Part shown: positions 1 through 64,000 of the stretch, piece by piece
Numbering within the stretch: the first letter of the stretch is position 1
How the letters are laid out: every line of letters starts with the position of its first letter
Origin: an archaeon
GTDB taxonomy: Archaea > Iainarchaeota > Iainarchaeia > Iainarchaeales > CSSED10-239
DNA: 64,000 bases
Reading direction: 5' to 3'
Assembly (NCBI GenBank): GCA_035400625.1
Contig: DAOMZT010000001.1
Location: 306,644 to 370,643 of the forward strand
The notes under the pieces: model-generated
What the model saw: only the letters and a program-made list of their open reading frames with translations
The model's database searches: none
What the model was told of the DNA's origin: nothing
Program-made: the position numbers and the translations under genes

Positions 1-293
1 GCTTTGATAAGCTGTATAATGACCTTTTGTCTGGAAAAAAGTTATCGCATATTGCCAACTACCACTTGGCTGTTTTTCTAGCAGGCGTTGGTTACAGTTA
101 TGATGATATTATAAATGTATATAAACATGCACCAAACTTTGATGAAAGGGTAGCAGGCTATCAAGTTAAAAAGATTATTGAAAAGAAATATTCTATAGGT
201 AATTGTGAAACATTAAAATCAAACGATTTATGTGTAAAAGACTGCAAAGTCAAGCACCCATTACAATTATTAAAAAAACAAAAAAATGATTAA
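1..293 (+). CDS. priL: DNA primase large subunit PriL, C-terminal (Fe-S domain) fragment; 5' end lies upstream of the window
   Basis: The frame is open from the window edge to TAA at 291-293. HLAVFLAGVGYSYDDII..FDERVAGYQVKKI..YSIGNCETLKSNDLCVKDCKVKHPL fits the conserved PriL C-terminal pattern with Cys ligands. priS lies at 9432. Confidence 0.7.
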   Translation, partial: FDKLYNDLLSGKKLSHIANYHLAVFLAGVGYSYDDIINVYKHAPNFDERVAGYQVKKIIEKKYSIGNCETLKSNDLCVKDCKVKHPLQLLKKQKND

Positions 294-295
294 TT

Positions 296-1837
296 ATGTT
301 TATATTTAAAAAAAGGAAAACTAATAACAACAAACTATTATTGATAATTTTAGATGGTGTTGGCATCAACAAGCCATATCCTGGCAATGCAGTAACATTA
401 GCAAATATGCCAACCTTTAATTCTTTAAGAAAAGACTACCCAAACATGTTACTTGGTGCAAGCGAAGAATATGTTGGGCTTCCAAAAAAGCAAATGGGTT
501 CATCTGAAGTTGGTCATTTTACTCTTGGTGCTGGAAGAATTGTTGATTCTGAAATTGTAAGAATTGATAAAGCAATTAAAAATGGCGACTTCTATAAAAA
601 TGATGTTCTTAACACAGAGCTACAAAACATAAAAGGCTATCAGGCACTTCATGTAGTTGGCCTATTAAGTGATGGTGGTGTTCATTCTTCTATCAATCAT
701 CTTTTTGCTTTGCTTGAAGTTATTGGTAGGCACAATAATCTTTCTCAAGTATATCTGCACCTTTTTACAGATGGCAGAGATGTTGATCCTAAATCATCAA
801 AATATTTTGTTTCTGAACTTTTGAAAAGAATATCTGGAAATAAAAAAATACAGATTGCAAGCATTTGTGGTAGATATTATGGAATGGATAGAGACAATCG
901 CTGGGATAGACAAAAGAAACTATACAATCTGATAGTTTATGGTATTGGCGAAAGATCTTATGATCCATTAAATTTTATTGAAAATTGCCATTCAAATGAG
1001 ATTACTGACGAGTTTTTACCACCTGTTTTATTTAATGAAAATGGTTTGATTAAGAACAATGATACGATTGTTTTTTTTAATTTCAGGAGTGACAGGGCTA
1101 GAGAGTTTACAAACATGCTGATGGACAAGTCTTTTGATAAGTTTGAGACAAAGAAGATGTCTTTAAATTTTATAAGCTTTACAGAATATGATTCAAAATT
1201 TAAAAATGTAAAAGTGCTGTTTCCTCCAGAAACACAGGCACCAGGTCTTGGCGAAATTATTTCTAAACTTGGCTATAAACAATTGAGAATTGCAGAAACA
1301 GAAAAATATGCTCATGTTACTTATTTTTTCAATCTAGGAAAGGAACACCCGCTTAAGAAAGAAGACAGGATACTTGTGCCTTCTCCAAGTGTTGCAACAT
1401 ATGATTTAAAGCCAGAGATGTCTGCAAAGATTATTACTCAAAAGCTTATAGATAAACTAAACTCCAATTATAAATTAACTGTTGTTAATTTTGCAAATGG
1501 CGACATGGTTGGCCATTCAGGAGATATTCCTGCAACTGTAAAAGGCCTAGAGGTTGTTGATCGTTGCCTTGAGCAGATATTAAAGCGTGTTAATCTAGAA
1601 GATACCACAGTAATAGTAACTGCTGACCATGGAAACTGTGATGAGATGTTAGTAAATGATCAAAAGGTAACAAGCCATAGCCTTAATAAAGTTCCATTCA
1701 TATTAATATCTAATAAAGAGCACAAATTAAGAACAGACAATCACGAGGCATCAATTGCTAATGTTGCCCCAACCATTTTAAAATTACTAGGAGAAAAAGT
1801 TCCAAAATATATGTCAGAAGATTTATTGGATTATTAA
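296..1837 (+). CDS. gpmI: 2,3-bisphosphoglycerate-independent phosphoglycerate mutase (bacterial GpmI type)
   Basis: LLIILDGVG, QMGSSEVGHFTLGAGRIV, NFANGDMVGHSG and TADHGN motifs are typical of cofactor-independent PGM. Length is 513 aa. Confidence 0.9.
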   Translation: MFIFKKRKTNNNKLLLIILDGVGINKPYPGNAVTLANMPTFNSLRKDYPNMLLGASEEYVGLPKKQMGSSEVGHFTLGAGRIVDSEIVRIDKAIKNGDFYKNDVLNTELQNIKGYQALHVVGLLSDGGVHSSINHLFALLEVIGRHNNLSQVYLHLFTDGRDVDPKSSKYFVSELLKRISGNKKIQIASICGRYYGMDRDNRWDRQKKLYNLIVYGIGERSYDPLNFIENCHSNEITDEFLPPVLFNENGLIKNNDTIVFFNFRSDRAREFTNMLMDKSFDKFETKKMSLNFISFTEYDSKFKNVKVLFPPETQAPGLGEIISKLGYKQLRIAETEKYAHVTYFFNLGKEHPLKKEDRILVPSPSVATYDLKPEMSAKIITQKLIDKLNSNYKLTVVNFANGDMVGHSGDIPATVKGLEVVDRCLEQILKRVNLEDTTVIVTADHGNCDEMLVNDQKVTSHSLNKVPFILISNKEHKLRTDNHEASIANVAPTILKLLGEKVPKYMSEDLLDY

Positions 1838-1845
1838 ATTGGTGA

Positions 1846-2376
1846 ATGGTTATGAAAATTGTGCGCAGATTATTTAAACCTAAAAAACTAAAACCTGTGG
1901 AATCTAAAGCATCAACATCTGCAAAACTAAAACAACAAAAACCAGAAAAAATTATTAAAAAATCTATAAAACAATTAAAAAAGCAAAAACCAAACTTTGG
2001 TAATTATAACAAGTTAGGAGGAGATTGGATATCTCAAGTAAATGGCAATTATCGTATAACTTACAGACAAAAAGGCAAAACTATTCGTTTATTTGATTTA
2101 AGATTATCTGAAAAAGGAACAATTAACCCAAAAGAATACAGAACCTTGCTTGAGAAAACCATTAAAAATTCAAGAGAATTAGGCTGTGAGATGGTGGTCA
2201 TAAAATCATGGGTTTTTGCAATGTATCCTGAATTAAAAAAATTTGGCTTTGTAGAAATAAAACCAGGTTCTGAAGCTAAATTTTCTGAGTTTGTTTCTAA
2301 AAGAAAAATTACTGAAGAAAAATTATTGAATAATCCACAAAGTAGTAGGTATCCAACCTATTATCTTAAAATTTAA
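1846..2376 (+). CDS. hypothetical protein with a K/P-rich N-terminal tail; C-terminal part is faintly GNAT-like
   Basis: 176-aa ORF with GGTGA upstream. The tail is RRLFKPKKLKPVESK..KQQKPEKIIKK. The C-terminal ELGCEMVVIKSWVFAMYPELKKFGFVEI resembles GNAT motif B, which is weak evidence. Confidence 0.5.
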   Translation: MVMKIVRRLFKPKKLKPVESKASTSAKLKQQKPEKIIKKSIKQLKKQKPNFGNYNKLGGDWISQVNGNYRITYRQKGKTIRLFDLRLSEKGTINPKEYRTLLEKTIKNSRELGCEMVVIKSWVFAMYPELKKFGFVEIKPGSEAKFSEFVSKRKITEEKLLNNPQSSRYPTYYLKI

Positions 2377-2385
2377 TGAACAATT

Positions 2386-3420
2386 ATGAATATTCTTTCT
2401 TTACAAAAGGATGGGAAACTTGTTTTTATTCCTCAGACTCTTGAGGATCTCTGGGTCATTAAATCAATTACTGATGTTGGAGATGTTATCTCTGGTTCTT
2501 CCTATAGAAGGATAAGAGGTAACGAGGCAGATAACGACTCAACAAGAAAGCCAGTCTTTGTTTCAATATCTATTGAGAAGTTTGATTTTTCTAAAGAACT
2601 TAATTCTTTAAGATTTACAGGAAAGATTGTTGAGAGCAAGCCTGAAGATCTAGCGCCTCTTGGTGAATACCACACTCTTGAAATCTCTCTTTCTAAATCT
2701 TATACTTTAAAAAAACCACAGTTCTTTTCTCATCAATTGGATTTGCTTCAAAACAACAATTCTGCAATTTCTTGTTCAATTCTTTTGATTGCTCTTGATG
2801 ATGAGAGAGCAAATCTTTTTGAGCTTACAAATATTGGAATAAAAGAGCTTGCAGTAATTGATTCAGGAAAGCCAGGCAAAAGATATTCTTCTGATTTTGA
2901 TTTTTCAAATTTCTTTTCTGAAATCTTTTCAATAGTTTCAAGGTATGATTGCCAGATTATTATTGCAGGCCCTGGTGCTACAAAATCTAAGCTTTCTGAA
3001 TTCATTAAACAAAAAAAAAGTTCTTTTAAGATCCTAGAGCTAGCAATTCAAAATACTAACAAGTCATCAATAAATGAGTTATTCTCTAAAAAAGAAGTTG
3101 CTAGATTTTTTAAAAACTCAATAATCTATAAAGAACAAAAGATTCTAGACGCCTTTCTTGAAAATTTAGGCAAGAACAATAACAAGGTAGCCTATGGCTT
3201 ACAAGAGGTGTCTATTGCCCTTGACCTAGGTGCTTGTGAAAACATAATGATTTCTGAAAGGCTTTGGAAGAGAGAGCTTGATAAAGTCCAAGAGCTTATT
3301 AAAAAAGCAGATATTGTTAAGACAAAAGTGCATATTGTTGATGAAGAACACGATGTTTCTAAAGCTTTAAAATCTTTTGGTGGAATAATCTCCACTTTAA
3401 GATATCCTTTGACTTTTTAA
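2386..3420 (+). CDS. pelA: Pelota (mRNA surveillance / ribosome rescue factor)
   Basis: The N-terminus LEDLWVIKSITDVGDVISGSSYRRI matches Pelota. An eRF1-like central and C-terminal architecture follows. Length is 344 aa. Confidence 0.9.
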   Translation: MNILSLQKDGKLVFIPQTLEDLWVIKSITDVGDVISGSSYRRIRGNEADNDSTRKPVFVSISIEKFDFSKELNSLRFTGKIVESKPEDLAPLGEYHTLEISLSKSYTLKKPQFFSHQLDLLQNNNSAISCSILLIALDDERANLFELTNIGIKELAVIDSGKPGKRYSSDFDFSNFFSEIFSIVSRYDCQIIIAGPGATKSKLSEFIKQKKSSFKILELAIQNTNKSSINELFSKKEVARFFKNSIIYKEQKILDAFLENLGKNNNKVAYGLQEVSIALDLGACENIMISERLWKRELDKVQELIKKADIVKTKVHIVDEEHDVSKALKSFGGIISTLRYPLTF

Positions 3421-3447
3421 GAAAATAAGAAAAAGACAATAACACAA

Positions 3448-3717
3448 TTAATGTGTTATGTTTTTGTTAACTGGTTTTTTTGTAGGGATAGCATTAGGAT
3501 CTACTTTAATCTTTAATGCTTCTTGTTCCTTCTTTTCTTTCTTTACTGTTCTAGTGATATAAGCAGACATTAAGTTTATTGTTAATTTAGACAATGGAAG
3601 GTTCATACTTTTTATAAATTCTTTATTTGCTTTAAAATCAACACCAAAGTCTTCTTTAAATTCGTTATATATTATCTTTGCTTTTGCTTTTATCTTATTT
3701 GACATCGCTTTACCCAT
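3448..3717 (-). CDS. rps17e: 30S ribosomal protein S17e
   Basis: MGK..KIKAKAKIIYNEF.EDFGVDFKANKEFI..PLSKLTINLMSAYITR follows the S17e consensus (MG..R.., DF..NK.., N.IAGYITR). Confidence 0.8.
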   Translation of the reverse strand: MGKAMSNKIKAKAKIIYNEFKEDFGVDFKANKEFIKSMNLPLSKLTINLMSAYITRTVKKEKKEQEALKIKVDPNAIPTKKPVNKNITH

Positions 3718-3730
3718 GATTGATTTCTCC

Positions 3731-3937
3731 TTAATTTACTGTGATTACAACCTTACTATTGTTTATGTTTCTAATAACTGCAAGTGGCATAGTCTTAGTA
3801 TCAAATTCCTCTTTTGCTATAGAATAAGCAGTACTGTCTTTTTTTACCTTTACTAAAGCAGGTGCTCCACAGGAAATTTGCTGTGCTCTAGCAGATATTA
3901 GTCTAGTTATTTCATATTTTGTAAGTTTTGAAACCAT
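3731..3937 (-). CDS. rpoK: DNA-directed RNA polymerase subunit K (Rpo6)
   Basis: LTKYEITRLISARAQQISCGAPALV...IAKEEF..KTMPLAVIR matches the RpoK/Rpb6 core. Confidence 0.85.
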   Translation of the reverse strand: MVSKLTKYEITRLISARAQQISCGAPALVKVKKDSTAYSIAKEEFDTKTMPLAVIRNINNSKVVITVN

Positions 3938-4116
3938 ATTAATCTTTTATTTAATTATTATAGAACTAAAATAAGGTCATTTTGTCTATATAATATATAG
4001 TAGAGATAAGGTTTAAATATTATTCTTTTTAGATAGCAACACTGCTACTAATTAAGAAAATCACAAATCTCATGAATTTGGCAATTACAATCTCTCTTTG
4101 TGGTTGCAATTCTGAA

Positions 4117-5058
4117 TTATTTAAGTATGCGAGATATTTCTTTGAGAATCAATTTTTTATCTTGCTGAAAAAATTGCACTTTTTCTTTATGATTCATGTC
4201 AGCAAACATTTTAGTAACCTTCTGCATATTTTTAAGATTTTGCATAGGTTTAATAGATTCAAATATTATTGGAAAAAAGCGGCCCAAGTAATCATAGACA
4301 CTACGATAAACCCTTAATTCTTGGTTAAGACATTCTTCAAATATTTCTTGGGATAAATTAAGTCTTTTTTTCATTTGTACTGGTTTTGAACTAAACTCGT
4401 AAAGTGCATTTAACAAAAAATGATCTCCGCATTTAAACGGATTATCACTACCAAGGGACATGTAGTATCTATCATATAATTTCTGTACAAAATTAGTAAT
4501 TGTCCGCAAATCTTCAGGGGTTGGGTTTGCATTAATTATTTTAGGAATGACTTTCTTAAAATAATCACTTCTATAAGCAACATTAGGAAATCTACCCCAA
4601 TTGTCCTCTAGTTGTGATGCTTGCCTTGTAATTTCCGTCAAATATTTAATAAACAAGTTAGGATCGGCGCTGGTTTGTGCAGTTAGTTTGATTGCTGCAT
4701 CTGTGGCGATACCAAAGTTAATATTATCGCCTTTTAATAGTTTATCTCTTATTGACCTTTTTTTTGAAATAAGCTTAGCGCTATTAGTTATCCTTTTAAG
4801 TTCAGCTACTCTCTTTTCTATTTCTGCTTCTCTTATTACTTTATTAATTAATTTATTTTTCTCTGATGATATTTTTTTAATTTTTGATAAAGTCTTAGGG
4901 TCAATAGATTTATTTTTAATTTCTGCTTTTTTAGTTGATTCCTTCTTTACTTTTGATTTCTTTTCAGCAACAAATTTACGCTTACCCATTGTTATTGATT
5001 TTACTTTTTCTGCATTAGGAAAACTGCCTCTTCTTAAATTTCTTGTTGGCTTTAACAT
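4117..5058 (-). CDS. hypothetical protein, basic N-terminal tail (MLKPTRNLRR), Lys-rich linker, helical C-terminal domain; paralog of 40255..41190
   Basis: 313 aa. It shares KP.RNL at the N-terminus and FIK[YF]LTE at about residue 130 with the 311-aa ORF at 40255. Confidence 0.6.
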   Translation of the reverse strand: MLKPTRNLRRGSFPNAEKVKSITMGKRKFVAEKKSKVKKESTKKAEIKNKSIDPKTLSKIKKISSEKNKLINKVIREAEIEKRVAELKRITNSAKLISKKRSIRDKLLKGDNINFGIATDAAIKLTAQTSADPNLFIKYLTEITRQASQLEDNWGRFPNVAYRSDYFKKVIPKIINANPTPEDLRTITNFVQKLYDRYYMSLGSDNPFKCGDHFLLNALYEFSSKPVQMKKRLNLSQEIFEECLNQELRVYRSVYDYLGRFFPIIFESIKPMQNLKNMQKVTKMFADMNHKEKVQFFQQDKKLILKEISRILK

Positions 5059-5209
5059 TTAACATCATCCTCCTTATTTAATTAAATATATATCTAGATA
5101 CAATAGAAACAAATCTTTAAAAAACCACTGTTAGATAGATTTGCCTAGTAGAATTAATGAAAATTTCAATTTCATTTTTGTTGTTTTTAAAAAGGATTTC
5201 TCTAGTGCC

Positions 5210-5725
5210 TTAGATAACCAAAAGATATATCCAAAATCCTATTAATAATAGCCTTACAGCTATGACTTTATCAAATATCTTAAATAATGCCAAAATTATT
5301 GTAAGCAAAAGAAAGAACGGCAAAAATAGCACTTTTAATAGCAATAACCAGAAACTCTGTTTCTTATAATAGGTTCTTTTGATTGCCTCAAAAGAGTTGT
5401 TTGTGTCCTGGTCGCTTGGCACACAAAAGAACAATGCACTAATTCCTATCCAGACAAGCAAAAATATATAGAACGGCTCTTTTGTAAATTCTATGATGCT
5501 TGCACAAATAATTGCAATAAAGATATTAAACAAAAATGGAAATAATGAGATTATAATTATCTTATAGTCTTTTGAATCCTCATGCACAACATAGCCACCT
5601 GACTTATCAATAAACTTTATTTTTTTTATTTTTACTCCAAAGATCAAGCAAGCCAAAGCATGTGCTGTTTCGTGCAGAATAATTCCTGGAAAGAAAAGAA
5701 TATGCATTATTTCATTAAGTTCCAT
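5210..5725 (-). CDS. polytopic membrane protein with an HExxH (HETAH) motif, putative zincin-like membrane peptidase
   Basis: GIILHETAHALACLIFG lies in the first hydrophobic segment and is followed by several TM segments. The gene is last in a three-gene pilin cluster. Confidence 0.55.
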   Translation of the reverse strand: MELNEIMHILFFPGIILHETAHALACLIFGVKIKKIKFIDKSGGYVVHEDSKDYKIIIISLFPFLFNIFIAIICASIIEFTKEPFYIFLLVWIGISALFFCVPSDQDTNNSFEAIKRTYYKKQSFWLLLLKVLFLPFFLLLTIILALFKIFDKVIAVRLLLIGFWIYLLVI

Positions 5726-5739
5726 AAATAATAATTATT

Positions 5740-6120
5740 TCAATCTATATTTAAAATATTATTATGTCTTGTTAGGGTTATTTTTTGCTTTTCTGTGATT
5801 TCTGAAAAACCAATTTTAATAGAAAGAAAAGTTTTAATTTTACAAGTCTTTTGTTTGTTCTTAATTATTATCTTGTTATTGCTTTTTTCTATTTGCCAAG
5901 TGCTAAGCGCTCCTGGCTCAATCTCGCTCTTTCCTTCAGGCATAATCTCAAATAACTCAACCTCTGCCCTTAGCTCTTTACAAAAGCCTGTTAATCTGTA
6001 ATTGTCATTAACAATAATATTCTTGTTATAGAGGCTAATAACTCCAATAATGCTTGCACCAAGCACAGAGATAATCCCTGCAATCAACAAAATATACTCT
6101 AAAGTTACAAATCCTTTCAT
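5740..6120 (-). CDS. type IV pilin-like protein (class III signal peptide)
   Basis: N-terminus MKG|FVTLEYILLIAGIISVLG has G at -1, Glu at +5 and a hydrophobic helix. Confidence 0.65.
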   Translation of the reverse strand: MKGFVTLEYILLIAGIISVLGASIIGVISLYNKNIIVNDNYRLTGFCKELRAEVELFEIMPEGKSEIEPGALSTWQIEKSNNKIIIKNKQKTCKIKTFLSIKIGFSEITEKQKITLTRHNNILNID

Positions 6121-6122
6121 TC

Positions 6123-6302
6123 CTACTCAATATCTGAAATCTTATCAAATATCTTGTTTGAGGTTTTTTCAACAGTATGATTTGCTTTTGTAGTGGTCTT
6201 TTGCAATTGAGTGATAATCACAAGAACAATAGCAACAATAGCTGCTAAAAGTATTATCATCTCTGCAGAGATTTGTGCCTTTTGGTCTTTTAGTAGTTTC
6301 AT
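6123..6302 (-). CDS. small type IV pilin-like protein (59 aa), not in the supplied ORF track
   Basis: Hand translation gives MKLLKDQKA|QISAEMIILLAAIVAIVLVIITQLQKTTTKANHTVEKTSNKIFDKISDIE*. It has a class III signal with Glu at +5. Its stop lies 2 nt before the ATG of the next pilin gene. Confidence 0.55.
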   Translation of the reverse strand: MKLLKDQKAQISAEMIILLAAIVAIVLVIITQLQKTTTKANHTVEKTSNKIFDKISDIE

Positions 6303-6324
6303 AGATATTTTTGTGTTTTTCTTG

Positions 6325-6333
6325 TTTATAAAA
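6325..6333 (-). promoter_or_regulatory. candidate TATA box for the pilin cluster (leaderless start)
   Basis: ttttataaa on the minus strand is centred about 27 nt upstream of the ATG at 6302. Confidence 0.35.
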
Positions 6334-6408
6334 CCAGTCCTTCATATTTTTTGTGAATTTGAAAAAATAGTTATTTAAAACAGAATATACACAAATATAT
6401 TGGAACAT

Positions 6409-8631
6409 ATGTTAAAATCAATAATTTTAGAAAACTGGAAGACACACCAGAACACAAAAGTTTCTTTTGAGAAAGGCACAAACATAATTGTTGGAAAGAT
6501 TGGTGCTGGTAAGTCCAGTATTGTTGATGCTATATGTTATTCTCTTTTTGGCACATTTCCAAGCCTGCAAAACAGAAAGATAACTTTGGCTGAAACAATA
6601 ATGTTTAAGCCAGTAAAAAGAAAAGAAGCAAAGCTAAAGCTTGAGTTTGAGCATGATTCTAAAAACTACAGGGTTGAAAGAGAAATTTTTATTGGAAAAG
6701 TTAATACTGCTAAGCTTTTTTGCGAAGACAAGTTGCTTGTTGGCCCAAAGCAAACAGATGTTAATGAGAGGGTTTCAAACATTCTTGGAATTGACTATGA
6801 TCTTTTTGTAAAAATAGTATATAGCGAACAAAACGAAATTGATTATTTTCTAAAGATACCTCCAAGCAAAAGAAAAGAACAGTTTGATGCTCTTTTTGGT
6901 ATTAACAATTTAGAAAAGATAAAAATAAATTCTCGTTCTCTAAAGGCATATCTTGATGCAGAGTATGGTGCAATTCAAAAATTGATTGCTCAGCTAGAAA
7001 ACCAGCTTTTGTCTTTTAATATTTCTGATACAGAAAAGAATATTCAAGAAAACCAAGAAAAAATAAAGCACTTATTAGAATCTACAAACAATCTCAAGTC
7101 CAGAGAACAAGACCTGAAATCCAAAGTTGAAATTTTAAAAAAGCAAAAAACAGAATTTGATACTCTTAATCAAGAGATAAGAGCAATAGATTATAGAAAA
7201 CAAGAGCTCTCAAAAGAGCTTAGTGTTTTAGAAACACAAAAAACCAATTTCTTTTCGCTTACAAGAGATGTGCTTTTAGAGAAAAAGCAAGATTTACAAA
7301 AGCAGTTAAAAGAAAGCCAAGAGCTAGAAACAAAACTTAAATCAATTGCTTCCCAGAATTTTATCTTGACTAACCAGCTTGAGCAGATCAATAGTTCTCT
7401 TGATGTTTCTTTAGATTTATCCAAAATAAATCTAGAAAAAGAAAAGATTTCGCAAGAAATCAATAGTGCTATCCAAAAACAAGCAATTCTTAATTCCCAA
7501 AAACAAGAGAATCTAAAAGCAGTAGCTGAGCTTGAAAAGGGCTTTTCTAAATGTCCTGTATGTGATTCGCAATTGTCAGAAATTCAGATTTTTGAAAAAC
7601 TAAAATCAAAAAAAGAAACAAATGCAAAAATAACAAATGATATTTTGGCTCTTGATAAATCTTTGTTATCATTAAGAGAAGAATTTAGTTTGCTACAGAA
7701 AAAAGAAAGAAAAGCAAGTGAGCAACATTTGTTAGTTGATAGAAAGCAAAGAATAATTGAAGAAAAGAAAAAGCTTGATGAGCAAGAAAAGGCTCTTGGC
7801 AAGCCAAAAGACATTTCTGCTCTTGAAAAAGAGATAGATGCTATAATTCAAGCAATAGACTACCAAACTAAAAAAGAACAATTGTCTGAAATTATAAAAA
7901 AACAAGAATTTTTCTCTAAGAAGCTTTTAAGCATGAATTATGATGATAATAATTATCTCTCGTTATTAGCAGATCTGAGAAACCAAGAAGAGAAACTAAA
8001 TAACAATAATGTTCAAATATCTTTGATACAAGGAATAATAAAAAATCTAGAAAACACAAAAGCACAATATGAAAAATTATCTTTGAATCTTAAAGAAAAT
8101 CAAAACACAATAACAAAACTAGAAACAAAACAAAAAGATATGGTTTTCTTTTCTCAGGCTCTTGAAAATAGCCAAGAACATCTTCGTAAAGTGCTTGTTG
8201 ATAATATTAACAAGACATTAGAAGTGATTTGGCCAAAGGTCTATCCTTATGGCGATTATCTTTCAGCAAGGCTAAAAGCAGAAAATGATTATGTCTTGGA
8301 AGTTTTGACCTTAGGAAAAGAATGGATAAGAGTTGAAGGGCTTTTATCAGGTGGTGAAAGAACCTGTGCAGCACTAAGCATCAGGGTTGCTATTGCTTTG
8401 TCTTTGACAAAAAATCTTGGCTTGTTAATACTTGATGAGCCAACCCACAATATGGATTCAAAAACCATTTCTATGTTATCCTCAATTCTTGATAAAGAGC
8501 TTCCTGAGCTAGTAGAACAAATATTTATAATAACTCATGACCAAAAGTTATTAGAAACTACAAACTCAAGCAAGTACATAATTGAAAGAGATAAAGAAAA
8601 CGACGGAGTTTCATTTATAAAAGAGGAGTGA
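6409..8631 (+). CDS. rad50: DNA double-strand break repair ATPase Rad50
   Basis: Walker A GKIGAGKSS, a long coiled coil with a CPVC zinc hook, the signature LSGGERTCAALSIRVA, and Walker B LLILDEPTHNMD. ATG at 6409 is preferred over TTG at 6400. Confidence 0.9.
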   Translation: MLKSIILENWKTHQNTKVSFEKGTNIIVGKIGAGKSSIVDAICYSLFGTFPSLQNRKITLAETIMFKPVKRKEAKLKLEFEHDSKNYRVEREIFIGKVNTAKLFCEDKLLVGPKQTDVNERVSNILGIDYDLFVKIVYSEQNEIDYFLKIPPSKRKEQFDALFGINNLEKIKINSRSLKAYLDAEYGAIQKLIAQLENQLLSFNISDTEKNIQENQEKIKHLLESTNNLKSREQDLKSKVEILKKQKTEFDTLNQEIRAIDYRKQELSKELSVLETQKTNFFSLTRDVLLEKKQDLQKQLKESQELETKLKSIASQNFILTNQLEQINSSLDVSLDLSKINLEKEKISQEINSAIQKQAILNSQKQENLKAVAELEKGFSKCPVCDSQLSEIQIFEKLKSKKETNAKITNDILALDKSLLSLREEFSLLQKKERKASEQHLLVDRKQRIIEEKKKLDEQEKALGKPKDISALEKEIDAIIQAIDYQTKKEQLSEIIKKQEFFSKKLLSMNYDDNNYLSLLADLRNQEEKLNNNNVQISLIQGIIKNLENTKAQYEKLSLNLKENQNTITKLETKQKDMVFFSQALENSQEHLRKVLVDNINKTLEVIWPKVYPYGDYLSARLKAENDYVLEVLTLGKEWIRVEGLLSGGERTCAALSIRVAIALSLTKNLGLLILDEPTHNMDSKTISMLSSILDKELPELVEQIFIITHDQKLLETTNSSKYIIERDKENDGVSFIKEE
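8616..8627. repeat. 12-bp direct repeat copy 1 (tataaaagagga) inside the rad50 3' end
   Basis: An exact copy recurs at 9362-9373, inside the 3' end of the next ORF. Confidence 0.5.
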
Positions 8632-8632
8632 T

Positions 8633-9385
8633 ATGCCACCACTGAAAAGACCATCATTGAAACTGTCAGTAAAAAGACAAAGGTTTAAGCCTCAGATTAA
8701 ATTACAAAAATCAATATTAAAAAGGCCAACTTTTAAAGAACAGATTGAATCAATTCCTGGAAGAACCAAACATGAAATATTTGGTTATAAAAAGCCAAGA
8801 AGAAAATTTATTGATAAAACAATTAAAATAAATGAAAAAGAAGTAAGATATGATGAAAAACGCAAATATCTTACTGGGGAACATACAGAAATACACACTC
8901 ACCTTTGTAATCCAAAACTAGCAACAGAATCAACACCAGGCCCCTTTGATTTTCTAGGTTGGGTTGATGATTATATAACAACAAGTGGCAAAAAAAATAG
9001 AGCTGTTGTTTCATCAATTCATTTTGAGAATGGAAAAGAACTTGGAAGAGTCCATGTTGTTTTTAAAAAAGATGCACTAAATAAGCAATTAAGAAGTCAC
9101 ATTTATAATTGTTATTTAGAATTTGCAAAAAAGAATAGAAGACAAATAACACCTTTCGAAAAATTCAATGCTGATTTATTCTTTTATCAAGAAAATGGAA
9201 AAGTAAGCAGATATCTTAATGATATGATAGAAAAAGATTTTGATTTTGGAAAAAGATTAAAAGTTTCTAAAACAAAGGATTTAAGAGAGATTTTCACAGA
9301 TATAGAAAGGAAATGGGGAATAAAGATAAGAGCATATTCTCATCCAGGCCATGCCTTTGACTATAAAAGAGGAACATTTTATTGA
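8633..9385 (+). CDS. hypothetical protein: basic N-terminal tail (MPPLKRPSLK) plus a degenerate JAB/MPN-like H-x-H core; paralog of 31177..31968
   Basis: 250 aa, starting 1 nt after the rad50 stop. It shares with 31177..31968 the MPP.K/R tail, an HTH..P motif, a VxxxxxxNGKxxGxV segment, and a C-terminal GI(K/Q)(I/L)...G(H/Y)xFD. Confidence 0.6.
   Translation: MPPLKRPSLKLSVKRQRFKPQIKLQKSILKRPTFKEQIESIPGRTKHEIFGYKKPRRKFIDKTIKINEKEVRYDEKRKYLTGEHTEIHTHLCNPKLATESTPGPFDFLGWVDDYITTSGKKNRAVVSSIHFENGKELGRVHVVFKKDALNKQLRSHIYNCYLEFAKKNRRQITPFEKFNADLFFYQENGKVSRYLNDMIEKDFDFGKRLKVSKTKDLREIFTDIERKWGIKIRAYSHPGHAFDYKRGTFY
9362..9373. repeat. 12-bp direct repeat copy 2 (tataaaagagga)
   Basis: Exact match to 8616-8627. 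Confidence 0.5.
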
Positions 9386-9401
9386 TTTTTCAAGTTAATA
9401 C

Positions 9402-9410
9402 TTTAAAATA
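9402..9410 (+). promoter_or_regulatory. candidate TATA box for priS (leaderless or near-leaderless)
   Basis: tttaaaata is centred about 26 nt upstream of the ATG at 9432. There is no SD in between. Confidence 0.4.
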
Positions 9411-9431
9411 CTTGTTTAACATATATTATAT

Positions 9432-10685
9432 ATGGCAAGTAATGAAATTTCTGAATTTACTATTTCTTACTTAAGAGATCTTTTCAGAAATTATTATCAG
9501 CATAATCCTGTTACTAGTGCTATTGCGATTGAAAAAAGAGAGGTCGGTATAGGGGATTTTGGTAAAAAGATTAGTGCAAGGCATCTTGCCTTTTCTAACA
9601 ACGCAGGACTAAACAGATTTTTAACAGAAAAAACTCCTTTTTTTATATCTTATTCTACTGCCTATTATAAATATCCAGAAAGGCGACCAATGGAGAATAA
9701 GATTTTAGAAGGCTCAGATATTGTCTACGAGTTTGATGCTGATGATTTTAATCTTCCTTGTAAAGAAGAACACGATATTTGGTTTTGCAAAAGCTGTGAG
9801 GCAAGTGGCAAGGGCCATAAAGATATCTGCCCAGAATGCCAAGGCAAACTTGAAGTTATTGAATGGATTTGCGACAAATGCCTAGGTCATGCAAAATCAG
9901 AAACTCTTCGTTTGATAGATTTTCTAGAAACTGAGTTTAAGCTTGATTCTTCAAGTTTTGTGATTTCTTTTTCTGGTTCTAAGGGCTATCATTTGAGAGT
10001 AACAGATAAAAGCATAATACCGTTATCTAAGTCTTCTCGTCTTCAGATGATGAACTATATCCAAGGCAAAGATTTAGATCTTAGTAAACTTGGCTTTGAA
10101 TATAAGGGAAAACAATGGTTTTGCCCAAGTCCTGACACAAAGAATGGCTGGGCAGGCAAACTAATCACATATCTAAGAAACTACATACAAGAAATGGACG
10201 AAAAAACCCTGAAAAAAGACTTTTCTTATTCAAAAGTAAAGATTAATAAACTGCTAGAGCATAAAGAAGTTATTTTAAATAAGATGTATAATAATATATT
10301 ATGGCATAATTTTACAAGCGAATCTGTAAAGGATGCTAAATTTTGGGAGGATTTATTAGCTATTGCAATTTCTAGGCTTGGTTTTAGAATAGATCCAGCA
10401 TCTTCAAGTGATATCTATAAAATCATGAGAATGCCAGATACCATTCATGGCGGAACCGGGCTTTTATCAACTAAACTAAAAGACAGAGAAGCACTAGAAA
10501 AGTTTGATCCTTTTTTGGATCCTGTTCTTTTTAGGCCTGATAAAGATAGAAATGGAGAAGTGACTAGGCCTGTTCCAAGGTTTAGGTTGCTTGAGCAAGA
10601 GTTTGGTCCTTATAGTCTAGGCGAGAAACTAGAACTCCCAGAATACGTAAGTGTTTATTTATTATTAAAAGGTGTATTAAAATGA
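9432..10685 (+). CDS. priS: DNA primase small (catalytic) subunit PriS
   Basis: Catalytic YEFDADD, the Zn-knuckle cysteines CKSCE..CPECQG..CDKC, and SFSGSKGYHLRV. Confidence 0.9.
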   Translation: MASNEISEFTISYLRDLFRNYYQHNPVTSAIAIEKREVGIGDFGKKISARHLAFSNNAGLNRFLTEKTPFFISYSTAYYKYPERRPMENKILEGSDIVYEFDADDFNLPCKEEHDIWFCKSCEASGKGHKDICPECQGKLEVIEWICDKCLGHAKSETLRLIDFLETEFKLDSSSFVISFSGSKGYHLRVTDKSIIPLSKSSRLQMMNYIQGKDLDLSKLGFEYKGKQWFCPSPDTKNGWAGKLITYLRNYIQEMDEKTLKKDFSYSKVKINKLLEHKEVILNKMYNNILWHNFTSESVKDAKFWEDLLAIAISRLGFRIDPASSSDIYKIMRMPDTIHGGTGLLSTKLKDREALEKFDPFLDPVLFRPDKDRNGEVTRPVPRFRLLEQEFGPYSLGEKLELPEYVSVYLLLKGVLK

Positions 10686-11239
10686 TGGATTATAAAGTTG
10701 ATTTTGATGAATTATCAAGGATATATAGGCTTGAGACAAAGTCACCAAAACTAACAAAACTTGATCCTGAATTTTATAAAGAGCTTAAGAAATATCTAAC
10801 TTTAGAAAAAACAAAATATCTTTCTGCTCTTGAAAGCCTATCACCAGCTGATTTGAAAAAATTTGAAATGTTAAAACAAACAGTAAATAAAATCAGAGAA
10901 ATAAGATTGAAGAAATGCCTTAATCTTTGTTTAACATATAGCAGAACAAATAATCTTTCTGAAGATAACTTGATTGATTTTGAAATTGATTTTGTTAAAG
11001 ATATTAAAAAGCTTCTTGATAAGCAAGCAGAATATACAGAAAGCTTGTTTGGAACAAAAACCAAGAAAGAAGAAAAGCGTGTGCCTTTGGTAAAGGTTAC
11101 TGCTCTTTCTAGCATTCCTTCTTTTATTGGTTCAGATATGCGCGAATATGGGCCATTTGATAAAGATGCGATATGTGAGATTCCAGAAAATATCTTTTTG
11201 ATACTTTCTTCAAAAAATATTGTTCAAAAAATAGAATAG
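10682..11239 (+). CDS. GINS complex subunit (Gins51/Gins15-like)
   Basis: It overlaps the priS stop (ATGA), which is the classical priS-gins linkage. It has an alpha-helical A domain. The C-terminal VKVTALSSIPSFIGSDMREYGPFDKDAICEIPENIFLIL resembles the GINS B domain. Confidence 0.65.
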   Translation: MMDYKVDFDELSRIYRLETKSPKLTKLDPEFYKELKKYLTLEKTKYLSALESLSPADLKKFEMLKQTVNKIREIRLKKCLNLCLTYSRTNNLSEDNLIDFEIDFVKDIKKLLDKQAEYTESLFGTKTKKEEKRVPLVKVTALSSIPSFIGSDMREYGPFDKDAICEIPENIFLILSSKNIVQKIE

Positions 11240-11253
11240 GTTGTGAATATAAG

Positions 11254-12027
11254 ATGACAGAATATCCAAAAGTTTCAGATATAGTGATTTGTAAAGTCAC
11301 AAAAGTAACAGACTATGGAGTGTTTGTAGAATTATTAGAGTATGATAATCTTGAAGGGTTTATTCATGTTTCTCAAGTTTCTTCAACATGGGTAAAAAAC
11401 ATACATAATCATGCAAAAACTAACCAAATAAGAGCAGCAAAGGTTCTTCATATTGACAATTATAAAAATCAAATTGATCTTTCTTTTAATAGAGTAACAC
11501 CAGCAGAAGAGAAAAGAAAAATTTCAGATTATCGTTTATTTAAAAGAGCACAAAGCCTATTGTCTGCAATTGCCAAGGAACTAAAAGTTAGTGATGAAGA
11601 GGTTTGGTCTTGTGTTGCTGAACCAATTTTAGAAAGAGAAACAAGACTTTATAGCGGGTTTATTCATATTCTAAAAAACGGAATTGAAACATTTCCGGAG
11701 ATTGATAAAAAATATGCAGCCAAGCTTGTTGAGATTTTAAGTAAAAGCATAACCATTAAAGACAAGAAAATCAATGGGGTTTTAGAAATTTCTAATCCAT
11801 CAGAAACAGGAATTGAGATTATAAAAAAGGCATTAAAGAAAATAACCGATGATTACAAGTCTGCTTGCATAACTTACATTTCTGCTGGAAGATATGAGTT
11901 GACAGTTACTGCAAAAGACTATAAGACTGCTTCAAAGTTGTTTAATGAAATTACAACAAAGCTTGAAAAATCTTTAAAGGGCTCAAACTTTAAAGTTATT
12001 CCTCAAGAAAAATCTAAATCTAATTAA
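11254..12027 (+). CDS. eif2a: translation initiation factor aIF2 alpha subunit
   Basis: N-terminal S1 domain YPKVSDIVICKVTKVTDYGVFVELLEYDNLEGFIHVSQVSS. Length is 257 aa. Confidence 0.9.
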   Translation: MTEYPKVSDIVICKVTKVTDYGVFVELLEYDNLEGFIHVSQVSSTWVKNIHNHAKTNQIRAAKVLHIDNYKNQIDLSFNRVTPAEEKRKISDYRLFKRAQSLLSAIAKELKVSDEEVWSCVAEPILERETRLYSGFIHILKNGIETFPEIDKKYAAKLVEILSKSITIKDKKINGVLEISNPSETGIEIIKKALKKITDDYKSACITYISAGRYELTVTAKDYKTASKLFNEITTKLEKSLKGSNFKVIPQEKSKSN

Positions 12028-12040
12028 GGGTGTTTAAAAT

Positions 12041-12835
12041 ATGGTAACAAAAATTGATGTTATTAAACAGCAAAAACTAAAAAATCCAGTAATGCTTGTT
12101 GGTCTTCCTGGCATTGGTCTTGTTGGCAAGATTGCAATTGATTATCTGGTCTTTGAATTACAACCAAAATCAAATGTTTATGCAACTATTGTTTCTGATA
12201 CTTTTCCTCCAGCAGTTCATGCTAAATCATCATTATTAGAATTAATTTCTGATAAGATTTATCTTTATAAAGGAAAATCAAGAGATTTTCTTTTTGTAGC
12301 AGGGCCAGTTCAGCCAAACCTGACAAACCTTTCTAATAGCCAAGAACACTATGAGTTCTCTGCCAAGCTTGCTGAGTTTGCAAAAAAGCAAGGAGTAAAA
12401 GAGATCTATACTTTTGCAGGCCTAAATATTGGCGAGAAAAGACTTAACCAAAAGCCAAGAGTTCTAGCAGTTTCAAGTGATAAGGATACCAAAGAAAGAC
12501 TAAGAAAGAAAAAGATAAAAAACATTATTTTTGATGATACTCAAGGAAACACATTGATTTCTGGTGTTGCTGGCCTTCTTGTTGGTGTTGCTTATTATAA
12601 CCACAAGATATCTGGTTGTTGTTTTATGGGCGAAACAGATCAAAAACTAATTTTTGGAGATCAGGGTTCTGCAAGAAGTGTTGTTGGAGCAATTTGTGCT
12701 CTCTTTGATTTTAAAGTTGATATGAAAAAAATAGATATTAAAGCAAAAAAAATTGAAGAATCATTTAAAGAAATTCAAAAAGAGATAAAAGAAATAGCAA
12801 AGAAAAAAGAAGAGCCAGTAAGTTATATCAGGTGA
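12041..12835 (+). CDS. PAC2-family proteasome assembly chaperone
   Basis: PVMLVGLPGIGLVGKIAIDYL ... LISGVAGLLVG pattern of PAC2/COG1938 proteins. Confidence 0.7.
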   Translation: MVTKIDVIKQQKLKNPVMLVGLPGIGLVGKIAIDYLVFELQPKSNVYATIVSDTFPPAVHAKSSLLELISDKIYLYKGKSRDFLFVAGPVQPNLTNLSNSQEHYEFSAKLAEFAKKQGVKEIYTFAGLNIGEKRLNQKPRVLAVSSDKDTKERLRKKKIKNIIFDDTQGNTLISGVAGLLVGVAYYNHKISGCCFMGETDQKLIFGDQGSARSVVGAICALFDFKVDMKKIDIKAKKIEESFKEIQKEIKEIAKKKEEPVSYIR

Positions 12836-12845
12836 TTTTTTTAAT

Positions 12846-14387
12846 ATGACTACAAAAGAAGAAAAAGGAATTGTAATTTCTACAATTGATGGCCCATCAA
12901 CCACTAAGCTTTCTTTTGTATGTACAAAAAATGACGTCTTTAAAGGAGAATATATCCAGATCGATTATTCTCAAGGCTCTCTTATTGGTTTAGTTACTGA
13001 TGTTATAAAAAGAAACAGATATTTTGAAAACTCTGATTCTGTTAAGGACTTTGAAAATAATAATGTTGATATTAAAAAATTATTTCCAAGTGATGAGTGG
13101 GAGTTTCTTGAAGCTGTTGTTAAGCCTCTTGGAGTTTATTCTGTTTTGAAAGGCTTTACAAGAACAAATCTTCCAGTCTCTCCTGGCCAAAAGGTTTATT
13201 TAGCAGATCCAGTCGTGCTTTCTAAATTTTTGCATTTTGATAAGTCAGGGGTTTTTCTAGGTGCTATTGAGCATCCAAATCTTGATGTTGCTCTTAATGT
13301 TGATAGGCTTTTACAAAAGCACTTGGCAATTCTTGCACAATCAGGTGCAGGAAAAAGTTATCTAACTTCTGTAATTATTGAGGAATTACTTGAGAGAACA
13401 AAAGAACAAGGAAGAATAGCCGTAGTGTTATTTGATACTCATGGAGAATATTCTTCTTTTGCCCAAAGCACAACAGACAAAACCAAAACTGATTATTCTT
13501 CTAAGGTCACATTAATAGATTCAAAAGATGTTAAGATTGGTTGTACAGGCCTATCTGCTGGCTTTTACTCTACATTGATTCCAGAGCTAACAGCTCCTCA
13601 AAAGATAAGGCTTTCAAAAGTCATAACAAAACTAAATGAAGACAAGAAACATGGCGCGGGCCCTTATTCTTTACAAACAATAATTAAAGAAATAGACAAT
13701 CTAGAAGAAGACGATAAAACTGCAAAGAACCTAAGAGATCGTCTTTTGGACTTGGAGCGTTATCGCCTTTTTGATAAGATTGATTATCCATCAATTAATG
13801 ATGTTGTGTCTCCAGGAAAACTAACAATCATTGATCTATCAAGAGAAATAGATAAAAAGAAAAAGCAAATTATTTTGTATTATTTTGCAAACAAACTTTT
13901 TAGAGCAAGAATGGAACACAATTCTGTTCCGCCATTTACTCTTGTAGTTGAAGAAGCACATCAATATGCTCCGGAGATGGCAAGTAGAGAGAATGCTCTT
14001 GCAAAAAACATTCTGGAAACAATTGCAAGAGAAGGAAGAAAGTTTGGAGCAAGCGTTTGGTTAATCTCTCAAAGGCCAGTAAAGTTGTCTACCACCATCT
14101 TGTCTCAAGCAAACACTCACATTATCTTAAGAATAACAAATCCTTATGATCTTAAGCATATTGGTGAATCAAGCGAAGGCCTTGATCAAAATTCCATTAA
14201 TATGATAACATCTCTAAGGGTTGGCGAAGCATTGATTGTTGGCGAAGCTAGTTCTTATCCTGTTTTTTTCAAGGTTAGAAAAAGGAAATCACAAGAATCA
14301 CATCTTGATGTCTCGTTATCTGGTCTTGCCAAGTCCTTTGAGGCAAGAAAAGAAAAGAACAACAAAGAGCTTGATGAATTAATCTAA
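12846..14387 (+). CDS. herA: HerA-type (DUF87) hexameric ATPase/helicase
   Basis: N-terminal HAS-barrel-like region, Walker A AQSGAGKSY, and Walker B LVVEEAHQYAP. Length is 513 aa. Confidence 0.8.
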   Translation: MTTKEEKGIVISTIDGPSTTKLSFVCTKNDVFKGEYIQIDYSQGSLIGLVTDVIKRNRYFENSDSVKDFENNNVDIKKLFPSDEWEFLEAVVKPLGVYSVLKGFTRTNLPVSPGQKVYLADPVVLSKFLHFDKSGVFLGAIEHPNLDVALNVDRLLQKHLAILAQSGAGKSYLTSVIIEELLERTKEQGRIAVVLFDTHGEYSSFAQSTTDKTKTDYSSKVTLIDSKDVKIGCTGLSAGFYSTLIPELTAPQKIRLSKVITKLNEDKKHGAGPYSLQTIIKEIDNLEEDDKTAKNLRDRLLDLERYRLFDKIDYPSINDVVSPGKLTIIDLSREIDKKKKQIILYYFANKLFRARMEHNSVPPFTLVVEEAHQYAPEMASRENALAKNILETIAREGRKFGASVWLISQRPVKLSTTILSQANTHIILRITNPYDLKHIGESSEGLDQNSINMITSLRVGEALIVGEASSYPVFFKVRKRKSQESHLDVSLSGLAKSFEARKEKNNKELDELI

Positions 14388-14435
14388 TAAAATATATTTA
14401 TTAAGTATTTGGTTTTCATTATTATTATGTATTTG

Positions 14436-14882
14436 ATGTCATGGAACGAGCTTGAGGGCTTGTGTTTTGAGCTTATTAAAAAAATCAAAGAAAAGAACAA
14501 GGATAAACAAATTGATTTGATTATTTGTGTTAGTCGTGGCGGGTTGTTCCTTGGCAAGATTCTTTCTGAAATGCTTAATAAACCATTAGCTGTAATTTCT
14601 GCAAAATACCTTGGTCACAAATACACTGTTGGCACAATTTCAACAATCTACCCAATAAAAGGCAGGGTGTTATTGGTTGATGATGTTATGGAACCAATAG
14701 TTCAAGATATTATAAAAGTAATAAAACAAAATAAGGCAGTAACTTCAATAGAACTAGCTTGTTTATTTTACAGAAAGAAAAAACAAGAATTTGTTCCTGA
14801 TTTTGCAATAAATGAGATAATTAACGAAATATGGATTTCATTCCCATACCAAAGCGAGAGTTTAAAAGAACACAGTCGCTAA
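14436..14882 (+). CDS. phosphoribosyltransferase-fold protein with a degenerate PRPP loop
   Basis: ICVSRGGLFLGKILSE and VLLVDDVMEP resemble type I PRTases. The usual D/S-T-G-x-T after the DD is replaced by EPIVQ. The start is ambiguous (14409 TTG, 14427 or 14436 ATG). Confidence 0.55.
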   Translation: MSWNELEGLCFELIKKIKEKNKDKQIDLIICVSRGGLFLGKILSEMLNKPLAVISAKYLGHKYTVGTISTIYPIKGRVLLVDDVMEPIVQDIIKVIKQNKAVTSIELACLFYRKKKQEFVPDFAINEIINEIWISFPYQSESLKEHSR

Positions 14883-14976
14883 TATGAATATTGCAATTTT
14901 TACTTACAATAAAGATAAATAAATCTTCTTAGTTTATATTTATTTTCTTTCTATATAATATTAATAGGAATCAAAT

Positions 14977-16203
14977 ATGGACGAATCACAAATTCTATTA
15001 TTAAAGAAAAAACTTAAAGAGATTAAGACCTATAAAGGAGATGGAACACAATTAATTAGCCTATATATTCCTCCAAACGCAGATAGATCCTCAGTTACTA
15101 AACAACTGACTGATGAAATCTCACAAAGCTCAAATATCAAGTCCCAACAAACCCGAAAAAATGTTCAAGCCGCTTTAAGAAGATTAACTAATTATTTAAG
15201 ACAAATAGATTTTAAACTTCCAGAAACTGGCCTTGTCCTGTTCTCAGGTAATGTTTCTGAAAACCCTGCAAAAAATGATGTTGTTCTTTTAACAATAACC
15301 CCGCCAAAGCCATTGACAACAAAACTCTATTGGTGCGATTCTGAGTTTCACACAGCTCCTCTAGAGGATATGGCTTTAACAGATGAGGTTTATGGGTTGG
15401 TGACTATTGATAAGAGAGAAGCAACAGTTGCAATTTTAACTGGCAAGTCATACAGGATAATTCTTCATGAGACTAGCGGTGTTCCTGGAAAGACAAGAGC
15501 CGGTGGTCAGTCTTCTGTAAGGTTTGAAAGATTAAGAGAAAAGGCAGCACAGGATTTCTATAGGCGAGTTGGAGAAAGAATGAATGTGAGTATGGTTGAT
15601 ATCCCAAAACTAAAAGGCATAATTGTCGGTGGGCCAGGAATGACTAAACATGAGTTTTTAGAAGAAAGTGAATTGGATTACAGACTAAAAAACATGATTT
15701 TGGGAACTCTTGATACAAGCTATACAGACGAATCAGGAATCAAAGAGATGCTTGATAAGTCAGGAGAAATTCTAAAAGATGCAAGTATTATTAAAGAAAG
15801 ACAATTGGTAAATAAGTTTATAGAAAAGGTTGCAACAAACGGTCTTGCAACATATGGGTATAATGAAGTTATTGAAAGCATTATGCAGGGAAAAGCAGAA
15901 GTTGTTATTGTTTCAGAAGGCCTAGAATGGAGTGTGTATAAATATCAATGTACTTCTTGTAATCAATTTACCCCAAAAGTTATTAGAGACAAGAACAAAC
16001 AAATAACCTCTCCTGTGCTTTGCCAATATTGTGAATCTTCTACAAACGAAGAAGAGGTAGAGATTGCAGATCTTTATGAATATTTAGTGGAAATATCACA
16101 CAATTATGGCACAAAAGTAGTTCTTGTTTCTATTGAAACTCCAGAAGGTAATCAATTTCTTAATACCTTTGGTGGTCTTGGTGCATTTTTAAGATATAAA
16201 TAA
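14977..16203 (+). CDS. prf1: peptide chain release factor aRF1
   Basis: NIKS motif (SSNIKSQQT), GGQS motif (RAGGQSSVRFERLRE), and a C-terminal Zn-ribbon insertion. Confidence 0.92.
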   Translation: MDESQILLLKKKLKEIKTYKGDGTQLISLYIPPNADRSSVTKQLTDEISQSSNIKSQQTRKNVQAALRRLTNYLRQIDFKLPETGLVLFSGNVSENPAKNDVVLLTITPPKPLTTKLYWCDSEFHTAPLEDMALTDEVYGLVTIDKREATVAILTGKSYRIILHETSGVPGKTRAGGQSSVRFERLREKAAQDFYRRVGERMNVSMVDIPKLKGIIVGGPGMTKHEFLEESELDYRLKNMILGTLDTSYTDESGIKEMLDKSGEILKDASIIKERQLVNKFIEKVATNGLATYGYNEVIESIMQGKAEVVIVSEGLEWSVYKYQCTSCNQFTPKVIRDKNKQITSPVLCQYCESSTNEEEVEIADLYEYLVEISHNYGTKVVLVSIETPEGNQFLNTFGGLGAFLRYK

Positions 16204-16212
16204 GTATAGTTT

Positions 16213-17484
16213 ATGGATTTCAAACATATAACAACAACAAAAGGTATTGGCGGAAGAATCAAACAATTTTGTGAGGATTTCATTGTTGAAGAAATTGGTT
16301 ATACTTATTCTACAAACCTAACATATCTCCCAGACAAGAAGGTTTCAGAAATCAACTGGAAAGAAGTCTTTGAAAAGAAAAAAGATAATGACCAGCTTCT
16401 TGTGGATATGGAAAAGTTCAATCTGTCAACAACAACTGCAATTAATGAGATGTCAAGATTTTTAAGAACTAGTAAAAAAAGATTTGGCTATGCCGGCCTT
16501 AAAGACAAAAGAGCAATGACTGTTCAGAGGATCTCAATTTATGAACCAAGTGAGGAAAGGCTATCAAAGTTTTATTTTAAAAATATTAAGATTTACAACC
16601 CCTCTTGGTCAAAGAACAGAGTAGATATTGGTGACTTAAAGCAAAATCGTTTTACTTTAACTTTTAGGAAAATTCAAGGGCTAACAAAAGATGAGTTAAA
16701 AGAGCTATACCTTGATTTTGAAAAGCAAATAAACCAACAGGGCTTAATCAATTATTTTGGTGAGCAAAGATTTGGCGGAACAAGAAACATAACTCACAAG
16801 GTTGGCAAGCTTCTTTTACAGCACAAATATGAAGAAGCAGTAATGATGTATTTAACAGAACCTCAAGAGCTTGAGTCAAAAGAATTACAAGAAGCCAGAG
16901 CACAACTAAATAAGGATAGAAATTTTAAGAAACATGCTTATGATTTTCCAACAGGCACCGGCTATGAAAGAGTAATGCTTAATTTTTTAGCAAACAATCC
17001 GGACAATTATCTTGGCGCATTCAAGGCATTACCAAAAGCAATTCAGTATCTTTTTATTCATGCATATCAATCATATCTTTTTAATGAAATAATAAATGAG
17101 AGAATAAAAAGAGGATATGGCCTAGAAAAGATAGATGGCGATGTTGTTGTTAACGGCGAGATAATGATACCTCTTTTTGGCTTTTCTTCAAAATTACAAG
17201 AAGGCCTTGCTGGCGAGATTTCTCATTATATCTTGGACAAAGAAGGAATCACCCTTAACGACTTTTATAACAAAGACCATTCGGTTCTCTCAAGCAAGGG
17301 CGACTTTCGTTCAATAAGGGTTCCTGTTCATGATTTAAGATTAATTTCAATAGAAGATGATTCTAAAAACCAAGATGGATCTTTATCTTTGACTCTTTCT
17401 TTTACTCTTGACAAGGGCAACTACGCAACAAACCTTGCACGAGAGCTAATCAAGCCAGAAGCAGATGATAAAAGATGGTGCTAG
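16213..17484 (+). CDS. truD: tRNA pseudouridine(13) synthase TruD
   Basis: FIVEE near the N-terminus, the GYAGLKDKRAMTVQ catalytic Asp motif, and NYFGEQRFG. Confidence 0.9.
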   Translation: MDFKHITTTKGIGGRIKQFCEDFIVEEIGYTYSTNLTYLPDKKVSEINWKEVFEKKKDNDQLLVDMEKFNLSTTTAINEMSRFLRTSKKRFGYAGLKDKRAMTVQRISIYEPSEERLSKFYFKNIKIYNPSWSKNRVDIGDLKQNRFTLTFRKIQGLTKDELKELYLDFEKQINQQGLINYFGEQRFGGTRNITHKVGKLLLQHKYEEAVMMYLTEPQELESKELQEARAQLNKDRNFKKHAYDFPTGTGYERVMLNFLANNPDNYLGAFKALPKAIQYLFIHAYQSYLFNEIINERIKRGYGLEKIDGDVVVNGEIMIPLFGFSSKLQEGLAGEISHYILDKEGITLNDFYNKDHSVLSSKGDFRSIRVPVHDLRLISIEDDSKNQDGSLSLTLSFTLDKGNYATNLARELIKPEADDKRWC

Positions 17485-17486
17485 TT

Positions 17487-19652
17487 TTAAAAATCTGAAA
17501 TTTTGCTATCTTCTTTTTTGTCGCGATAATTTTCTGGAATTTCAATCTTTAATTCTTTTAAAGCCTCAAGACCAACCCTTCCAATTATTTGTAAAAACTT
17601 TTCTGGGTTCTTTTTGATATCTCCAATTCCTGTTATTCCAGAATTAAAAAGCTTTCTTGCTCTTACTCTTCCAATATTTCTAAGTTCAACTAAAGGCAAA
17701 AGTTCTTTTTTAATTCCATATTTTAGCCTTAGTTCAAGATCTGAATATTCCTTATAGAGCTTTAGGCTTTTCTTTGTGGTTTTTATCAGTTCTTGTGTGC
17801 AATGGTTTATCCAGATTGCTTTATTTATAAATTCCTGTAGTTGCCCAGGAGTGGTGCCATATCTTTCGATAATGTCATTTTCTGTAACTTCGTTTAACCA
17901 ATCCTTCAGCATTTGTGCTAATGTTATTTTTTCTAAAAGATTAATATCTTCGTAATCAAAGTAAATCTTAGGTTTTAGCTCTTCAAGAACATCAAAAACT
18001 TCTTCTTCCTTTTCTCTCTTGACTCTCAAGTAAGGATAACATTCACTAGTATTGGCAATAACAAAAACTCTTTCAAGTTCTTCAATGTCTTTTTGCTTTT
18101 CTTTAATCTCTAAGTCTTTTAAGATATTGTTAGCTGAAAGAGGGTCAATATACAAAAGGCAAACTCTCTTTCCAATTTCTGTTAGCTTGATATCCTCCCT
18201 TTTTTTTTCAATAAACCCAAAGTCAGAAAATTCATCAACAATCTCCAGAACATTTTCTTTTATCTCTTGATCTCCACCAAACACAAAATGGTAGAATGTT
18301 TTTTCTATATAGGCATTTATTTCTGTTATAGATTTTAGGTTATTGATTAATATGATAGACAAAAGCTGTGTTCTAAGATTATTAATTTTTGATAATTGCG
18401 ATTCTATGTCTGTTGGTTGAGCAATCACATAAGAGTTATAAACTCTCTGGATATCTCCTTCTTTATTAACCATTACTATTGCTTCGCCTTTACTGTCATA
18501 TTTTGGCCTTCCTGCTCTTCCAGTCATCTGATGAAACTCATTAACTGGTATTAAAACCATTGAGCCGTTTGAGAAGCGATAAACTGTAGTGATAACAACT
18601 CTAAAAGCAGGAAGATTAATTCCTGCAGCTAACGTTGGGGTTGCAAAAATCACTTTTATTTTTCCGTTTCTAAATTCTTCTTCAATTATTTGTCTTTGCT
18701 TATAAACAAGTCCAGCATTATGGAATGCAGTTCCACACAAGATATCAGAATATAGAGAAAGGCATTGCTTTGTTGGTGTCTCTAAGGTATCTCCTGCAAC
18801 CTTGGCAACCTTTCTTAGTTCTAGGGTCTCTTTTTCATTAAGATATTTCTTAACCAGTTCTCTATATTTTGTAGCAAAAGATATTGTGTTACTTCGTGAG
18901 TTGCAAAACACAATAAGTTGTTTATTCATTTTAAGTGTGTCGTTGATGATGTTACCAAGATTTTCTTTACAAACTTCTGCAAGTTCTATTTTTCTTTGAT
19001 CAAAATAGATATTGTTTGCATAGCTAATCCCAATATCTAGTGGTATTGGCCTGTAACTGCTAGTGACAAGTTCTGCATCAAGCCATTTAGCAAGGCTTTG
19101 GGAATTGCCGATTGTTGCTGATAGTCCTAGAAAAACCACTTTAGGAAAATTAACCTTTATTTGTGTTATTAAAACTTCTAAGGTTGTTCCACGATTGTCT
19201 TGTCCAAGCTCATGTATCTCATCAATACAAACACACCCAATATCTTTTAGCCATTCAGGCTCGTGCCTTAAAACAGAGTCAAACTTCTCAAATGTCAAAA
19301 ACAAAACATCATAGCTCGAGAGATTTTTAGAAGAGCTGTCAAGGTCTCCAGTTGATATTCCAAAACTCAAGTCATGTTTTTTAGAATATTTCTTTTTAAA
19401 ATCTTGATAATGTTCAAAGGTTAATGCTTTAAGTGGAGATATGTAGATTACTTTCTGTTTTTTACTTACTGCAAAATACAAAAGATACATTTCAAAGATA
19501 GTGGTTTTTCCTGAAGCTGTTGGAGCACAAACAAGTAGGTTTTTTCCAATATGCTCGCTTGCTTTTTTTTGAACAGGATTTAGTGATAGGTATCCGTTTG
19601 TTTCTAAAATCTCAGAAATTAGTTCCTTTGTCATTAAATAAATATAATGCAA
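17487..19652 (-). CDS. hel308: Hel308/Hjm (Ski2-like) DNA helicase
   Basis: APTASGKT, DEIH, SATIGN and MTGRAGRP motifs, plus a winged-helix/ratchet domain and C-terminal HhH. Length is 721 aa. Confidence 0.88.
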   Translation of the reverse strand: MHYIYLMTKELISEILETNGYLSLNPVQKKASEHIGKNLLVCAPTASGKTTIFEMYLLYFAVSKKQKVIYISPLKALTFEHYQDFKKKYSKKHDLSFGISTGDLDSSSKNLSSYDVLFLTFEKFDSVLRHEPEWLKDIGCVCIDEIHELGQDNRGTTLEVLITQIKVNFPKVVFLGLSATIGNSQSLAKWLDAELVTSSYRPIPLDIGISYANNIYFDQRKIELAEVCKENLGNIINDTLKMNKQLIVFCNSRSNTISFATKYRELVKKYLNEKETLELRKVAKVAGDTLETPTKQCLSLYSDILCGTAFHNAGLVYKQRQIIEEEFRNGKIKVIFATPTLAAGINLPAFRVVITTVYRFSNGSMVLIPVNEFHQMTGRAGRPKYDSKGEAIVMVNKEGDIQRVYNSYVIAQPTDIESQLSKINNLRTQLLSIILINNLKSITEINAYIEKTFYHFVFGGDQEIKENVLEIVDEFSDFGFIEKKREDIKLTEIGKRVCLLYIDPLSANNILKDLEIKEKQKDIEELERVFVIANTSECYPYLRVKREKEEEVFDVLEELKPKIYFDYEDINLLEKITLAQMLKDWLNEVTENDIIERYGTTPGQLQEFINKAIWINHCTQELIKTTKKSLKLYKEYSDLELRLKYGIKKELLPLVELRNIGRVRARKLFNSGITGIGDIKKNPEKFLQIIGRVGLEALKELKIEIPENYRDKKEDSKISDF

Positions 19653-20063
19653 TGGTTTTTTATTTATAGAAGCTGAAACAAAATTTGAAATTTAAAGATG
19701 ATCAATGTCTCATTTTGATTATTCCTTTCCTTTATCTATCTTTCCATAATAATTCGTAATGTATTCCGAATACTTTTTTTGATTTTTTTAGAGTGAAATG
19801 GTTATTAGAGTAAATGGCTTACAACTGGGTCTCTATTTTTTCTCATTGTCAGTGAGAGAAATCCTGAATTTTTAACTTTGGCATTGAGAGAAATAATAAT
19901 TTCATTTCCTGCAAAGATAAGCTTTATAATATAATTGTTTCCTATATTATATACTATTTAAATAAAATCACGAATTTCTAAAAAAATGATTATGCGAATG
20001 GCATCTTTTAAAAAACAAAAAAGCAATAATAATTTATTAAGGCATTTATAAGAGGAGATAAAA

Positions 20064-20744
20064 ATGATAAACAACAACGACATAATTGAGTTAGATTTAA
20101 TAATCAAAGATAAAAACACTAATTCTGTTCTTGACACAACACACGAGGACATAGCAAAAGAAGCAAACATCTATGATCCAAAAATACAATATAAACCATT
20201 AGTTGTGGTTTTTGGCAAGGGCGAGCTACTTAAAGCTGTTGAAGAAAACATCAAGGATTTAGAGATTGGCAAAACAAAAGAATTTTCCGTAACTAAAGAA
20301 AAAGCATTTGGCGAAAGAGACCCTAAACTTATACAATTATTACCATTAGCAGATTTCAAAAAAGAAAATATAGACCCAAAGCCTGGAATGTTTATCAATC
20401 TTGGTAATCGCCAAGCAAAGGTCTTAAATGTTTCTGGAGGAAGAGTGCAAATTGATCTTAACCACGAGTTTGCTGGCAGAGATCTTGATTATAAGATTAC
20501 TTTAAAGAAAGTTTGTGTAAACGATTCAGAGAAATCAAAGGCATTATTTGATAAGTATTTTTTCTTTATGCCTAAAGACAAAACAAAAGTCCAAGTAAAA
20601 GATAAAATTTTAGAGTTAATAATTCCTGGCGCAATGCCTAAGGAAATTGAATACATAAAATACATTTTTATACAGTCTGTTTTTGACACCTGTAATTTTG
20701 AAAATGTGCATTTTATAGAAAACTATGAGAAGAAAAAACAATAA
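20064..20744 (+). CDS. FKBP-type peptidyl-prolyl cis-trans isomerase (archaeal long form with insert-in-flap)
   Basis: VVVFGKGELLKAVEENI..LEIGKTKEF ... DLNHEFAGRDLDYKITLKKV matches the FKBP/SlyD core. Confidence 0.8.
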   Translation: MINNNDIIELDLIIKDKNTNSVLDTTHEDIAKEANIYDPKIQYKPLVVVFGKGELLKAVEENIKDLEIGKTKEFSVTKEKAFGERDPKLIQLLPLADFKKENIDPKPGMFINLGNRQAKVLNVSGGRVQIDLNHEFAGRDLDYKITLKKVCVNDSEKSKALFDKYFFFMPKDKTKVQVKDKILELIIPGAMPKEIEYIKYIFIQSVFDTCNFENVHFIENYEKKKQ

Positions 20745-21366
20745 AGGGGGCAGAGAGATTTTGGAAACATATAAGACCGGTACAACAACAGTAGCTATTG
20801 TTGCAAAGGATTCAATAGTTCTTGCTGCTGACATGCAAGCAACTATGGGTAATCTGCAATCAAATACTGAGATGACAAAAATCTACAACATTAATGATCA
20901 ACTTGCAGTAACGATTGCAGGTTCTGTTGGTGATGCATTAGTCTTAGTAAGGTTTCTAAAAGTTCAAGCAAATCTTTTTGAGTTAGAACGCAAGACGCCT
21001 ATGACAACAAAGGCTTGTGCAACTCTTCTTTCAAACATCCTAAATGCTAATAAGATGGTTCCATATGTTACTCAGTTTATTCTTGCTGGTTCTGTTGGTG
21101 GCTTGGCGCTTTACAACATAGATATAGCAGGAGGAATAGTTGAAGAAAAGGATTTCTCATATTCTGGCTCTGGCTCAGAACTGGCATTAAGTGCTCTTGA
21201 TAGAAACTTTAAAAAAGGATTAACAACCGATGAAGCAATAAAGCTTGCAAAAGAAGCAATCTCTTCAGCAAAGAAAAGGGATATTTACACAGGCGGGCAA
21301 GGAATAAAGATTGTTGTTGTAAAAAAAGACCATATAGAAGAATTACCAATTGTCAAATACAATTAA
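20725..21366 (+). CDS. psmB: proteasome subunit beta (with propeptide)
   Basis: G|TTTVAIVAKDSIVLAADMQAT marks the active-site Thr after the propeptide. The gene overlaps the FKBP gene by 20 nt. Confidence 0.9.
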   Translation: MRRKNNKGGREILETYKTGTTTVAIVAKDSIVLAADMQATMGNLQSNTEMTKIYNINDQLAVTIAGSVGDALVLVRFLKVQANLFELERKTPMTTKACATLLSNILNANKMVPYVTQFILAGSVGGLALYNIDIAGGIVEEKDFSYSGSGSELALSALDRNFKKGLTTDEAIKLAKEAISSAKKRDIYTGGQGIKIVVVKKDHIEELPIVKYN

Positions 21367-21413
21367 TTTCTTTTTTTTAATTTAAAAACTAGTTTTAAAA
21401 ACAGGAAAATATT

Positions 21414-23300
21414 ATGGAAGACGAATTCAAAACTATCAAAGACTATATAGAAAAATTTCTAGCCAAGAAAAAAATAAATGTATCTAAGATAGAAGCCGAA
21501 GGCCCAGAAATAGGTATCTACACAGATACTCCACTTATTTTTTTTGAAGAGAAATCAATAATTGGAGAGCTTGCTGAAAGCTTAAAAAAAAGAATAAATA
21601 TCAGGTCTGAGAAAAGCATATTGCTGGATCCCGCAGAAGCACTAAAAATAATTAAAGAGATTGTTCCTGACGATGCTGATGTTAAAAGCACATTTTTTGA
21701 TTCATATTTTAGCGAAGTAGTAATTGAGGCAATAAAACCAGGTGTTGTTATTGGTAAGCAAGGTGCAATATCAAGAGAAATCATTAAAAAAACAGGCTGG
21801 ATACCAAGAATAATAAGAGCACCAACAGAGCCTTCTGAAATTCTAAAAAGAGTAAGATTAACTTTGTTAAAAAGTAGCTCAGAAAGAAAGGCCTTCTTAA
21901 AGTCTGTGGCAAACACCATCTATAGCCCACCTGTAAGCAATAATGATTGGATAAGAGTAACTGCTCTTGGTGGTTTTAGAGAGGTTGGAAGAAGCTGTAT
22001 TCTTTTAGAAACTCCAGACACAAAGATCCTTTTAGATTGCGGGGTTAATGCTTCTGATAAAAATGAAGAAGCACCATACCTTGACGTTTTAAGATTTCCT
22101 TTAGATGAGCTTGATGCTGTAATTATAGGTCATGCTCATATTGATCATTGTGGTTTTCTACCATATCTTTTTAAAGCAGGCTATAGTGGCCCAGTCTATT
22201 GTACAGAGCCAACAAGGGACTTGATGGCATTACTTCAATTTGATTTGATTGATGTTGCTGTTAAAAGTGGAAGAGAACCTCCTTACTTGGAAGAGCATGT
22301 TAAAGAAGTAATCAAGCACACAATAACTAGAGACTATAGAGAAGTAACAGATATTGCTCCTGGAATTAGATTAACTTTCCATGATGCAGCACACATATTA
22401 GGTTCTGCTTCTGTTCATTTACATATTGGTGAAGGCAAACAAAATCTAGTTTATACAGGTGATTTCAAGTTTGGCTTTACAAGGTTATTCAACAATATGG
22501 ACATTAACTACCCAAGACTAGAATCTATGATTATGGAAAGCACATATGGTGGCAAGGACGTTACACCATCGAGAATGCATTCTGAGGCAAACCTTATCGA
22601 TGTGATTAATGAGACTACAGAAAAAGGAGGAATAACTTTGATTCCTGTCTTCTCTGTTGGTAGAGCACAAGAGGCAATGATTATTCTTGAAGAATACTAC
22701 AGACAAGGTAAACTAAAGGCCTCAAAGATTCTAGTAGATGGAATGACAAGACAAGCTTCTGCAATTCACACAGTTTACCCAGAATATTTAAAGAAAAATA
22801 TTAAGACAAGAGTTCTACAAAACAATTCTCCATTCCTTTCAGATATTTTTGTAACTGTTGATGACGCAAAGGAAGGCGAAGAGTTGATAACTCCTGGCAC
22901 AGTTATTTTGGCATCTTCTGGAATGCTAACAGGCGGGCCATCTCTGAAATATTTCCAGAGGTTTGCAAGTGACCCTAACAACACCTTGGTGTTTGTAGGT
23001 TATCAAGCAAGAAACACCCTTGGTTACAAGATACAAAAAGGCCTAAAATCTATGCCTGTTGTTGAAGATGGAAAAAATAAAAATCTAGAAATCAATATGA
23101 GAATAGAAACTGTTGATTCTTTTAGTGGTCACTCTTATAGAGCAGAGCTATTAAATTTCTTAAATATGTTAAAGCCTATGCCAAAAACCATTTTGGTTAA
23201 TCATGGAGATTCTTGTCAAGAGTTTGCAAATTATATTGGCAGAAAACACAATGTTGATGCAAAGGCAATTCAAGATTTAGAAAGCATAAGATTAAGATAG
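21414..23300 (+). CDS. aCPSF1 beta-CASP ribonuclease (KH domains + metallo-beta-lactamase)
   Basis: N-terminal KH-like GKQGAISREI, the MBL motif HAHIDHCG, and a beta-CASP region. Length is 628 aa. Confidence 0.9.
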   Translation: MEDEFKTIKDYIEKFLAKKKINVSKIEAEGPEIGIYTDTPLIFFEEKSIIGELAESLKKRINIRSEKSILLDPAEALKIIKEIVPDDADVKSTFFDSYFSEVVIEAIKPGVVIGKQGAISREIIKKTGWIPRIIRAPTEPSEILKRVRLTLLKSSSERKAFLKSVANTIYSPPVSNNDWIRVTALGGFREVGRSCILLETPDTKILLDCGVNASDKNEEAPYLDVLRFPLDELDAVIIGHAHIDHCGFLPYLFKAGYSGPVYCTEPTRDLMALLQFDLIDVAVKSGREPPYLEEHVKEVIKHTITRDYREVTDIAPGIRLTFHDAAHILGSASVHLHIGEGKQNLVYTGDFKFGFTRLFNNMDINYPRLESMIMESTYGGKDVTPSRMHSEANLIDVINETTEKGGITLIPVFSVGRAQEAMIILEEYYRQGKLKASKILVDGMTRQASAIHTVYPEYLKKNIKTRVLQNNSPFLSDIFVTVDDAKEGEELITPGTVILASSGMLTGGPSLKYFQRFASDPNNTLVFVGYQARNTLGYKIQKGLKSMPVVEDGKNKNLEINMRIETVDSFSGHSYRAELLNFLNMLKPMPKTILVNHGDSCQEFANYIGRKHNVDAKAIQDLESIRLR

Positions 23301-23306
23301 ATTATT

Positions 23307-23795
23307 ATGAAAATTTTAATTTCTGGAATTCCTGGTGTTGGCAAGTCAGAGATTTCCAAAGAACTTGGCAAACAAAAAAAATACAAAGTAATAAATGATA
23401 AAGATTATTGTAAAAAAAACAATCTTGGTAATTTTGAAGTAATAGAAGGCAACAAGGAATATGTAGTAAGTATTGGTGACCTAAATAAATCAATTTCAAA
23501 TTATCTAAAATCAAAAGACAATCTTATCTTTGAAGGTCACTTATGGTGTGAGCTTTCTAAAAGCAATCTAAAATGTTTTGATAAAATAATATTACTAACA
23601 GCAAATAAAAAGCTGATCTATGAAAGACTAAAGAAAAGGGGCTATGGTCCTGTTAAGATAGAAGAAAACATCTTTTGTCAAGAACATGGCTATATCTCTG
23701 AAATCTTTGATTCTAAAAACATCAAATATACAAAAGTAAAAATAAACGATAATTTAAAAGACAATATAAAAAAAATAAGTGAAAAAATATGGTAA
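23307..23795 (+). CDS. adenylate kinase-like NTPase (AK6/Fap7 type)
   Basis: P-loop MKILISGIPGVGKSE. Small size (162 aa). Confidence 0.6.
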   Translation: MKILISGIPGVGKSEISKELGKQKKYKVINDKDYCKKNNLGNFEVIEGNKEYVVSIGDLNKSISNYLKSKDNLIFEGHLWCELSKSNLKCFDKIILLTANKKLIYERLKKRGYGPVKIEENIFCQEHGYISEIFDSKNIKYTKVKINDNLKDNIKKISEKIW

Positions 23796-24571
23796 GAGCG
23801 TTATCTGAAGCCAGAACACAAAGTGTTAGAGAGATTCAAAAAAAAGCAAATATAAAAAAAGCAAACAAGAAATTATCTGTTTTTGTAGTGGCTTTTTTCA
23901 TTGCCCTTATTGTTGGGTTTATAGCTTTTAAAGCCTACGCATATTACCAAAACACAAAATTTGATTTCAAAGAAACAGAGAATGGCATTAATTTTTATTC
24001 TAAAGATATGCCAATTAAAGAGGCCTTGCAAGTTATTTTAGATTCTAATCAAGTTGCAATATCCACAAATTTAATTGATACCTATCAAGGTGAGACAAAC
24101 CCTGTTCTAGAGTCATCAATTCTAGCAACCACAGTCTTTGTTTTTAAAGATAAAAATACAATCAACATTAACAACCGTATTGATAACGATTCTTCAATAA
24201 TAAAATGCTCAACAAATTACGGGGATAACCTTACAAGTGTTGATCTAAATGCTTCAGAGTGTGAGGCTCTATTTTCACAAATAGAATCAAAGCTAGTAAT
24301 CAACACTCCAAACTCTAATCTTAAGGAATCAAGAGTTGACATTTATCCTTTAGAAAAGAAAATAATAATCAATTCTAGATCTGAAAACGATTTATTAGTT
24401 TCAACCTATCTTTTATTAAGTGCAAATTATCCGGATCTAGAAAATGTGCTATCAAAGGTTGAAAACCTAAAAAGCAAATTAGCTGATTTCTTGATTAGCA
24501 ATTCTGAAAAAGACCCAAACTCACCTGACTCTAATTACTCTGATAGCAATTTAGAAGATTCAAATAACTAG
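23789..24571 (+). CDS. hypothetical membrane-anchored protein (N-terminal TM, extracytoplasmic domain, acidic S/D/N tail)
   Basis: A basic N-terminus is followed by VFVVAFFIALIVGFIAF. The C-terminal tail is DPNSPDSNYSDSNLEDSNN. The gene overlaps neighbours at both ends. Confidence 0.5.
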   Translation: MVRALSEARTQSVREIQKKANIKKANKKLSVFVVAFFIALIVGFIAFKAYAYYQNTKFDFKETENGINFYSKDMPIKEALQVILDSNQVAISTNLIDTYQGETNPVLESSILATTVFVFKDKNTININNRIDNDSSIIKCSTNYGDNLTSVDLNASECEALFSQIESKLVINTPNSNLKESRVDIYPLEKKIIINSRSENDLLVSTYLLLSANYPDLENVLSKVENLKSKLADFLISNSEKDPNSPDSNYSDSNLEDSNN

Positions 24572-25548
24572 TTTATTTGGTCTATTTTTATTTCTTTTTT
24601 TATATTAAATATTTGTTCAATTTCTGTAGCAGAAAGGATCGGCTTTTTAAAGCTATTAAAGTCATCATATGCTATTCTAGGACAAGCAGTATTAACGTAA
24701 CAATCAACATCTATGCCAAGAAGATAATTCTCTGAAATATAGTCGCTTACTAGTATGTTTGCGATTTTTCCTTGTTTTTCTAGTTGTGCTTTTATTTTCT
24801 TTGCAAGCTTTAGTCTGTTTTGTCCAGGTTTGCTACTTACAAGTATTCCAAAAGACCTGCATTCAAGAGCCCTAGCAATTGCAGCATATCTTTGTCTTAA
24901 AAACAACTCATCATATATTATTTTTTCAGATTGCCCAATAAGTGGGTTGATTAGGTATACATCTTGTTTTCTGTGATTGTAAGAGACGTTGTTTATATGA
25001 AACCTTCCATCTCCAACAAAAACAATAGGATTTACAAAATCACAAAGATTAGAACAATCGCAACCAAGTATCTGATGCTCTTGCAGTCTTTTTGTTTTCT
25101 TAGATTCCAGTACATCTATGTTTTCTTTTTTTAGTTTTTCTTTGATTAAAGGGATATTTGAAAGATATTGCACAGTTGTAACAAGCGAGATTTTCTTAAG
25201 TTCTTGTTTTTTTATTTCTGAAACAATAAAATCTATTTGTTCCTTAGAATATTCAAAGTCTAATGGCACATAAATAATCTTTAATGCCCTTGTTGTTTTT
25301 AGGCCTGGCAATTGTCTGTGCCCAAAATGAATAAGTGTTTTATATCCTAATTCTTTTGCTTCTTTAAACTTGATATCGCAAGCACCATAGCAAGGATCAA
25401 CAAAAAGAGCAGGGGAGTAGTCTTTTAGTTCTTCAAGTATAAGAGTAGAGAATTGTTTTAGTCCTTCAGGTATCTGTATAGCCAATGGCGAGACAATTTC
25501 TGTTTTTATTTTTCTTATTTCTCTAATAATTATTTCTTTAAGTGACAT
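24568..25548 (-). CDS. dph2: 2-(3-amino-3-carboxypropyl)histidine synthase (diphthamide biosynthesis Dph2)
   Basis: FVDPCYGACD, LGCDCS and NTACPRIA cysteine motifs of archaeal Dph2. Length is 326 aa. Confidence 0.85.
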   Translation of the reverse strand: MSLKEIIIREIRKIKTEIVSPLAIQIPEGLKQFSTLILEELKDYSPALFVDPCYGACDIKFKEAKELGYKTLIHFGHRQLPGLKTTRALKIIYVPLDFEYSKEQIDFIVSEIKKQELKKISLVTTVQYLSNIPLIKEKLKKENIDVLESKKTKRLQEHQILGCDCSNLCDFVNPIVFVGDGRFHINNVSYNHRKQDVYLINPLIGQSEKIIYDELFLRQRYAAIARALECRSFGILVSSKPGQNRLKLAKKIKAQLEKQGKIANILVSDYISENYLLGIDVDCYVNTACPRIAYDDFNSFKKPILSATEIEQIFNIKKEIKIDQIN

Positions 25549-25655
25549 AAATATACTATACTACATAATACTTAAAAACACAAGGCCTAGATTAGATTTA
25601 TAATATCTTTGTTGTTAATTTATATGTTAATAAAAAAGGAAAAAAACTGATTTTT

Positions 25656-27020
25656 ATGTATGTAGGGATAGACAAGTCAAAGATAAGCACTTATAAAGAC
25701 ACAAAGAAAAAAATATTAAGCCTAATAAAGCCAACAGACACACAAATACTTAAAGAAAAGACATTTACAGACAAATTAATAAAGAGAGCAAAAGGCCTGC
25801 CAGGCAAACACCTAGATGTTATTCTTGCAGGTTCTGCAGCAAGAAATACTAATCTAAAAGAAACAAAGGATTTTGATATTTTTGTCTTATATCCAAAAGA
25901 TATATCTAAAGAAGAATTCACAAAAGAGGCATTAGAGATTGGCCAAAATTTCTTTAAAGGCTATTTCTCAGAGAAGGTCTATTCTGAGCACCCATATGTT
26001 AGAGGAGTTATTGATGGCTACAAGATAGATTTAGTTCCTGCATATAAGATTGACTCAACAGATGAGATGATTTCTTCAGTTGATAGGACTCCTTTCCATC
26101 AAGCGTATATTCTTAAAAACATGAAAGAGACAAAGAAAGATGAAGTTAGACTTTTAAAGTATTTTTTAAGATATATTGGTTGTTATGGCGCAGATCCTCA
26201 ATATCAAGGTTTTTCCGGCTATCTTTGTGAGCTTTTGATTCTTTATTATGGCGATTTCATAAAAACCTTAGAGCGTGTGGCTAATTGGCAAACACCAGTA
26301 AGGTTAGTTCTTGCTTCTGAGGACATAGATTGTCTAGGGTCATTTGATGATGCGTTTGTTATGATTGACCCTGTTGATAAAAAAAGGAATGTGGCAAGTG
26401 CTGTAAGCATGACTACGTTATCAAGGTTTATTGCTGCATCTAGAGCATTTTTAACAAATCCAACAACTGAGTTTTTCTCTAACAAGAATAAGGCTCAAAC
26501 CTATCATCAGTTGGTTACTTGGGTTAATAATGCTCCATTAACAACAATTGAGTTTGATGTTGATGGGCTGGTCAAGGATATTGTTTGGTCAAAGCTAAGA
26601 AAATATTTAACAAAGCTTTCTGCTCATCTTGAAAATCAAAAATTTTCTATTTTAAAATCAAATATCTACTTTGAAGAAAAATCAAAATATGCCTATATTA
26701 TTCTTATGACAGATATGCTCACTCTTCCTAAATTTGAAAAAGCGATAGGGCCTTATGTTAGCGACATAACTAACTCAGAGAAATTTATAGAAAACTCAAA
26801 AGCAATCTATGGTCCTTTTATAAAAGATGAAAGATGGTATTGCATAAAGTCAAGAAGATTTATTGAGATAAAAGATGTTATTGATGATTTTGCTCATCTT
26901 CATTTTGATATAAAATACGAAGTCTTTGTAGAACAGAATATTATAAAGTTATACACAAAGAACACAGAAATTATGCCATACTTTACAGACTTCTTTTATC
27001 CAAGAGAGAACTTTTTGTAA
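25656..27020 (+). CDS. cca: CCA-adding tRNA nucleotidyltransferase (archaeal class I)
   Basis: LAGSAARNTNLKETKDFDIFV nucleotidyltransferase motif, DLVP, and RTPFH. Length is 454 aa. Confidence 0.9.
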   Translation: MYVGIDKSKISTYKDTKKKILSLIKPTDTQILKEKTFTDKLIKRAKGLPGKHLDVILAGSAARNTNLKETKDFDIFVLYPKDISKEEFTKEALEIGQNFFKGYFSEKVYSEHPYVRGVIDGYKIDLVPAYKIDSTDEMISSVDRTPFHQAYILKNMKETKKDEVRLLKYFLRYIGCYGADPQYQGFSGYLCELLILYYGDFIKTLERVANWQTPVRLVLASEDIDCLGSFDDAFVMIDPVDKKRNVASAVSMTTLSRFIAASRAFLTNPTTEFFSNKNKAQTYHQLVTWVNNAPLTTIEFDVDGLVKDIVWSKLRKYLTKLSAHLENQKFSILKSNIYFEEKSKYAYIILMTDMLTLPKFEKAIGPYVSDITNSEKFIENSKAIYGPFIKDERWYCIKSRRFIEIKDVIDDFAHLHFDIKYEVFVEQNIIKLYTKNTEIMPYFTDFFYPRENFL

Positions 27021-27025
27021 TTTAG

Positions 27026-27099
27026 CGGGTTTGGGAGGATTTGAACCCCCGTCTGCAGGTCCGAAGCCAGCTGCACTATCCAGACTATGCTACAAACCC
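27026..27099 (-). tRNA. tRNA-Arg (anticodon TCG), no encoded CCA
   Basis: Hand-folded cloverleaf from GGGTTTGTAGCATAGTCTGGATAGTGCAGCTGGCTTCGGACCTGCAGACGGGGGTTCAAATCCTCCCAAACCCG. It has a 7-bp acceptor stem, a GG in the D loop, the anticodon loop CTTCGGA, and a T loop TTCAAAT. The anticodon stem has one U-U mismatch. Confidence 0.85.
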
Positions 27100-27124
27100 A
27101 TTTATAAAAATATTCTTTCTATAA

Positions 27125-27132
27125 TATTTATA
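27125..27132 (-). promoter_or_regulatory. candidate TATA box for tRNA-Arg
   Basis: tataaata on the minus strand lies at about -26 to -33 relative to the tRNA 5' end. Confidence 0.4.
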
Positions 27133-27210
27133 GTATAAGTAATACTTTAAATTATTCGTTTTTTAAAATAATAATTTTAAACAAATTATAGAAAAAGGAG
27201 TGTTTAACAA

Positions 27211-27366
27211 ATGGATAAATGTACATGCTGTAACAAAGAAGTTACATTAAACTTTACGCATTTTAAATGCCCATCTTGTAATAAAAGCAAAATCATAAGA
27301 TGTACAAGATGTAAAACTACATCAAAGACCTATAGATGTAAAGAATGTGGGTTTATTGGGCCATAA
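27211..27366 (+). CDS. small Zn-ribbon protein (51 aa, four Cys pairs), not in the supplied ORF track
   Basis: Hand translation gives MDKCTCCNKEVTLNFTHFKCPSCNKSKIIRCTRCKTTSKTYRCKECGFIGP*. GGAG lies 8-9 nt upstream. The position immediately 5' of aEF-1beta matches the known archaeal Zn-ribbon/EF-1beta pairing (COG2888-like). Confidence 0.6.
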   Translation: MDKCTCCNKEVTLNFTHFKCPSCNKSKIIRCTRCKTTSKTYRCKECGFIGP

Positions 27367-27377
27367 AGGTGAAATAT

Positions 27378-27647
27378 ATGGGAGATATATTAACAGTCTA
27401 TAAACTATTTCCTGAGGAAATAGAAGACACAGAAAAAATTCAGGAATTTATTAAAAACAACTCTCCTGGAACAGAGTTTAAGCTTAATACTGTTGACCTA
27501 GAACCTATTGGTTTTGGCTTATCAGTAGTCAAGGTTTCTTATGTTTTTTCTGACAAAATAGGTGGCCTTTTAGAAAAGCTAGAGAGTTTTTTAAAAGGAA
27601 TTTCTGGAGTAAACGAAATAGAGGTTATTGCAACAACCCTTATCTAG
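27378..27647 (+). CDS. ef1b: elongation factor aEF-1 beta
   Basis: MGDILTVYKLFPEE...EPIGFGLSVVKVSYVFSDKIGG..LE..L..ISGVNEIEV matches aEF-1beta. AGGTGA lies upstream. ATG at 27378 is preferred over the track start at 27345. Confidence 0.85.
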   Translation: MGDILTVYKLFPEEIEDTEKIQEFIKNNSPGTEFKLNTVDLEPIGFGLSVVKVSYVFSDKIGGLLEKLESFLKGISGVNEIEVIATTLI

Positions 27648-27701
27648 TTTTTTAATAAAAAAGAATGGTTTTAAAACTATTCCTTTCTTTCTTTTTAGTA
27701 T

Positions 27702-28154
27702 ATGTTTACTAAAAAAGGCCAACTCTCAATAGAGGTTCTAATAATTATTATTTTTTTGATTACCTTTATCTATGTTTATAATAATTTAGCAGAACAAGCA
27801 GTTTATTCTTTAGAGATAAACAAGATAAAAGAGCAAGAGCTAACAATTGCTCTTTCTGTTAATGAATTTTTAGAGGCGCAAAAGAACATTTTGGCAGATA
27901 CTAACATAGTAGATTATAATGCAACCTATCGTTTACCAACAATTACAATTGCTAGCAAGAAAATAACCTCTTGTTTTGTAGATATAAACCTAGATACTCA
28001 AATGTTGATTGTTCAAACTGACTATTCAAATATCCACACAGATATGGATGTTAATCTTCCAAAAGATGATTTTAATATTTCTGGAATAATAAGTTGTGGG
28101 GAGACAATCATATGCAATAAGCCTTCAACAAAAATAGAGTGTAAGCAAATATGA
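27702..28154 (+). CDS. type IV pilin-like protein (class III signal peptide)
   Basis: MFTKKG|QLSIEVLIIIIFLITFIYV, with Glu at +5. Confidence 0.65.
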   Translation: MFTKKGQLSIEVLIIIIFLITFIYVYNNLAEQAVYSLEINKIKEQELTIALSVNEFLEAQKNILADTNIVDYNATYRLPTITIASKKITSCFVDINLDTQMLIVQTDYSNIHTDMDVNLPKDDFNISGIISCGETIICNKPSTKIECKQI

Positions 28155-28639
28155 TGGATACAAGAAAAGGACAAGTAATGTTATTAGATGTGCTATTTGC
28201 AGTAGTTATAATTATACTTATGTTTTTCTTGTTAATAAAGTTTGTAGAAACTGACATCTATAAAACAAATGTTGATAGTAGGACAGAAGAGTTAACAAGT
28301 GTCGGATCTTTAGCATATCAAAAGTTTTTGAATAATCCAAAAATTAATTGTAAAGTCAAAGATACACAAAATTCTTTTTATATTCCCGGAACCATTAATA
28401 CCACAACCACGATAACAAAAGCAGATCTTGGAATACCCTTAGATTATAATTGCCAAGTTATAGGGGTATCAGTTACTGGTTGTCAAACAGCAGGATTTGA
28501 CGGCCCATCTTACACAATCCAATTTCCTGTTGTTACCTGTACAGATGATTTAAACAAAAACACTTATGTTGATTATGTAACAAATACTTCTGACCCATCA
28601 TCATCAATAATAACATTAAATGTATGGAGGGCAAGTTAA
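28151..28639 (+). CDS. type IV pilin-like protein (class III signal peptide)
   Basis: MMDTRKG|QVMLLDVLFAVVIIILMFF. ATGA overlap with the previous gene. Confidence 0.6.
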   Translation: MMDTRKGQVMLLDVLFAVVIIILMFFLLIKFVETDIYKTNVDSRTEELTSVGSLAYQKFLNNPKINCKVKDTQNSFYIPGTINTTTTITKADLGIPLDYNCQVIGVSVTGCQTAGFDGPSYTIQFPVVTCTDDLNKNTYVDYVTNTSDPSSSIITLNVWRAS

Positions 28640-28935
28640 TGAAATCAAAAGCATTTATATTTAGTGTTACTGCTCTTTATTTTGTTATGTTGTTTGTTTT
28701 ATTTATGGGCCTTATTAATTATACTTTTCATCGTCCAGTCTATAAGCAGACAACCTCTGTGATTGATAAGATGGCAACAAAATATGTTTCAGGAGATATA
28801 AATGTTAACCCTGAAGTTTCTAATAAATGGTGTGTAAGAAGAATAGTTTATGATGCTAACAAACCTGATAAAAGTCAATCACCAAGAGAAATAAAAATAT
28901 ATTGTGAGGATTATGGCGCGCAAAGGTTTATTTGA
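28639..28935 (+). CDS. pilin-like small protein
   Basis: MKSKA|FIFSVTALYFVMLFVLF. The TAATG overlap with the previous gene favours ATG at 28639 over the track start at 28624. Confidence 0.5.
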   Translation: MKSKAFIFSVTALYFVMLFVLFMGLINYTFHRPVYKQTTSVIDKMATKYVSGDINVNPEVSNKWCVRRIVYDANKPDKSQSPREIKIYCEDYGAQRFI

Positions 28936-29395
28936 ATTGGTTTTTATTTTAGTGATGCTTACTTTGATGCTTCCTGCAACAACGCATCATTCAGCTATTG
29001 TTACCTATAGTGCTCAAGCTCAGGCAAATGATCTTTTGTTATTGACAGATCAAGCGATTGCTGATGCTCTAGCTGATGGCTCTCACAGTAGTTGTTCAGC
29101 AAGTAACTCACAGGTTCAAAATTATGTCAATAATCTTCAAAACGATTATCGAGCAATAGGAAATGATTGTAATGTTGATGTTTCTGGTATTGGCGGTTTA
29201 AATCCATATTCTGGAACTGCAGAAGTTACTTGCCTTAAGAACAATGGCAACACCACAACATATGTTAAGAAAAGAATGGCTTTTAATAAAACAGTTAGTG
29301 TTGCGCCTAGTGGTAGTATTTGTCATGTAACCGTTTCTGATAACCTTTATAGCCATTCTGAGACACAAGTAGATTATAATCTAAGTTACCGTTAG
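28904..29395 (+). CDS. type IV pilin-like protein (class III signal peptide)
   Basis: (MRI)MARKG|LFELVFILVMLTLML. The mature part is Cys-containing and S/T/N-rich. The start may be 28913. Confidence 0.6.
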   Translation: MRIMARKGLFELVFILVMLTLMLPATTHHSAIVTYSAQAQANDLLLLTDQAIADALADGSHSSCSASNSQVQNYVNNLQNDYRAIGNDCNVDVSGIGGLNPYSGTAEVTCLKNNGNTTTYVKKRMAFNKTVSVAPSGSICHVTVSDNLYSHSETQVDYNLSYR

Positions 29396-31170
29396 GTAGT
29401 AAAGTAATATTTATTTTCTTTTTTTTGTTCTTGGTCTTTTTGTGAGCCTGGCTTGTTTGCTCTTGGTCTTTTAGTCTCAGGATCTTGTCTAAAGGTCATG
29501 TTTTCATTTTTTAAAAAACTATTAAAAGCATCTTGTATGTCAGTAATGCCTTTTACAAAGCCCTTCTCCCCTGCAACACCATCAAACAAAAGCATTCTAT
29601 CAGAGATATAATCTAATAGAAGAAGATCGTGATCAACAACAAATGCACATTTTTCTGTCTTTGTGATAATATTTTTTATGGCTGTAGAAACAACAAGCCT
29701 TAGCTCAACATCCAAGAAAGCACTTGGCTCATCTATCAAGTAGATGTCTGCATTCTTTGATAGACAATAAGCTATTGCAACTTTTTGTAATTCTCCACCA
29801 CTAAGCTCTCCAATTTTTTGATTAAATAAACTTTCTAAATCAAATTGTCTTTTTAGTTCCATAGCAAAGATTTCTTGATCTATTTCTTTTCCGCTAAATA
29901 AATCTCTAACAATCATCTCTTGGTCTAAGTCAATATATTGTGGCTTGTATGATATTTTTAGATTTAGATCAATATTATTCTCTTCTGATTTTTCTAGGCC
30001 AGCAAGAGTTTTGATAAATGTGGTTTTGCCAATTGCATTTGCACCAAGTATTCCGATTACTTCGCCTTTGTTTACTCTTGCTCCTGTTGCTTCAAGCTTG
30101 AAGTTTCCTAATTTTTTAGTAAATGATGGATATTCAAAAAACAAAAGTCTTTTTGTTATGCTTTTGTCTTGTGTGGAGACAAAGGTTATGGCATTAGTCC
30201 TGATTCTGATATTTTCTTCTTTTAAAAAGCCATCTAAAAACTCGTTTATTCCTTTCTTTGTGGTTTTTTTGTTAGAAGAAATACCATATGCTTGTTTCTG
30301 TCCAAAGAACACATGCACAAAGTCGCTCAGGTAATCTAAGATTGCAAGATCGTGTTCTATCATAAGCATAGAGTTTTTTTCATTTATCTTTTCTCTTAGG
30401 ATTTTTGCAATTCTAAACCTTTGCTTGATATCTAAAAACGTAGAATACTCATCAAAAAAATAAAGATTGGCATTTTTTAACAGAGTAGAGGCGATTGCGA
30501 CTCTTTGCAGTTCCCCACCAGAAATTTCTTTTGGTGTTTTTTCAAGTAGCTTTTCAAGCTCTAGTTCTTTTATTACTTGTGCTTTATAATCTTTATCTTT
30601 TGAGATGCCATTTATAAGTTCGCCTATTTTTTTGTTATAGACTTTTGGGATGTCTTCTACCTTTTGTATCTTGTAAGCAATTGTTGTCTTGTTGTCTCTT
30701 AGATCCTCAAAATGCTGTTGTATTGCCTTGCCTCTGAAATACTCAAGCACTTTTTCTTTATCACCCTGTTTAGAGTAATCCCCAAAATTAGGAACTAGAT
30801 TTCCTGACAAAATATTAATGGCTGTTGTTTTTCCAGCACCATTTCTTCCAATAACACCAGTAATAAACCCTTTCTCTATTGTTGGTAAAGAAAAAAGCCT
30901 AAACATGTTTTTCCCATATTGATGAAGCGGGTTGTCTAGTTCCATTCCAATATTAATTATTGATATTGCTTTTTCTGGGCACCTGTTCTGGCAAATACCA
31001 CAACCAGTACATAATGTCTCATCAATAATTGGAAAGATATTTTGTGGCTCAACAATTATTGTTTCTTCGTTCATTCGCACACCTGGACAAAGCCTCTTAC
31101 AAAGATAATTGCAGTTTTTTGGTTGACATTTGTCTTTATCCAGAATTGCGATTCTTATGTTTTTTGCCAT
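29392..31170 (-). CDS. abce1: ABCE1 / RNase L inhibitor homolog (ribosome recycling ATPase)
   Basis: An N-terminal 2x[4Fe-4S] region (CQPKNCNYLCKRLCP, CTGCGICQNRCP) and two ABC cassettes (GRNGAGKTT, GANAIGKTT, 2x SGGELQ). Confidence 0.93.
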   Translation of the reverse strand: MAKNIRIAILDKDKCQPKNCNYLCKRLCPGVRMNEETIIVEPQNIFPIIDETLCTGCGICQNRCPEKAISIINIGMELDNPLHQYGKNMFRLFSLPTIEKGFITGVIGRNGAGKTTAINILSGNLVPNFGDYSKQGDKEKVLEYFRGKAIQQHFEDLRDNKTTIAYKIQKVEDIPKVYNKKIGELINGISKDKDYKAQVIKELELEKLLEKTPKEISGGELQRVAIASTLLKNANLYFFDEYSTFLDIKQRFRIAKILREKINEKNSMLMIEHDLAILDYLSDFVHVFFGQKQAYGISSNKKTTKKGINEFLDGFLKEENIRIRTNAITFVSTQDKSITKRLLFFEYPSFTKKLGNFKLEATGARVNKGEVIGILGANAIGKTTFIKTLAGLEKSEENNIDLNLKISYKPQYIDLDQEMIVRDLFSGKEIDQEIFAMELKRQFDLESLFNQKIGELSGGELQKVAIAYCLSKNADIYLIDEPSAFLDVELRLVVSTAIKNIITKTEKCAFVVDHDLLLLDYISDRMLLFDGVAGEKGFVKGITDIQDAFNSFLKNENMTFRQDPETKRPRANKPGSQKDQEQKKENKYYFTT

Positions 31171-31189
31171 GTTTAATCATTTTCTTATA
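31168..31189. repeat. junction repeat copy X (minus strand: TATAAGAAAATGATTAAACATG)
   Basis: Covers the last codons and stop of ORF 31177..31968, the spacer, and the ATG of abce1. It matches 31966-31991 at 21/22 positions plus one 4-nt indel. Confidence 0.8.
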
Positions 31190-31968
31190 AATTCTATAGT
31201 GTTAGGATCAAATCTGTAACCGTTATATTTGTTTGCTACAAATTTAAGTTGAATCCCTAATAACTCATACATCTCTATTCTGCTTTTATTGCTATTAAAT
31301 AAATGTTTATATTTTAAAAAATTTAATATTTCAATTGGATTGAACAAGCCATTTTCTAAACAAAATACCATAAGTTCAACATTATATTTTGTGTGATTAA
31401 GAATTGGTTTTTCTTTTTCTAAATATTTTCTACCTTCTGCTTTACTTAATAATTCATTTATAAAAACAATTTTTGAAATACTTGCTTGAAAAGTAAATTG
31501 TTGTTCATAAGTCAAATTTTGTTGTTCAAAGATTTTTGATAACTGATTAAAAGTTTTACCTGCCTTTTTTTGAAAATTTTTAAAAGATGTTTCATATTTA
31601 GGGCGTACATGATATTGCACTTGCCCACTAATCTTTTTGCCTTCATTTATATAAATTACATTTGAGTTTTTTGACAAAACCAGATCTGTAATACTTGGCA
31701 TCAAAGAAATAGGGTTTGTTTTTGGATGTGTGTGTGCAAAATAGATTGTGCCACCTTTACTTTCTGTTTTCTTTATATAATTTATAGTTTTTTCTATATC
31801 AAGATATACAGATTTATTTCCTTTATTTTGAGTAACATTTTTCATTTGGCATCTGCTTCTTTTTATAAAAGCATGTTCTAGATGAGGGTTTTCACTAATT
31901 GCTTTTTCTACAACCTTAATTGGTCTTATTCTGGCCCTAGGTCGCACAGTTCTAGGTTTTGGTGGCAT
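31177..31968 (-). CDS. hypothetical protein: basic N-terminal tail (MPPKPRTVRPRARIRP) plus a JAB/MPN+ (JAMM)-like motif
   Basis: FAHTHPKTNPISLMPSITD gives H-x-H ... S-x-x-D with a longer spacer than canonical JAMM. 263 aa. Paralog of 8633..9385. It is packed between rfcL (2-nt gap) and abce1 (6-nt gap). Confidence 0.6.
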   Translation of the reverse strand: MPPKPRTVRPRARIRPIKVVEKAISENPHLEHAFIKRSRCQMKNVTQNKGNKSVYLDIEKTINYIKKTESKGGTIYFAHTHPKTNPISLMPSITDLVLSKNSNVIYINEGKKISGQVQYHVRPKYETSFKNFQKKAGKTFNQLSKIFEQQNLTYEQQFTFQASISKIVFINELLSKAEGRKYLEKEKPILNHTKYNVELMVFCLENGLFNPIEILNFLKYKHLFNSNKSRIEMYELLGIQLKFVANKYNGYRFDPNTIEFIRK

Positions 31969-31991
31969 GTTTACTCCATTATTTTCTTATA
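31966..31991. repeat. junction repeat copy Y (minus strand: TATAAGAAAATAATGGAGTAAACATG)
   Basis: Covers the last codons and stop of rfcL, the spacer, and the ATG of ORF 31177..31968. Confidence 0.8.
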
Positions 31992-33206
31992 TTGTTTTTC
32001 AGTAATCTTTGCTCCAAGATATTTCATTTCTTCAAGAGTGAAACCAAAGTGTTTTATAAGGTCTGTAGTGCATTTGTTTGTTTTTGCAATTATTAACAAA
32101 AATGGCAGATAGTCTCTTAAGATAATTCTCTTAGAGCAATGTATTTTTTCTTTCATTTTTTCTACAACCGACTTTTGCAATGTCTTGTTTTTTGTAGTAT
32201 ACATCCTCATAACTCTTGGGAACTGAAATGGAGTATACCCTCCACTTATTTCTCTGTCTTTCTTGGAATATGCGACCCCTACTGTCAAGTAGTCAAAAAC
32301 ATACTTTAAAAGAACCCAGTTACTTCCTCTGATCCTTGCATAATTAATGTCTGCTTTGCTTAGATTATCAAATGCGCGATTAAGATTATTTGTGTTCTTG
32401 TATTGTCTAGGAATGTTTTCTTCTACCCAAAGCATTAACAAGTCCCAGTTGATATTTAGGGTATCAATAACATTTCTTGTTTCATAAAAGTCCTTAGGAT
32501 AGAAAATTTTCTGTAACACCTTAAAAACATCTTCGTCTTTCTTCCTATCACCAAGCGATTCTGTATCTTCAAGGGTTATCTTCTTATCAAAAGAAAGAGT
32601 AAAAATATCAATCATTGTTGCTCTAACATCATTACTTGCATTTTCAACAATTCTGTTTAATGCTACAAGATCATAATCAATATCTTCTTTATCACAAATG
32701 CCCTTAGCAAATTTTAGAATTGATGGTTTTGGTGGCAAGTCAAACTTTATTTTTTCACATTTTTCAAAAATAGGTCGTAATTTTTTATTTTCATAAGGGT
32801 CATTAGCAATAATGATGATTGGCTGTTTGGATTTATCAAGTATTTTGTCTAGCTCTGTAAAAAAACCATAGTCTTCTCCGCCTCTCTTGTCAGAAACAGA
32901 ATCAATCTCGTCAATTAACACAAGCCTTGTAGTTCCAAAAAGAGTATTTGTTGTGCAAGCAGCATTAAGTAAGTTTTTTGTGCTTTCCTTATCTCTCAAG
33001 TCAGAAGCATCTGTTGTCAGTGTTGTCCATTTTTTTTCTTTAGCCAAGAGATTAGCAACAAGCGTTTTTCCAACACCCGGAGCCCCATAGATAAATAAAG
33101 GTTTATCATAATTTTCACTCCATCGTCTTATAGCTTCTATTGCAGGCCTATTTCCAACAACTTCATCAAGGCTTTTTGGAGTGTATTTATCAAAAAAGCT
33201 CTTCAT
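31971..33206 (-). CDS. rfcL: replication factor C large subunit
   Basis: KYTPKSLDEVVGN, Walker A GAPGVGKT, and LIDEID. Length is 411 aa. Confidence 0.85.
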   Translation of the reverse strand: MKSFFDKYTPKSLDEVVGNRPAIEAIRRWSENYDKPLFIYGAPGVGKTLVANLLAKEKKWTTLTTDASDLRDKESTKNLLNAACTTNTLFGTTRLVLIDEIDSVSDKRGGEDYGFFTELDKILDKSKQPIIIIANDPYENKKLRPIFEKCEKIKFDLPPKPSILKFAKGICDKEDIDYDLVALNRIVENASNDVRATMIDIFTLSFDKKITLEDTESLGDRKKDEDVFKVLQKIFYPKDFYETRNVIDTLNINWDLLMLWVEENIPRQYKNTNNLNRAFDNLSKADINYARIRGSNWVLLKYVFDYLTVGVAYSKKDREISGGYTPFQFPRVMRMYTTKNKTLQKSVVEKMKEKIHCSKRIILRDYLPFLLIIAKTNKCTTDLIKHFGFTLEEMKYLGAKITEKQYKKIME

Positions 33207-33241
33207 AATATAATATAACTAAAGAAAGTATTAAAATAGCC

Positions 33242-34192
33242 TTAGATTTTTTTATCTTCGTTTTTTGTGTTTTTCAAAACATCTGCAAAGCTTTGTTTAT
33301 TTTTGGAGGCAATTTCAAGAAATTTATTTTTCTTTGTTTCCCATTTCTTTCCTGTTCTTGTGTTTGCAAGTCCTCCTCTTGCTGTTTCTTTTAGTTCTTC
33401 ATCCATTCTTTTTCCTATCTCATCCATGGCGCTTGCAACTTCATCAAATGGGATATAAGATTTGATTCCAGACAATGCCATCTGTGCAGCAATAAAAGCA
33501 ACACCTACACTTGTCGCGTTTCTTTTTCTGCAAGGAACTGAAACAATACCTGCTACAGGATCACAAACAAGGCCAAGCATGTTTTTTAATGCAAGTGCTG
33601 CTGCGTTTTCAACCATCTCTGGGTTAGTGTTGTCTTTGTAAAGAAGATGAATGATTGCTCCTGCTGCCATTGCAACTGCAGAACCACATTCTGCTTGGCA
33701 ACCATGTACTGCCCCAGAGATTGAGGCATTTTTAATAATTGATAGCTCTATTGCTGCAGCTGTTAGAAGTGCATTTTGAATATCTTTCTCAGAACAATTA
33801 TAGTCCTGAGCAACAGCAATGATACAGCCAGGCACTATTCCCGAAGAGCCTGCTGTTGGGCAAGCAATAACAGTTCCCATATTAAGGTTATTTTCAGTAA
33901 TTGCTAATGCAAAAACACAAGCTTTGTGAAGAGTGTTTCCTAAGATCCTTGTTTTCTTGTTGGCCATCTTAATGGAATCAGATGAGAACATCAGGTTCTT
34001 GAATTTATAATGGCCTTTAAGTCCAGAGTTTATTCCTCTTTTAAAGGTATTTATAGAATTATTTAGCTTATTTGAGATTTCTTTATCGCTTCTTTTAAAG
34101 CTAGTTCTTTCATCTTCTTTTACGATTTCTGCAATTGTTGTTTTTCTTTCTTTTGCGAGTTTTACAATATTTCTAAGTATGTACTCTGTCAT
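33242..34192 (-). CDS. sdaAA: L-serine dehydratase (iron-sulfur dependent), alpha subunit
   Basis: ACPTAGSSGIVPG and SGAVHGCQAECGSA motifs. Confidence 0.85.
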   Translation of the reverse strand: MTEYILRNIVKLAKERKTTIAEIVKEDERTSFKRSDKEISNKLNNSINTFKRGINSGLKGHYKFKNLMFSSDSIKMANKKTRILGNTLHKACVFALAITENNLNMGTVIACPTAGSSGIVPGCIIAVAQDYNCSEKDIQNALLTAAAIELSIIKNASISGAVHGCQAECGSAVAMAAGAIIHLLYKDNTNPEMVENAAALALKNMLGLVCDPVAGIVSVPCRKRNATSVGVAFIAAQMALSGIKSYIPFDEVASAMDEIGKRMDEELKETARGGLANTRTGKKWETKKNKFLEIASKNKQSFADVLKNTKNEDKKI

Positions 34193-34605
34193 AATGATGC
34201 AACCTCATTAAATTTAATTCTCCCGCCACCAACAGAGCTACCTCTAAAATATCTTGTTGTGTTTTCCTTGTTTGTTACAGCAAGAAACACAGTGTTTGGG
34301 TGATAATTTTCATTAATATGATGATGCCATTCAATCTTTATTCCTTTTTTATAAGCAAATTCAAAAGAAAAAGGTATTTTTGGGTCTGTTTCTTCAAATC
34401 CCAATAATCCAGCAACTAGCGCACTTTTTGTCATGTGTGCATCCCCTGTATCAGCAAGTGAGTTATATAAAACAATTTTTATTGCTTTGATATCTTTTAC
34501 TTTACTATGCACTTTAAGGCCGATTTTCATTACACCAGCAGTATGAGAACTAGAAGGACCAACAATCTCAGAAGTAACAAGATCAAGCAAGCTAATGTAA
34601 GCCAT
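34189..34605 (-). CDS. sdaAB: L-serine dehydratase, beta subunit
   Basis: MAYISLLDLVTSEIVGPSSSHTAG is the N-terminal signature. ATGA overlap with the alpha subunit. ATG at 34605 is preferred over 34644. Confidence 0.8.
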   Translation of the reverse strand: MAYISLLDLVTSEIVGPSSSHTAGVMKIGLKVHSKVKDIKAIKIVLYNSLADTGDAHMTKSALVAGLLGFEETDPKIPFSFEFAYKKGIKIEWHHHINENYHPNTVFLAVTNKENTTRYFRGSSVGGGRIKFNEVASL

Positions 34606-34772
34606 ATTTATCCAACTCCCAATTTCTATTAATATGATAAACAAAAGATATTATAAATACTTGTTGTGTTTTCTTTTTTAAATATCTATTTATTTTAATT
34701 AATGTTATATTTATAAATAATTATACACATATTTTGATATTAAATAACAAAAATAATTAAAAATTAAAAGAG

Positions 34773-35054
34773 ATGATTATAATGGGAATAATTAAGCCAA
34801 AACCAAAAAGGCCAACAGTAAAAACACAAAATGCGAAATTTACCGCTAGTAATAAAGGAAGACTATTTGCATCTAGCATGGTGGAGAAAACACCAGATGG
34901 GCGCATAAGATTAAGAAAATCCTCACAAAAGGTAACAAAACCAAATTACACAAAATCTGAATTAATTAACATATTAAAATGGGTGGATAATCCAAGAGGT
35001 TATTTTTTAGAAGAAGGAATGACTTTAAAAGATTTAAAAAAAAATAAAAAATAA
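34773..35054 (+). CDS. small basic hypothetical protein (tail GIIKPKPKRPTVK)
   Basis: 93-aa ORF, K-rich at both ends. No recognisable family. Confidence 0.45.
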   Translation: MIIMGIIKPKPKRPTVKTQNAKFTASNKGRLFASSMVEKTPDGRIRLRKSSQKVTKPNYTKSELINILKWVDNPRGYFLEEGMTLKDLKKNKK

Positions 35055-35085
35055 AAACAAAGAGAGTGTAGTAAAAATAAAGGAT

Positions 35086-35634
35086 GTGCGTGATCATTAT
35101 CCTTTAAATGAGTTGGCGAGTGTTTATGGCAAACAAGAAGTTATCAATGCTTATGGAAATATGACAGAAATAATCAAAAAAAGAACACCTAAAGAGATCG
35201 CTGGTGTTTTTGGCGCAAAACCATTGTTAGATTATTTAGTTAAAAACAAAGGCGGATTAAAAGGATTTAGAAAAAGTATGGAAATTAACAAAGTAGGTTC
35301 AAGAGGCATTGCACCAGGTTCATTAGAATCTGTTATAAGATTTGCAGGTGGCTCCCATACAGAAGTTGCTCGTTATTTTAATGGCTATAAAGGCTTAGTT
35401 AAAGTATTTGGGTTTAATGAAGCCTTAAGGAATTATGGGCATAATGTAATTAAAGCAGAAGGAGGAATAAAAGCAGTTATAAAAAAATATCAGCTTAAAG
35501 ATATATTTTCTGGATTAAGTCTTAACCAAAAAAACGCATTATATAGAGAATATGGCCCTGAATTATCAAAGGCATACACAGCATCAGAATTATCAAGAAT
35601 ATTTCCTGAGCGGATTAGAAGATATAGTCAATAA
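35086..35634 (+). CDS. hypothetical repeat protein with about 8-9 h-x-x-[YF]-G motifs (HhH-like?)
   Basis: GTG start. Motifs are LASVYG, VINAYG, IAGVFGAKPLLDYL, VIRFAGG, VARYFNG, LVKVFG, ALRNYG and LYREYG. The gene lies just 5' of pcn. Confidence 0.45.
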   Translation: MRDHYPLNELASVYGKQEVINAYGNMTEIIKKRTPKEIAGVFGAKPLLDYLVKNKGGLKGFRKSMEINKVGSRGIAPGSLESVIRFAGGSHTEVARYFNGYKGLVKVFGFNEALRNYGHNVIKAEGGIKAVIKKYQLKDIFSGLSLNQKNALYREYGPELSKAYTASELSRIFPERIRRYSQ

Positions 35635-35712
35635 TTTTTTTCTCTGTATTTTTTAATTGTTATAATTACCTTTTTAAAATAATTGTTGTTTATTCTAATA
35701 TAGTGAATAATT

Positions 35713-36429
35713 ATGATATCTACAAAAAACACAAATATGCTTACTAAAAGCTTGGAAACTATTACTCCGTTAATTCAGGAAACAAATGTTAGGTTTAAAG
35801 ATGAAGGAATCTATATCAAAGCAATAGATAAGACCCAGATTCTTCTAGTTGACTTTTTTATGTCAAAAAAGGCATTTGATACCTATGCTGTAGAACCAAG
35901 CCTTATAGGTCTTAATATCCAAGAACTAAAAAACATGCTTTCTCGTTCATTTGCTGAAGACAAGCTACAACTAAACCTTAAAGAACAAGGGCTAGATATT
36001 CATTTGCTTGGCAAAATAGAAAGAAAATTCTATATGTCTTTTCTTGATCTTTCAGAACAAGACATTAATCTTCCAGAGATAAAATATGAGGCAGAATTTA
36101 ATATCACAGCAGGACTTCTAAAAGAAATAATAACAGACATTAATCTTGTGGCATCAACAATTCTTTTTAAGATAAATGATGGAAAGCTAATTATTGAGGC
36201 AAAAGGAGAGAAAGGAAACATAAAGACCACGCTTCCAGAGATAAAATTAAAAACTAAGAAAAATTTCTCTGCTAAGTTTTCTCTATCTTTTTTAAAAAAC
36301 ATAGTTAAGTCTATGGACAATGACAAAGTGCTATTAATCAAACTTGCAGAAGATGTTCCAATCTATATCGAGTATACTCTAAGTAAAGATTGTATAATAA
36401 AGTTCTATTTAAGTTCTATGCTAATATGA
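35713..36429 (+). CDS. pcn: DNA polymerase sliding clamp PCNA
   Basis: 238 aa. ETNVRFKDEGIYIKAIDKTQILLVDFFMSKKAFDTY and a two-domain repeat pattern typical of PCNA. Confidence 0.88.
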   Translation: MISTKNTNMLTKSLETITPLIQETNVRFKDEGIYIKAIDKTQILLVDFFMSKKAFDTYAVEPSLIGLNIQELKNMLSRSFAEDKLQLNLKEQGLDIHLLGKIERKFYMSFLDLSEQDINLPEIKYEAEFNITAGLLKEIITDINLVASTILFKINDGKLIIEAKGEKGNIKTTLPEIKLKTKKNFSAKFSLSFLKNIVKSMDNDKVLLIKLAEDVPIYIEYTLSKDCIIKFYLSSMLI

Positions 36430-36438
36430 TGTTTTATT

Positions 36439-37215
36439 ATGGCCATCTTAAAACCAAAATTATCTAGAAGAAAAATAAAACCAGCAAAACCAATAATAAT
36501 CAACAAATCACAAGTTTCTAATTTTAGTAAAACACTTTTAAGCAAACCAAAAGAACCATTATTTGAAGGCAAGTATTCCAAAAGCCTAACCAAAAAGATG
36601 CCTAGAAAGAAAATAAAACCAGTAAAACCTGTAATATATAATAAGCCATATCTTTCAGATTACGATACAAGACTTATAAAATTTAAACATGCATTTGAAA
36701 ATAAATATGGTTTTAATATCTTTAAAACAAAAGGTGAAAAACTCCATGTTTTCTTGCCAATGACAGGCATGTCTCCACAAGGTTATTTGTTAAAGGCTTT
36801 TTTTGAACAAACCCTTCCAAAAGCAAGAGTTACTTTTTTAGTTACTCCAAAAAGTACATTAGTTGAGGCAGATCCTAAATTTAGAAGAAAAGCTATAAAT
36901 AATTTAGAGAACCATTTAAGAAGGTCTCTTAATATTCATGATAAATATTTTGTTTGCTTTGATTATATTCAGAAAGGCAGTGTTCAAATAAATATTATGC
37001 AAATCTTGAATAAAATTTATAATAAAGAAGTAAACTATTTAGCAGTAAAATCACCAAGAGACAGGGGAATACCAACCCACATAAAAGAGCCAGATGGTAG
37101 CTCTATAAGGCCACTCCAATCTAAAGCAAAATTTAAAAATATAATACAAGAGCATTATAATGCAGGTATTGAGTTATCCAGAATGAAGAATTTTATTTCA
37201 AAGCTACTAGAATAA
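36439..37215 (+). CDS. hypothetical protein with a duplicated basic N-terminal tail; possible divergent member of the 8633/31177 family
   Basis: 258 aa, starting 9 nt after the pcn stop. The tail motif R(R/K)KIKP(A/V)KP(I/V)I.NK occurs twice. LHVFLPMTGMSPQGY and the C-terminal AGIEL loosely echo its putative paralogs. Confidence 0.55.
   Translation: MAILKPKLSRRKIKPAKPIIINKSQVSNFSKTLLSKPKEPLFEGKYSKSLTKKMPRKKIKPVKPVIYNKPYLSDYDTRLIKFKHAFENKYGFNIFKTKGEKLHVFLPMTGMSPQGYLLKAFFEQTLPKARVTFLVTPKSTLVEADPKFRRKAINNLENHLRRSLNIHDKYFVCFDYIQKGSVQINIMQILNKIYNKEVNYLAVKSPRDRGIPTHIKEPDGSSIRPLQSKAKFKNIIQEHYNAGIELSRMKNFISKLLE
36464..36491. repeat. in-frame internal DNA repeat, copy 1 (basic tail module)
   Basis: ctagaagaaaaataaaaccagcaaaacc versus ctagaaagaaaataaaaccagtaaaacc at 36602-36629. 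Identity is 25/28, offset 138 nt. Confidence 0.8.
36602..36629. repeat. in-frame internal DNA repeat, copy 2 (basic tail module)
   Basis: See 36464-36491. Confidence 0.8.
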
Positions 37216-37217
37216 AT

Positions 37218-39146
37218 TTATGCTAACTTAATAGCATAGGTCTTATTTATTCTTTGTATTAATGTTTCTTTTTTACTTGTGTCTTTGAATGCATGAAGTA
37301 TTACTTCCCAGATTGTTTTAACAGGAATTATCTCTAGGCTTTTTGCAACCTCTGGTGAAAGAACCAAGTCTTCTTTATTTGATTCTGGGATTATAACTTT
37401 TTTTATCTTTGCATTTTTTGCAGCATTGACTTTTGCAGTAACCCCTCCAATTGGTAAAACATCTCCCCTGATTGATAGAGAACCAGTCATTGCAATCTCT
37501 TGCTTAATAGGTATATCTTCAAGCACAGAAATTATTGCTGTAGCAATAGATATAGAAGCAGAATCTCCTTCAACATTATAGGTTTGTAAAAACTGAACAT
37601 GTATGTCGTAATTTGCAATATCTTTGCCTGTTAATTTTTTAATAATTGCAGAAACATTATCTACTGATTCTTTAGCAATGTTACCTAGTTGTCCGGTTGC
37701 TATGATTTTGCCTTCATTTTTAGAAGATGCTGGTGTTATCTCACATTCTATTGGTAAAAGAAGCCCAGCATCACTTTCGTTCATTACAGCAAGGCCATTA
37801 ACTCTTCCAATAGAATATCCTGTTGTCTTAAAGATATCATAATCCTTCTTAATGACCATCATCTTGCTAACCATTTGTTCTTCAAGAGTTCTAGCTGTGT
37901 CTTTGGCCTTAAGCACTATTTCTCTTGTCACAAGCTTTTTATTTTCTTCAAGTGCAATGTCTCCTGAAGCTCTTATAAGCCCTCCAAGTTCTCTTAGTTT
38001 TAATGTTAAGCTATTTTTTCTTGTTGCTCTTTTTCTTGCTTCAAAGATAATCTCATCAACTGCTTCTTTAGAGAAGTGTGGTATCTTTTTGTCTTTTGCT
38101 ATTTCTTGAGCAACAAATTGCACAATCTTGTTTCTGTTCTCTGCAGTGTCTGGCATATCAATATTCATGTGGCACTCATAGCCAGAACCTCTTATTCTTG
38201 ATCTAATAGCAGGATGTACTTTTTCTAAATCAATATAGTTACCAGCAGCTACAAGTATAAAATCACAAGGAGCAGGGGTTGTTCTTACCATTGCTCCACT
38301 TGACATTTCTGATTGTCCAGTAATACTGAATTTTTTCTCTTGCAATATTGTTAGTAAGTCCTGTTGTGATTTTGGTGAAAGTGCGGAAATCTCATCAATA
38401 AATAAAACTCCCCCATTTGCCTTGTGTATCATTCCAGGAACAACTCTCATGTGTGCTGGTGTTCCAAGACCCCCTGATTGTAAGGGATCGTGCAAAACAT
38501 CTCCAAGAAGAGCCCCTGCTTTAGCACCTGTTGCATCAATAAATGGCACTTCTTTTTTATTGCGATTATCAATAATGATTTTTGGGATAAGTGCTCTTTC
38601 TTTTTGCATCATCTGCATGCTTAAAGAAGTTGAAACCATTAAAAATCCAGACAAAAGAAGCATGGCTGCAAACACAACATCTGGAACCCAACCAAGTCTC
38701 CAAAACACAATTGAAATGATTAACCAGATTGTTGGTAGGAAAAAGCCAACAATTCTTCCAGCCCCCATTTGTTTTGCTGCTTCTATTTTTGTTGCTTCGA
38801 CAATTTTCTTTCCTTCTCCTGCAGGAACTTCAGTAATTTTAGGTGTGTGAGAATCTTCTAGATTTGGATATACTAAGATATCTGTTAGTTTGTTGGTTGG
38901 AAGCATCTCAGCAAGAGCAGAAGCAATCATGGACTTACCTGTTCCTGGCGCACCAATAAGCATAATGTGCCTTTTCTGTCCAGCAACTTTTTTAATAAGA
39001 TTGATTGAAGCGTCTTGTCCAATCACTTGATCAATCATTTTTGTTGGAACTTCAATCTCGCTTGTGTCATTAAAAATAAGTTCTTTAACATCGCTTTTTG
39101 CTTTTATTTTTGTTTTAGTTTTTTTATCTTTGGTTTTTGTTGACAT
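37218..39146 (-). CDS. lonB: archaeal membrane-bound Lon protease (LonB)
   Basis: AAA+ Walker [10 protein letters not shown], a TM hairpin inserted in the ATPase domain ([15 protein letters not shown]...LLLSGFLMV), and a Ser-Lys protease domain ([14 protein letters not shown] ... GGVTAKV). Confidence 0.92.
37219..37238. terminator. 7-bp stem hairpin between convergent genes (tatgcta-N6-tagcata)
   Basis: A perfect inverted repeat lies between the stop of 36439..37215 and the stop of lonB (which it overlaps). It could act as a bidirectional terminator. Confidence 0.3.
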
Positions 39147-39252
39147 TTATTTCACCATAATCTTCTATTGTAAAAATTAGTCAAATATTTGATTTAAATA
39201 TATAATATATGTTCCAAATTGCTTAAAAACATATTTATGCCTATATATTATT

Positions 39253-40191
39253 ATGTCAAATAAAATTAAAGTGTTTTTCTTAGGTAATTCTGCATCTTTA
39301 CCAACAGCAGATAGAAATCTTTCTGCAATGCTAATAAATTATAATGGTCAAAACTATCTTTTTGATTGTCCAGAGAACTGCCAGCAACAGATTATGAAAG
39401 TTAAGCAAAGTGTTATGAAAATAAACAATATTTTCTTGTCCCACATGCATGGCGACCATTTCTTTGGCCTTTTTGGAATGCTTTCAACTTTTAAATTGAA
39501 CAATAGAACAACACCATTGAATATTTATGTTCCAAAAAACGAAAAGAAAAATCTTGAGCAATTAATCAGATTAACAATATATGATAAATATCCACCAGAG
39601 TATAAAATAAATATTAACGAAGTTGAAAGAAAAATTGCCTACCAAGATAAAGACACACAAGTAGAGGCAATTTCTCTTGATCACACAACCAGAACAAATG
39701 GTTATATTTTTAAGATAAAAGACAAGATAGGCAAATTTAATAAAGCAAAAGCCTTAAAGCTAAAGATCCCTGAAGGCCCTCTTTTTTCTCAGCTTCAAAA
39801 AGGCAAATCCATTAAATTAAATGGCAAAACAATCAAGCCAGAGATGGTTATGGATTACAAGTTTAAAAAAACAGGTAAAAAAATAGCTTATCTTTGTGAT
39901 ACTCAAGTTTTAAAGAATGTTCCAAAAGAGCTTGTAGGCACAGACGTACTTGTGCATGAAAGCACTTTTTTTGAAGAAGATAAAGAAAAAGCAAAACTAG
40001 TTAAGCATTCAGTAGCTGAAGAAATTCCTATTTTTTCTAAGAAAGCAAAAGTAAAGCATCTATATTTAACGCACATCTCTAGCAAATACAATGACTTAGA
40101 AAAAAGAGAAAAAGAGCTACAAAAGAAAAATAAAGGCCAAAAAATTAATATAGTTCATGGTATAAAAGAAATAGAACTTGATGACTATTAG
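39253..40191 (+). CDS. rnz: ribonuclease Z (tRNA 3' endonuclease)
   Basis: FLGNSASLPT and the HMHGDHFFGL MBL motif. Length is 312 aa. Confidence 0.88.
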   Translation: MSNKIKVFFLGNSASLPTADRNLSAMLINYNGQNYLFDCPENCQQQIMKVKQSVMKINNIFLSHMHGDHFFGLFGMLSTFKLNNRTTPLNIYVPKNEKKNLEQLIRLTIYDKYPPEYKININEVERKIAYQDKDTQVEAISLDHTTRTNGYIFKIKDKIGKFNKAKALKLKIPEGPLFSQLQKGKSIKLNGKTIKPEMVMDYKFKKTGKKIAYLCDTQVLKNVPKELVGTDVLVHESTFFEEDKEKAKLVKHSVAEEIPIFSKKAKVKHLYLTHISSKYNDLEKREKELQKKNKGQKINIVHGIKEIELDDY

Positions 40192-40254
40192 GTATGTTTT
40201 TAAATTTAACTAAAGATAACTTAAATACAATATAACATTAATTGGTGATTAAAT

Positions 40255-41190
40255 ATGGCAAAACCATTAAGAAATTTAAACCTTTTAAGGAAAATAAACC
40301 CTTTAAGAAAAATTAAAAAACCAGGGCAACCAAAGATAGAAAAAACAACTATCAAGCCAAGCACAAAAAAACAAGCAAAACCAGTTGTACCTAAAGAACC
40401 AAAATCTAGTAAATTAAGTAATTTAAAAAAGAAAAAGCTCGCAAAAATTGCAGATAAAGAAAGATTTACTCCAAAGATTAGTTTATCAGAAGCTGAAAGA
40501 TCAAGAACTATGAGAAGTATAACTCTAGATAAGATTGAAGCTTTAAGAAACAGAATAAAAACAATTGATAATGCTTATAAGCATTTAGAAAATCAAAGAT
40601 ATAATCCAGATAATGTTAATCCAGAAAAAGGGGTGTTTATTAAATTTTTAACTGAAGCAAAAACTCCTGAACAATGGGCAAAAAGAAATTATCAAGAAGG
40701 GCACATAGTTTCATTTAAAGAATATAAAGATCTCTTAAGAAGAAACAGATTAGCACACAAAACTGCAGTAAATGAATTAAATAGAGCTGAATTTTTGTAC
40801 TCTCTTAAAAGACAAGAAAGATGGTTATCTGGCAGAAATGTTGGTGATTTTAAAGAAGCTCATACAAAAGCAATAAATGTTTTAGCACAGAGATATGAAC
40901 GAGGGCAAATTAGTAGTGAATATCTAAAAAAGTTTATGTCTGTTTTAGATTCTTCAGTTAGGGGAACTCTTGCTCAACATAGAACTTTAGCACGCACAAA
41001 AGGTACAGAATATTTTGATCTTCATTCAAGGGTTACTGGAAAAGCTTTATTATCTTTCATGAAAGAAGCAAATTTAAAGAACTTTGATAGGGCTGTAAAG
41101 AACTTTGAATTGAATATGAGTGCAATAGCAGGCACTATAGACAAGCCGAACAGATCAGTTGAGCTTGAATGGATGTATAAAAGAATATAG
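40255..41190 (+). CDS. hypothetical protein, basic K/P-rich N-terminal tail (MAKPLRNLNLLRK..KKPGQPK..KPVVPKEPK); paralog of 4117..5058
   Basis: 311 aa. It shares KP.RNL and FIKFLTE with the 313-aa ORF at 4117..5058. Confidence 0.6.
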   Translation: MAKPLRNLNLLRKINPLRKIKKPGQPKIEKTTIKPSTKKQAKPVVPKEPKSSKLSNLKKKKLAKIADKERFTPKISLSEAERSRTMRSITLDKIEALRNRIKTIDNAYKHLENQRYNPDNVNPEKGVFIKFLTEAKTPEQWAKRNYQEGHIVSFKEYKDLLRRNRLAHKTAVNELNRAEFLYSLKRQERWLSGRNVGDFKEAHTKAINVLAQRYERGQISSEYLKKFMSVLDSSVRGTLAQHRTLARTKGTEYFDLHSRVTGKALLSFMKEANLKNFDRAVKNFELNMSAIAGTIDKPNRSVELEWMYKRI

Positions 41191-41880
41191 TTATTTATAT
41201 TTCCATTCTTTTCCTGGTTCTATAACTACTGGTTTAATATCGTATCTTGTATTTTCGAATTTGTTTTTTAGAATATAGGGGTCTTGCTTAATATGAGAAA
41301 AAGTGTTGTAGCTCATAGGTATTAAATATTTTGGTCTAATTTTTTTTGCAACACTAACTGCACTTATAAGATCTAAAGTTATTTTTCCGCCTATTGGTAA
41401 GATTGCAATATCTGCCTTTATCTTATCATGCTCTTTTGTCATGAATGTATCTCCTGAAAAATAAATGCTATTTTTTTTATCTGCAATAAGATAACTTAAT
41501 GGATAAAAAGAAGTTGGATGATGTGCAGGATATGCAGTAAAAGAAATATCGTTTATTGTTTTTGTCATGTATTCAAGCATAGGATATTTATAGTTCTCGC
41601 CACAATCAATTTTATTTAGTACGCTACGATGTGCAATTATTTTTGGGCTATTTTTTTTAACAAGTAGATTTGTGTTTGCAATATCAAAAGCATCAAAATG
41701 TTCGTGACTGATTAAAATTGTGTCAATTTCTGGCAAGCTTGAAATAGGCATTGCACAATTTATTAGTCGTTTATAACTGCATTTATCGTTGTTATCAAAA
41801 TAAGGATCAGTAAGTATATTTTTACCATTCATGTTAATAGTGAATGATGAATGTCCCAAATATCTAATCTTAATCCCCAT
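41191..41880 (-). CDS. metallo-beta-lactamase-fold hydrolase (UPF0173-like)
   Basis: IRYLGHSSFTI..ILTDPYF and ILISHEHFDAFD. Confidence 0.75.
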   Translation of the reverse strand: MGIKIRYLGHSSFTINMNGKNILTDPYFDNNDKCSYKRLINCAMPISSLPEIDTILISHEHFDAFDIANTNLLVKKNSPKIIAHRSVLNKIDCGENYKYPMLEYMTKTINDISFTAYPAHHPTSFYPLSYLIADKKNSIYFSGDTFMTKEHDKIKADIAILPIGGKITLDLISAVSVAKKIRPKYLIPMSYNTFSHIKQDPYILKNKFENTRYDIKPVVIEPGKEWKYK

Positions 41881-42002
41881 ACATAAATTAAAGTAGGTAA
41901 TATATTTAAAGTGGTGGTCTAAAGTTAATAAAATGGCATTTTTATAAACATTTTTATACTATATATTACAATATAATATATTAATTTTTTTGGAGAAAAA
42001 AA

Positions 42003-42809
42003 ATGACTAAAAAACACATATTAGTTGGGTTGTTATTTTTATTTTTGCTAATGCCTGTATATGCTGTTTCTCTAAAAAATTTTGATATTTCTATTAATAT
42101 TTCATCACCAGAAAAAGCAACAATAATTGAGCTCTGGGATGTAGAGGTAAGTTCTGAAAAAGACTTATCAAATTTTAAAAATTCGATTTTAAAAAATAGT
42201 TCAAATCTAGAAGAATTAAGAAAAATAAATCCAGATCTAAACCCACACATTTTTATAGAAGAGAGTAATATTAGAAATTTTGCAATTTCTTTTGATGATT
42301 TTGCCAAAAAAATAAGATTAGAATATACTATTACTGATAAATGCCTAATTAGTTTTTTAGATTATCAAGATCAAATAATTTGGGAATTAAACGATCATTT
42401 ATTTAATCAATTTATTATAACAGGTGTGTTTAATATTCCAACAGGTTCGCAAATATCTATTGCTCTTTATGATCCGCTATTGATAGGAGATGTTGTGCCA
42501 ACCGCCAATATTACAGGTCGAACAATATTGTGGGGTGGCTCTTCATCAAATGAAATAAGACTTCTTGCAATAGAAAAAAAACCTCCAAAGCCGACTTTTG
42601 TTTTTTCAAACTTATTTTCTAAAGATTACCTTAATAAGTCCTATTTTACAGTTTTATTTATTTTATTAATTATTGTTTTAATATTATTGGTTTTTAAGAA
42701 CAAAGTAAGTTCTGGAATAAAGAAGTTTGTTACTAAACACTCAGTAATAAAACCAAGAAAACAGATAAATGATATTGTTGATTTTGATTTTGTTAGTAAA
42801 AAGAAATAA
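42003..42809 (+). CDS. hypothetical secreted/membrane protein (signal peptide plus C-terminal TM)
   Basis: N-terminal ILVGLLFLFLLMPVYA, and a C-terminal TM segment FTVLFILLIIVLILLVF followed by a basic tail. Confidence 0.5.
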   Translation: MTKKHILVGLLFLFLLMPVYAVSLKNFDISINISSPEKATIIELWDVEVSSEKDLSNFKNSILKNSSNLEELRKINPDLNPHIFIEESNIRNFAISFDDFAKKIRLEYTITDKCLISFLDYQDQIIWELNDHLFNQFIITGVFNIPTGSQISIALYDPLLIGDVVPTANITGRTILWGGSSSNEIRLLAIEKKPPKPTFVFSNLFSKDYLNKSYFTVLFILLIIVLILLVFKNKVSSGIKKFVTKHSVIKPRKQINDIVDFDFVSKKK

Positions 42810-42818
42810 TGAATCCTT

Positions 42819-44309
42819 ATGAATTTAAAATTTCAAGAATCTGATGCAATAGTCTACGAGTATTTAAAAGAAAATAAATCCGCTAAGCTTGAGGAGATAT
42901 TAAAAAATACCAACTACAATCAAGATTCTATAAGGCGCTCTATCGAAACCCTTAAACTAAACGGAATTATCGATGAAAGTACAACAATAACATATATCTA
43001 TGAGCTGGACACTAATGGCAAATTGGCTTTAGAAAATGGATTTATAGAAGAGATATTTTGTAATTTTATAAAAAACAAAAACATAAAAATTACAGAAATA
43101 AATAATCTAGAAATACCTGGCTTAAATAAAGAAGATGTAAGTTTAGCATTTGGCATTGCAAAAAGAAAAGAACTAATCGAAATTGTAAATGATATCATAA
43201 AATATAAAAAAGAAAATCAAAACATTATTTCTAAACAAAAAGAAATGCTATTAGATATTTCTTTAAAAAAACCAATCTCAGAAACTCCTGTTTTTCAAGA
43301 ACTTTTAAAACGAAAGAACTTTATTCTTAAAAAAGAAAAACAGAACAAAGAGTATAGGTTATTACAGATTATAGGCTACGATATAATTTCTGACCAACAA
43401 CTTTATTTGACATCAGAACATTTAAAATCTGGAGAATATAAAAACATCACTTTCAAAGAGTTTGATGTTGCTACTTTGCCTTTACCAAAAGAGCAGGGCA
43501 GAATAAATCCATTAAGACAAGTAATCTATCAGATAAGAGAACTTTTTTTACAAATGGGCTTTAAAGAAATGCAAGGGCCATATGTTGAAAGCTGTTTTTG
43601 GAATATGGATTCTATGTTTATTTCTCAAAATCACCCTGCAAGAGATATTCAAGATACTTTCTATCTGGATATATCTGGGGATTTGCCTACAGGAAACCTA
43701 ACCTCGCAGATTGCAGAGATCCACAATAATGGCTGGAAAACCGGCTCTAAGGGCTATCAATATGAATGGGATAGTGAGGAATCTAAAAAACTAATATTAA
43801 GAACACACACTACAGCAACAACCTATAGAACTTTCTTTAATTTAACTCCAGAAGAAAAAGACAACTCAAAATATTTCTGTATTGATAAGGTTTTTAGAAA
43901 TGAAACAATTGATTTTACTCACCTTCCAGAGTTCCATCAAGCAGAGGGATTTATTATAGGAGATGATCTTTCTTTATCTGATCTTTTAGCATTTATTAAG
44001 GAGTTCTTTTCAAGGCTAGGCATACAAAAAGTGAAATTTAAGCCAACTTATAATCCATATACAGAGCCAAGTGTTGAGGCAAGTGGTTATCAAGAAAGCA
44101 CTGGCAAATGGATTGAGTTAATTAATGCGGGTGTATTTAGACCAGAGTCTTTAGCACCATATGGCATAGAAAAAACAGTTATTGCTTGGGGTCTTGGCGT
44201 TGAAAGACTAGCAATGTTATTGTATCAAAAGCCAATAAAAGAAATTCATGGTGATGAAGAAAACATTGATTGGCTAAAAACATACATAATACCAAAAAGA
44301 GAACTATAA
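42819..44309 (+). CDS. pheS: phenylalanine--tRNA ligase alpha subunit
   Basis: Class II motifs HPARDIQDTFY, LRTHTT, FRNE..D..HLPEFHQ.EG and GLGVERL. Confidence 0.92.
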   Translation: MNLKFQESDAIVYEYLKENKSAKLEEILKNTNYNQDSIRRSIETLKLNGIIDESTTITYIYELDTNGKLALENGFIEEIFCNFIKNKNIKITEINNLEIPGLNKEDVSLAFGIAKRKELIEIVNDIIKYKKENQNIISKQKEMLLDISLKKPISETPVFQELLKRKNFILKKEKQNKEYRLLQIIGYDIISDQQLYLTSEHLKSGEYKNITFKEFDVATLPLPKEQGRINPLRQVIYQIRELFLQMGFKEMQGPYVESCFWNMDSMFISQNHPARDIQDTFYLDISGDLPTGNLTSQIAEIHNNGWKTGSKGYQYEWDSEESKKLILRTHTTATTYRTFFNLTPEEKDNSKYFCIDKVFRNETIDFTHLPEFHQAEGFIIGDDLSLSDLLAFIKEFFSRLGIQKVKFKPTYNPYTEPSVEASGYQESTGKWIELINAGVFRPESLAPYGIEKTVIAWGLGVERLAMLLYQKPIKEIHGDEENIDWLKTYIIPKREL

Positions 44310-44311
44310 AT

Positions 44312-45985
44312 ATGGCAACAATTGAATTAAATTTTTCTGACATAAAAAAAGAATTTAATAAAGATATCTCTGTTGAAGATTTTGAAGAACTGCTATTTAA
44401 CTATGGTTTTGAAATTGATAGTTATAACAAAGCCACAGAAGAACTAAGAATAGAAGTGACTGCTGAAAGAACAGATGTTCTTTCAAAAGAAGGGTTATTA
44501 AGAGTTTTAAAGGTGTTTGGTGGCTATGGCAAACCTTTGAACTATTCTGCAAAAAAGCCCACACACTCTCTTTTTATTGACAATTCAGTTAAGGCCGTTA
44601 GGCCTTATAGTGTTTGTGCAATAATCAAAAATCTAAATCTTACAGAAGACAGATTAAAACAAATTATTGCTGTTCAAGAAAAGCTCCACCTTACAATTTT
44701 TAGAAAAAGAACTCTTGGGGCTCTTGGAGTTTATCCACTTGACAAGATAGAATTTCCAATAACTTTTTGTGCAAGGTCGCCTAAGGATATTAAGTTTGTG
44801 CCTCTTGGCGAAGACAAAGAAATGAGTGGAGAAGAAATTTTAAAAAATACAGAAACTGGCAAAGAATTTGCGCATCTTTTAATAGGCAAAGACAAATATC
44901 CAATATTTGTAGATAATTCTGGCAAGATACTTTCCATGCCACCAATCATTAATTCAGATGTTACTGGAAAAGTTACTGAGAACACAAAGGACATTTTTAT
45001 TGAGTGTTCTGGTTTTAATTTAGTAAGACTAAACCAAGTTCTAAATATCATGTGTTGTATGTTTAGTGATTTTGGTGGAGAGCTTCATTCAATTGAAATA
45101 AATCTTGGTAATGCCTACTTAGAAAAGCACATGATTACTCCAAACCTAAATGAGGAAAAAAGATTAGTGACATTATCAAATGTTAATTCTTTGATTGGTT
45201 TAAATCTTGATATTGATGAGGTTTGCCATCTTCTTGAAAAGATGTGCTACAAAACAAAGAAGTATGGTAAGGACAAAATAGAAGTTTCCATTCCCCCTTA
45301 CAGAACAGACATATTACATGAAGTTGATATTATTGATGACGTAGCTAGGGCATATGGCTTTAACAACATTCCATTAAAGATGCCTAAAGTATTTACTGTT
45401 GGTGAAAGATTAAAGGATTCAATAAAGCAAGACAACATCATACAGATATTGGTGCAATGTGGTTTAATAGAAGTGAGCCCATTGTCCCTTTCAAGTAAAA
45501 AAGAATCTTTTGAAAACTTTAATATCCCTTATTCCAAAGACAAGGCGATAGAGCTGGGTTATTCCAAAGACAAGTCTTTAGACATTGTTAGTCCTTGGCT
45601 TTTGCCAAAGCTATTAAAGATTTTAACGAATAACCAGCACATGAGTTATCCTCAAAAGATATTTAGTTGTGAAAAAGTTGTTATTCCTGACAAGCAAAAA
45701 GATGTCAAATCAAAAACAGTTCTTCATACTGCAATTGCTATAGCAAATTCAAAAGTTAGTTTTACAGAGAGTGCAAGTATTCTTGTAACTTTATGCAATA
45801 CTCTTGGTTATAGTTTAGAATTAGAAAAAAAGGATTATCCATTTTACATTTCTGGAAGATCAGCAACAGTAATTATAAACAATAAAGATGTTGGACATAT
45901 TGGAGAAATTAATCCAGAAGTTTTAAAGAGCTTTGATTATAATGTTCCAGTTGTGGCTTTTGAGATAGATGTTAATGATTTATAG
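44312..45985 (+). CDS. pheT: phenylalanine--tRNA ligase beta subunit
   Basis: Archaeal PheT layout (B3/4 and B5 domains) immediately after pheS. ATG at 44312 is preferred over the track start at 44270. Confidence 0.88.
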   Translation: MATIELNFSDIKKEFNKDISVEDFEELLFNYGFEIDSYNKATEELRIEVTAERTDVLSKEGLLRVLKVFGGYGKPLNYSAKKPTHSLFIDNSVKAVRPYSVCAIIKNLNLTEDRLKQIIAVQEKLHLTIFRKRTLGALGVYPLDKIEFPITFCARSPKDIKFVPLGEDKEMSGEEILKNTETGKEFAHLLIGKDKYPIFVDNSGKILSMPPIINSDVTGKVTENTKDIFIECSGFNLVRLNQVLNIMCCMFSDFGGELHSIEINLGNAYLEKHMITPNLNEEKRLVTLSNVNSLIGLNLDIDEVCHLLEKMCYKTKKYGKDKIEVSIPPYRTDILHEVDIIDDVARAYGFNNIPLKMPKVFTVGERLKDSIKQDNIIQILVQCGLIEVSPLSLSSKKESFENFNIPYSKDKAIELGYSKDKSLDIVSPWLLPKLLKILTNNQHMSYPQKIFSCEKVVIPDKQKDVKSKTVLHTAIAIANSKVSFTESASILVTLCNTLGYSLELEKKDYPFYISGRSATVIINNKDVGHIGEINPEVLKSFDYNVPVVAFEIDVNDL

Positions 45986-46685
45986 AAGAAATGATCTTTA
46001 ACATTTCTTTTTCTGCAGTCGCATATCTTTTTTCTAGATTTTTCATATGTTTGTTCCTTAGATTTTTATCTGGGTTAAGTAGTTTCTTAAGATCGACTGG
46101 TTTTTTATAAAATAAGATTGCTAAAAAATCTAAATAGGATTTTTCTTTTTTCAAATATTTTTTGTGAATAATTCTTTTTTGTATCTCTTTTAAAAATAGA
46201 TAATATGCCAGTAATTTGATTTTAGTAACATGTGACTTTTTGGATTTTATATTTTTGTAATATTTTTTAAGAGTCTTTTCTATTATACCATCAGGATAAA
46301 GAACAGGAGAAACTCTTATATTTTTAAATTTACAATCATAATAAAATTCAAGAATTAAATGTTTTTCTGCAGATAATTTGTGTTTATAAAAATAATTATG
46401 AAAGTGCTTGTCTAGGACATTGTGGCTAATAAAGCCAATGGCAAAGGATTTTTCCTCTTTTGTCTTTGCTAAAGCATACATTCTTTTTCCAAAGGTTATG
46501 CCTTTTTGATTCCTGATCTCATGAAAAAGTTCTGGTTTAAATTTTGTTTGTATTCTGTAAAAGCCATAATAATCAGGAAACAAAGAACCAGAGAGAAGAT
46601 ATCTCATATCTAGGTTTTTAAAAAAAGCTTTCTTTTTTTTCGCAATTTTTTCAACAAACCCGATATGTGTAAGAACAGTAGGCAT
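45972..46685 (-). CDS. hypothetical His-rich protein (possibly a metal-dependent hydrolase of the Zn-phospholipase C-like type)
   Basis: MPTVLTHIGF.., LFPDYY and GFISHNVLDKHFHNYF. The assignment is weak. Its 3' end overlaps the pheT 3' end by 14 nt. Confidence 0.35.
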   Translation of the reverse strand: MPTVLTHIGFVEKIAKKKKAFFKNLDMRYLLSGSLFPDYYGFYRIQTKFKPELFHEIRNQKGITFGKRMYALAKTKEEKSFAIGFISHNVLDKHFHNYFYKHKLSAEKHLILEFYYDCKFKNIRVSPVLYPDGIIEKTLKKYYKNIKSKKSHVTKIKLLAYYLFLKEIQKRIIHKKYLKKEKSYLDFLAILFYKKPVDLKKLLNPDKNLRNKHMKNLEKRYATAEKEMLKIISSINH

Positions 46686-46712
46686 TAATCAAAACCATTT
46701 AGAAAGAAACCC

Positions 46713-47120
46713 TTATTTTTTTCTTGATATTTTTATCATAGATCCTGCTTTTAAGTATTCTATCTCATTACCTGCAACAAGATCAGTAAACTCGTCCTTA
46801 TCCACTTCATAAGTTTGATAGTTTGCTGTATCCATTACTTGATATTTGTTTCCAAGGTCTGCTATAACTTGTGCATTCCCTTTATCAAGTATTGGCACCT
46901 CAATATCATCAGAGCTTGGCTTTAATAGGTTCATTTTTTGTCCAGTAAAAACAGCAGTTGCTGTTAGTCTAACCTTTGCAGCTCCGTGCTTTCCTGGCTT
47001 TGATTTAGTGATTGTGTCAACTTTACAAATCACATTGTCAATTAAGATGAACTGCTTTTCTTTAACTTGTCCAAGTCCCATAAATTTAATATCATAATCT
47101 CTTGCCATTGATTTCACCAT
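46713..47120 (-). CDS. eif5a: translation initiation factor aIF5A
   Basis: Hypusine loop TKSKPGKHGAAKVRL. Length is 135 aa. Confidence 0.9.
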   Translation of the reverse strand: MVKSMARDYDIKFMGLGQVKEKQFILIDNVICKVDTITKSKPGKHGAAKVRLTATAVFTGQKMNLLKPSSDDIEVPILDKGNAQVIADLGNKYQVMDTANYQTYEVDKDEFTDLVAGNEIEYLKAGSMIKISRKK

Positions 47121-47236
47121 TTTTCTATTTTAAAAAAAGTGTTTTTATATATTAAACTATATAATTAAGTATAAATATATTTTAAATATGTTTTGTTTAA
47201 CAAATACTATATCATAACTATGTATTTTCTAAAAAG

Positions 47237-47704
47237 ATGATTATAATGCTTAAGATATTTAAAAAAATGTTTAAAAAAGTACCAAAAGAGAATACCAGAA
47301 ACAATCTTGCTGTTTTTGTTGATGGCCCAAATATGCTAAGAAAAGAGTTTAATATAGATTTATCAAAAATTAAATCTCAGTTACTAAAAGAAGGGTCATT
47401 AAAGATTGCAAGGGTTTATCTTGATCAGTATGCAACAGATAAATTGATTGAAGCAGTAGTAAATCTTGGTTTTGAAAGCATAATCACAGTTGGAGATGTT
47501 GATGTTGCAATGTCTGTGGATGCCACAGAAGCTGCATTCAATCATGAGATTGACACAATTGTTTTTATTACTAGAGATTCTGATTATTTGCCAGCAATTT
47601 TAAAAGCAAAAAGACAAGGTAAAAAGACTGTAGTATATCTTGTAGAGGAAGGCTCTGCAGTTGCATTAAAAAACACTGTTGATAGGGTAGTTTTTATAAA
47701 GTAG
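47237..47704 (+). CDS. NYN-domain (LabA/DUF88-like) putative RNase
   Basis: LAVFVDGPNM ... FITRDSDYLPAI are typical NYN acidic motifs. Confidence 0.7.
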   Translation: MIIMLKIFKKMFKKVPKENTRNNLAVFVDGPNMLRKEFNIDLSKIKSQLLKEGSLKIARVYLDQYATDKLIEAVVNLGFESIITVGDVDVAMSVDATEAAFNHEIDTIVFITRDSDYLPAILKAKRQGKKTVVYLVEEGSAVALKNTVDRVVFIK

Positions 47705-47712
47705 GTTAAAAA

Positions 47713-48213
47713 ATGAATTTGCCAGTAACAAATCCAATTGTAAAGAATGCTCCATTAGATAAGATTATTCCTGATAAGCTATTCTTAGATTTGTTGGATA
47801 AAAAATTTACTGGCTATGTTTATTTAATAATTGAGGGTAAATATAGTTTTGAAGAATCAATATTAATCTTAAATGCTGGCAAAATAGAAGGTGCGATATA
47901 TATAATAGATGGATATGATACTGAAATGTTTGGCAAAGAGGCAATTGACTATTGTTTAAATTGTTATGGCGCAACAAACGGAAGATTAAATATTTTTGCA
48001 TTAACTTCTGATCAAATAAAATTAATATTGTTATTTAACGACAAGATAAAATATGCTTGGCCAATCAAAAAAAGCAAAGACCTTTTAATATTTAGAAACA
48101 TAAAATATAACGAAGCATTAATCTATAATTTATTAAAAGAAAAAATAGTAAAAAACAAAACATCAAAAGATGTATTAAGTGATTTTAATTTAGATGATTT
48201 ATTAAAAGAATAA
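47713..48213 (+). CDS. hypothetical protein, DUF4388/roadblock-like pattern
   Basis: FTGYVYLIIEG....ILILNAGKIEGAIY...GKEAIDY pattern. Tight spacing with its neighbours. Confidence 0.35.
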   Translation: MNLPVTNPIVKNAPLDKIIPDKLFLDLLDKKFTGYVYLIIEGKYSFEESILILNAGKIEGAIYIIDGYDTEMFGKEAIDYCLNCYGATNGRLNIFALTSDQIKLILLFNDKIKYAWPIKKSKDLLIFRNIKYNEALIYNLLKEKIVKNKTSKDVLSDFNLDDLLKE

Positions 48214-48215
48214 AA

Positions 48216-48662
48216 ATGAGAAATATGGGTTCATTATCAAAATTATTTGCAAAGTTTTCAACAAAAATACTAAATCTAGAAGATAAGCAAGGAGAAAATC
48301 CAATAGCTACATTATTAGTATACAAGCCAATATTTATACATTCTTCTGATTTGACTGATTTTTTACAAAAGTTAAGATTAAAACACCTTATCAATGACAT
48401 TATTATCACAGATACTGATGGAATTGTCATAGGTAGTACAAACAAAGATATTAAAGAGGGATTTAAAAGCGCAGCATTATACAATTATATTAACTCGGAA
48501 ATAAAAGACCTCTCAATCATTTTAATAGAAGCAAATGGCTGGCAGATAATTTTTAAAAATGAAGAAAAGGTTTATTTCATAAAAGCAAATGATGAATTGT
48601 CTAGACTAGAGGTTTTAACAATAGTTAAAGAAATAGAGAATTTTATAAAATGTATTGTTTAA
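48216..48662 (+). CDS. hypothetical protein, Roadblock/LC7 (MglB)-like
   Basis: IIITDTDGIVIGST....GFKSAALYNYINS...IILIEANGWQIIF fits the roadblock alpha-beta pattern. Assigned by eye only. Confidence 0.4.
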   Translation: MRNMGSLSKLFAKFSTKILNLEDKQGENPIATLLVYKPIFIHSSDLTDFLQKLRLKHLINDIIITDTDGIVIGSTNKDIKEGFKSAALYNYINSEIKDLSIILIEANGWQIIFKNEEKVYFIKANDELSRLEVLTIVKEIENFIKCIV

Positions 48663-48694
48663 GATTATATTGTGTTTTTTAATATATTAAGAGA

Positions 48695-49504
48695 GTGAAA
48701 AGAATGGGAGAAGTTTTTGCAATAGTTTCTGGCAAAGGGGGGGTTGGTAAAACCACCCTGACTGGAAATTTAGGAATTGCATTAGCAGAGTTAGGATATT
48801 CTGTATTGTTAATTGATGCAGATCTAGCGATGGCAAATTTAAGTTTGTTAATGGGGCTTAAAACACCACCAATAACAATACATGACGTGTTGTTAGGTTC
48901 TGCGCCAGCCACAGATGCAATTTATGATGGCCCAAAAGGCACGAAAATATTGCCAGCAGGTCTTTCTCTTTCTTTTTATACAAGAGTAGATATTGAAAGG
49001 TTAGTTGCAGTAACAAATGAATTAAAATCCAAATTCGATTATATATTGATTGATTCTCCAGCAGGGATAGAAAAGAATGTTATTGCTGCTATGTCTGCAT
49101 CTACTCAAATTATTTTAATCACTGAGCCAACAGCTCCATCTGTTGCAGATGCATTTAAAGCAAAGATTGTTGCTCAAAGACTTAATCAAAGAGTTTTTGG
49201 AGTAATTATAAATAAATATAGTAATACTAAAGGAGAAATTTCAGAAAACGAAATCATGAAAATGCTAGAGTTGCCATCATATGGCAAAATACCACATTCT
49301 GATGAAATTAGACAATCCTTCTTGTTAAAGAAGATAAAGCCACTTCTAGTACACAACCCTAATTGTTCTGCTGCAAATTCATTTAGAGCAATTGCAAGAA
49401 AGATAACAGGTAAAGAAACAGATGTTGTAAAAACAGAAAAAAAGAAAGGGCTGTTTTCTGGACTTTTCAAATCTTTAGGAAACATGTTTAAAAAGAAAAA
49501 ATAA
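48695..49504 (+). CDS. minD: MinD/ParA-family ATPase with a C-terminal amphipathic helix
   Basis: Deviant Walker A SGKGGVGKTT, LLIDADL, and IDSPAG. The C-terminus KKGLFSGLFKSLGNMFKKKK looks like a membrane-targeting helix. Confidence 0.85.
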   Translation: MKRMGEVFAIVSGKGGVGKTTLTGNLGIALAELGYSVLLIDADLAMANLSLLMGLKTPPITIHDVLLGSAPATDAIYDGPKGTKILPAGLSLSFYTRVDIERLVAVTNELKSKFDYILIDSPAGIEKNVIAAMSASTQIILITEPTAPSVADAFKAKIVAQRLNQRVFGVIINKYSNTKGEISENEIMKMLELPSYGKIPHSDEIRQSFLLKKIKPLLVHNPNCSAANSFRAIARKITGKETDVVKTEKKKGLFSGLFKSLGNMFKKKK

Positions 49505-49556
49505 AAAAGAAAAAAGGACAAAAAGAAAATTGTTTTAATATATAAAGGAGAAAAAA

Positions 49557-49787
49557 ATGAGCGAAACAAAAATATCACGACCATTTGACATGCTAAACAA
49601 TTCCTTGAATAAACAAGTTTTAATAAATTTAAAAGGAAATGTGACTGTCAGAGGAAAATTAAAAGCATTTGATGTGCATCTAAACATAGTGTTAGAAGAT
49701 GCAGAAGAAATAGAAAATGGAAAACCAAAAGCAAAATATATTGAAGTTTTCTTAAGAGGAGATAATGTTATATTAGTAACAGTATAA
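49557..49787 (+). CDS. Sm-like archaeal protein (SmAP/LSm)
   Basis: Sm1 (VLINLKGNVTVRGKLKAFDVHLNIVLEDAEE) and Sm2 (VFLRGDNVILV) motifs. Confidence 0.85.
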   Translation: MSETKISRPFDMLNNSLNKQVLINLKGNVTVRGKLKAFDVHLNIVLEDAEEIENGKPKAKYIEVFLRGDNVILVTV

Positions 49788-49835
49788 ATTTCTTCTTAAT
49801 TCCTTTTTTCTTTTTTAACATTAGATGTAAAAAAT

Positions 49836-50960
49836 ATGAACAAGATAATTTTAGCTTTATATTTTGGTAGTAATTTAGCAGAGAACGTTGCGTCTGATTC
49901 TAAACTCTCTAGTATTTTTACTTATAACAATCTAATTATTATGTTAATTGTTATGCTTGTTATATTGATTATATCCTTATTGGTATTTTTAATTATTCCA
50001 AAAATAAACAAAACTCCAAAAAAATATTATCAAAGATATTTAATAGTAAGAAAAGAATTAGATAAGATAGATGAATTATATGCAAGACGAAAACTTTCTT
50101 TTGAAAACTATGCGTTTACTCAATTTCATTATGCTAAAGAGTACGAACACTTGATTGAATATCTTTCTCAATTCCCTGAGTACAAAGATAAATTAAAGTC
50201 ATATAAATTAAACTATTTAAGAACACAAGAACAACCAGACAAAAATTTATCAGAAGAAGAAAAAAAGAATGCAGAAATTATTAATTATTTTATAAGAGTT
50301 TTAGGTCCAGTTGCCCCTTACTATAGAAAGAATGAGGTTTATCAAGCGATATTAGATGAAAAATTTTCTAAAGTCATAGCTGAAGGAATAATAAAAGGAT
50401 TAGAAAAAATTGGTGTTAAATTTAATAGTAAAGAGATATCTGAGAATCGTAAGGGTATTGAGCTGGTTGACAAATTATTATTAGATAAGCAAGATAAAAT
50501 TAGACAAAAAGAACAAGAAAAACCAAAGAAATACACGATGCCAGATGTAATAGATAAATCAATATATTTATCTAGAAAAGCTGCACAAGAGAAAGAGAAA
50601 CAAGAGAAAGAGAAAATTGTTAAACCAGTAGAACCAGAAAAACCAAATGAAGTTTCTAAGATAGAGAATTTTGAGCCACAGATAGAAATCCGAGACGATT
50701 TTTTTGAATCAACTACAGATTCTATAAAAGTTTCTGAGCCAACAACTATATCATTAAAAGATTTGATAAAGAAAGAATCCCAAAAACCAATGTTTGAAAA
50801 AATAACAACTGTTTCTAAATATCCAGAGGAGAGTAGTAAGCCCGCAACTAAAAAGGGGCTATTTAAGTCTATAAAAAATATCTTTAAACCTAAAAGAAAA
50901 TATCATTCCGTTTCTGAGATTAATGATATTTTTGAAAATATTGAAAAGAAATTAAGATAA
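49836..50960 (+). CDS. hypothetical membrane-anchored protein with a K/E-rich cytoplasmic region and a MinD-tail-like motif
   Basis: TM segment IIMLIVMLVILIISLLVFLII, and KKGLFKSIKNIFKPKRK near the C-terminus. Confidence 0.5.
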   Translation: MNKIILALYFGSNLAENVASDSKLSSIFTYNNLIIMLIVMLVILIISLLVFLIIPKINKTPKKYYQRYLIVRKELDKIDELYARRKLSFENYAFTQFHYAKEYEHLIEYLSQFPEYKDKLKSYKLNYLRTQEQPDKNLSEEEKKNAEIINYFIRVLGPVAPYYRKNEVYQAILDEKFSKVIAEGIIKGLEKIGVKFNSKEISENRKGIELVDKLLLDKQDKIRQKEQEKPKKYTMPDVIDKSIYLSRKAAQEKEKQEKEKIVKPVEPEKPNEVSKIENFEPQIEIRDDFFESTTDSIKVSEPTTISLKDLIKKESQKPMFEKITTVSKYPEESSKPATKKGLFKSIKNIFKPKRKYHSVSEINDIFENIEKKLR

Positions 50961-50967
50961 TGTTTTA

Positions 50968-51117
50968 TTATTTTGATTTCATTAAAAGTATTAGTCCAAT
51001 AACTATTAATATTAATCCTAGATACAAATTAAAACCAGCAAGAAAACCAGGAAGTGAAGGAACATATAGTCCTATTCCAATACCTATTAATATACCGCCT
51101 ACAAGACTTTGACTCAT
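50968..51117 (-). CDS. small hydrophobic protein (49 aa, two predicted TM segments), not in the supplied ORF track
   Basis: Hand translation gives MSQSLVGGILIGIGIGLYVPSLPGFLAGFNLYLGLILIVIGLILLMKSK*. GGTGA lies 5-9 nt upstream of the ATG. Confidence 0.45.
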   Translation of the reverse strand: MSQSLVGGILIGIGIGLYVPSLPGFLAGFNLYLGLILIVIGLILLMKSK

Positions 51118-51199
51118 ATTATCACCAATTTAATTATTATAAATACAATAAATATATATTAGTTTGTTTTTAAATATATATACTATAATCTGATTAATA

Positions 51200-51892
51200 A
51201 TGAAAACAAAAATATGCTTTGGGCTTTTAGATGTTTTAGTGAAAGGCAAATTAAATAAAAAACCAGATACTTCTTTTATGAGTGAGCTAGTAGATTATTC
51301 GAAAGAAAACAAAAAAAAACTTTTTTTAATTACTGGCCTTGATGCAGACAAAGGCGAAGAAATAATTAAAAAAAATGGAATAGATGCTTATTTTTCAAAA
51401 GAAAACATTTGTCATATTTCTGAAAAATATTATGATACATTGTCAGAAATAGATAAGGAATTAAAAGAGCAGGCAAAGCAAAACGATCTAAATTATTGTG
51501 ATGAATATTACAAGGTCTATTTTTTTAATGCAATTTACAAACACAAAAAAGAAGAAACGTTATTCATTGGACACGATATTTGGACAGATGCATATTATTT
51601 ATCTAAATATGCAGGAATAGACACTATATTGTTAAAAGACACATTAACAAATAATTCTGCGCCAAATATAATAGAAATCAAGGATGTGCATATTGTTGGT
51701 TCTAATTTTGAAATAATAAAAAGCTATCTTGAGGAAGAAAAACAATTTAATTATGAACCACTCCATAAATATGCAGAAAAATTACTATATAAGGAAATGG
51801 TTGGAGGCAGTTTATTTAATACAAAACAAAAGGTCGGTAGTTTTTGGAACAGACAAAAAGACAAGAAATCGTTTGTAAGAGGGGAAGATTAA
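51200..51892 (+). CDS. hypothetical protein, degenerate HAD-like fold
   Basis: ICFGLLDVLV, LFLITGLD and LFIGHDIWTDAYY..AGIDTILL line up with HAD motifs I, II and IV, but the catalytic Asp residues are not conserved. Confidence 0.35.
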   Translation: MKTKICFGLLDVLVKGKLNKKPDTSFMSELVDYSKENKKKLFLITGLDADKGEEIIKKNGIDAYFSKENICHISEKYYDTLSEIDKELKEQAKQNDLNYCDEYYKVYFFNAIYKHKKEETLFIGHDIWTDAYYLSKYAGIDTILLKDTLTNNSAPNIIEIKDVHIVGSNFEIIKSYLEEEKQFNYEPLHKYAEKLLYKEMVGGSLFNTKQKVGSFWNRQKDKKSFVRGED

Positions 51893-53125
51893 ATGAATAT
51901 TAAAAAAATTAAGGCGATAAGAATAATTGATTCTAGGGGTGTGCCAACAATTAGAACTTTTGTGTTTACTGATAATGCTGTTGGCGTTGCAAGTGTTCCG
52001 TCAGGAACCAGCAGTGGCAAAAGAGAAGCCTTAGAGTTAAGAGATGGTGGCAAGGCTTTTGGTGGAAAAGACGTAACAAAAGCCATCAATAATGTTAATT
52101 CAAAGATTTCAAAAAAATTAATTGGCGAGTTTATTCTTGACCAGAAAAGAATAGATGAATTAATGTTAGAACTTGACAATACAGAAAATAAATCAAATCT
52201 TGGGGCAAATGCTATTCTTTCTGTAAGTCTTGCTTGTGCAAAGGCTGCATCTTTAGAGCTTGATGTTCCATTACACAATTACATTTCTAAACTAAATTAC
52301 AAAAAAGGAAAAAACAAAATGCCAATTCCTTTTTTAAACATAATAAATGGCGGTGCACATGCTGGAACTGAGCTAGCTTTTCAAGAGTTCCAAATAGTTC
52401 CACATAAAAAAACTTTTTCTGAGAATATAAGAGTTTCTTGCGAAATCTACCATACACTAAAAGACATAATTTCAAGAAAATATGGTGCTGGTTCAACAAA
52501 TGTAGGTTTAGAAGGGGGGTTTGCACCAAATATCAATGATCCTAAAGATGCCTTAGATCTTATGGAAGATGCAATTATAAAAGCAGGCAATAAAAAAGAA
52601 ATAACTATTGGCCTTGATGTTGCTGCTAGTGAAATCTATAATAATAAAAAATATCTTGTAAATTCTAAAAAATATTCTTCAGAAGAAATGATGGATTATT
52701 ATTCTTCTCTTCTTAAATCTTATAACATTACATCAATAGAAGACCCGTTGTCAGAAGATGATAAATTATCTTGGCCAATCTTTACAAAAAAGTTTGGAAA
52801 TAAGATTGCAGTAATTGGAGATGATCTTTTAGTAACAAACCCAAAATTGATAAAAGAAGCAATAAAAAAGAAACAATGTAACTCTCTTCTTTTAAAGGTA
52901 AACCAGATTGGAACATTAACAGAAAGTGTTGAGGCCTTTAATTTGGCAAAAAAAGCTAATTGGAAAGTTGTTGTTTCACACAGGTCAGGAGAGACAGAAG
53001 ATAGTTTTATTGCTGACTTGTCTTATGGACTTGGTTCGGACTTTATTAAGTTTGGTTCTCCAGTAAGAAGTGAGAGAACAGCAAAATATAACAGGTTATT
53101 AGAAATTGAAGGGAATATCATGTAA
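51893..53125 (+). CDS. eno: enolase
   Basis: SVPSGTSSG, IGDDL and SHRSGETED motifs. Length is 410 aa. Confidence 0.93.
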   Translation: MNIKKIKAIRIIDSRGVPTIRTFVFTDNAVGVASVPSGTSSGKREALELRDGGKAFGGKDVTKAINNVNSKISKKLIGEFILDQKRIDELMLELDNTENKSNLGANAILSVSLACAKAASLELDVPLHNYISKLNYKKGKNKMPIPFLNIINGGAHAGTELAFQEFQIVPHKKTFSENIRVSCEIYHTLKDIISRKYGAGSTNVGLEGGFAPNINDPKDALDLMEDAIIKAGNKKEITIGLDVAASEIYNNKKYLVNSKKYSSEEMMDYYSSLLKSYNITSIEDPLSEDDKLSWPIFTKKFGNKIAVIGDDLLVTNPKLIKEAIKKKQCNSLLLKVNQIGTLTESVEAFNLAKKANWKVVVSHRSGETEDSFIADLSYGLGSDFIKFGSPVRSERTAKYNRLLEIEGNIM

Positions 53126-53218
53126 TTTGTTAAAGTTAAGAATTTACGAAACCTTTAAAAACAATTATTATATAAACTTATTTATAATATATATATTAAA
53201 TTAAAAAGTGATTTATTT

Positions 53219-54064
53219 ATGGCAAAAGATTTAGGAGACGATTTCGGTTCTGATTTTGATATGGGAGGATCTAAAAAAGTATTTGGTGGATCAAAGATCA
53301 AATGGGAGACTTTGTTACCAATAATTATAATCATTGTAGTTATTTTGTTAATTGTTTTTAGAACTAATATATTGGCTACAGGGTTAAATATCTTTGGTGC
53401 CAAGCAAGGTGCTAAGATTTTGATACTTGGAGCGCCATCTCCAGAGTTTAGGGCAATATTAACAGATCAAGAAAATAAAGATATTATCAAAGAAGCTAGA
53501 TTTATGACTTTGGATAGTATTTCTCACAATCCTGAAGAAAGAATAAAAAATTATGATATAATTATTCTAGATCAATCAATGCAAGCTGATAAGACAGTAA
53601 CCAGAAGGACTGGCGAAGCAATAACTAATTATGTTAGAAAAGGTGGAAGGCTTATTGTTGTTTTAAATTCAGGAATTAAAAGACCTGATGATCCTTCAGT
53701 TCTTGGCTGGCAAGCAAACTTTGGTGGAATTGTCCCAGTAAATTGTTATAATTCTGGTGGGACACCATCATGTTTAAGTCAAAGAGATCTTCAAGGAACT
53801 TTATATGTAATAAAAGAAGATCATCCAGTTGTTAAAGGAATAACACAAGTTCCAGCTGTTGAGACATCAGGAAGTATAAGAACCCAAACATTTGATGTTT
53901 CAATAGATGGAACAGAGATTGCTTATTTAGAGGATTCTAGAACAAAGAAGACCTATACCGGAATTGTTGAAGAGCCATTATTAATGGGCAAAGTTATTTA
54001 TTTCAATTTCAATCCAGCAATAAGCAAAGCAATCGTAATTAAAACAATACAATATATGAGTTAA
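53219..54064 (+). CDS. hypothetical membrane-anchored protein
   Basis: An acidic/Gly N-terminus, the TM segment LLPIIIIIVVILLIVF, and an extracytoplasmic domain (YDIIILDQS, RKGGRLIVVLNSG). Confidence 0.5.
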   Translation: MAKDLGDDFGSDFDMGGSKKVFGGSKIKWETLLPIIIIIVVILLIVFRTNILATGLNIFGAKQGAKILILGAPSPEFRAILTDQENKDIIKEARFMTLDSISHNPEERIKNYDIIILDQSMQADKTVTRRTGEAITNYVRKGGRLIVVLNSGIKRPDDPSVLGWQANFGGIVPVNCYNSGGTPSCLSQRDLQGTLYVIKEDHPVVKGITQVPAVETSGSIRTQTFDVSIDGTEIAYLEDSRTKKTYTGIVEEPLLMGKVIYFNFNPAISKAIVIKTIQYMS

Positions 54065-54168
54065 GTAAAATAACTTAACTTTTCTTTTTTTATTTTTAAA
54101 ATACATTTATAAATTGTATTATTCATAAATTATATATTATATTTTCCCGTTAATACTGCTTTAAGGCA

Positions 54169-54175
54169 GGAGGTG
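54169..54175 (+). promoter_or_regulatory. Shine-Dalgarno (GGAGGTG) for rpl1
   Basis: A perfect anti-SD complement 8 nt upstream of the TTG start at 54184. Confidence 0.5.
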
Positions 54176-54183
54176 CTAAGATT

Positions 54184-54855
54184 TTGGATAAAAGTATAAC
54201 AGAAAAACATGTAATTGAAAAGGCATTAAACGAATTAATGTCTATTTCAAAACAAAGAAACTTTGATGAAGCAATAGAAATGATTGTAACATTAAAGAAC
54301 ATAAATGTTAAAAACAAAGATCAAAGAATAGAATATTCAGTCAATCTGCCTCATCCTTATTTAGATAATGTCAAATCTTTAGTTTTTGTAAAGGATAAAA
54401 ACCTTGCTCTAGAACTAAAAGATGTTGTTGATAAAGTTATTATGGATGATGAAATTGCAAAGATTTCTAAGAAAGATGCAAAGAAAATGGCAGAGGAATA
54501 TAAGGTTTTCTTGGCTGAAGGACCAGTTATGCTAACCGTTGGTAAGCACTTAGGACAGGTTCTTAGTCCTAGAGGAAAGATGCCTTTAGTTGCTCCACCA
54601 AATGTCAATGCAATAAAAACTTTAATTACTACGACAATTTCACAACAAAAAATTTCTAATAAAAAAAGTAAATCATCTGTGGCTTTGCAAATAAAAATCG
54701 GGAAAAAGAGCCAAGGTGTTAAAGATTTAACAGATAATTTTTTAGTTGTAATTAAATCATTGATTGATAGATTGCCTGCAGGTTTACAAAACCTAAATCA
54801 CATCTATATCAAGTCAACAATGAGTAAAAGCATAAAAATGGGTGATGACGAATGA
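54184..54855 (+). CDS. rpl1: 50S ribosomal protein L1
   Basis: TTG start. RNFDEAIEMIVTLKNI and VNLPHP fit the L1 N-terminal consensus. The L1-P0-P1 gene order also supports the call. Confidence 0.88.
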   Translation: MDKSITEKHVIEKALNELMSISKQRNFDEAIEMIVTLKNINVKNKDQRIEYSVNLPHPYLDNVKSLVFVKDKNLALELKDVVDKVIMDDEIAKISKKDAKKMAEEYKVFLAEGPVMLTVGKHLGQVLSPRGKMPLVAPPNVNAIKTLITTTISQQKISNKKSKSSVALQIKIGKKSQGVKDLTDNFLVVIKSLIDRLPAGLQNLNHIYIKSTMSKSIKMGDDE

Positions 54856-55607
54856 ATCACACAAAAACTTGGAGACTTGCACAATATGATGAGATTAGTA
54901 AGTTAATTTCACAATTTAAAATTATTGGCATTGCAGATCTTAAAGACTTTCCATCTAATCTTTTACAAAAGGTTAAGAAAAATATTGATGATGCAACTTT
55001 TAAAGTAACATCAAAGAATGTTTTAAAGAAAGTTTTGGAAAGCAAAGGCCATAAAGATATTGTTGAAAAATTACCAAATCAACCAATATTAATCTTAACA
55101 AATAAAAATGCTTTTGAATTGTATGGTGCAATAAAGAAAAGTAAAGCTCGTTCAAAAGCAAAGATTGGAATGATATCTCCAATTGATATTGTTGTTCCAG
55201 CAGGAGACACAGGTCTTCCACCAGGTCCAGCATTATCTGATTTGAAAAAGGTAGGTATCAAGGCCCAAGTAAGAGGTGCAACAATTTTTGTTCCTGATGA
55301 TACCGTCATAGTTAAGGCTGGTGGTGTTATTAATGGCGATGTTGTTAGCACTTTGTCTAAGCTTGATATTAAGCCTGTTGAACTTATTCTAGATGTTGTT
55401 CTAGTTAAGGAAGACGGAATGATTTATTCCAAGGATGTGCTTGATATTGATGCGGATACTATTATCTTGCAGATTGCAACAGCTGCTCGTCAAGCAGTAG
55501 GTCTTGGTGTTGAGATTGGTTACATCTGTAAAGATACAGTTGAGCCAATGATAGCAAAAGCAGAAAGAGAGGCTAAAGCACTTGATGCTTTAGTCAATAA
55601 AGCATAA
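54852..55607 (+). CDS. rplP0: 50S ribosomal stalk protein P0 (L10), short form
   Basis: TKTWRLAQYDEISKLI..IGIADLKDFPSNLLQKVKK matches archaeal P0. It is only 251 aa and has no acidic ..GLxALFG tail. Confidence 0.85.
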   Translation: MNHTKTWRLAQYDEISKLISQFKIIGIADLKDFPSNLLQKVKKNIDDATFKVTSKNVLKKVLESKGHKDIVEKLPNQPILILTNKNAFELYGAIKKSKARSKAKIGMISPIDIVVPAGDTGLPPGPALSDLKKVGIKAQVRGATIFVPDDTVIVKAGGVINGDVVSTLSKLDIKPVELILDVVLVKEDGMIYSKDVLDIDADTIILQIATAARQAVGLGVEIGYICKDTVEPMIAKAEREAKALDALVNKA

Positions 55608-55625
55608 TTAAATGAGGTGTGAAAT

Positions 55626-55916
55626 ATGGATTATATATATGCAGTTTTGTTATTACACAAAGCTAACAAAGAAATAAATGAGGCTAACATAAAATCAGTA
55701 TTAACTTCAGCAGGAGTTTCAGCTGATGATGCAAAGATAAAAGGTCTTGTTGCAACATTAAAGGACATAAACATTGAAGATGCAATTGCAAAGGCATCAG
55801 TTGTAGCAGCAGCTCCAGCAGCAACAGCAACTAGCGAGACAAAGAAAGAAGTCAAAGAAGAGCATGTTGTTACTGAAGAAGCAGCAGCAGAAGGCCTTAG
55901 TGCATTATTTGGTTAA
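55626..55916 (+). CDS. rpl12: 50S ribosomal stalk protein P1 (L12)
   Basis: MDYIYAVLLLH, an A-rich hinge, and the C-terminal EEAAAEGLSALFG. Confidence 0.88.
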   Translation: MDYIYAVLLLHKANKEINEANIKSVLTSAGVSADDAKIKGLVATLKDINIEDAIAKASVVAAAPAATATSETKKEVKEEHVVTEEAAAEGLSALFG

Positions 55917-56028
55917 TTTTAACCAAATATTTTCTTTTTCTTTTTTTAAATTTCAAGAAAAACACATTTTATACTTTTTGATTAACAAAACCATTTATAA
56001 ACTATTTTTTTAATTTATATTATAGTTT

Positions 56029-57585
56029 ATGTCAGATTTTGTAGAACACAGATTTGTTAAGAAAGAAACAATTCAAAAAAGACTTTATCAAGAGCTTTTA
56101 ACAGCACAAGCAATTAAGCAAAGCACTCTTGTTGTTGCCCCAACTGGTTTAGGTAAAACAATCATTGCTGTTCTGTTGATTGCTTATACCTACAACCCAA
56201 AGAAATCAGTAATTCTCTTATCACCTACTAAGCCATTAATATCTCAACATAAAAAAAGCATTATAAAATTCTTGGAGATTCCAGAAGATAAAATTATTCT
56301 TTTGACTGGCGAAACTTCCCAAGAGAAAAGAAAAGATTTCTATGATGGACAAGGCCTAATTATTTGTGCAACACCCCAAACTATACAACATGACTTGGAA
56401 AAAAAACTTCTTGACCCCAAAAACTTTAATCTTATTATATTTGATGAGGCACATAGAGCAGTTGGCAATTACTCATATACTTTTATTTCTCAGTATTTTT
56501 CAGATGATGTTAAAAGATTAGGATTAACTGCCTCTCCTGGGGCTAGCAAAGCAAAGATTCAAGAGGTTGCAGACAACCTTGGCATTTCACATATAGAGAT
56601 AAGAACAGAGCAAGACCTTGATGTTAAAGATTATGTTAACGATATTGAAGTTGATATAAAGTTTTTGGAGCTTGACCCTATCTCAAAAGAAATATCTAAA
56701 ACCATTGATTCTTATATTTTGCAAAAGATAAATCTTTTGCGTAAGCTTGGCTGTCCAATACCAACCAATTATTCCAAAAAACAAATAATTGCTATTCAAG
56801 CTGGTCTTTTTGAGAGAGTAAAGAAGGTAAAGAATAATACTGGTTTTATTGCAATTTCAACAATCGCCTCTGTTCTTAAGTTTCTTCATGCCAAAGAACT
56901 AATTGAAACTCAGGGTTTTTTTGCAACAGAAACTTATCTTTTAAAATTAAAAACAGATAATCTTGAAAAGAAATCAAAAGCACTATCTGCAATTATTAAT
57001 TCATCTGAGTTTTTAGAGGTACTTAAGCTTCTTGAAAAAGCAAAGACAAAGAGATGTGCTAAAGAAACGGCTCTTCTAGAAATGGTTTCAAGCTTTCTGA
57101 AGGAAAACCCAAACTCGCGAATTCTTGTTTTTAACAACTATAGGGATAATGCAAACCATCTTGTAGAGGTGCTTAATCAAACAAGTGGTATAAAAAGCTC
57201 ACGATTTGTTGGACAGGCAACCAAAAGCCTCTCCGATAAAGGATTATCTCAAAAAGATCAATCAAAAATCATTTCTGATTTTCGTGAAGGCATCTATAAT
57301 GTTTTGGTGTGTACTTCTGTTGGCGAAGAGGGTCTTGATATCCCATCAGTTGATTTAGTAGTATTTTACGACGCTGTTGCCTCTGAGATAAGAAATATCC
57401 AGAGGCGTGGAAGAACCGGCCGTTTTAATGTTGGCAAAGTTATATTGCTTCTTAACAAAGACACCATTGACGAAAAATATTATTTTGTTTCCCAAAACAA
57501 AGAAAAGAAAATGAAATCAATTCTTAAAAATTTCTATAAGCCAGAAAGGAAAAAAAGGGTGCAAAAAAAGCTAAGTGATTATTAA
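56029..57585 (+). CDS. hef: Hef/FANCM-type SF2 helicase (helicase half of Hef, separate ORF)
   Basis: APTGLGKT, FDEAHRAVGNY, LGLTASPG, an inserted helical domain, and QRRGRTGR. Length is 518 aa. Confidence 0.85.
   Translation: MSDFVEHRFVKKETIQKRLYQELLTAQAIKQSTLVVAPTGLGKTIIAVLLIAYTYNPKKSVILLSPTKPLISQHKKSIIKFLEIPEDKIILLTGETSQEKRKDFYDGQGLIICATPQTIQHDLEKKLLDPKNFNLIIFDEAHRAVGNYSYTFISQYFSDDVKRLGLTASPGASKAKIQEVADNLGISHIEIRTEQDLDVKDYVNDIEVDIKFLELDPISKEISKTIDSYILQKINLLRKLGCPIPTNYSKKQIIAIQAGLFERVKKVKNNTGFIAISTIASVLKFLHAKELIETQGFFATETYLLKLKTDNLEKKSKALSAIINSSEFLEVLKLLEKAKTKRCAKETALLEMVSSFLKENPNSRILVFNNYRDNANHLVEVLNQTSGIKSSRFVGQATKSLSDKGLSQKDQSKIISDFREGIYNVLVCTSVGEEGLDIPSVDLVVFYDAVASEIRNIQRRGRTGRFNVGKVILLLNKDTIDEKYYFVSQNKEKKMKSILKNFYKPERKKRVQKKLSDY
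57572..57585. repeat. 14-bp perfect direct repeat copy 1 (taagtgattattaa)
   Basis: Covers the last codons and TAA of the hef helicase ORF. It recurs exactly at 58198-58211. Confidence 0.9.
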
Positions 57586-57646
57586 ATCCATTTATAAGCT
57601 TAACTTATCTGGTATTATTTAACATAAGTTTAAATAAGGTGAGGAA

Positions 57647-57916
57647 ATGTTAGAAAAAACAGTAAATGTAAATCTCAAAATATCTGACTATTCTAATAGA
57701 GTGTTAGGAGTAGTAAAAGAGAAATATGGCTTTAAGGACAAATCTCAGGCTCTCGATAAAATAATGGATATGTATGGGGAAGAGTTTGTAGAAAAAGAGG
57801 TTAGAGAAGATGTTATTTTAGAAGTGATTGCAGAAGTTGAAAAAATGAAAATGCAAAAACAAAAGCCAATGTCTAAAAGTGAATTAAATAAGTTTTTTGA
57901 AAATGCTAAAAAGTAA
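57647..57916 (+). CDS. putative antitoxin (DUF2683-like small protein)
   Basis: VNLKISDYSNRVLGVVKEKYGFKDKSQALDKIM resembles archaeal antitoxin-like proteins. GGTGAGG lies upstream. Its stop lies 9 nt before the toxin ATG. Confidence 0.5.
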   Translation: MLEKTVNVNLKISDYSNRVLGVVKEKYGFKDKSQALDKIMDMYGEEFVEKEVREDVILEVIAEVEKMKMQKQKPMSKSELNKFFENAKK

Positions 57917-57925
57917 TGTGGTAAA

Positions 57926-58204
57926 ATGACATTTGCTTCTAATCTATCTAATGAATTAAAAGAAACAATTAAGAAATTGTATTCTAAAGACAAAAAACTT
58001 TTTTTAGAATTACAAAAAAAGATAAATCTAATTATCTCTTGTGATAAAGAAACTATCAATCATTATAAAAATTTAAGATACGGTCTTTCAGATTACAAAA
58101 GAGTGCATGTTGGAAAATCTATTGTTCTTTTATTTTCAGTAGATGTGCAGAATAATACAGTCTATTTTGTAAAATTTGATCATCACGATAAAATTTATAA
58201 GTGA
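57926..58204 (+). CDS. relE: RelE/ParE-family type II toxin
   Basis: 92 aa. YKNLRYGLSDYKRVHVGKSIVLLFSVDVQNNTVYFVKFDHHDKIY follows the RelE pattern (L.G....R.RVG.YR..Y.........I....HR..VY). Confidence 0.65.
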   Translation: MTFASNLSNELKETIKKLYSKDKKLFLELQKKINLIISCDKETINHYKNLRYGLSDYKRVHVGKSIVLLFSVDVQNNTVYFVKFDHHDKIYK

Positions 58205-58211
58205 TTATTAA
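58198..58211. repeat. 14-bp perfect direct repeat copy 2 (taagtgattattaa)
   Basis: Covers the last codon and TGA of the toxin, the spacer, and the first nt of the hef nuclease ATG. Confidence 0.9.
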
Positions 58212-58879
58212 TGACTCAAAAAATAAAAATTATTTGTGACACTCGTGAAAGAGTTAGTCAAATTTATCAAGAGCTAAAAGCTCTAACAAACGATTCCTTT
58301 GAAGTAGAGGTTGTTGTAGAACAGTTATCTCTTGGCGACTACCAGCTAAGCGATCAGGTCTTGATTGAAAGAAAAACAATAGCTGATCTTGAAAGTTCAA
58401 TTATTGATGGCAGGATTTTCTCACAGCTTGATAATCTTTCAAGCAAGGTAAATAAGCCAGGCCTAATTATTGAAGGGGTTATTAATTTTTCAGAAAGTAA
58501 CACTCGAATCAACAACAAGTCCTTGATTGGCCTTATCACTGCAATTGGTCTTAACTATCGTGTCCCGATCTTTTTTACAAGGAACCAAAAAGAAACCGCT
58601 CTTTTTCTTTATGTGATTGCAAAGCGTGAGCAGTTTGGTGTCAAGACAGAAATCAAACATCGCTTCAGCAAGAGCAGGATGTCCTTTTCTGATCAGCAAT
58701 TATTTATCTTGGAGTCTTTTCCAGATATTGGCCCAACACTTGCTAAAGCTCTTCTTAAAAAATTTAAAAATATCAGAAACATCGCCAATGCTACAGTTAA
58801 GGAGCTTCAAGAAGTGGAGCAGATGGGTCCAAAGAAAGCAGAAAAGATGCATTATCTTTTCTTAAGAGATTTTATTTAG
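58211..58879 (+). CDS. hef: ERCC4/XPF-type nuclease with C-terminal (HhH)2 (nuclease half of Hef)
   Basis: ICDTRE, the GDYQLSDQVLIERKTIADLESSIIDGR ERCC4 signature, and the C-terminal FPDIGPTLAKALL...MGPKKAEKM. Confidence 0.88.
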   Translation: MTQKIKIICDTRERVSQIYQELKALTNDSFEVEVVVEQLSLGDYQLSDQVLIERKTIADLESSIIDGRIFSQLDNLSSKVNKPGLIIEGVINFSESNTRINNKSLIGLITAIGLNYRVPIFFTRNQKETALFLYVIAKREQFGVKTEIKHRFSKSRMSFSDQQLFILESFPDIGPTLAKALLKKFKNIRNIANATVKELQEVEQMGPKKAEKMHYLFLRDFI

Positions 58880-58884
58880 TTTTT
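58852..58884. repeat. 33-bp direct repeat copy 1 (ttatcttttcttaagagattttatttagttttt)
   Basis: Covers the last 8 codons and TAG of the hef nuclease plus 5 nt. Copy 2 at 59530-59562 differs at one position. Confidence 0.9.
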
Positions 58885-58935
58885 GCTATACTTATTTAAA
58901 TAATTGCAATTATATGATTTTTGAGGTTTTCATAC

Positions 58936-59517
58936 ATGAATAAAATGAAATCAATAATGTTAATATCTTGTTTTATATTATTTATTATCGCTCCTGTTTA
59001 TGCATCAGCAATGCGTGGTGAAGCAATAAATAATCAAACTAAAGAGTGTGCCACTTATTTTCAAGGTGATGAATGCATGGACTGTGCGTTATCAGATCCC
59101 TGGATTGAACGAAAACACGGAGAACCTTGCCCAGAAGGATACAGAGAAATTAAAGATATGCAAGCACCTTCTATTTGTACGCCTATTCAAAATCAGTTTT
59201 GCTGTGAGGAATATCATTCTGGGGCAAGTGGCAATTGTACAAATCTTGTTATAAACAATATTACAAAAGAATGTGCATTTGTTTTGGACATTAATAGTTG
59301 TGAGAAATTGCCAAAAAATTGGTTGCCAGTAGCATCTACTGAATATAAAAATTGTCCAATAAGTTTAGAATATAAATGGTTAGATGATGTGTTAGTGTGT
59401 GATACCAAATCTACAAATTACAATAAATTCTATATGTTTGTTGTGATTGCAATTATAATAATCTTAATAATGGGAGTTTGTCTTAAAAAATATAAAAAGG
59501 TTTTATGTCGTCAATAA
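58936..59517 (+). CDS. Cys-rich secreted protein with a C-terminal TM anchor and basic tail
   Basis: Signal peptide MNKMKSIMLISCFILFIIAPVYA, about 14 Cys in the ectodomain, and the C-terminus FYMFVVIAIIIILIMGVCLKKYKK. ATG at 58936 is preferred over TTG at 58921. Confidence 0.6.
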   Translation: MNKMKSIMLISCFILFIIAPVYASAMRGEAINNQTKECATYFQGDECMDCALSDPWIERKHGEPCPEGYREIKDMQAPSICTPIQNQFCCEEYHSGASGNCTNLVINNITKECAFVLDINSCEKLPKNWLPVASTEYKNCPISLEYKWLDDVLVCDTKSTNYNKFYMFVVIAIIIILIMGVCLKKYKKVLCRQ

Positions 59518-59529
59518 GCAAATAAGATT

Positions 59530-59562
59530 TTATCTTTTCTTAAGAGATTTTACTTAGTTTTT
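59530..59562. repeat. 33-bp direct repeat copy 2
   Basis: ttatcttttcttaagagattttacttagttttt, ending 1 nt before the stop of the convergent ORF 59563..59916. Confidence 0.9.
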
Positions 59563-59916
59563 TTAAATGCAATTTTTAATCTTTAAAAAGGTTATTTCTG
59601 GCTTATATGTTTTTTTTTGTTTTCCTGTCCTTTGTAATGGTGTTCCTTTTATTTGAACTTTTCCTCTTGCTGCCATGATGTTATACTCTAAAATAAGATC
59701 TCTAAGATGTTTTTTTGCTTTGCTCATTTCTTTTGTAGTGATTTGATATTTGTTTTCTAATTTTTCTAGTTTTTTTACAAGTTCAAATTGTCTTTCAATG
59801 TTAAGTATTCTATCTATATTAGTTTGTTTTCTTATTAGCCTTTTGGTTACATCTTTTGTCTGTTTTCTTGCAATTCCGCTTTTACCAATTCTTCTTTTTA
59901 CATTATATTTAGGCAT
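59563..59916 (-). CDS. small basic hypothetical protein (MPKYNVKRRIGKSG...)
   Basis: 117 aa, K/R-rich with a coiled-coil-like centre. No recognisable family. Confidence 0.5.
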   Translation of the reverse strand: MPKYNVKRRIGKSGIARKQTKDVTKRLIRKQTNIDRILNIERQFELVKKLEKLENKYQITTKEMSKAKKHLRDLILEYNIMAARGKVQIKGTPLQRTGKQKKTYKPEITFLKIKNCI

Positions 59917-60019
59917 ATATTTCTTGTTAGTATGTTCTTTTTAAATAGTTTTCTATATCATTAATATATAAGACATATATTTATAATATATTTCTAATTA
60001 TTAAAAATGTGAATAAAAT

Positions 60020-60415
60020 ATGGTTGAATGGAAAAGAGTATCAAGAAGAAAAGCAACAGGCGGAGTAAATAATGCTGTTAATGCTAAAACAAAATCCTTA
60101 AGTGATAAGGGCGGTAAATTCTCAAAGACAACAATTGCAAAAGCAGATAAGAGATTCAAGACCAGAGCTGTTGGTGGCAATAAAAAAACAAAGATTTCTC
60201 ATGCTCAGTATGTCTTGGTTTCTGAAGGTAACAAGACAATAAAAGCAAAAGTTATAGATGTTACAGAGAATCCAGCAAACAAGCACTTTGTAAGACAAAA
60301 GATAATCACAAAAGGTGCAATCCTTAAAGTAGATGTAGATGGCAAAGATGCAAAAGTAAAAGTAACATCAAGACCTGGTCAATCAGGCCAAGTAACTGGT
60401 GTTTTTGTTAAATGA
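60020..60415 (+). CDS. rps8e: 30S ribosomal protein S8e
   Basis: SRRKATGG, RAVGGNKK, ENPANKHFVRQKIITKGA and VTSRPGQSGQV motifs. Confidence 0.9.
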   Translation: MVEWKRVSRRKATGGVNNAVNAKTKSLSDKGGKFSKTTIAKADKRFKTRAVGGNKKTKISHAQYVLVSEGNKTIKAKVIDVTENPANKHFVRQKIITKGAILKVDVDGKDAKVKVTSRPGQSGQVTGVFVK

Positions 60416-60966
60416 AATCCAATTCTTTTGTTAAGAGATTTAAAAAAGATTTAAAAAATAAGAATGAGCACAAAAAAGCTCTTCTTTTCTTGTTCTTGTT
60501 TATTTTTGTATTTTCGCTTTCTTATTTGTTGTTTGCCAAGTCTCCAATTTCGGGATATATAAATTATTTTTTTGGTTTTTCATCTAGTGTAGTATTGTCT
60601 GTTTTTGGCGTAAGCAATAATTTTGTTTTTGATTCATTGACAAAGACCTCCACAATTGTTGTGTCCAATCTTAAAGAACCAATAGTGATTTCTTTTCTTT
60701 GTTCAGGCATCCTAGAATTTTGCCTTTTAATTTCTGCTATTCTTTCTTCAGTAGGTGTTTCTCTAAATAAAAGGATAGTTGGCGCTCTTCTTGCAATTCC
60801 AATCATATTTTTCTTTAATCTCACAAGGATAGTTGTTACTTCTCTAATAATAATAAATAGCAATCTTTCTTTTGCAAATTTTGTACATGGTTTCCTTTTT
60901 AGGCTTTTCCTTATAATTATTGTTATTGGAACCTATTATGTTTGGTTTAGAACTAACACTGAGTGA
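60412..60966 (+). CDS. exosortase/archaeosortase-family membrane protein (short form)
   Basis: Polytopic protein with a conserved-looking Cys (SFLCSGILEF), Arg (FFNLTRIVV) and His (FANFVHGFLF) in the order expected for the sortase-like triad. ATGA overlap with rps8e. Confidence 0.55.
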   Translation: MKSNSFVKRFKKDLKNKNEHKKALLFLFLFIFVFSLSYLLFAKSPISGYINYFFGFSSSVVLSVFGVSNNFVFDSLTKTSTIVVSNLKEPIVISFLCSGILEFCLLISAILSSVGVSLNKRIVGALLAIPIIFFFNLTRIVVTSLIIINSNLSFANFVHGFLFRLFLIIIVIGTYYVWFRTNTE

Positions 60967-60972
60967 AGAGAA

Positions 60973-61587
60973 ATGCCAAAATCAAGAAGAATAAAAACAC
61001 ACACAAAAGGAAATCCAATAACTCCTTTGCCTGAAAAGAACCGCTATATCTTTACAGACCTAATCCCAAAATTAAAAGAATTACAAAGGTCAAAAAGCAA
61101 GATTGAAACCAAAGAAAAATATTTGAAATTAAATTCTGCAAAATCAGAAATTAAAGGTCATGCAAAAGAGATCTATAACAATCTAATGGCAAGGAAAACA
61201 TCTGATGGGAAATGTGTGCTTGATGGTCTAACTCCAAAAGTTAAGAAGCAAGTTTTTGAGTTTATAGAGTCTAAACTTTCTGCAACATATTTTGAAGGCA
61301 TAACAAATTATAAAAAAATGATTATTCAACAAGAAGCAAGTGGATTAATTTCTGCGATTAAAAATCATAAAGAAAAATCAATGGTAAAAAAAGAAATAAT
61401 TTCAAAAATCAAATACTATGAGGATCTAAAGAAAAAAGACAGAGACAAAATAAACGAAATAATAAACTATAACTTATCATTAATAACCAACAAACCTTAC
61501 TTGACTGCCAAACAATCAGCAGAACTTAATAGAACAATTTCTAAATATCTAGCAGAGATGGGTTTTCCAAGAATAATTTTTAAGTGA
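60973..61587 (+). CDS. hypothetical protein with a basic N-terminal tail (MPKSRRIKTHTKGNP)
   Basis: 204 aa, helical and K-rich. No recognisable family. Confidence 0.5.
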   Translation: MPKSRRIKTHTKGNPITPLPEKNRYIFTDLIPKLKELQRSKSKIETKEKYLKLNSAKSEIKGHAKEIYNNLMARKTSDGKCVLDGLTPKVKKQVFEFIESKLSATYFEGITNYKKMIIQQEASGLISAIKNHKEKSMVKKEIISKIKYYEDLKKKDRDKINEIINYNLSLITNKPYLTAKQSAELNRTISKYLAEMGFPRIIFK

Positions 61588-61593
61588 TACAAT

Positions 61594-62022
61594 ATGGGTA
61601 GCAGAAAAAATAATAGAAAAACAGTTATTAGAAAGAAGAAGCCACAAGAACAAATTACAGAAAAGCTCGAAAAGAAAAAATTAGATGTTCAAAAAATTCC
61701 TTTGCTTAAACAAAAAGATGTTTCTTTTATAACGGATTATATTCAGCAAGGCATAAACAGAAATTCTCGTGGGCTAAATATAGGCAAGATTGAAAAAAAA
61801 CACAAAATGAAAATATATTTGTTGTTTGAAGAATTAAGAACAGACCCCAGAAATCAAAGAGCTCTTGCAAGAACTAACAAGTTAGATTTAGAAATTGCAG
61901 ATGTGCTTATTGACTACATTAAAGCAAGGAACAAACCAATTAATGAAATATTAAATGAATTATCTAAAAAAGAAATTGACATAATAAATAAACTGATTTT
62001 TAAAAAATTGTTTTTTGACTAA
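61594..62022 (+). CDS. hypothetical protein with a basic N-terminal tail (MGSRKNNRKTVIRKKKP)
   Basis: 142 aa. No recognisable family. Confidence 0.5.
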   Translation: MGSRKNNRKTVIRKKKPQEQITEKLEKKKLDVQKIPLLKQKDVSFITDYIQQGINRNSRGLNIGKIEKKHKMKIYLLFEELRTDPRNQRALARTNKLDLEIADVLIDYIKARNKPINEILNELSKKEIDIINKLIFKKLFFD

Positions 62023-62023
62023 G

Positions 62024-62410
62024 CTATTTATTTTCTTTGATTAGTTTCTTTACTTGCTCAACTGTCGTGTATTCTAATGGATTAATATTGTCTACAATAT
62101 ATTTCATTTCCTTTAAGTCTTCAGCCTTAGCATATCTTCTAGAGATCATCTCAAGAGTTGATTCTATTGCCTTAATCTTTGTCTTAAGTTCTTTAATGTC
62201 TGCTTGTAGTTCCTTAAACTGTTCATTTGTAGCCGCATTTATTCCAGTATGGCCTCCGCCTTTGGCTGCTACTTTTTTATTTAAAACAAGTATGTTTCTA
62301 CTAAGTATCTTTTCATTATGCACAAGATATTTTATCTTCTCAGACAATACCAATATGCTTGATTGTAATGCCTTAATATCCTGAGAAGTCTTAGAGCTTT
62401 CTTCAACCAT
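62024..62410 (-). CDS. hypothetical coiled-coil protein
   Basis: 128 aa. Two heptad-rich helices are separated by a KGGGHTGINA loop. Confidence 0.5.
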   Translation of the reverse strand: MVEESSKTSQDIKALQSSILVLSEKIKYLVHNEKILSRNILVLNKKVAAKGGGHTGINAATNEQFKELQADIKELKTKIKAIESTLEMISRRYAKAEDLKEMKYIVDNINPLEYTTVEQVKKLIKENK

Positions 62411-62555
62411 GATAGTTACCTTAAAATTATAGCTTAAATATATTTATTAGATACTTGAAATATTTAAAAAGCAATGTTTTTCTTAATTCATAAGCTTTTT
62501 AAAACTTTTGCCTCAATAGATATTTATTAATTAGAAAGAGTTAATCCCCCAACCT

Positions 62556-62582
62556 GAAAAAAGGAACACCTTTCCTTTTTTC
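62556..62582. promoter_or_regulatory. perfect 11-bp-stem hairpin (gaaaaaaggaa-cacct-ttccttttttc) abutting the putative TATA of the surface-protein gene
   Basis: The inverted repeat was read directly. It ends 32 nt upstream of the ATG at 62615, and attataa follows immediately. Confidence 0.3.
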
Positions 62583-62614
62583 TATTATAATTTCTAAATT
62601 ATGGAGAAAATATT

Positions 62615-64000
62615 ATGAGAAAAGAATATTTGGTTAGTTTGTTATTTTTAGTTGCAATAGTTATTTCTGGAGTTTCTGCCGACCCTTTTGCAATTAATTA
62701 TTATGTAAATACTGATAGTTCCCAAGAGTATCTTAATCTTCAATATGGAAACTATTATGATAATGTTAGTTTAAGATTATGGCTACAAGCAACAGATGGC
62801 TATTCTAATGTGCCAGTTTATGTTTCTCCAAAGATTTATGGTCTTGATTCTTATGGCAACCTTACTTACCTCTATTCTGTCCCTACTCAAACATATTATG
62901 CTTATTCAACACCTTATGAGTATGTCTATCCAAATGTCTTCTATCTAACTCCTGACTATTATGGCTATGTGGTTAAGGTTTATGCAGAGGCAACAGGCTT
63001 TTACTATAACACTTACAGCTATGCTTATGTTTATCCAATAAATAATGCTCCTTATTATTACTTTATAGAAGATACTCCTGCACACAATGATTTTGATTTT
63101 CCACAAAGCACAACTCCAAGTTGTTCAGACATTGTCCTTTCTGGTTCTCAAAATATCTATCTAGATGAAGGAGAAAAGATGACTTATAGCCTTTATATTG
63201 AAAACGGAGCAAACGAAGATTTAGAGGTTGTTGATGTATATACAAGCAATCCAACAAAACTAGATGTTGATGATATTGATTATCCTGATACTGTTCCTGA
63301 CCTTTCAGTAAGAACAGTAAGAATCTATCTAGAAGCTGACTCAGTAAATGGAGATTATGATTCTTCTTTTACTGTTACTGTTAAAGCAAGATATCCAGGT
63401 TCTTCAATATGTACAAAAACTTACAAAGTAAACTATAACATAAGTGAAGAAGATGAGGATTATGAGGATGTTAGTTGTTCAGACCTAGATTTCTCCAACA
63501 CAAGCTTTACAATTAATGATGACGAGACAAGCACAAGAAAAGTAAAACTAAAGAACAACTCATATGATTATGATTTTGAAATTGATGATATAACAATAAA
63601 CAATAGAGATGGCTTAGATGCATATATAGAAGATGCACCAAGAGTTATTGATTATAGAGATTATGAATATGTGGAAATAGAATTTGATGCTGATGACTTT
63701 GATTACGATATTACAAAATACTTGACTTTAAATGTAAAAGGTGCTTTTGTTGATGGCTCACACGAGGTAAAAGAATGTACAAGAAAAGCAACAATAACTG
63801 TAAAGATTGAAGATGATGGCGATAACGATTCTGGTAACAATGAAACAAGCTGTAATGATATTTCTCTTTACACAAGAGACATTAGCCAAGCAGAGAACAG
63901 CACAAATTATTTTTCTGAAAATAATGGTTTCTATATTTTAAATAATTCAAATAGGACCTTTACAATAACAAGCCTAAGTTTAAATGATAATTCTAGCTTT
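62615..64000 (+). CDS. large secreted modular surface protein (5' part; continues beyond the window)
   Basis: Hand translation from ATG 62615 is open to the window end (462 codons). It has the signal peptide MRKEYLVSLLFLVAIVISGVSA, a Tyr-rich N-terminal domain, then modules of about 118-125 aa starting SC[SN]D at 63119, 63473 and 63848. Each module has a second Cys and an acidic linker. Confidence 0.7.
   Translation, partial: MRKEYLVSLLFLVAIVISGVSADPFAINYYVNTDSSQEYLNLQYGNYYDNVSLRLWLQATDGYSNVPVYVSPKIYGLDSYGNLTYLYSVPTQTYYAYSTPYEYVYPNVFYLTPDYYGYVVKVYAEATGFYYNTYSYAYVYPINNAPYYYFIEDTPAHNDFDFPQSTTPSCSDIVLSGSQNIYLDEGEKMTYSLYIENGANEDLEVVDVYTSNPTKLDVDDIDYPDTVPDLSVRTVRIYLEADSVNGDYDSSFTVTVKARYPGSSICTKTYKVNYNISEEDEDYEDVSCSDLDFSNTSFTINDDETSTRKVKLKNNSYDYDFEIDDITINNRDGLDAYIEDAPRVIDYRDYEYVEIEFDADDFDYDITKYLTLNVKGAFVDGSHEVKECTRKATITVKIEDDGDNDSGNNETSCNDISLYTRDISQAENSTNYFSENNGFYILNNSNRTFTITSLSLNDNSSF

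Follow-up and report, generated by a model that had tools for sequence, protein, structure and literature searches.

Ten proteins encoded in a 64,000-nucleotide stretch of a DPANN archaeal genome (the window; ~31% GC, with a generally basic and lysine-rich proteome) begin with arms rich in lysine, arginine and proline (K/R/P), and we confirmed that these arms are non-random, specific to the N terminus and inherited. Every one of the ten N-terminal sequences reads as originally given. The proteins and their tails, named hereafter by their first coordinate, are as follows.

1846..2376, + strand: basic protein, 176 aa (or 174 aa), pI 10.2; tail at residues ~1–50 (DNA ~1846–1995), MVMKIVRRLFKPKKLKP...KQQKP...KKQKP
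4117..5058, − strand: basic helical protein, 313 aa, pI 10.0; tail encoded at the 5058 end, MLKPTRNLRRGSFPNAEK...
8633..9385, + strand: His-rich protein, 250 aa; tail at residues 1–41 (8633–8755), MPPLKRPSLK / SVKRQRFKPQIK / LKRPTFKEQIES
31177..31968, − strand: 263-aa protein with an invariant HTH-x10-S-x2-D motif (JAMM-like); tail at 31915–31968, − strand, MPPKPRTVRPRARIRPIK
34773..35634, + strand: single 283-aa gene, present in the window as the parts 34773–35054 and 35086–35634; tail from 34782, + strand, (M)GIIKPKPKRPTVK
36439..37215, + strand: 258-aa protein directly downstream of PCNA; predicted disordered, basic arm at residues ~1–70 (36439–36650, + strand) with two basic-core copies; alpha/beta domain at residues 70–258, confidently modelled by AlphaFold
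40255..41190, + strand: basic helical protein, 311 aa, pI 10.3, downstream of RNase Z; tail at residues ~1–62 (40255–40440, + strand), MAKPLRNLNLLRKINPLRKIKKPGQPK...
59563..59916, − strand: very basic protein, 117 aa; tail, − strand, MPKYNVKRRIGKSGIARKQTK, with a single proline; a weaker member of the set
60973..61587, + strand: 204-aa protein; tail MPKSRRIKTHTKGNPITPLPEKNR
61594..62022, + strand: 142-aa protein; tail, + strand, MGSRKNNRKTVIRKKKP, with a single proline; a weaker member of the set

Enrichment at the N terminus and the proteins that carry it

A tail was scored when at least 8 K/R/P occurred among residues 2–21. By this measure 13 of the 75 genes in the window carry one, all ten flagged genes among them; within-protein shuffles (n=5000) gave 3.0 on average and never more than 10. 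The threshold is reached by only 1.9% of internal 20-residue windows in the same proteins, by 2 (0.6%) of the 347 decoy ORFs read from the window DNA in non-coding frames and by 1 of 75 C termini (0 of 75 under a strict criterion), so the tails are not a feature that random ORFs of this composition display at the same frequency. Averaged over all N termini, lysine is mildly raised (1.27-fold), and proline (1.05-fold) and arginine (1.16-fold) show no enrichment, so the tails mark a discrete gene subset and do not reflect a genome-wide trend. The first 25 residues of the flagged proteins have a net charge of +6 to +9, compared with a background median of +2 in the window, and the same region is positive in each of the 37 database homologues (+2 to +10). 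Conservation in orthologues is evident at the protein level: at related loci, 12 of 15 homologues of flagged genes keep at least 8 K/R/P, a count reached by a single one of the 77 homologues of soluble proteins that were not flagged.

The carriers are soluble, lineage-restricted and mostly dispensable or accessory proteins that are very basic throughout. A Pfam search gave no match for any of the ten (nor did PHROG or NCBIfam for 1846), and profile and fold searches identified no nucleic-acid-binding fold among their folded domains. None has a hydrophobic segment, and acidic residues are few in the tails. Their pI values, 9.9–10.6, remain at 9.65–10.2 when the first 30 residues are removed; in basicity all rank within the top 16 of the 75 proteins, beside ribosomal protein S8e, in a window where about half of the proteins have a pI of ~9 or higher. 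The downstream domains differ, as had been stated, all-against-all BLAST of the ten revealing no paralogy. Their description as ORFans is right in that the families are lineage-restricted and wrong in that homologues exist, metagenomic databases yielding 7, 23 and 12 for the three families searched (31177, 36439 and 8633, respectively).

At least six of the ten genes are absent from close relatives. Relative L021 has no 1846 gene between iPGM and Pelota; 4117 sits within a 1,181-bp stretch bounded by 7-bp direct repeats (TTAGATA; 4029–4035 and 5210–5216), and this stretch is not present in strain L007 or in L021. Sister species L009 lacks both 34773 and, from its place between RFC and ABCE1, 31177. 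Gene 60973 is missing from L029, L030, L032, L034, L036 and L037, and 61594 from L025, L027, L029 and more distant relatives. The position of 59563 is taken in relatives by other ORFs without Pfam matches that have basic N termini (for example MAKPPIPRRVIKSRQ in L023 and MPRKIITRK in L027), and other no-Pfam genes in variable positions of related genomes bear similar tails. A homopolymer accounts for the broken state of 34773: an A9 run at 35036–35044, differing by a single A from the A8 of the aligned DNA, splits the gene in the window as in L005 and L006, and it is one 283-aa gene in L001–L004. The ORF first reported there has a genuine tail but is only the 5' fragment of this gene.

Conserved cores and variable extensions

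Sequence comparison indicates that every family tested possesses a short basic core of its own, conserved beside the conserved region of the protein, and an extension of variable length. The cores are KRPTFK in 8633, R[KR]RPI in 31177, PRKK.K.P in 36439 and GNPITPLPEKN in 60973. The extensions beyond them lengthen through in-frame tandem duplications, which add A/C-rich codons.

The 8633 family illustrates both parts. Among its 12 homologues (56–100% identity), 7 of 11 aligned orthologues have the short N terminus MPxKRPTFKxQIES (9-residue core) alone, which is the ancestral N terminus of the family. The window protein has ~27 extra residues, and this added stretch is built from two in-frame repeats, one at 8670/8718 (spacing 48) and one at 8640/8667 (spacing 27). 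The tail of 1846 likewise holds a 20-nt in-frame repeat at 1925/1973, spaced by 48 nt.

The reported 25/28-nt in-frame repeat in 36439 is present (36464/36602, spacing 138 nt or 46 codons) and continues to 78 nt at 71% identity. It had been read as proof of a portable module, a reading that is not supported: it is a within-gene, in-frame tandem of the family's own conserved basic core, a duplication of the same kind as that in 8633, and the second copy in the arm matches the motif seen throughout the family, G+YS..LTK+.PR..K+.K.P. The family numbers 23 homologues, some of them in Iainarchaeota MAGs. In two R-richer, K-poorer members (P0029 and P0030) the N terminus stays basic and uses arginine. 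The AlphaFold model of 36439 has pLDDT values of 51–69 and nearly no secondary structure (one bridge residue) over residues 1–70, and mostly 80–97 in the core; a comparison with the PDB returned no fold match at E <= 1e-3.

In the 31177 family (7 homologues, 48–84% identity), the core [AP]R[KRI]RPI is retained in all 6 full-length members; the tail of one homologue is 31 residues longer. The closest full-length orthologues have 7–8 arginines to 1 lysine in the tail; since the proteome is lysine-rich, AT bias alone is an insufficient explanation. Most of residues 1–56 are modelled with pLDDT below 50. A faint match to desampylase scores 15.8 bits, where the cutoff is 130.

Homologues of 60973 in L023, L025 and L027 are only 30–33% identical and retain MPKPK(I)..GNP[IV].PLPEKN+.IF, and the L023 orthologue of 61594 (70% identity) retains MGSRKNNRKTVVRKKK. 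The L009 orthologue of 40255 is 72% identical beginning at residue 54; its first ~55 residues are unalignable yet basic (MAIIKRAAKRIAPK). Together with the core-only state of 7 of 11 8633 orthologues, this shows that the long extensions are evolutionarily dispensable.

Composition without a common motif

The tails are alike in composition only, a convergent feature with no common motif. A Gibbs search of width 8 over the ten tails scored 95.7, compared with 97.2 ± 2.2 in composition-preserving shuffles, which lends no support to the shared module or signal motif that had been suggested. Nor is membership of the AT-hook or SPKK families supported. Like the minor-groove-binding AT-hook (PRGRP core) and SPKK motifs, the tails are polycationic, proline-punctuated and non-helical and could follow a DNA groove in this AT-rich genome, and some 31177 orthologues contain PRKRP, similar to PRGRP but with K replacing G; however, RGRP, GRP and [ST]P[KR][KR] are absent from all ten tails, which have no regular repeat unit. 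The H1-like K/P/A-rich tails that occur on some bacterial HU proteins share the same polycationic, proline-punctuated, non-helical character.

A classical export signal, also raised originally, finds no support in the sequences. Sec, Tat and class III prepilin-type signal peptides are N-terminal with a positively charged start, as are these arms, but no hydrophobic region follows any tail and no tail contains a twin-arginine motif. Neighbouring genes at 27702–29395 carry true class III signals, which look very unlike the tails.

There is also a likeness to ribosomal proteins. Basic N-terminal extensions and NLS-type motifs are described for uL3, uL15, uL18 and uS12, and archaeal ribosomal proteins, those of Diapherotrites included, are reported to bear NLS-type basic motifs (Melnikov et al., bioRxiv 10.1101/671966). 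Such extensions, like these arms, are short, disordered and K/R-rich, often with proline, at the ends of very basic proteins, and a relative's uL3 (MPRKYKPRAGSMAFYPRVRAK) reaches 10 K/R/P by the measure used for the tails. The carriers, by contrast, are non-ribosomal, mostly accessory and without a Pfam family; their tails are longer and of variable length, and only 4 of the 10 have K[KR]x[KR], the classical NLS consensus, within residues 1–45. The original reading is partly supported: the tails are real, non-random, specific to the N terminus and inherited, and the downstream domains differ; AT-hook/SPKK kinship, a shared motif and a portable module find no support.

Possible roles of the arms

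We tentatively propose, as the likeliest reading, that the arms tether lineage-specific proteins to nucleic acids. This is favoured by the strong N-terminal-specific enrichment, the lack of hydrophobic segments and scarcity of acidic residues, the basic character of the whole proteins, the inheritance of the tails and the arginine-rich tail of 31177, and it is consistent with the low confidence of the tails in the AlphaFold models of 36439 and 31177. Moreover, among Pfam-annotated proteins in related genomes, only uL3, eL42 and eL31, ribosomal proteins that bind rRNA, have such N termini. The gene neighbourhoods agree: 8633 begins 1 nt past the stop codon of Rad50 and directly follows it in three genomes, 36439 follows PCNA, and 31177 lies between RFC and ABCE1, an argument that is weak because the window is rich in information-processing genes. 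Against a tether stand the folded domains, none with an identified nucleic-acid-binding fold, the absence of AT-hook/SPKK consensus, the classical NLS consensus in only 4 of 10 proteins and the evolutionary dispensability of the long extensions in 8633 and 40255.

It is unlikely that the tails are largely a non-adaptive by-product, in which slippage in A-rich tracts expands K-rich low-complexity coding sequence in a reduced, AT-rich genome whose proteome is basic, the expansions being tolerated at the unconstrained N termini of young, fast-evolving, dispensable genes. AT-rich reduced genomes have low-complexity expansions and high-pI proteomes, and the K-rich basic proteome and in-frame tail growth seen here are of that kind. 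Tail length varies widely among orthologues, in-frame DNA repeats lie within four tails (spacings 138, 48, 27, 51 and 48 nt), composition is all that the tails have in common, about half of the window proteins have a pI of ~9 or more, the genes concerned are accessory, 40255 has an N-terminal region that cannot be aligned with that of a close orthologue, and the frameshift in 34773 shows active slippage. Slippage should, however, strike C termini and loops too, whereas the tails are strictly N-terminal (C termini, 1/75 and 0/75), conserved within families and confined to a discrete protein class. Their distinctive residues, besides lysine, are proline (CCN codons) and arginine, as in the 31177 tail; short cores are kept down to 30–50% identity, 12 of 15 homologues keep the tail, and P0029 and P0030 preserve an R-based basic N terminus.

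More doubtful still is an unconventional, composition-based N-terminal signal that directs accessory proteins of a symbiotic DPANN cell to the cell surface, a contact site or a host cell. As in many targeting signals, the tails are strictly N-terminal, disordered, positive, acid-poor, variable in length and without consensus. Their carriers are fast-evolving accessory proteins in variable slots between conserved genes of several related genomes. Among the attached domains are some that look like enzyme classes frequent in effectors (one is JAMM-like, HxH..S..D), a gene pair inserted in L021 has a G-x-G-x-x-G...AIKK sequence that looks kinase-like by eye, and relatives such as Forterrea are predicted symbionts (PMC5905446). 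But no sorting signal so far described occurs in the tails, whether hydrophobic region, twin-arginine motif or class III signal, and secretion machinery is not linked to these genes. A signal would not require whole proteins as basic as ribosomal proteins, and the conserved start of 8633, 1 nt after the Rad50 stop, points to an intracellular role in DNA repair. We know of no archaeal precedent for a composition-based N-terminal signal of this kind.

An effect on translation, in which A-rich, T-poor early codons reduce mRNA structure and lift expression of poorly adapted new genes, amino-acid composition being secondary, is highly improbable. The first 60 nt do average 50% A and 19% T in flagged genes compared with 41.5% A and 30% T in others, and lysine is 1.27-fold enriched at N termini overall. 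Yet housekeeping genes have no such tails, MPP-like proline-rich starts are unfavourable for translation, and T, Q, N and H, which are likewise A/C-rich-coded, show no enrichment; the cores are conserved as peptides, and tails of 40–70 residues reach far past the initiation region.

That the tails are artefacts of wrong start codons or non-coding ORFs can for practical purposes be set aside, because independent gene calls agree, orthologues conserve the tails as protein sequence, Shine–Dalgarno-like sites precede most of the ten genes and decoy ORFs nearly lack such tails (2/347). Calls in public assemblies match the window lengths (311, 258, 263, 250, 313, 117, 204 and 142 aa), with 1846 at 174 or 176 aa and 34773 at 90 aa. 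The shorter calls of 1846 and 34773 begin at the next in-frame ATG, 2–3 codons downstream and probably the true start, from which the tails survive intact. GGAGG/GGTGA-type sites lie upstream of most of the ten, among them a GGTGA immediately before 1846 and a strong AAGGAGG before 4117.

Each arm is an intrinsically disordered, polycationic, proline-punctuated segment of ~15–70 residues at the protein start; as a tether it would act electrostatically on polyanionic nucleic acid, whether DNA, rRNA or RNA of another kind. Its prolines would prevent helix formation and hold it in an extended state, as in ribosomal-protein extensions and H1-like tails. The attached lineage-specific domains would in this way accumulate at the nucleoid, at complexes for replication and repair, or at ribosomes.

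N-terminal tails of the flagged proteins

The lysine-, arginine- and proline-rich N-termini of ten window proteins, named here by window coordinate (1846, 4117(−), 8633, 31177(−), 34773, 36439, 40255, 59563(−), 60973 and 61594), constitute a real, heritable and N-terminal-specific class. The ten sequences agree with those of the original prediction. K, R and P were counted over residues 2–21 in a 75-gene set built from the window, with a threshold of at least eight. Thirteen of the 75 real N-termini reach this count, including all ten flagged ones, and the others belong to:

LonB, 37218–39146, reverse strand; K-rich, without proline
an NYN-domain protein
a membrane protein with a basic N-terminus ahead of its transmembrane helix

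Controls for the K/R/P count (share or number reaching at least eight)
Windows inside the same proteins: 1.9%
Decoy ORFs (non-coding frames of the window DNA): 2/347
Within-protein shuffles (n = 5,000): mean 3.0 genes, maximum 10
C-termini: 1/75

Tails are thus commoner at real N-termini (13/75) than in shuffles or decoy ORFs. A stricter criterion of at least two P and at least five K/R is satisfied by eight N-termini, against 3/347 decoys and a mean of 2.0 in the shuffles; the eight still pass when at most one D/E is also allowed, against no C-termini. As a mean over all N-termini, K alone is enriched (1.27-fold); P (1.05-fold) and R (1.16-fold) are not, and the tail is therefore a feature of a discrete gene subset rather than of the genome as a whole. 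In the same species, ~18 kb of sequence on the flanks of the window showed no further soluble tail-bearing proteins. The LonB extension, at the gene end near 39146, is lineage-specific and K/T-rich. LonB is the sole Pfam-annotated window protein to match the K/R/P count of the flagged set (9), and its orthologue in the sister species (locus L009) also has an N-terminal extension, of different sequence.

The tails are not created by wrong start codons, a possible source of error raised at the outset. GGAGG- or GGTGA-type sites lie upstream of most of the ten genes, gene calls in independent assemblies agree in length with the flagged ORFs and orthologues conserve the tails as peptides. In 1846 and 34773, translation probably starts 2–3 codons further downstream, and the tail is kept.

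Conservation extends to related loci, where flagged genes have 15 homologues, 12 of them with at least eight K/R/P, against 1 of 77 homologues of non-flagged soluble proteins. Net charge over the first 25 residues is positive in 37/37 database homologues; in the window it is +6 to +9 for flagged proteins, against a background median of +2. Family cores are kept as well. The 60973 family retains MPKPK..GNP[IV].PLPEKN at only 30–33% identity. The first 55 residues of 40255 find no alignable counterpart in a 72%-identical orthologue, the N-terminus of which is still basic.

Family-specific cores and the search for a shared signal

The three families searched in databases illustrate how these tails are built. 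Six full-length homologues of 31177 (48–62% identity) keep the core [AP]R[KRI]RPI and a strongly conserved adjoining segment, preceded by an extension that ranges from 3 to >40 residues. In the 8633 family, 7 of 11 aligned orthologues have MPxKRPTFKxQIES alone, and the window protein and a few others are extended; the window extension comprises in-frame repeats of its own core (8670/8718, spacing 48; 8640/8667, spacing 27). The in-frame repeat reported for 36439 at 36464 and 36602 is present, its spacing of 138 nt corresponding to 46 codons. The element conserved across this family, G+YS..LTK+.PR..K+.K.P, is copy 2 of the duplication; copy 1 is also found in an 83%-identical fragment, is missing from a 72%-identical orthologue and is a recent addition. 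The arms lengthen through in-frame duplications around short cores, each specific to its family.

Residue usage differs between families. The 31177 tail has 7–8 R to 1 K in a proteome of ~12% K and 4% R, and two 36439-family members with K-poorer, R-richer bodies still have a basic N-terminus, via R. AT bias alone is therefore not sufficient to account for the tails.

The 36439 duplication had been taken as a sign that the tail behaves as a module. What is duplicated is the core of the 36439 family, and the ten tails are alike in composition only. A Gibbs sampler scored them 81.0, 95.7 and 112.7 at widths 6, 8 and 10, no better than composition-preserving shuffles (78.8, 97.2 and 114.7; SD ~2.4), and found no common motif. 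The regular expression R..[IFLV][KRN]P, written after seeing the tails, gives 8 matches against 1.6 expected, in the tails of only 4 of the 10 proteins. A 'KP.RNLRRG' likeness that links 4117 and 40255 to one paralogue in the 36439 family could arise by chance in tails of such composition. The tails are convergent in composition, not copies of one portable module.

Nor are they AT-hooks or SPKK units, which they were first said to resemble. An AT-hook has a G-R-P (R-G-R-P) core with basic flanks; among the 75 proteins RGRP is absent and GRP occurs once, at residue 381 of a Hel308-like helicase, and in none of the ten tails. Repeated [ST]-P-[KR]-[KR] units, which define SPKK/H1-like segments, are also absent from the tails, the single match in the gene set being residue 60 of the non-flagged 49836. 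The NLS-type pattern, a K-[KR]-x-[KR] cluster in the disordered extension of an RNA-binding protein, was sought as K-[KR]-x-[KR] in the first 45 residues and occurs in 4/10 flagged proteins and 10/65 others.

The alternative of a classical export signal fared no better: Sec, Tat and class III tests are negative for all ten tails. Sec and Tat signals place a hydrophobic h-region after a basic n-region, with S/T-R-R-x-F-L-K for Tat, and class III (prepilin-type) signals combine a short basic N-terminus, [KR]-G/A and a hydrophobic helix. No hydrophobic segment is present in any of the ten (maximum Kyte–Doolittle score over 15 residues ≤1.49 across each whole protein), and class III signals are absent from all of them and present on the neighbours 27702, 28151 and 28904. 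A loose twin-arginine pattern matches three times in the gene set, never in a flagged tail: once within the first 40 residues (non-flagged S8e), and outside the tails in 8633 (residue 56) and 36439 (residue 149).

Small-protein clusters with the class III pattern [KR]KGQ plus hydrophobic helix lie at 27702–29395 and 5740–6120, and regions of class III or large acidic proteins recur at L019 (3–1488 and 3015–4476) and L016 (13775–18170), two loci from other assemblies. Past the window end are very large acidic proteins (544–884 aa, pI ~4.5) with no firm Pfam match, some with a class III-type start too. These clusters and large acidic proteins are probably pilus or surface structures.

The carriers and their genomic positions

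Pfam, PHROGs and NCBIfam returned no meaningful match for any of the ten proteins, and PDB sequence-profile searches with three family alignments found none. All-against-all BLAST gave nothing below E = 0.6 among the ten, and homology of the 31177 and 8633 families, at only 7% profile–profile probability with the alignment around HTH, is not claimed. The flagged genes are lineage-restricted families rather than singletons: database homologues number 7 for 31177, 23 for 36439 and 12 for 8633, and Iainarchaeota MAGs, including Candidatus Forterrea, hold members of one flagged family. A viral origin was rejected, as IMG/VR scans with three family alignments found no relatives. Every flagged protein has a pI of at least 9.9, and 9.65–10.2 with the first 30 residues removed; all ten fall within the 16 most basic of the 75, beside ribosomal protein S8e.

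The AlphaFold model of 36439 (20 sequences) has a confident α/β core at residues 70–258, mostly pLDDT 80–97; residues 1–70 have pLDDT 51–69 and near-zero secondary structure (one bridge residue). This good model has no Foldseek match in the PDB at E ≤ 1e-3. The 31177 model is poor, with residues 1–56 mostly below pLDDT 50 and a poorly modelled motif region, and its best Foldseek E against the PDB is no better than 2.5. The tails are disordered polycationic arms, and the proteins that carry them are lineage-specific, very basic and in many cases dispensable. 31177 may have a JAMM-like domain: JAMM/MPN+ proteins carry an E...HxHx(7)Sx(2)D metal site on the MPN fold, and HTH-x10-S-x2-D is invariant in 8 sequences of the 31177 family; the NCBIfam desampylase score, 15.8 bits, is far below the cutoff of 130. 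By-eye impressions of a GNAT-like domain in 1846 and a phosphoribosyltransferase-like fold in 36439 were not confirmed.

Most carriers occupy variable positions.

Flagged genes absent or replaced in relatives (L numbers are loci in other assemblies)
31177(−): absent from the sister species (L009; housekeeping proteins 80–90% identical), where RFC and ABCE1 abut
34773/35086: absent from L009
1846: absent from L021
4117(−): absent from L021 and from another strain (L007)
60973: absent from several relatives with conserved flanking genes
61594: absent from several relatives with conserved flanking genes
59563(−): position occupied by other ORFs in relatives

A 1,181-bp stretch with 4117 is precisely missing in L007, with the 7-bp direct repeat TTAGATA at its flanks. 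In the window (4029–5216) the stretch holds no other gene, and 4117 is preceded by a strong AAGGAGG site of its own. The stretch resembles a single-gene cassette that came or went via microhomology or target-site duplication. ORFs 34773–35054 and 35086–35634 are one 283-aa gene, split in the window by A9 at 35036–35044; the run is A8 in L001–L004, and L005 and L006 are split as in the window. The split may reflect genuine slippage polymorphism, perhaps phase variation, or else an assembly error that recurs.

Relatives hold other genes lacking Pfam matches in variable positions or insertions, several with similar N-termini:

L020: MVKPSKKPMIPRARKLKR
L023: MAKPPIPRRVIKSRQ
L027: MARVKVPKGRIPK
L030: MPPRKPNNKSKKP

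Among annotated soluble proteins of the related loci, only LonB (K-rich, without proline) and ribosomal proteins uL3, eL42 and eL31 have such N-termini. A related genome (L021 14134–15801) has two paralogous no-Pfam genes (287 and 263 aa) inserted between PAC2 and HerA; by eye they look kinase-like, with a glycine-rich loop and AIKK, and both start with a moderately basic, proline-containing N-terminus.

The surroundings are those of archaeal information processing. GC is ~31% throughout and 79 ORFs fill 94% of the sequence. Big proteins include the termination factor FttA, LonB, ABCE1, HerA, Rad50, a Hel308-type helicase, the archaeal CCA-adding enzyme and the PheRS β subunit, and precomputed Pfam matches cover PCNA, RFC, PriS, PriL, GINS, aIF2-α, Pelota, aRF1 and ribosomal L1, L10, P1 and S8e. 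The sole RNA gene found is one tRNA-Arg. The same sequence is present in many metagenome assemblies and in MAG GCA_029563035.1, and the source is concluded to be a DPANN archaeon. An 89-aa ORF at 3448–3717(−) has no Pfam match on record in this species; it is probably ribosomal protein eS17 rather than an ORFan, because its positional counterpart in L021 weakly matches Ribosomal_S17e.

Two families keep conspicuous neighbours. The Rad50 stop and the 8633 start are 1 nt apart, an arrangement kept in three genomes (window 6400–9385, L020 461–3458 and L021 7776–10672), and neither Mre11 (Metallophos) nor NurA is annotated in these three regions. A replacement partner of Rad50 is one possible role for the 8633 family. 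The family is His-rich, with conserved HTH, H130, H141 and SHPGH, and HerA lies 3.5 kb downstream. The genome has two PCNA genes, one at 35713–36429 and the other ~4 kb upstream of the window start (L019 5758–6507). The 36439 family lies directly 3′ of the window copy, and in locus L010 it is in tandem duplicate.

Possible roles of the arms

We tentatively favour, with rather less than even confidence, the idea that the arms would tether their proteins electrostatically to DNA or RNA. It is suggested by the basicity of the whole proteins, which equals that of ribosomal proteins, and by the rRNA binding of the only annotated proteins whose N-termini are of this kind. Prolines among K/R promote extended chains rather than helices, as they do in H1-like and AT-hook segments, and this too would suit a tether. 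So would the neighbours: 8633 adjoins Rad50 without an annotated Mre11, 36439 lies by PCNA and 31177 by RFC. Basic NLS-type motifs are documented in archaeal ribosomal proteins, Diapherotrites included (bioRxiv 10.1101/671966). In their mode of action the arms may be comparable to ribosomal-protein extensions, to NLS-type motifs and to H1-/AT-hook-like tails. They fail the defining tests for AT-hooks and SPKK units and are not signal peptides.

That the tails are a by-product of slippage and AT bias, tolerated in young genes, would fit their variable lengths and DNA repeats; we consider it unlikely, given their restriction to N-termini, their P and R content and their conserved cores. Another reading makes the arms an unconventional targeting signal on accessory proteins that may be directed to the host. 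It suits the fast-evolving, accessory pattern of the carriers and the signal-like properties of the tails, yet no known machinery or motif supports it and the Rad50–8633 arrangement is awkward for it, making this distinctly improbable. A hitherto undescribed, composition-based sorting signal of a DPANN lineage, taking accessory proteins (JAMM-like, kinase-like and other folds) to the symbiont–host interface or the host cell, is a long shot. An effect on translation initiation is highly improbable, and a start-codon artefact scarcely credible.

Our literature search found nothing specific on DPANN proteins with lysine-rich or disordered N-termini. Both the systematic tie of arms to accessory ORFans in variable slots of one DPANN lineage and arm growth by duplication of a family-specific core appear to be undescribed in the literature searched. 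DPANN genomes abound in proteins to which no function is assigned, and there are few ways to class them. A marker read from sequence, namely a disordered N-terminal arm with at least eight K/R/P in 20 residues on a protein of pI ~10, picks out a coherent class in the window and related loci: lineage-specific, mostly dispensable and in variable slots between housekeeping genes. The evolution of its arms is documented as a short conserved core with in-frame tandem duplications. Were the arms a sorting signal, they would mark a rapidly turning over archaeal effector repertoire with a recognisable leader, and provide the first sequence-based route to DPANN effectors. If they are tethers, as we tentatively favour, the class would form a layer of factors, particular to the lineage, that associate with the nucleoid, replication, repair or ribosomes, exemplified by the conserved gene directly after Rad50 in a region without annotated Mre11.

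What the first reader, a model, noticed from the sequence alone, without database searches (positions are those of the whole stretch)
8616..59562. Recurrent architecture: accessory ORFs between core genes each end in an echo of the upstream core gene's 3' end or junction
Four independent loci show the same geometry of [core gene ... repeat][accessory ORF(s) ... repeat][next gene].
- TA pair after the hef helicase: 14/14 bp.
- Cys-rich gene after the hef nuclease: 32/33 bp.
- JAMM-like ORF between rfcL and abce1: 21/22 bp plus a 4-nt indel, including the stop, the spacer and the downstream ATG.
- Its paralog after rad50: 12/12 bp.
In two cases the two copies are read in different frames (rfcL YKKIME* versus IRK*; rad50 FIKEE* versus DYKRGTFY*). 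The similarity is therefore at the DNA level rather than the protein level. This points to one insertion mechanism that duplicates gene junctions and lets the newcomer inherit the downstream gene's translation-initiation context. I do not know of a described element that does this without a recombinase nearby.
Basis: partly seen in the sequence, partly recalled or inferred. Interest (0 to 1): 0.85.

Follow-up and report, generated by a model that had tools for sequence, protein, structure and literature searches.

The report
Gene insertions flanked by duplicated gene ends

Summary
The window is from an Iainarchaeota-like DPANN MAG (93% coding, median spacer 13 nt). All four repeats exist at the stated coordinates. 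All four ORF sets are accessory: each is present or absent among relatives at exactly the same junction.

- **Toxin-antitoxin (TA) pair, real target duplication.** The closest relative (L102) has an empty site carrying exactly one copy of the 14-mer TAAGTGATTATTAA, with the helicase stop overlapping the nuclease ATG.
- **Cys-rich gene, real target duplication.** It is absent from all 18 relatives examined. Its 32/33-bp repeat duplicates the last 9 codons plus stop of the Hef nuclease.
- **rfcL/ORF263, probable.** Gapped echo p≈0.0014 per pair, with an 8-11 nt stop-spacer-ATG repeat at the boundaries.
- **rad50/ORF250, not supported.** The 12-mer is at chance level and is not collinear with the empty sites.
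- **A fifth case.** ORF 4117-5058, found only in the window, has a 7-9 bp duplication.

No recombinase, terminal inverted repeats or viral carrier were found.

Best reading: insertions that duplicate their target survive because the copy keeps both neighbours' signals intact, and the repeats later allow clean deletion. The closest known phenomenon is "insertion with long, variable target duplication" in bacteria. The insertion mechanism is still unknown. Interest is moderate.

The parts
57572..57585 (+). Left copy of the 14-bp target duplication: last four codons (L S D Y) and TAA stop of the Hef helicase ORF (56029-57585).
   Evidence: In the empty site of L102 this sequence occurs once and aligns to both window copies.
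57586..58197 (+). TA cassette insert. It has its own TATA-like box (57591) and SD (AAGGTGAGG). Antitoxin ORF is 57647-57916. The YafQ/RelE-family toxin ORF is 57926-58204, and its last 7 nt lie in the right repeat.
   Evidence: Toxin matches TIGR00053 with E=1.8e-16 over its full length, below the curated cutoff; ParE_toxin match is weak. Cassette present in L007-9 and L015-16; absent in L102, L010-12 and L022.
58198..58211 (+). Right copy of the 14-bp duplication: the third base of the toxin's Tyr codon, its Lys codon and TGA stop, the GTGAT Shine-Dalgarno motif, the spacer, and the A of the Hef nuclease ATG (58211).
   Evidence: GTGAT/GGTGA/AGTGA are 9-17-fold enriched upstream of start codons in this window.
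58852..58884 (+). Left copy of the 33-bp duplication: last 9 codons (Y L F L R D F I) plus TAG stop plus 5 nt of the Hef nuclease (58211-58879).
   Evidence: The C-terminus matches the conserved ...YLFxRxF end of 18 homologs.
58885..59529 (+). Cys-rich gene cassette: TATA-like TTTAAATA at 58895 and ORF 58936-59517. The product has a signal peptide, is Cys-rich and carries a C-terminal membrane anchor.
   Evidence: No tblastn match in any of the 18 relatives. The gap from the nuclease to S8e is 396-687 bp in the nine relatives measured, against 1140 bp here. Only two distant homologs (42-43% identity) exist elsewhere, in other genomic contexts.
59530..59562 (+). Right copy of the 33-bp duplication (32/33 identical). 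It is a non-coding relic of the Hef nuclease 3' end (YLFLRDFT*) and abuts the stop codon (59563-59565) of the convergent ORF117.
   Evidence: In most relatives examined the convergent ORF ends within a few nt of the Hef nuclease stop or overlaps it.
31177..31968 (-). ORF263, an HxH...PSxxD (JAMM-like) ORF specific to this lineage, lying between rfcL and abce1. The boundary repeat is TAAACATG(C/G)CA (plus-strand CATGTTTA at 31168 and 31966).
   Evidence: Present in L095, L089-91 and L094; absent in L092, L087, L088 and L093. Gapped echo p=0.0014. Family has only 6 clusters among 1.84e9 representative proteins.
8633..9385 (+). ORF250, between rad50 and the small primase subunit. The 12-mer lies at 8616-8627 and 9362-9373. 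The ORF is accessory, but the repeat is not supported as a target duplication.
   Evidence: Present in L096 and L099; absent in L097 and L098. The empty sites share only 1-4 nt with the boundaries, and the 12-mer is not collinear with them. p=0.02 per pair.
4029..5218 (-). A 1181-bp insertion found only in the window carries ORF 4117-5058, flanked by TTAGATAGC (4029-4037) and TTAGATAAC (5210-5218). The repeat is the last two codons plus stop of ORF 5210-5725.
   Evidence: Absent in L097, L098 and L099, whose single copy ATCTAA is followed directly by the conserved downstream promoter.

Best explanation
These are gene-sized insertions that arrived together with a duplication of the target sequence. 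The genome has almost no intergenic DNA.

**How the pattern arises**
1. Stop codons, ribosome-binding sites and start codons of neighbouring genes overlap or abut. An insertion between two needed genes is therefore tolerated only if the junction sequence ends up on both sides of the newcomer.
2. The upstream gene then keeps its C-terminus and stop. The downstream gene keeps its Shine-Dalgarno motif and start.
3. Both copies stay under selection, so the 'echo' persists for a long time.
4. The direct repeats later serve as substrates for clean repeat-mediated deletion. This gives the patchy presence/absence among relatives.

**Shown**
- Duplication of 14 bp (TA pair) and 33 bp (Cys-rich gene), with a single copy in the empty sites.
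- Precise loss of the TA pair in L102.
- Recent gain of the Cys-rich gene and of ORF 4117-5058.

**Inferred**
- The selection filter.
- The insertion chemistry. Candidates are a staggered break with fill-in, or replicative template switching; the first is the kind of model proposed for 'insertion with long target duplication'.
- That the rfcL/ORF263 echo is an aged example of the same process.

The rad50 12-mer is most likely coincidence.
For: **Empty sites**
- L102 (Hef nuclease 90% aa, 83% nt identity) has the junction ...TTAAGTGATTATTAATGCC. L102 positions 852-865 align to both window copies, an overlap of exactly 14 nt.
- L102 and all the other relatives examined lack the Cys-rich gene. 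In the nine whose flank was inspected, a convergent ORF follows the nuclease, in most of them within a few nt of its stop.

**History of the TA pair**
- The cassette's left end is homologous in the window, L008, L007 and L009, and the host tree nests empty L102 beside the window. The TA pair is therefore ancestral, and L102 lost it precisely between the repeats.

**Signals and packing**
- The repeat contains the nuclease's SD: GTGAT-type motifs are 9-19-fold enriched upstream of start codons.
- Packing is extreme: 93% coding, median spacer 13 nt, and 7 of 9 convergent pairs overlapping or within 2 nt.

**Cassette properties**
- Both cassettes carry their own TATA-like box.
- Neither has terminal inverted repeats.
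- No recombinase domain was found in the 60 window ORFs scanned.

- Nine accessory units, defined only by absence in relatives, have higher flank-to-flank similarity than 31 core genes (median 28 vs 19, Mann-Whitney p=0.002).
- A fifth, unlisted insertion has a 7-9 bp duplication.

**Precedent**
- PMC2853133.
Against: - The insertion step itself is not observed, and no enzyme is identified.
- Only two cases have long, unambiguous duplications. Several other whole-gene indels in relatives show <=6 nt overlap or none. Two apparent long overlaps turned out to be shared promoter motifs.
- Within the window, the total number of flank repeats >=11 nt equals the chance expectation (6 observed, 6.2 expected).
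- The 33-bp duplication is longer than needed merely to keep the nuclease intact.
Confidence: 0.6

Rival explanations
1. Campbell-type, reversible cassette exchange. A cassette excised as a circle by recombination between its flanking repeats carries one repeat copy. Because that copy is a conserved gene end, the circle can re-integrate by short-homology recombination into the empty site of a related cell. Gene ends act as attachment sites and host recombination proteins do the work.
For: - Precise excision is inferred for L102.
- The same cassettes always occupy the same junction in different lineages.
- Parsimony for ORF263 is close: 3 gains against 4 losses, with the window nested among three successive empty relatives.
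- Variable repeat length is natural for homology-driven crossover.
- The single mismatch in the 33-mer could be a donor/recipient difference.
Against: - The divergence of TA, ORF250 and ORF263 from their relatives' copies broadly tracks that of the flanking genes, and the TA cassette ends are most similar between host sister lineages. That fits vertical descent.
- No relative carries the Cys-rich gene at this site, so no donor is known.
- No circular or viral copy was found.
- 14 bp is very short for homologous integration.
- This model does not explain the first insertion.
Confidence: 0.15
2. Remnants of site-specific integrative elements. An integrase-encoding element targeted the 3' end of the gene and brought a replacement end (att duplication). 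It later decayed to a single cargo gene.
For: - A 33-bp identity segment that restores the 3' end of the target gene is typical of attL/attR of elements integrating into gene 3' ends. PMC2853133 discusses this class, and a relative (L092) has an ORF inserted next to a tRNA gene.
Against: - No integrase domain in 60 scanned ORFs of the window.
- The insert is only 645 bp, is species-specific and has a near-perfect repeat, which leaves little time for the rest of an element to be deleted cleanly.
- Repeat lengths differ between sites.
- No homologs on viral contigs.
Confidence: 0.1
3. There is no common process. The ORFs are ancestral genes being lost piecemeal in a shrinking genome, and the short echoes are chance plus convergent signals (Lys/Glu-rich A-rich gene ends, TGA-containing SD motifs, similar stop-spacer-ATG contexts).
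For: - This holds for the rad50 12-mer.
- It holds partly for TAAACATG: 1.2% of gene pairs share >=5 nt immediately upstream of the ATG.
- AAGTGAT occurs as an SD motif before unrelated genes.
- There is no overall excess of repeats >=11 nt.
- ORF250, ORF263 and the TA pair look vertically inherited, with 2-4 losses each.
Against: - It cannot explain a 32/33 match. The longest match among 2,556 null pairs is 15.
- It cannot explain the exact single-copy 14-mer in the empty site.
- It cannot explain the absence of the Cys-rich gene from all 18 relatives and of ORF 4117-5058 from the three relatives covering its locus, which marks both as gains.
Confidence: 0.15

Closest known systems
[quoted passage not shown] 2000, Gene 259:99; Furuta, Abe & Kobayashi 2010, PMC2853133)
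   Same: - A gene-sized insert is present in one genome and absent from the syntenic site of a relative.
- It is flanked by direct repeats that are single-copy in the empty site.
- Repeat lengths vary, and some overlap the 3' end of a neighbouring gene.
- There is no transposase, integrase or terminal inverted repeat.
- The mechanism is unknown.
   Different: - It was described in bacteria and for restriction-modification genes. Here the host is a DPANN archaeon and the cargo is a RelE/YafQ-type TA pair, a Cys-rich membrane protein and other ORFs.
- Only the 33-bp repeat passes their >30 bp criterion. The others are 7-14 bp.
- Here the duplicated segment is a multifunctional gene junction (stop/SD/start), which suggests a selective reason for the geometry.
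Mobile type II toxin-antitoxin modules (Makarova et al. 2009, PMC2701414)
   Same: [quoted passage not shown]
   Different: That work documents the patchy distribution and recent indels, but in the passages read it describes no target duplication and no insertion mechanism. Here the duplication and the empty site are resolved to the nucleotide.
DNA transposons / MITEs with target-site duplication
   Same: Direct repeats of target sequence flank the insert, and the empty site carries one copy.
   Different: There are no terminal inverted repeats, no transposase and no second copies in the window. The duplication length is not fixed (7-9, 14, 33 bp) and the cargo is unrelated between sites.
Integrase-mediated integration into gene or tRNA 3' ends (attL/attR)
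   Same: The duplicated identity segment restores the 3' end of the target gene (Cys-rich locus).
   Different: No integrase was found, the insert is a single 645-bp gene cassette, and the repeats at other sites are much shorter.

Membership tests
Insertion with long/variable target duplication | The insert is absent from the syntenic site of a related genome. | tested here: met
   - TA pair: absent in L102, L010-12 and L022.
- Cys-rich gene: absent in all 18 relatives.
- ORF 4117-5058: absent in L097-99.

Insertion with long/variable target duplication | The flanking direct repeats correspond to a single-copy sequence at the empty site. | tested here: met
   - TA pair: L102 positions 852-865 align to both window copies.
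- Cys-rich gene: one copy of the Hef nuclease 3' end in L102 and the other relatives.
- rad50/ORF250: not met.
Insertion with long/variable target duplication | Repeat longer than 30 bp (criterion of Furuta et al. 2010). | tested here: inconclusive
   Met by the 33-bp repeat only. The others are 14, 8-11 and 7-9 bp.
Insertion with long/variable target duplication | No mobility gene or other mobile element in or next to the insert. | tested here: met
   No integrase or transposase domain in 60 window ORFs scanned. No terminal inverted repeats.
Insertion with long/variable target duplication | The cargo is a restriction-modification system. | tested here: not met
   The cargo is a YafQ/RelE-like TA pair and a Cys-rich ORF with no family match. 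The published class may simply be broader than restriction-modification genes.
DNA transposon / IS / MITE | Terminal inverted repeats and a fixed-length target-site duplication. | tested here: not met
   No terminal inverted repeats at the cassette ends. Duplication lengths are 7-9, 14 and 33 bp.
DNA transposon / IS / MITE | Transposase present in cis or elsewhere, and multiple copies in the genome. | tested here: inconclusive
   Neither was found in the 64-kb window. The rest of the genome could not be searched.
Site-specific integrative element | A tyrosine or serine integrase associated with the att repeats. | tested here: not met
   No such domain in the window. No relatives on viral contigs. 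An integrase acting in trans from elsewhere in the genome cannot be excluded.
Integron gene cassette | An attC hairpin site at the cassette end, and an integron integrase. | tested here: not met
   No conserved inverted-repeat site is shared by the cassette ends, and no integrase was found.
Type II toxin-antitoxin (RelE/YafQ/ParE superfamily) | Toxin homology, with a small upstream partner gene in the same operon. | tested here: met
   - Toxin matches TIGR00053 (YafQ family) with E=1.8e-16 over 5-92 of 92 profile positions, below the curated cutoff.
- Toxin also matches ParE_toxin with E=7.7e-4.
- An 89-aa partner ORF lies 9 nt upstream and has no family match.
- Activity was not tested.
JAMM/MPN+ metalloprotease (ORF263, ORF250) | MPN fold with an E...HxH...S-x-x-D zinc site. 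| tested here: inconclusive
   - The HTH(P)...PSxxD / SPxD motif is conserved in both families.
- There is no Pfam or PDB sequence match.
- The desampylase match is faint, E=0.0095.
- The AlphaFold single-sequence model is unusable, pLDDT 42.5.
Free-standing homing endonuclease gene | An HNH, GIY-YIG, LAGLIDADG or PD-(D/E)XK nuclease domain in the inserted ORF. | tested here: not met
   No such domain in any inserted ORF.

The most novel reading that the evidence does not exclude
DPANN archaea of this clade might run a recombinase-free, or host-recombinase-driven, reversible cassette system. In it, duplicated gene-junction sequences of 7-33 bp would act as attachment sites. Self-contained single-gene cassettes (own promoter, no mobility gene) could then be excised as circles and re-inserted at the same junction between essential genes in related cells. 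This would be an 'integron without integrase', providing gene flux in genomes that have no intergenic space.
Probability: 0.12. Interest if true: 0.8.

Novelty: new member of a known kind. Interest (0 to 1): 0.45.

Why it matters
DPANN archaea have tiny, densely packed genomes, yet they differ in gene content between close relatives, and how genes get in and out is poorly documented. This locus gives nucleotide-level examples of both directions.
- Gain: a duplication preserves the neighbours' stop, ribosome-binding and start signals.
- Loss: deletion occurs exactly between the resulting repeats.

It extends to archaea, and to non-restriction-modification cargo, a class of insertion known from bacterial genome comparisons whose mechanism is unresolved. 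It also suggests a simple selective reason why such duplications cluster at gene junctions in compact genomes. It is not evidence for a new mobile element or enzyme.

Tried and rejected
- **Assembly artefact.** Rejected: both long repeats are identical in 13 independently fetched loci of the species (2 from one contig), and the 33-mer has an internal mismatch, unlike a k-mer join.
- **Terminal inverted repeats or hairpins at cassette ends.** None found.
- **Recombinase in the window.** None among the 60 ORFs scanned.
- **Viral or plasmid carrier.** The Cys-rich protein, ORF 4117-5058 and the toxin have no relatives on IMG/VR contigs. All 22 contigs read that carry the exact Cys-rich protein show the same context in the 7 places returned.
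- **Repeats flanking distant Cys-rich homologs (L100, L101).** None found.
- **Apparent 19-nt and 22-nt duplications** at two other accessory blocks (34773-35634, and the serine dehydratase pair 33242-34644). Rejected: these are similarity between TATA/initiator motifs of unrelated promoters.
- **An 18-nt overlap at an insertion in L009** that reuses the enolase start (14/18 identical). Left as suggestive only.
- **Recent re-insertion of the TA pair** as the reason for the perfect 14/14 match. Rejected: the outgroup L015 also ends Y-K-TGA, so the window state is ancestral and L007-9 are derived.
- **Toxin-nuclease fusion in some strains.** This is a gene-calling artefact in which TGA is read as sense.
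- **Structure prediction of ORF263.** Confidence too low to use.
- **Pandey & Gerdes 2005.** Could not be read.

Full report
**Source and layout.**
- The window matches contig JAKQTP010000138.1 of MAG GCA_029563035.1. Its relatives are labelled Iainarchaeum, ainarchaeum or Diapherotrites.
- GC is 31%. About 93% is coding, the median spacer between co-directional genes is 13 nt, and 7 of 9 convergent pairs overlap or lie within 2 nt.
- The loci are:
  - rad50 6400-8631, ORF250 8633-9385, primase small subunit 9432-10685;
  - rfcL 33206-31971, ORF263 31968-31177, abce1 31170-29392 (minus strand);
  - Hef helicase 56029-57585, antitoxin 57647-57916, toxin 57926-58204, Hef nuclease 58211-58879, Cys-rich ORF 58936-59517, convergent ORF117 59916-59563, S8e 60020-60415.

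**Observation.**
- The null was 2,556 non-adjacent gene-end pairs from the same window. An exact match of >=11 nt occurs in 2.7% of pairs, >=12 in 0.9% and >=14 in 0.12%, and the maximum is 15.
- With about 147 adjacent or next-adjacent pairs to choose from, an 11-mer and a 12-mer are expected by chance.
- In a flank-versus-flank scan of every gene, 6 repeats of >=11 nt were seen and 6.2 were expected.
- Gapped alignment scores give p=0.0014 for rfcL/ORF263, 0.004 for helicase/toxin and 0.02 for rad50/ORF250 per pair.
- The 33-mer and the 14-mer are identical in 13 independently fetched loci of the species, 2 of them from one contig.

**Comparative test.** Relatives were retrieved for all three regions: for Hef, for rfcL, for the primase. 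All four ORF sets are polymorphic at exactly the same junction.
- The TA pair is present in L007-9 and L015-16. It is absent in L102, L010-12 and L022. A DUF5680 ORF sits in the same slot in L017-20 and L023.
- The Cys-rich gene has no match in any of the 18 relatives. In the nine inspected, the flank carries only a convergent ORF, in most of them ending within a few nt of the nuclease stop.
- ORF263 is present in L095, L089-91 and L094. It is absent in L092, L087, L088 and L093.
- ORF250 is present in L096 and L099 and absent in L097 and L098.

**The two clear cases.**
- L102 is the closest relative (nuclease 90% aa, 83% nt identity). Its helicase ends ...TTAAGTGATTATTAATGCC, with the TAA stop overlapping the nuclease ATG.
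- L102 positions 600-865 align to the window up to 57585. Positions 852-1095 align from 58198 onward. That is the signature of a target duplication.
- The 33-mer duplicates the conserved C-terminus of the nuclease plus its stop. The second copy is a relic lying exactly where the nuclease end should abut ORF117.
- Both inserts carry their own TATA-like box and lack terminal inverted repeats.
- The toxin matches the YafQ/RelE family, E=1.8e-16.

**History.**
- The TA cassette's left end is homologous in the window, L008, L007 and L009, and the outgroup L015 shares the Y-K-TGA toxin end.
- On the host tree, empty L102 is sister to the window, and L010/L011 are sister to L007/L009.
- The TA pair is therefore old, and it was lost at least three times. 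In L102 the loss left exactly one repeat copy, which indicates deletion between the repeats.
- The repeat has persisted because both copies are constrained. The left copy encodes the helicase C-terminus. The right copy holds the toxin stop and the nuclease's GTGAT Shine-Dalgarno motif; such motifs are 9-19-fold enriched before start codons here.
- For ORF263 the tree requires 4 losses or 3 gains. The family is tiny, with 6 clusters among 1.84e9 representative proteins, and it is always found at this junction, which favours ancestry with repeated loss.
- The Cys-rich gene and ORF 4117-5058 are gains in the window lineage.

**The two weaker cases.**
- At ORF263 the boundaries carry TAAACATG(C/G)CA on both sides: rfcL stop, 2-nt spacer, ATG and the next codon. 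The empty sites have this once. Together with the 11-mer, this would be a roughly 29-nt duplication with a 4-nt indel. That is probable but aged.
- At ORF250 the empty sites (L097, L098) join the rad50 stop directly to the conserved primase promoter. Only 1-4 nt are shared at the boundaries, and the 12-mer lies inside the ORF's last codons and is not collinear with the empty site. It is conserved as 13/13 in L096, but that follows from coding constraint on both genes.

**Generality.**
- Nine accessory units, defined purely by absence in relatives, score higher for flank-to-flank similarity than 31 core genes (median 28 vs 19, p=0.002).
- Other indels show <=6 nt of overlap.
- The cargo is functionally unrelated across sites: a TA pair, a membrane protein, HxH ORFs, an ORF with a kinase-like Gly-rich loop (by eye; no family match), a GNAT acetyltransferase, serine dehydratase and a DUF5680 ORF.
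- No recombinase and no viral carrier was found.

**Comparison with known systems.**
[quoted passage not shown] It involves no mobility genes, its repeats sometimes overlap a gene 3' end, and its mechanism is unknown (PMC2853133; reviewed in PMC3874152).
- TA modules are known to be inserted into or deleted from syntenic operons (PMC2701414).
- I found no report of this insertion type in archaea.
- The case is therefore a new member of a known kind. It adds one point: in a genome without spacers, the duplicated segment is a multifunctional junction. That offers a selective explanation for the recurrent geometry, and the repeats explain the clean losses.

**Verdict.** The insertion chemistry is unresolved. 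Interest is moderate.

Noticed in passing
window 56029-58879; L007-L023, L102: Hef is split into separate helicase and nuclease ORFs throughout this clade. In the empty state the stop and start overlap or nearly abut (TAATG in L102, TAATTATG in L010). The split point is an insertion hot spot that holds a TA pair, a DUF5680 ORF or nothing, depending on lineage.
   Followed up: yes
L092:11376-12305; window 27025-27099 (tRNA-Arg tcg, minus strand): Relative L092 carries a 309-aa ORF with no family match. It is inserted between the CCA-adding enzyme gene and the 3' end of the tRNA-Arg gene. The window lacks it.
   Followed up: partly
window 9415-9431, 33207-33225, 56010-56028, 39235-39252: A shared ATATATTATAT-like motif lies directly upstream of the ATG of unrelated genes (primase, rfcL, Hef helicase, tRNase Z). 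It may be an initiator or leaderless-transcript context. It makes unrelated promoter regions look like duplications.
   Followed up: partly
window 8633, 31968, 59916, 60973, 40255, 5058; L096:9766: Many lineage-specific or accessory ORFs begin with M-P/A-(P/K) followed by a strongly basic Arg/Lys-rich tail of 20-60 residues. None has a family match.
   Followed up: no
L097:8417-9274, L098:8384-9256, L099:8400-9272; L096:9766-10398; L092:3228-3758: Further whole-gene indels occur between tightly packed core genes in relatives:
- a 285-290-aa ORF with a kinase-like Gly-rich loop, between PAC2 and HerA;
- a 210-aa basic ORF after HerA;
- a GNAT acetyltransferase after PCNA.
The serine dehydratase pair (window 33242-34644) is also variable.
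   Followed up: partly
L103:1991-2944, L105:1991-2944: Some public pipelines call the toxin and the Hef nuclease as one 317-aa protein, and they also extend S8e. The DNA is identical to the window and still has the TGA, so the gene caller read TGA as sense. This is not a real fusion.
   Followed up: yes
window 36464-36541 and 36602-36679: A 78-nt direct repeat (71% identical, spacing 138 nt) lies inside accessory ORF 36439-37215. It probably encodes an internal peptide repeat.
   Followed up: no
window 59563-59916 and the equivalent position in L007-L015: The ORF convergent to the Hef nuclease is present at the same position in all relatives but is almost unrecognisably divergent: 108-192 aa, with at best 32% identity to L102.
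   Followed up: partly

What the first reader, a model, noticed from the sequence alone, without database searches (positions are those of the whole stretch)
8633..37215. Three similar-sized basic-tailed ORFs sit directly 3' of rad50, rfcL and pcn
The ORFs are 8633..9385 (250 aa, 1 nt after rad50), 31177..31968 (263 aa, 2 nt after rfcL) and 36439..37215 (258 aa, 9 nt after pcn). Each starts with a K/R/P tail and each is co-oriented and tightly coupled to a DNA clamp, clamp-loader or DSB-repair gene. The first two are clear paralogs: they share MPP.K/R.., HTH..P, VxxxxxxNGKxxGxV and C-terminal GI(K/Q)(I/L)....G(H/Y).FD. The third is more divergent (LHVFLPMTGMSPQGY, AGIEL). This is a lineage-specific family repeatedly coupled to replication/repair ATPases and the clamp, and it suggests an undescribed accessory factor set. 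It could have a RadC-like JAB function, or it could be an insertion-prone selfish family that targets these genes.
Basis: partly seen in the sequence, partly recalled or inferred. Interest (0 to 1): 0.8.

Follow-up and report, generated by a model that had tools for sequence, protein, structure and literature searches.

The report
Two hidden JAB-like hydrolase paralogs
Two of the three small genes behind rad50 and the clamp-loader gene are distant copies of one unannotated family that carries the catalytic signature of JAB/JAMM zinc hydrolases and tracks DNA-replication and repair genes in a group of uncultured archaea; the third gene, behind pcna, is unrelated.

Summary
All three ORFs exist at the stated coordinates with the stated spacing. 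Tight spacing is the norm in this window (median gap 9.5 nt), and basic N-terminal tails occur on about ten of roughly 70 ORFs.

ORF1 (after rad50) and ORF2 (after rfcL) are true remote paralogs. BLASTP finds nothing, but the profile-profile comparison gives E 6e-10 and the proteins are collinear end to end. Across 24 diverse members the only invariant residues are E, HxH and D, with a nearly invariant Pro before the Ser of PSxxD. This is the JAMM/MPN+ signature with AfJAMM-like spacing. JAB models from three libraries align to that stretch, all below curated thresholds (PADLOC 7.8e-4, NCBIfam desampylase 9.5e-3, Pfam Prok-JAB 0.16). The fold could not be confirmed.

ORF3 is not homologous. 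It is an alpha/beta sandwich with no structural neighbour, always convergent with lonB.

Synteny is conserved: rad50-ORF1-priS, and rfcL-X-ABCE1 in at least five lineages. In two other lineages the family member sits after pcna, in the ORF3 slot. It is lost in some close relatives, and two distant members lie elsewhere. No mobile-element or viral signal was found.

Verdict: a new, divergent JAB clade in a RadC-like DNA context, with substrate unknown.

The parts
6400..8631 (+). rad50 (743 aa). It has Walker A, a CPVC zinc hook, the LSGGER signature and Walker B. No mre11 lies next to it.
   Evidence: Pfam AAA_23/SMC_N/SbcC_Walker_B; sequence; no Mre11-like motif set in the window or in any fetched locus (a crude motif scan).
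8633..9385 (+). ORF1, the rad50-linked subfamily of the JAB-like family (250 aa). A GAGGAG Shine-Dalgarno-like motif lies inside the end of rad50.
   Evidence: synteny rad50-ORF1-priS-gins51 is kept in L001, L002, L006, L007 and L008.
8717..9073 (+). ORF1 JAB-like core (residues 29-147). It holds E48 (8774-8776), H88-T-H90 (8894-8902) and S100...D106 (8930-8950). The canonical Ser three residues before the Asp is Gly in this copy and Ser in most orthologs.
   Evidence: Alignments A1 and A5; hhalign against the ORF2 family, E 6.2e-10; coordinates checked.
9305..9382 (+). ORF1 C-terminal module, WGIKIR..SHPGHAFDYKRGTFY.
   Evidence: Aligns with LGIxLKFVPNKxxGYxFDxxTxxF of the ORF2 family. G229, G239 and F249 are nearly invariant. 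Separate hhalign of the tails gives P 0.0016.
31971..33206 (-). rfcL (RFC large subunit, 411 aa).
   Evidence: Pfam AAA; orthologs carry AAA_lid_RFC1/RFC1 hits.
31177..31968 (-). ORF2, the rfcL/pcna-linked subfamily of the JAB-like family (263 aa).
   Evidence: rfcL-X-ABCE1 is kept in L009-L012, L016, L019 and L022.
31594..31935 (-). ORF2 JAB-like core (residues 12-125). It holds E31 (31876-31878), H79-T-H81 (31726-31734) and S92-I-T-D95 (31684-31695).
   Evidence: A4 invariant columns are E31, H79, H81 and D95; S92 is nearly invariant. JAB-type profile hits: PADLOC JAB E 7.8e-4, NCBIfam desampylase E 9.5e-3, Pfam Prok-JAB E 0.16. Collinear with AfJAMM.
31180..31269 (-). ORF2 C-terminal module, YELLGIQLKFVANKYNGYRFDPNTIEFIRK.
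29392..31170 (-). ABCE1/RLI, the conserved downstream neighbour of ORF2.
   Evidence: Pfam Fer4_RLI + 2x ABC_tran.
35713..36429 (+). pcna (238 aa).
   Evidence: Pfam PCNA_N and PCNA_C.
36439..37215 (+). ORF3 (258 aa), not a family member. It has a disordered basic N-terminus (residues 1-70) and an alpha/beta/alpha sandwich domain (70-258).
   Evidence: AF2 pLDDT 75.7, pTM 0.71. No PDB or BFVD neighbour at E<=1e-3; best TM about 0.4. No Pfam or NCBIfam hit. No homology to A1, A2 or A4.
36464..36679 (+). Tandem duplication inside the ORF3 N-terminus (78-nt copies at 36464-36541 and 36602-36679, 71% identical). It doubles the basic segment RRKIKPAKPIIINK / RKKIKPVKPVIYNK.
   Evidence: the 230-aa orthologs lack the first copy.
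37218..39146 (-). lonB, convergent with ORF3. It is the one invariant neighbour of the ORF3 family.
   Evidence: Pfam Lon_C/LonB_AAA-LID; contexts.

Best explanation
ORF1 and ORF2 are anciently diverged paralogs (17% identity) of an unannotated protein family found so far only in a few dozen sequence clusters from uncultured, low-GC archaea.

Architecture of the family:
- a disordered K/R/P-rich N-terminal tail of variable length;
- a core of about 115 residues whose only invariant residues are Glu, His-x-His and Asp, with a nearly invariant Pro just before the Ser of PSxxD and a Pro two to three residues before the Glu;
- a helical insert of variable length;
- a conserved C-terminal beta-hairpin-like module, (L/W)GIKxR(F)xPNKxxG(Y/H)xFDxxxxxF.

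The core pattern is the catalytic signature of JAB/JAMM (MPN+) zinc hydrolases. The inferred mechanism follows from that family. The two His and the Asp would hold Zn2+, the Glu would activate the water, and the Ser would stabilise the intermediate. The basic tail would tether the enzyme to nucleic acid or to an acidic partner.

One subfamily (ORF1 type) is fixed immediately downstream of rad50, ahead of priS and gins51. The other (ORF2 type) sits downstream of rfcL, or in other lineages downstream of the divergently transcribed pcna, and has been lost in some close relatives.

I therefore read them as accessory hydrolases working in a DNA replication or repair setting. They would be the archaeal counterpart of the DNA-context, RadC-type JAB proteins of bacteria. 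The substrate is unknown: it could be a peptide or isopeptide bond of a DNA-bound protein, or nucleic acid.

ORF3 is a different protein, an alpha/beta sandwich with its own basic tail that was enlarged by a recent 138-nt duplication. It merely occupies the post-pcna slot.

Shown here: the homology, the conserved residues, the synteny and the non-homology of ORF3. Inferred: the fold, metal catalysis, the role of the tail and the replication or repair function.
For: Homology:
- hhalign of A1 against A4 gives prob 96.6%, E 6.2e-10 over 109 columns.
- The C-terminal module tested alone gives P 0.0016.
- The joint alignment A5 has invariant E48, H88, H90 and D106, and nearly invariant K53, T89, P102, G138, G229, G239 and F249.

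JAB signature:
- The residue positions are E22/H70/H72/S83/D86 in the ORF2 core, against E22/H67/H69/S77/D80 in AfJAMM.
- hhalign aligns HxH..PSxxDL with AfJAMM at P 0.015, and the whole domain collinearly at P 0.0099.
- JAB-type models are the best or near-best hits in three independent libraries, always on the HxH..SxxD stretch: PADLOC JAB 7.8e-4 (the only family hit by more than one member), NCBIfam desampylase 9.5e-3, Pfam Prok-JAB 0.16.
- The regular expression H[STN]H.{5,16}[SG]..D matches only family members among 1207 ORFs of the window and loci.

Real genes:
- There are 7-12 orthologs each at 48-84% identity, and Shine-Dalgarno-like GGAG motifs before both ATGs.

Context:
- rad50-ORF1-priS-gins51 is kept where Rad50 itself is only 50% identical.
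- rfcL-X-ABCE1 is kept for members 28-32% identical to ORF2.
- pcna-X-lonB, with an empty rfcL/ABCE1 junction, occurs for P0040, and pcna-X for P0030.
- P0030 clusters with the rfcL-linked P0031.

Precedent:
- RadC-type JAB domains are fused to HhH, primase and DinG helicase domains, and have been proposed to act on DNA (PMC3239186, read).
Against: - No hit reaches a curated threshold. Pfam finds nothing for full-length proteins.
- Profile searches of PDB sequences find no JAMM chain.
- The AF2 model of ORF1 is unfolded over the putative JAB core (pLDDT below 50 for residues 1-138), and its fold search is empty.
- The HxH-to-Ser spacer is 8-14 residues rather than the canonical 7.
- The window's ORF1 has Gly in place of the Ser, and ORF2 has Gln where most members have the GxVH histidine.
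- Only 2 of 19-24 members hit the PADLOC JAB model.
- Tight spacing is genome-wide. Both operons also contain translation and proteolysis genes (eIF2alpha, PAC2, ABCE1). Two distant members sit after alaX-like and enolase genes. ORF2 is dispensable in L004 and L027.
- The functional link to DNA transactions is therefore only contextual.
Confidence: 0.6

Rival explanations
1. The proteins are JAB/JAMM peptidases of a general protein-turnover or ubiquitin-like (SAMP-type) pathway. Their position behind rad50, rfcL or pcna would be inherited gene order in a very compact genome and would have no functional meaning for DNA metabolism.
For: - The median intergenic gap is 9.5 nt.
- The operons are functionally mixed: eIF2alpha, PAC2, ABCE1, eRF1 and TruD sit in the same strings.
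- Proteolysis genes lie nearby: PAC2 at 12041-12835, lonB at 37218-39146, and a likely proteasome beta subunit at 20725-21366 (judged from an N-terminal TTTV motif only; no Pfam test run).
- The best NCBIfam hit is a desampylase.
- Distant members lie next to alaX-like and enolase genes.
Against: - Two separately diverged subfamilies both lie directly downstream of replication or repair genes.
- The ORF2-type gene switches between the rfcL and pcna sides of the same divergent pair in different lineages. This keeps the clamp or loader as the common neighbour while ABCE1 and lonB change.
- No ubiquitin-like or E1-like gene was seen in any of the roughly 35 loci examined.
Confidence: 0.25
2. The E..HxH..SxxD pattern is a metal-binding site on a fold that is not JAB. 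The family would be a new metalloprotein unrelated to JAMM or RadC.
For: - No significant hit to any curated JAB model.
- AF2 could not fold the region.
- PDB profile searches were negative.
- The motif spacer is non-canonical.
Against: - JAB models from three independent libraries are top or near-top hits on exactly this stretch.
- Order and spacing are collinear with AfJAMM over the whole 120-residue domain, including the Pro before the Glu.
- Bona fide AfJAMM itself finds other solved JAMM chains only at E 0.002-0.1, so weak scores are expected in this superfamily.
Confidence: 0.15
3. The genes are selfish, insertion-prone elements that target replication or repair genes.
For: - Presence is patchy: ORF2 is absent between rfcL and ABCE1 in L004 and L027, although rfcL in L004 is 89% identical.
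- A near-identical junction sequence flanks ORF2 (TATAAGAAAAT[A/G]AT..TAAACATG).
- The post-pcna slot has variable content.
Against: - No integrase, transposase, intein or homing-endonuclease features, and no terminal inverted repeats.
- No relatives in viral contigs.
- Each subfamily keeps one position across lineages down to 28% identity, which fits vertical descent with occasional loss.
- The flanking repeat is short, AT- and Lys-codon-rich, and is not seen at the L011 junctions.
Confidence: 0.04
4. All three ORFs, including ORF3, form one family.
For: - Similar size, a basic tail and position after a replication gene.
- In two other lineages a true family member sits in the ORF3 slot.
Against: - hhalign probabilities are 0.4%, 0.1% and 1.7%.
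- ORF3 has no HxH or SxxD motif.
- Its confident AF2 model is a beta-alpha-beta sandwich with no JAMM hits in Foldseek.
- Basic tails are common in this genome.
Confidence: 0.03

Closest known systems
JAB/JAMM (MPN+) metallohydrolases, e.g. AfJAMM (PDB 1OI0/1R5X), the archaeal desampylase HvJAMM1 (NCBIfam NF041370) and Pfam Prok-JAB PF14464
   Same: - Single-domain core of about 115-120 residues.
- An N-terminal helix ending in P-x(1-2)-E.
- H-[ST]-H at the end of a hydrophobic strand 45-48 residues later.
- P-S-x-x-D-(L/I) after a short loop, followed by a beta hairpin.
- These are the only invariant residues of the family.
   Different: - No curated model is matched at threshold.
- The HxH-Ser spacer is 8-14 residues, not 7.
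- The family adds a basic disordered tail, a variable helical insert and a conserved C-terminal GIKxRFxPNKxxGYxFD module that I do not recall in classical JAMMs (from my own knowledge, not tested here).
- No ubiquitin-like partner gene was seen nearby.
RadC-type JAB proteins of bacteria (Pfam PF04002; E. coli YicR)
   Same: A JAB-type catalytic motif combined with a nucleic-acid-binding appendage and with DNA replication or repair gene contexts. The function is still unknown, with a nuclease or DNA-binding role proposed (PMC3239186).
   Different: - The appendage here is a disordered K/R/P tail, not an HhH domain.
- The motif is HTH, not the HNHPSG that I recall as typical of RadC (from my own knowledge, not checked here).
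- No PF04002 hit at E<=10.
- The distribution is archaeal.
- This is an analogy of context, not demonstrated membership.
Type I phosphoribosyltransferase-like / flavodoxin-like alpha/beta sandwiches (for ORF3 only)
   Same: - The predicted topology is beta-alpha-beta-alpha-beta-alpha-beta.
- Orthologs carry FVCFDYIDTGKT, which resembles the PRPP-loop pattern hhhhDDhhxTGxT.
- An HGPRT chain appears among weak Foldseek hits (rank 40).
   Different: - No PF00156 hit.
- The best Foldseek E-value is 2e-3 with TM 0.4 or less, and the top hits are lumazine synthases.
- The second acidic residue of the loop is Tyr.

Membership tests
JAB/JAMM (MPN+) superfamily | Catalytic Glu about 40-55 residues upstream of the HxH | tested here: met
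   E48 (ORF1) and E31 (ORF2) are invariant in 24 sequences. The distance to HxH is 40 and 48 residues, against 45 in AfJAMM.
JAB/JAMM (MPN+) superfamily | H-[ST]-H ... S-x-x-D zinc and oxyanion motif (canonical HxHx7SxxD) | tested here: met
   HTH and D are invariant and PS is nearly invariant. The spacer is 8-14 residues, not 7. The window's ORF1 has G in place of S. The motif is found only in family members among 1207 ORFs.
JAB/JAMM (MPN+) superfamily | Significant match to a curated JAB, Prok-JAB, RadC or desampylase profile | tested here: inconclusive
   PADLOC JAB E 7.8e-4 at 17.3 bits. NCBIfam NF041370 E 9.5e-3 at 15.8 bits against a cut-off of 130. Pfam PF14464 E 0.16 at 12.3 bits against a cut-off of 25. 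There is nothing for ORF1 itself and nothing in PHROGs.
JAB/JAMM (MPN+) superfamily | MPN / deaminase-like fold | tested here: inconclusive
   The AF2 model of ORF1 has pLDDT below 50 over residues 1-138 and Foldseek found nothing.
JAB/JAMM (MPN+) superfamily | Zn2+-dependent (iso)peptidase activity | not testable with these tools
   Needs biochemistry.
RadC family (PF04002) | RadC-type JAB domain matched by PF04002, usually with an N-terminal HhH domain | tested here: not met
   No PF04002 or HhH hit at E<=10 for any member. The N-terminus is a disordered basic tail.
RadC family (PF04002) | Association with DNA replication or repair genes | tested here: met
   The family sits downstream of rad50, rfcL or pcna in most lineages examined. 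This is analogy only.
   The ORF1-ORF2 pair passes. ORF3 fails against both.
Type I PRTase (ORF3) | PRPP-binding loop and a PF00156 match | tested here: not met
   No Pfam hit at E<=10 in any of 11 members. There is only a degenerate loop-like motif and a weak Foldseek hit.
Mobile or selfish element | Terminal repeats or target-site duplication, a mobility gene, multiple insertion sites, or presence on viral contigs | tested here: not met
   The only feature is a short AT-rich junction repeat around ORF2.

The most novel reading that the evidence does not exclude
In this archaeal lineage Rad50 has no adjacent Mre11. The ORF1-type JAB-like metallohydrolase, always translationally coupled to rad50, would be its nuclease or processing partner, a non-homologous displacement of Mre11. 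The ORF2-type paralog would be a clamp- or clamp-loader-associated hydrolase that removes proteins or lesions at the replication fork. If so, this would give the first defined DNA-directed role for a RadC-like JAB domain.
Probability: 0.1. Interest if true: 0.85.

Novelty: new variant of a known kind. Interest (0 to 1): 0.5.

Why it matters
RadC-type JAB proteins are among the most widespread bacterial proteins that still lack a known molecular function. Their link to DNA repair rests on domain fusions and gene contexts.

Here an independent, archaeal JAB-like clade shows the same kind of context: rad50, the primase small subunit and GINS, the RFC large subunit, and PCNA. It also has two paralogs specialised to different loci. 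That gives a small, tractable set of proteins for asking what a JAB domain does at DNA.

It also flags a lineage in which rad50 is not next to mre11. In addition, it assigns a plausible enzymatic class to two conserved 'hypothetical proteins' of genome-reduced uncultured archaea.

The limits are that the family is narrow, the organisms are uncultured, and the fold assignment still needs a structure.

Tried and rejected
- Pairwise BLASTP of the three ORFs: no significant alignment.
- Full-length scans of the three ORFs: Pfam found no family. NCBIfam found none for ORF1 or ORF3, and for ORF2 only a below-threshold desampylase hit at E 0.0095.
- Consensus sequences of each family against Pfam: no JAB hit. 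The ORF3 consensus gave only a weak DUF3854 hit at E 0.008, which was not pursued.
- Profile searches of PDB sequences with A1, A2, A3, A4 and the trimmed core A6: no meaningful hit.
- AF2 of ORF1: the N-terminal half was unfolded and the Foldseek result was meaningless.
- Foldseek of ORF3 against PDB and BFVD: only generic three-layer sandwiches (lumazine synthase, SIS, WrbA, HGPRT) at TM 0.4 or less.
- PHROGs scan of the cores: nothing.
- Viral contigs for A1, A2 and A3: no relatives.
- Search for further paralogs with the family HMMs: none found among the ORFs of the window and of the loci held at the time.
- PIP-box reading of the C-termini (..GTFY, ..EFIRK): judged by eye only. They do not fit QxxΦxxΘΘ, so I rejected them as canonical PIP boxes.
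- PHP-domain, cupin, metallo-beta-lactamase and LAS/M23 readings of the HxH motif: rejected on motif order and spacing. This rests on my own knowledge and was not tested.
- Crude Mre11 motif scan (D.H.G plus GNH[DE]) of all ORFs in the window and loci: no hit.
- Paralogy among the other basic-tailed ORFs: none by BLASTP.

Full report
**Observation**

The three ORFs are present exactly as described.
- ORF1 is at 8633-9385(+), 250 aa. It starts 1 nt after a 743-aa Rad50 that has Walker A, a CPVC zinc hook, the LSGGER signature and Walker B.
- ORF2 is at 31177-31968(-), 263 aa. It starts 2 nt after a 411-aa AAA+ RFC large subunit and is followed by ABCE1.
- ORF3 is at 36439-37215(+), 258 aa. It starts 9 nt after PCNA and is convergent with lonB.
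- ORF1 and ORF2 both begin ATG-CCA-CCA, preceded by GGAG-type motifs that lie in the end of the upstream gene.

Two elements of the observation are less special than they look.
- Half of all co-oriented neighbours in this window are 10 nt or less apart, and the median gap is 9.5 nt.
- K/R/P-rich N-termini occur on about ten of roughly 70 ORFs. These include the unrelated hypothetical ORFs at 4117-5058(-), 40255-41190(+), 1846-2376(+) and 34773-35054(+).

**Are they one family?**

Pairwise BLASTP finds nothing (E 1.3, 6.1 and 0.17). Pfam finds nothing for any of the three. NCBIfam finds nothing for ORF1 or ORF3, and only a below-threshold desampylase hit for ORF2.

Each ORF has a small set of orthologs among 5.8 billion protein clusters: 12 for ORF1, 7 for ORF2 and 10 for ORF3. 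All are unnamed or called 'hypothetical protein', and they come from metagenomes or from MAGs titled only 'archaeon'.

A profile search of 1.84 billion cluster representatives with the ORF2 family added 15 more distant relatives of 52-256 aa.

With this broader profile (A4), the ORF1 family matches at hhalign probability 96.6%, E 6.2e-10, over 109 columns. The narrow ORF2 profile alone had given only E 0.009. The C-terminal 45 residues, tested separately, align at P 0.0016.

A joint 24-sequence alignment is collinear from end to end. ORF1 and ORF2 are therefore real, ancient paralogs at 17% identity. In a distance tree the ORF1 clade is a deep separate branch.

ORF3 matches neither family, with probabilities of 0.4%, 0.1% and 1.7%.

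**What the ORF1/ORF2 family is**

In the 24-sequence alignment the only invariant columns are E48, H88, H90 and D106 (ORF1 numbering). Nearly invariant are K53, T89, P102 (the Pro of PSxxD), G138, and the C-terminal G229, G239 and F249. In the ORF2-centred alignment the invariant residues are E31, H79, H81 and D95, with S92 nearly invariant.

This pattern, E..H-T-H..P-S-x-x-D, is the JAMM/MPN+ signature.

I confirmed the sequence of the archetype AfJAMM against PDB entries 1OI0 and 1R5X. Its catalytic residues are E22, H67, H69, S77 and D80. In the trimmed ORF2 core they are E22, H70, H72, S83 and D86.

hhalign aligns the HxH..PSxxDL stretch with AfJAMM at P 0.015. With relaxed settings it aligns the whole 120-residue domain collinearly at P 0.0099, including the N-terminal helix and the Pro just before the Glu.

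JAB-type models from three independent HMM libraries align to exactly this stretch of ORF2:
- PADLOC 'JAB', E 7.8e-4. It is the best hit for ORF2 and the only family hit by more than one member.
- NCBIfam desampylase NF041370, E 9.5e-3. It is the best hit.
- Pfam Prok-JAB PF14464, E 0.16. It is third on the list.

All three are far below curated cut-offs. However, AfJAMM itself reaches other solved JAMM chains only at E 0.002-0.1, so weak scores are normal in this superfamily.

A regular expression for the motif hits only family members among 1207 ORFs of the window and loci.

The fold itself remains unverified.
- The AF2 model of ORF1 has pLDDT below 50 across the putative core.
- Its Foldseek search is empty.
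- PDB sequence-profile searches are negative.

Features beyond the core:
- a disordered basic tail, extended in the window's species and in its closest relative;
- a helical insert of 0 to about 100 residues;
- a conserved C-terminal module (LGIKLKFVPNKxxGYxFDxxTxxFxK; in ORF1, WGIKIRAYSHPGHAFDYKRGTFY);
- in one distant member (P0041), a C-terminal hydrophobic tail.

**Genomic context across relatives**

The ORF1 type always lies in rad50-ORF1-priS-gins51-eIF2alpha-PAC2. This holds in five further contigs, including one whose Rad50 is only 50% identical while ORF1 is 68% identical.

No mre11-like gene lies beside rad50 in any of them. The Pfam annotations of the neighbours show none, and a crude motif scan found none.

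The ORF2 type lies in rfcL-X-ABCE1 in the window's species and in relatives L010-L012. The same holds for three members only 28-32% identical to ORF2: P0031, P0032 and P0033.

In two other lineages the family member lies after pcna and before convergent lonB.
- P0030 shows this arrangement.
- P0040 does too, and in that contig rfcL abuts ABCE1 directly.

Because rfcL and pcna are a divergent gene pair in these genomes, the gene has moved from one side of the pair to the other. P0030 clusters with the rfcL-linked P0031.

The constant neighbour is therefore the clamp or its loader, while ABCE1 and lonB change.

Against a strict rule:
- ORF2 is absent from the rfcL/ABCE1 junction in L004 (rfcL 89% identical) and in L027.
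- Two distant members follow an AlaX-like gene and enolase.

Nothing suggests mobility. No integrase or transposase lies next to any copy, there are no terminal inverted repeats, and no relatives occur in viral contigs.

The one oddity is a near-identical junction on both sides of ORF2. The end of rfcL reads TATAAGAAAATAATGGAGTAAACATG and the end of ORF2 reads TATAAGAAAATGAT----TAAACATG. The sequence is AT- and Lys-codon-rich and is not reproduced in L011. I regard it as chance, or at most a substrate for deletion.

**ORF3**

The AF2 model is confident for residues 70-258 (mean pLDDT 75.7, pTM 0.71). It shows a beta-alpha-beta-alpha-beta-alpha-beta sandwich with a C-terminal helical pair. Residues 1-70 are disordered.

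Foldseek finds no neighbour at E<=1e-3 in PDB or BFVD, and TM is 0.4 or less. The hits are generic flavodoxin-, SIS- or PRTase-like folds. No Pfam family recurs among its 11 members.

Orthologs carry FVCFDYIDTGKT, which is reminiscent of a degenerate PRPP loop. This is only a lead.

The window's ORF3 N-terminus contains a 78-nt direct repeat, 138 nt apart, that duplicates the basic segment. The 230-aa orthologs lack the first copy.

The family's one invariant neighbour is convergent lonB. The space between pcna and ORF3 varies:
- nothing (the window and L009);
- a co-oriented GNAT acetyltransferase (L027-L029);
- an opposite-strand hypothetical ORF of about 240 aa (L004, L012, L030).

In L011 a GNAT gene replaces ORF3, and in L016 and L022 the slot is empty. 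ORF3 is thus one of several alternative occupants of a variable slot. In other lineages the same slot holds the JAB-like gene.

**Mechanism proposed**

Shown here: the homology, the conserved residue set, the synteny and the non-membership of ORF3.

Inferred from established JAMM enzymology: the two His and the Asp bind Zn2+, the Glu activates water, and the Ser stabilises the tetrahedral intermediate.

Inferred from composition: the basic tail tethers the enzyme to nucleic acid or to an acidic partner.

Inferred from context, and from the precedent of RadC-type JAB domains: the enzymes act in replication or repair, on a DNA-bound protein or on DNA itself. RadC-type JAB domains are fused to HhH, primase and DinG helicase domains and have been argued to act on DNA (PMC3239186).

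I give about 0.6 to the package 'paralogous JAB-like hydrolases, ORF3 unrelated'. Within that package I give about one third to a true replication or repair function.

**Novelty and score**

None of the four HMM libraries scanned names or models this family. It is best described as a new, strongly divergent variant of a known superfamily, with a new architecture and a new (archaeal replication and repair) context.

It is narrow in distribution and unverified structurally, so I score interest at 0.5.

The most novel reading still open is that the ORF1 type replaces Mre11 as Rad50's partner and the ORF2 type services the clamp or loader. I give it about 0.1.

Noticed in passing
window 36464-36541 and 36602-36679: A 78-nt direct repeat (71% identical, 138 nt apart) inside the 5' part of ORF3 duplicates the basic peptide RRKIKPAKPIIINK / RKKIKPVKPVIYNK. 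Orthologs of 230 aa lack the first copy. The window's ORF1 likewise has an N-terminal extension that repeats the MP.KRPxxK motif, and the ORF2 ortholog P0004 has a 30-residue basic insertion. Basic tails seem to be expanding in this species group.
   Followed up: partly
window 31966-31991 and 31168-31189 (minus strand): Nearly identical junction sequences flank ORF2: TATAAGAAAATAATGGAGTAAACATG at the rfcL end and ORF2 start, and TATAAGAAAATGAT----TAAACATG at the ORF2 end and ABCE1 start. They are read in different frames in the two genes. Relatives L004 and L027 have an empty site. This may be chance in AT-rich DNA or a substrate for deletion.
   Followed up: partly
window 6400-8631 and loci L001, L002, L006-L008: rad50 (with a CPVC hook) has no mre11 next to it in this lineage. 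herA (12846-14387) lies six genes downstream with no adjacent nurA. Relatives carry one or two extra unannotated ORFs of about 265-290 aa between PAC2 and herA that the window lacks.
   Followed up: partly
window 4117-5058(-), 40255-41190(+), 1846-2376(+): Three further hypothetical proteins have long K/P-rich disordered N-termini followed by a folded-looking domain. None has a Pfam hit, and they show no detectable similarity to each other or to ORF1-3.
   Followed up: partly
between pcna and lonB: window 36430-37217; L004 9236-9940; L011 3975-4481; L027 4463-4993; L030 1073-1807: The post-pcna slot is a variable region. Depending on the lineage it holds ORF3, a GNAT acetyltransferase, an opposite-strand hypothetical ORF of about 240 aa, a JAB-like family member, or nothing.
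   Followed up: partly
window 33242-34644(-) and 34773-35634(+): Serine dehydratase alpha and beta genes and two small ORFs are inserted between rfcL and pcna. These two genes are directly divergent neighbours in L004, L016 and L022. The 93-aa ORF at 34773-35054 has a below-threshold Mu Gam-like hit (E 0.004, 17.5 bits against a cut-off of 28.3).
   Followed up: no
L019 5031-6283 and L020 870-2122: An AbiEii-type toxin gene plus a 192-aa ORF sit between pcna and rfcL in one relative, so defence or toxin-antitoxin cargo is inserted in the same divergent intergenic region.
   Followed up: no
L023 1-1534: The HerA (DUF87) gene of a distant relative carries an intein with a LAGLIDADG homing endonuclease. 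NurA is nearby there.
   Followed up: no
window 27025-27099(-): The only RNA gene detected in the 64-kb window is tRNA-Arg(TCG). There are no rRNA genes and no other Rfam family at gathering score.
   Followed up: yes
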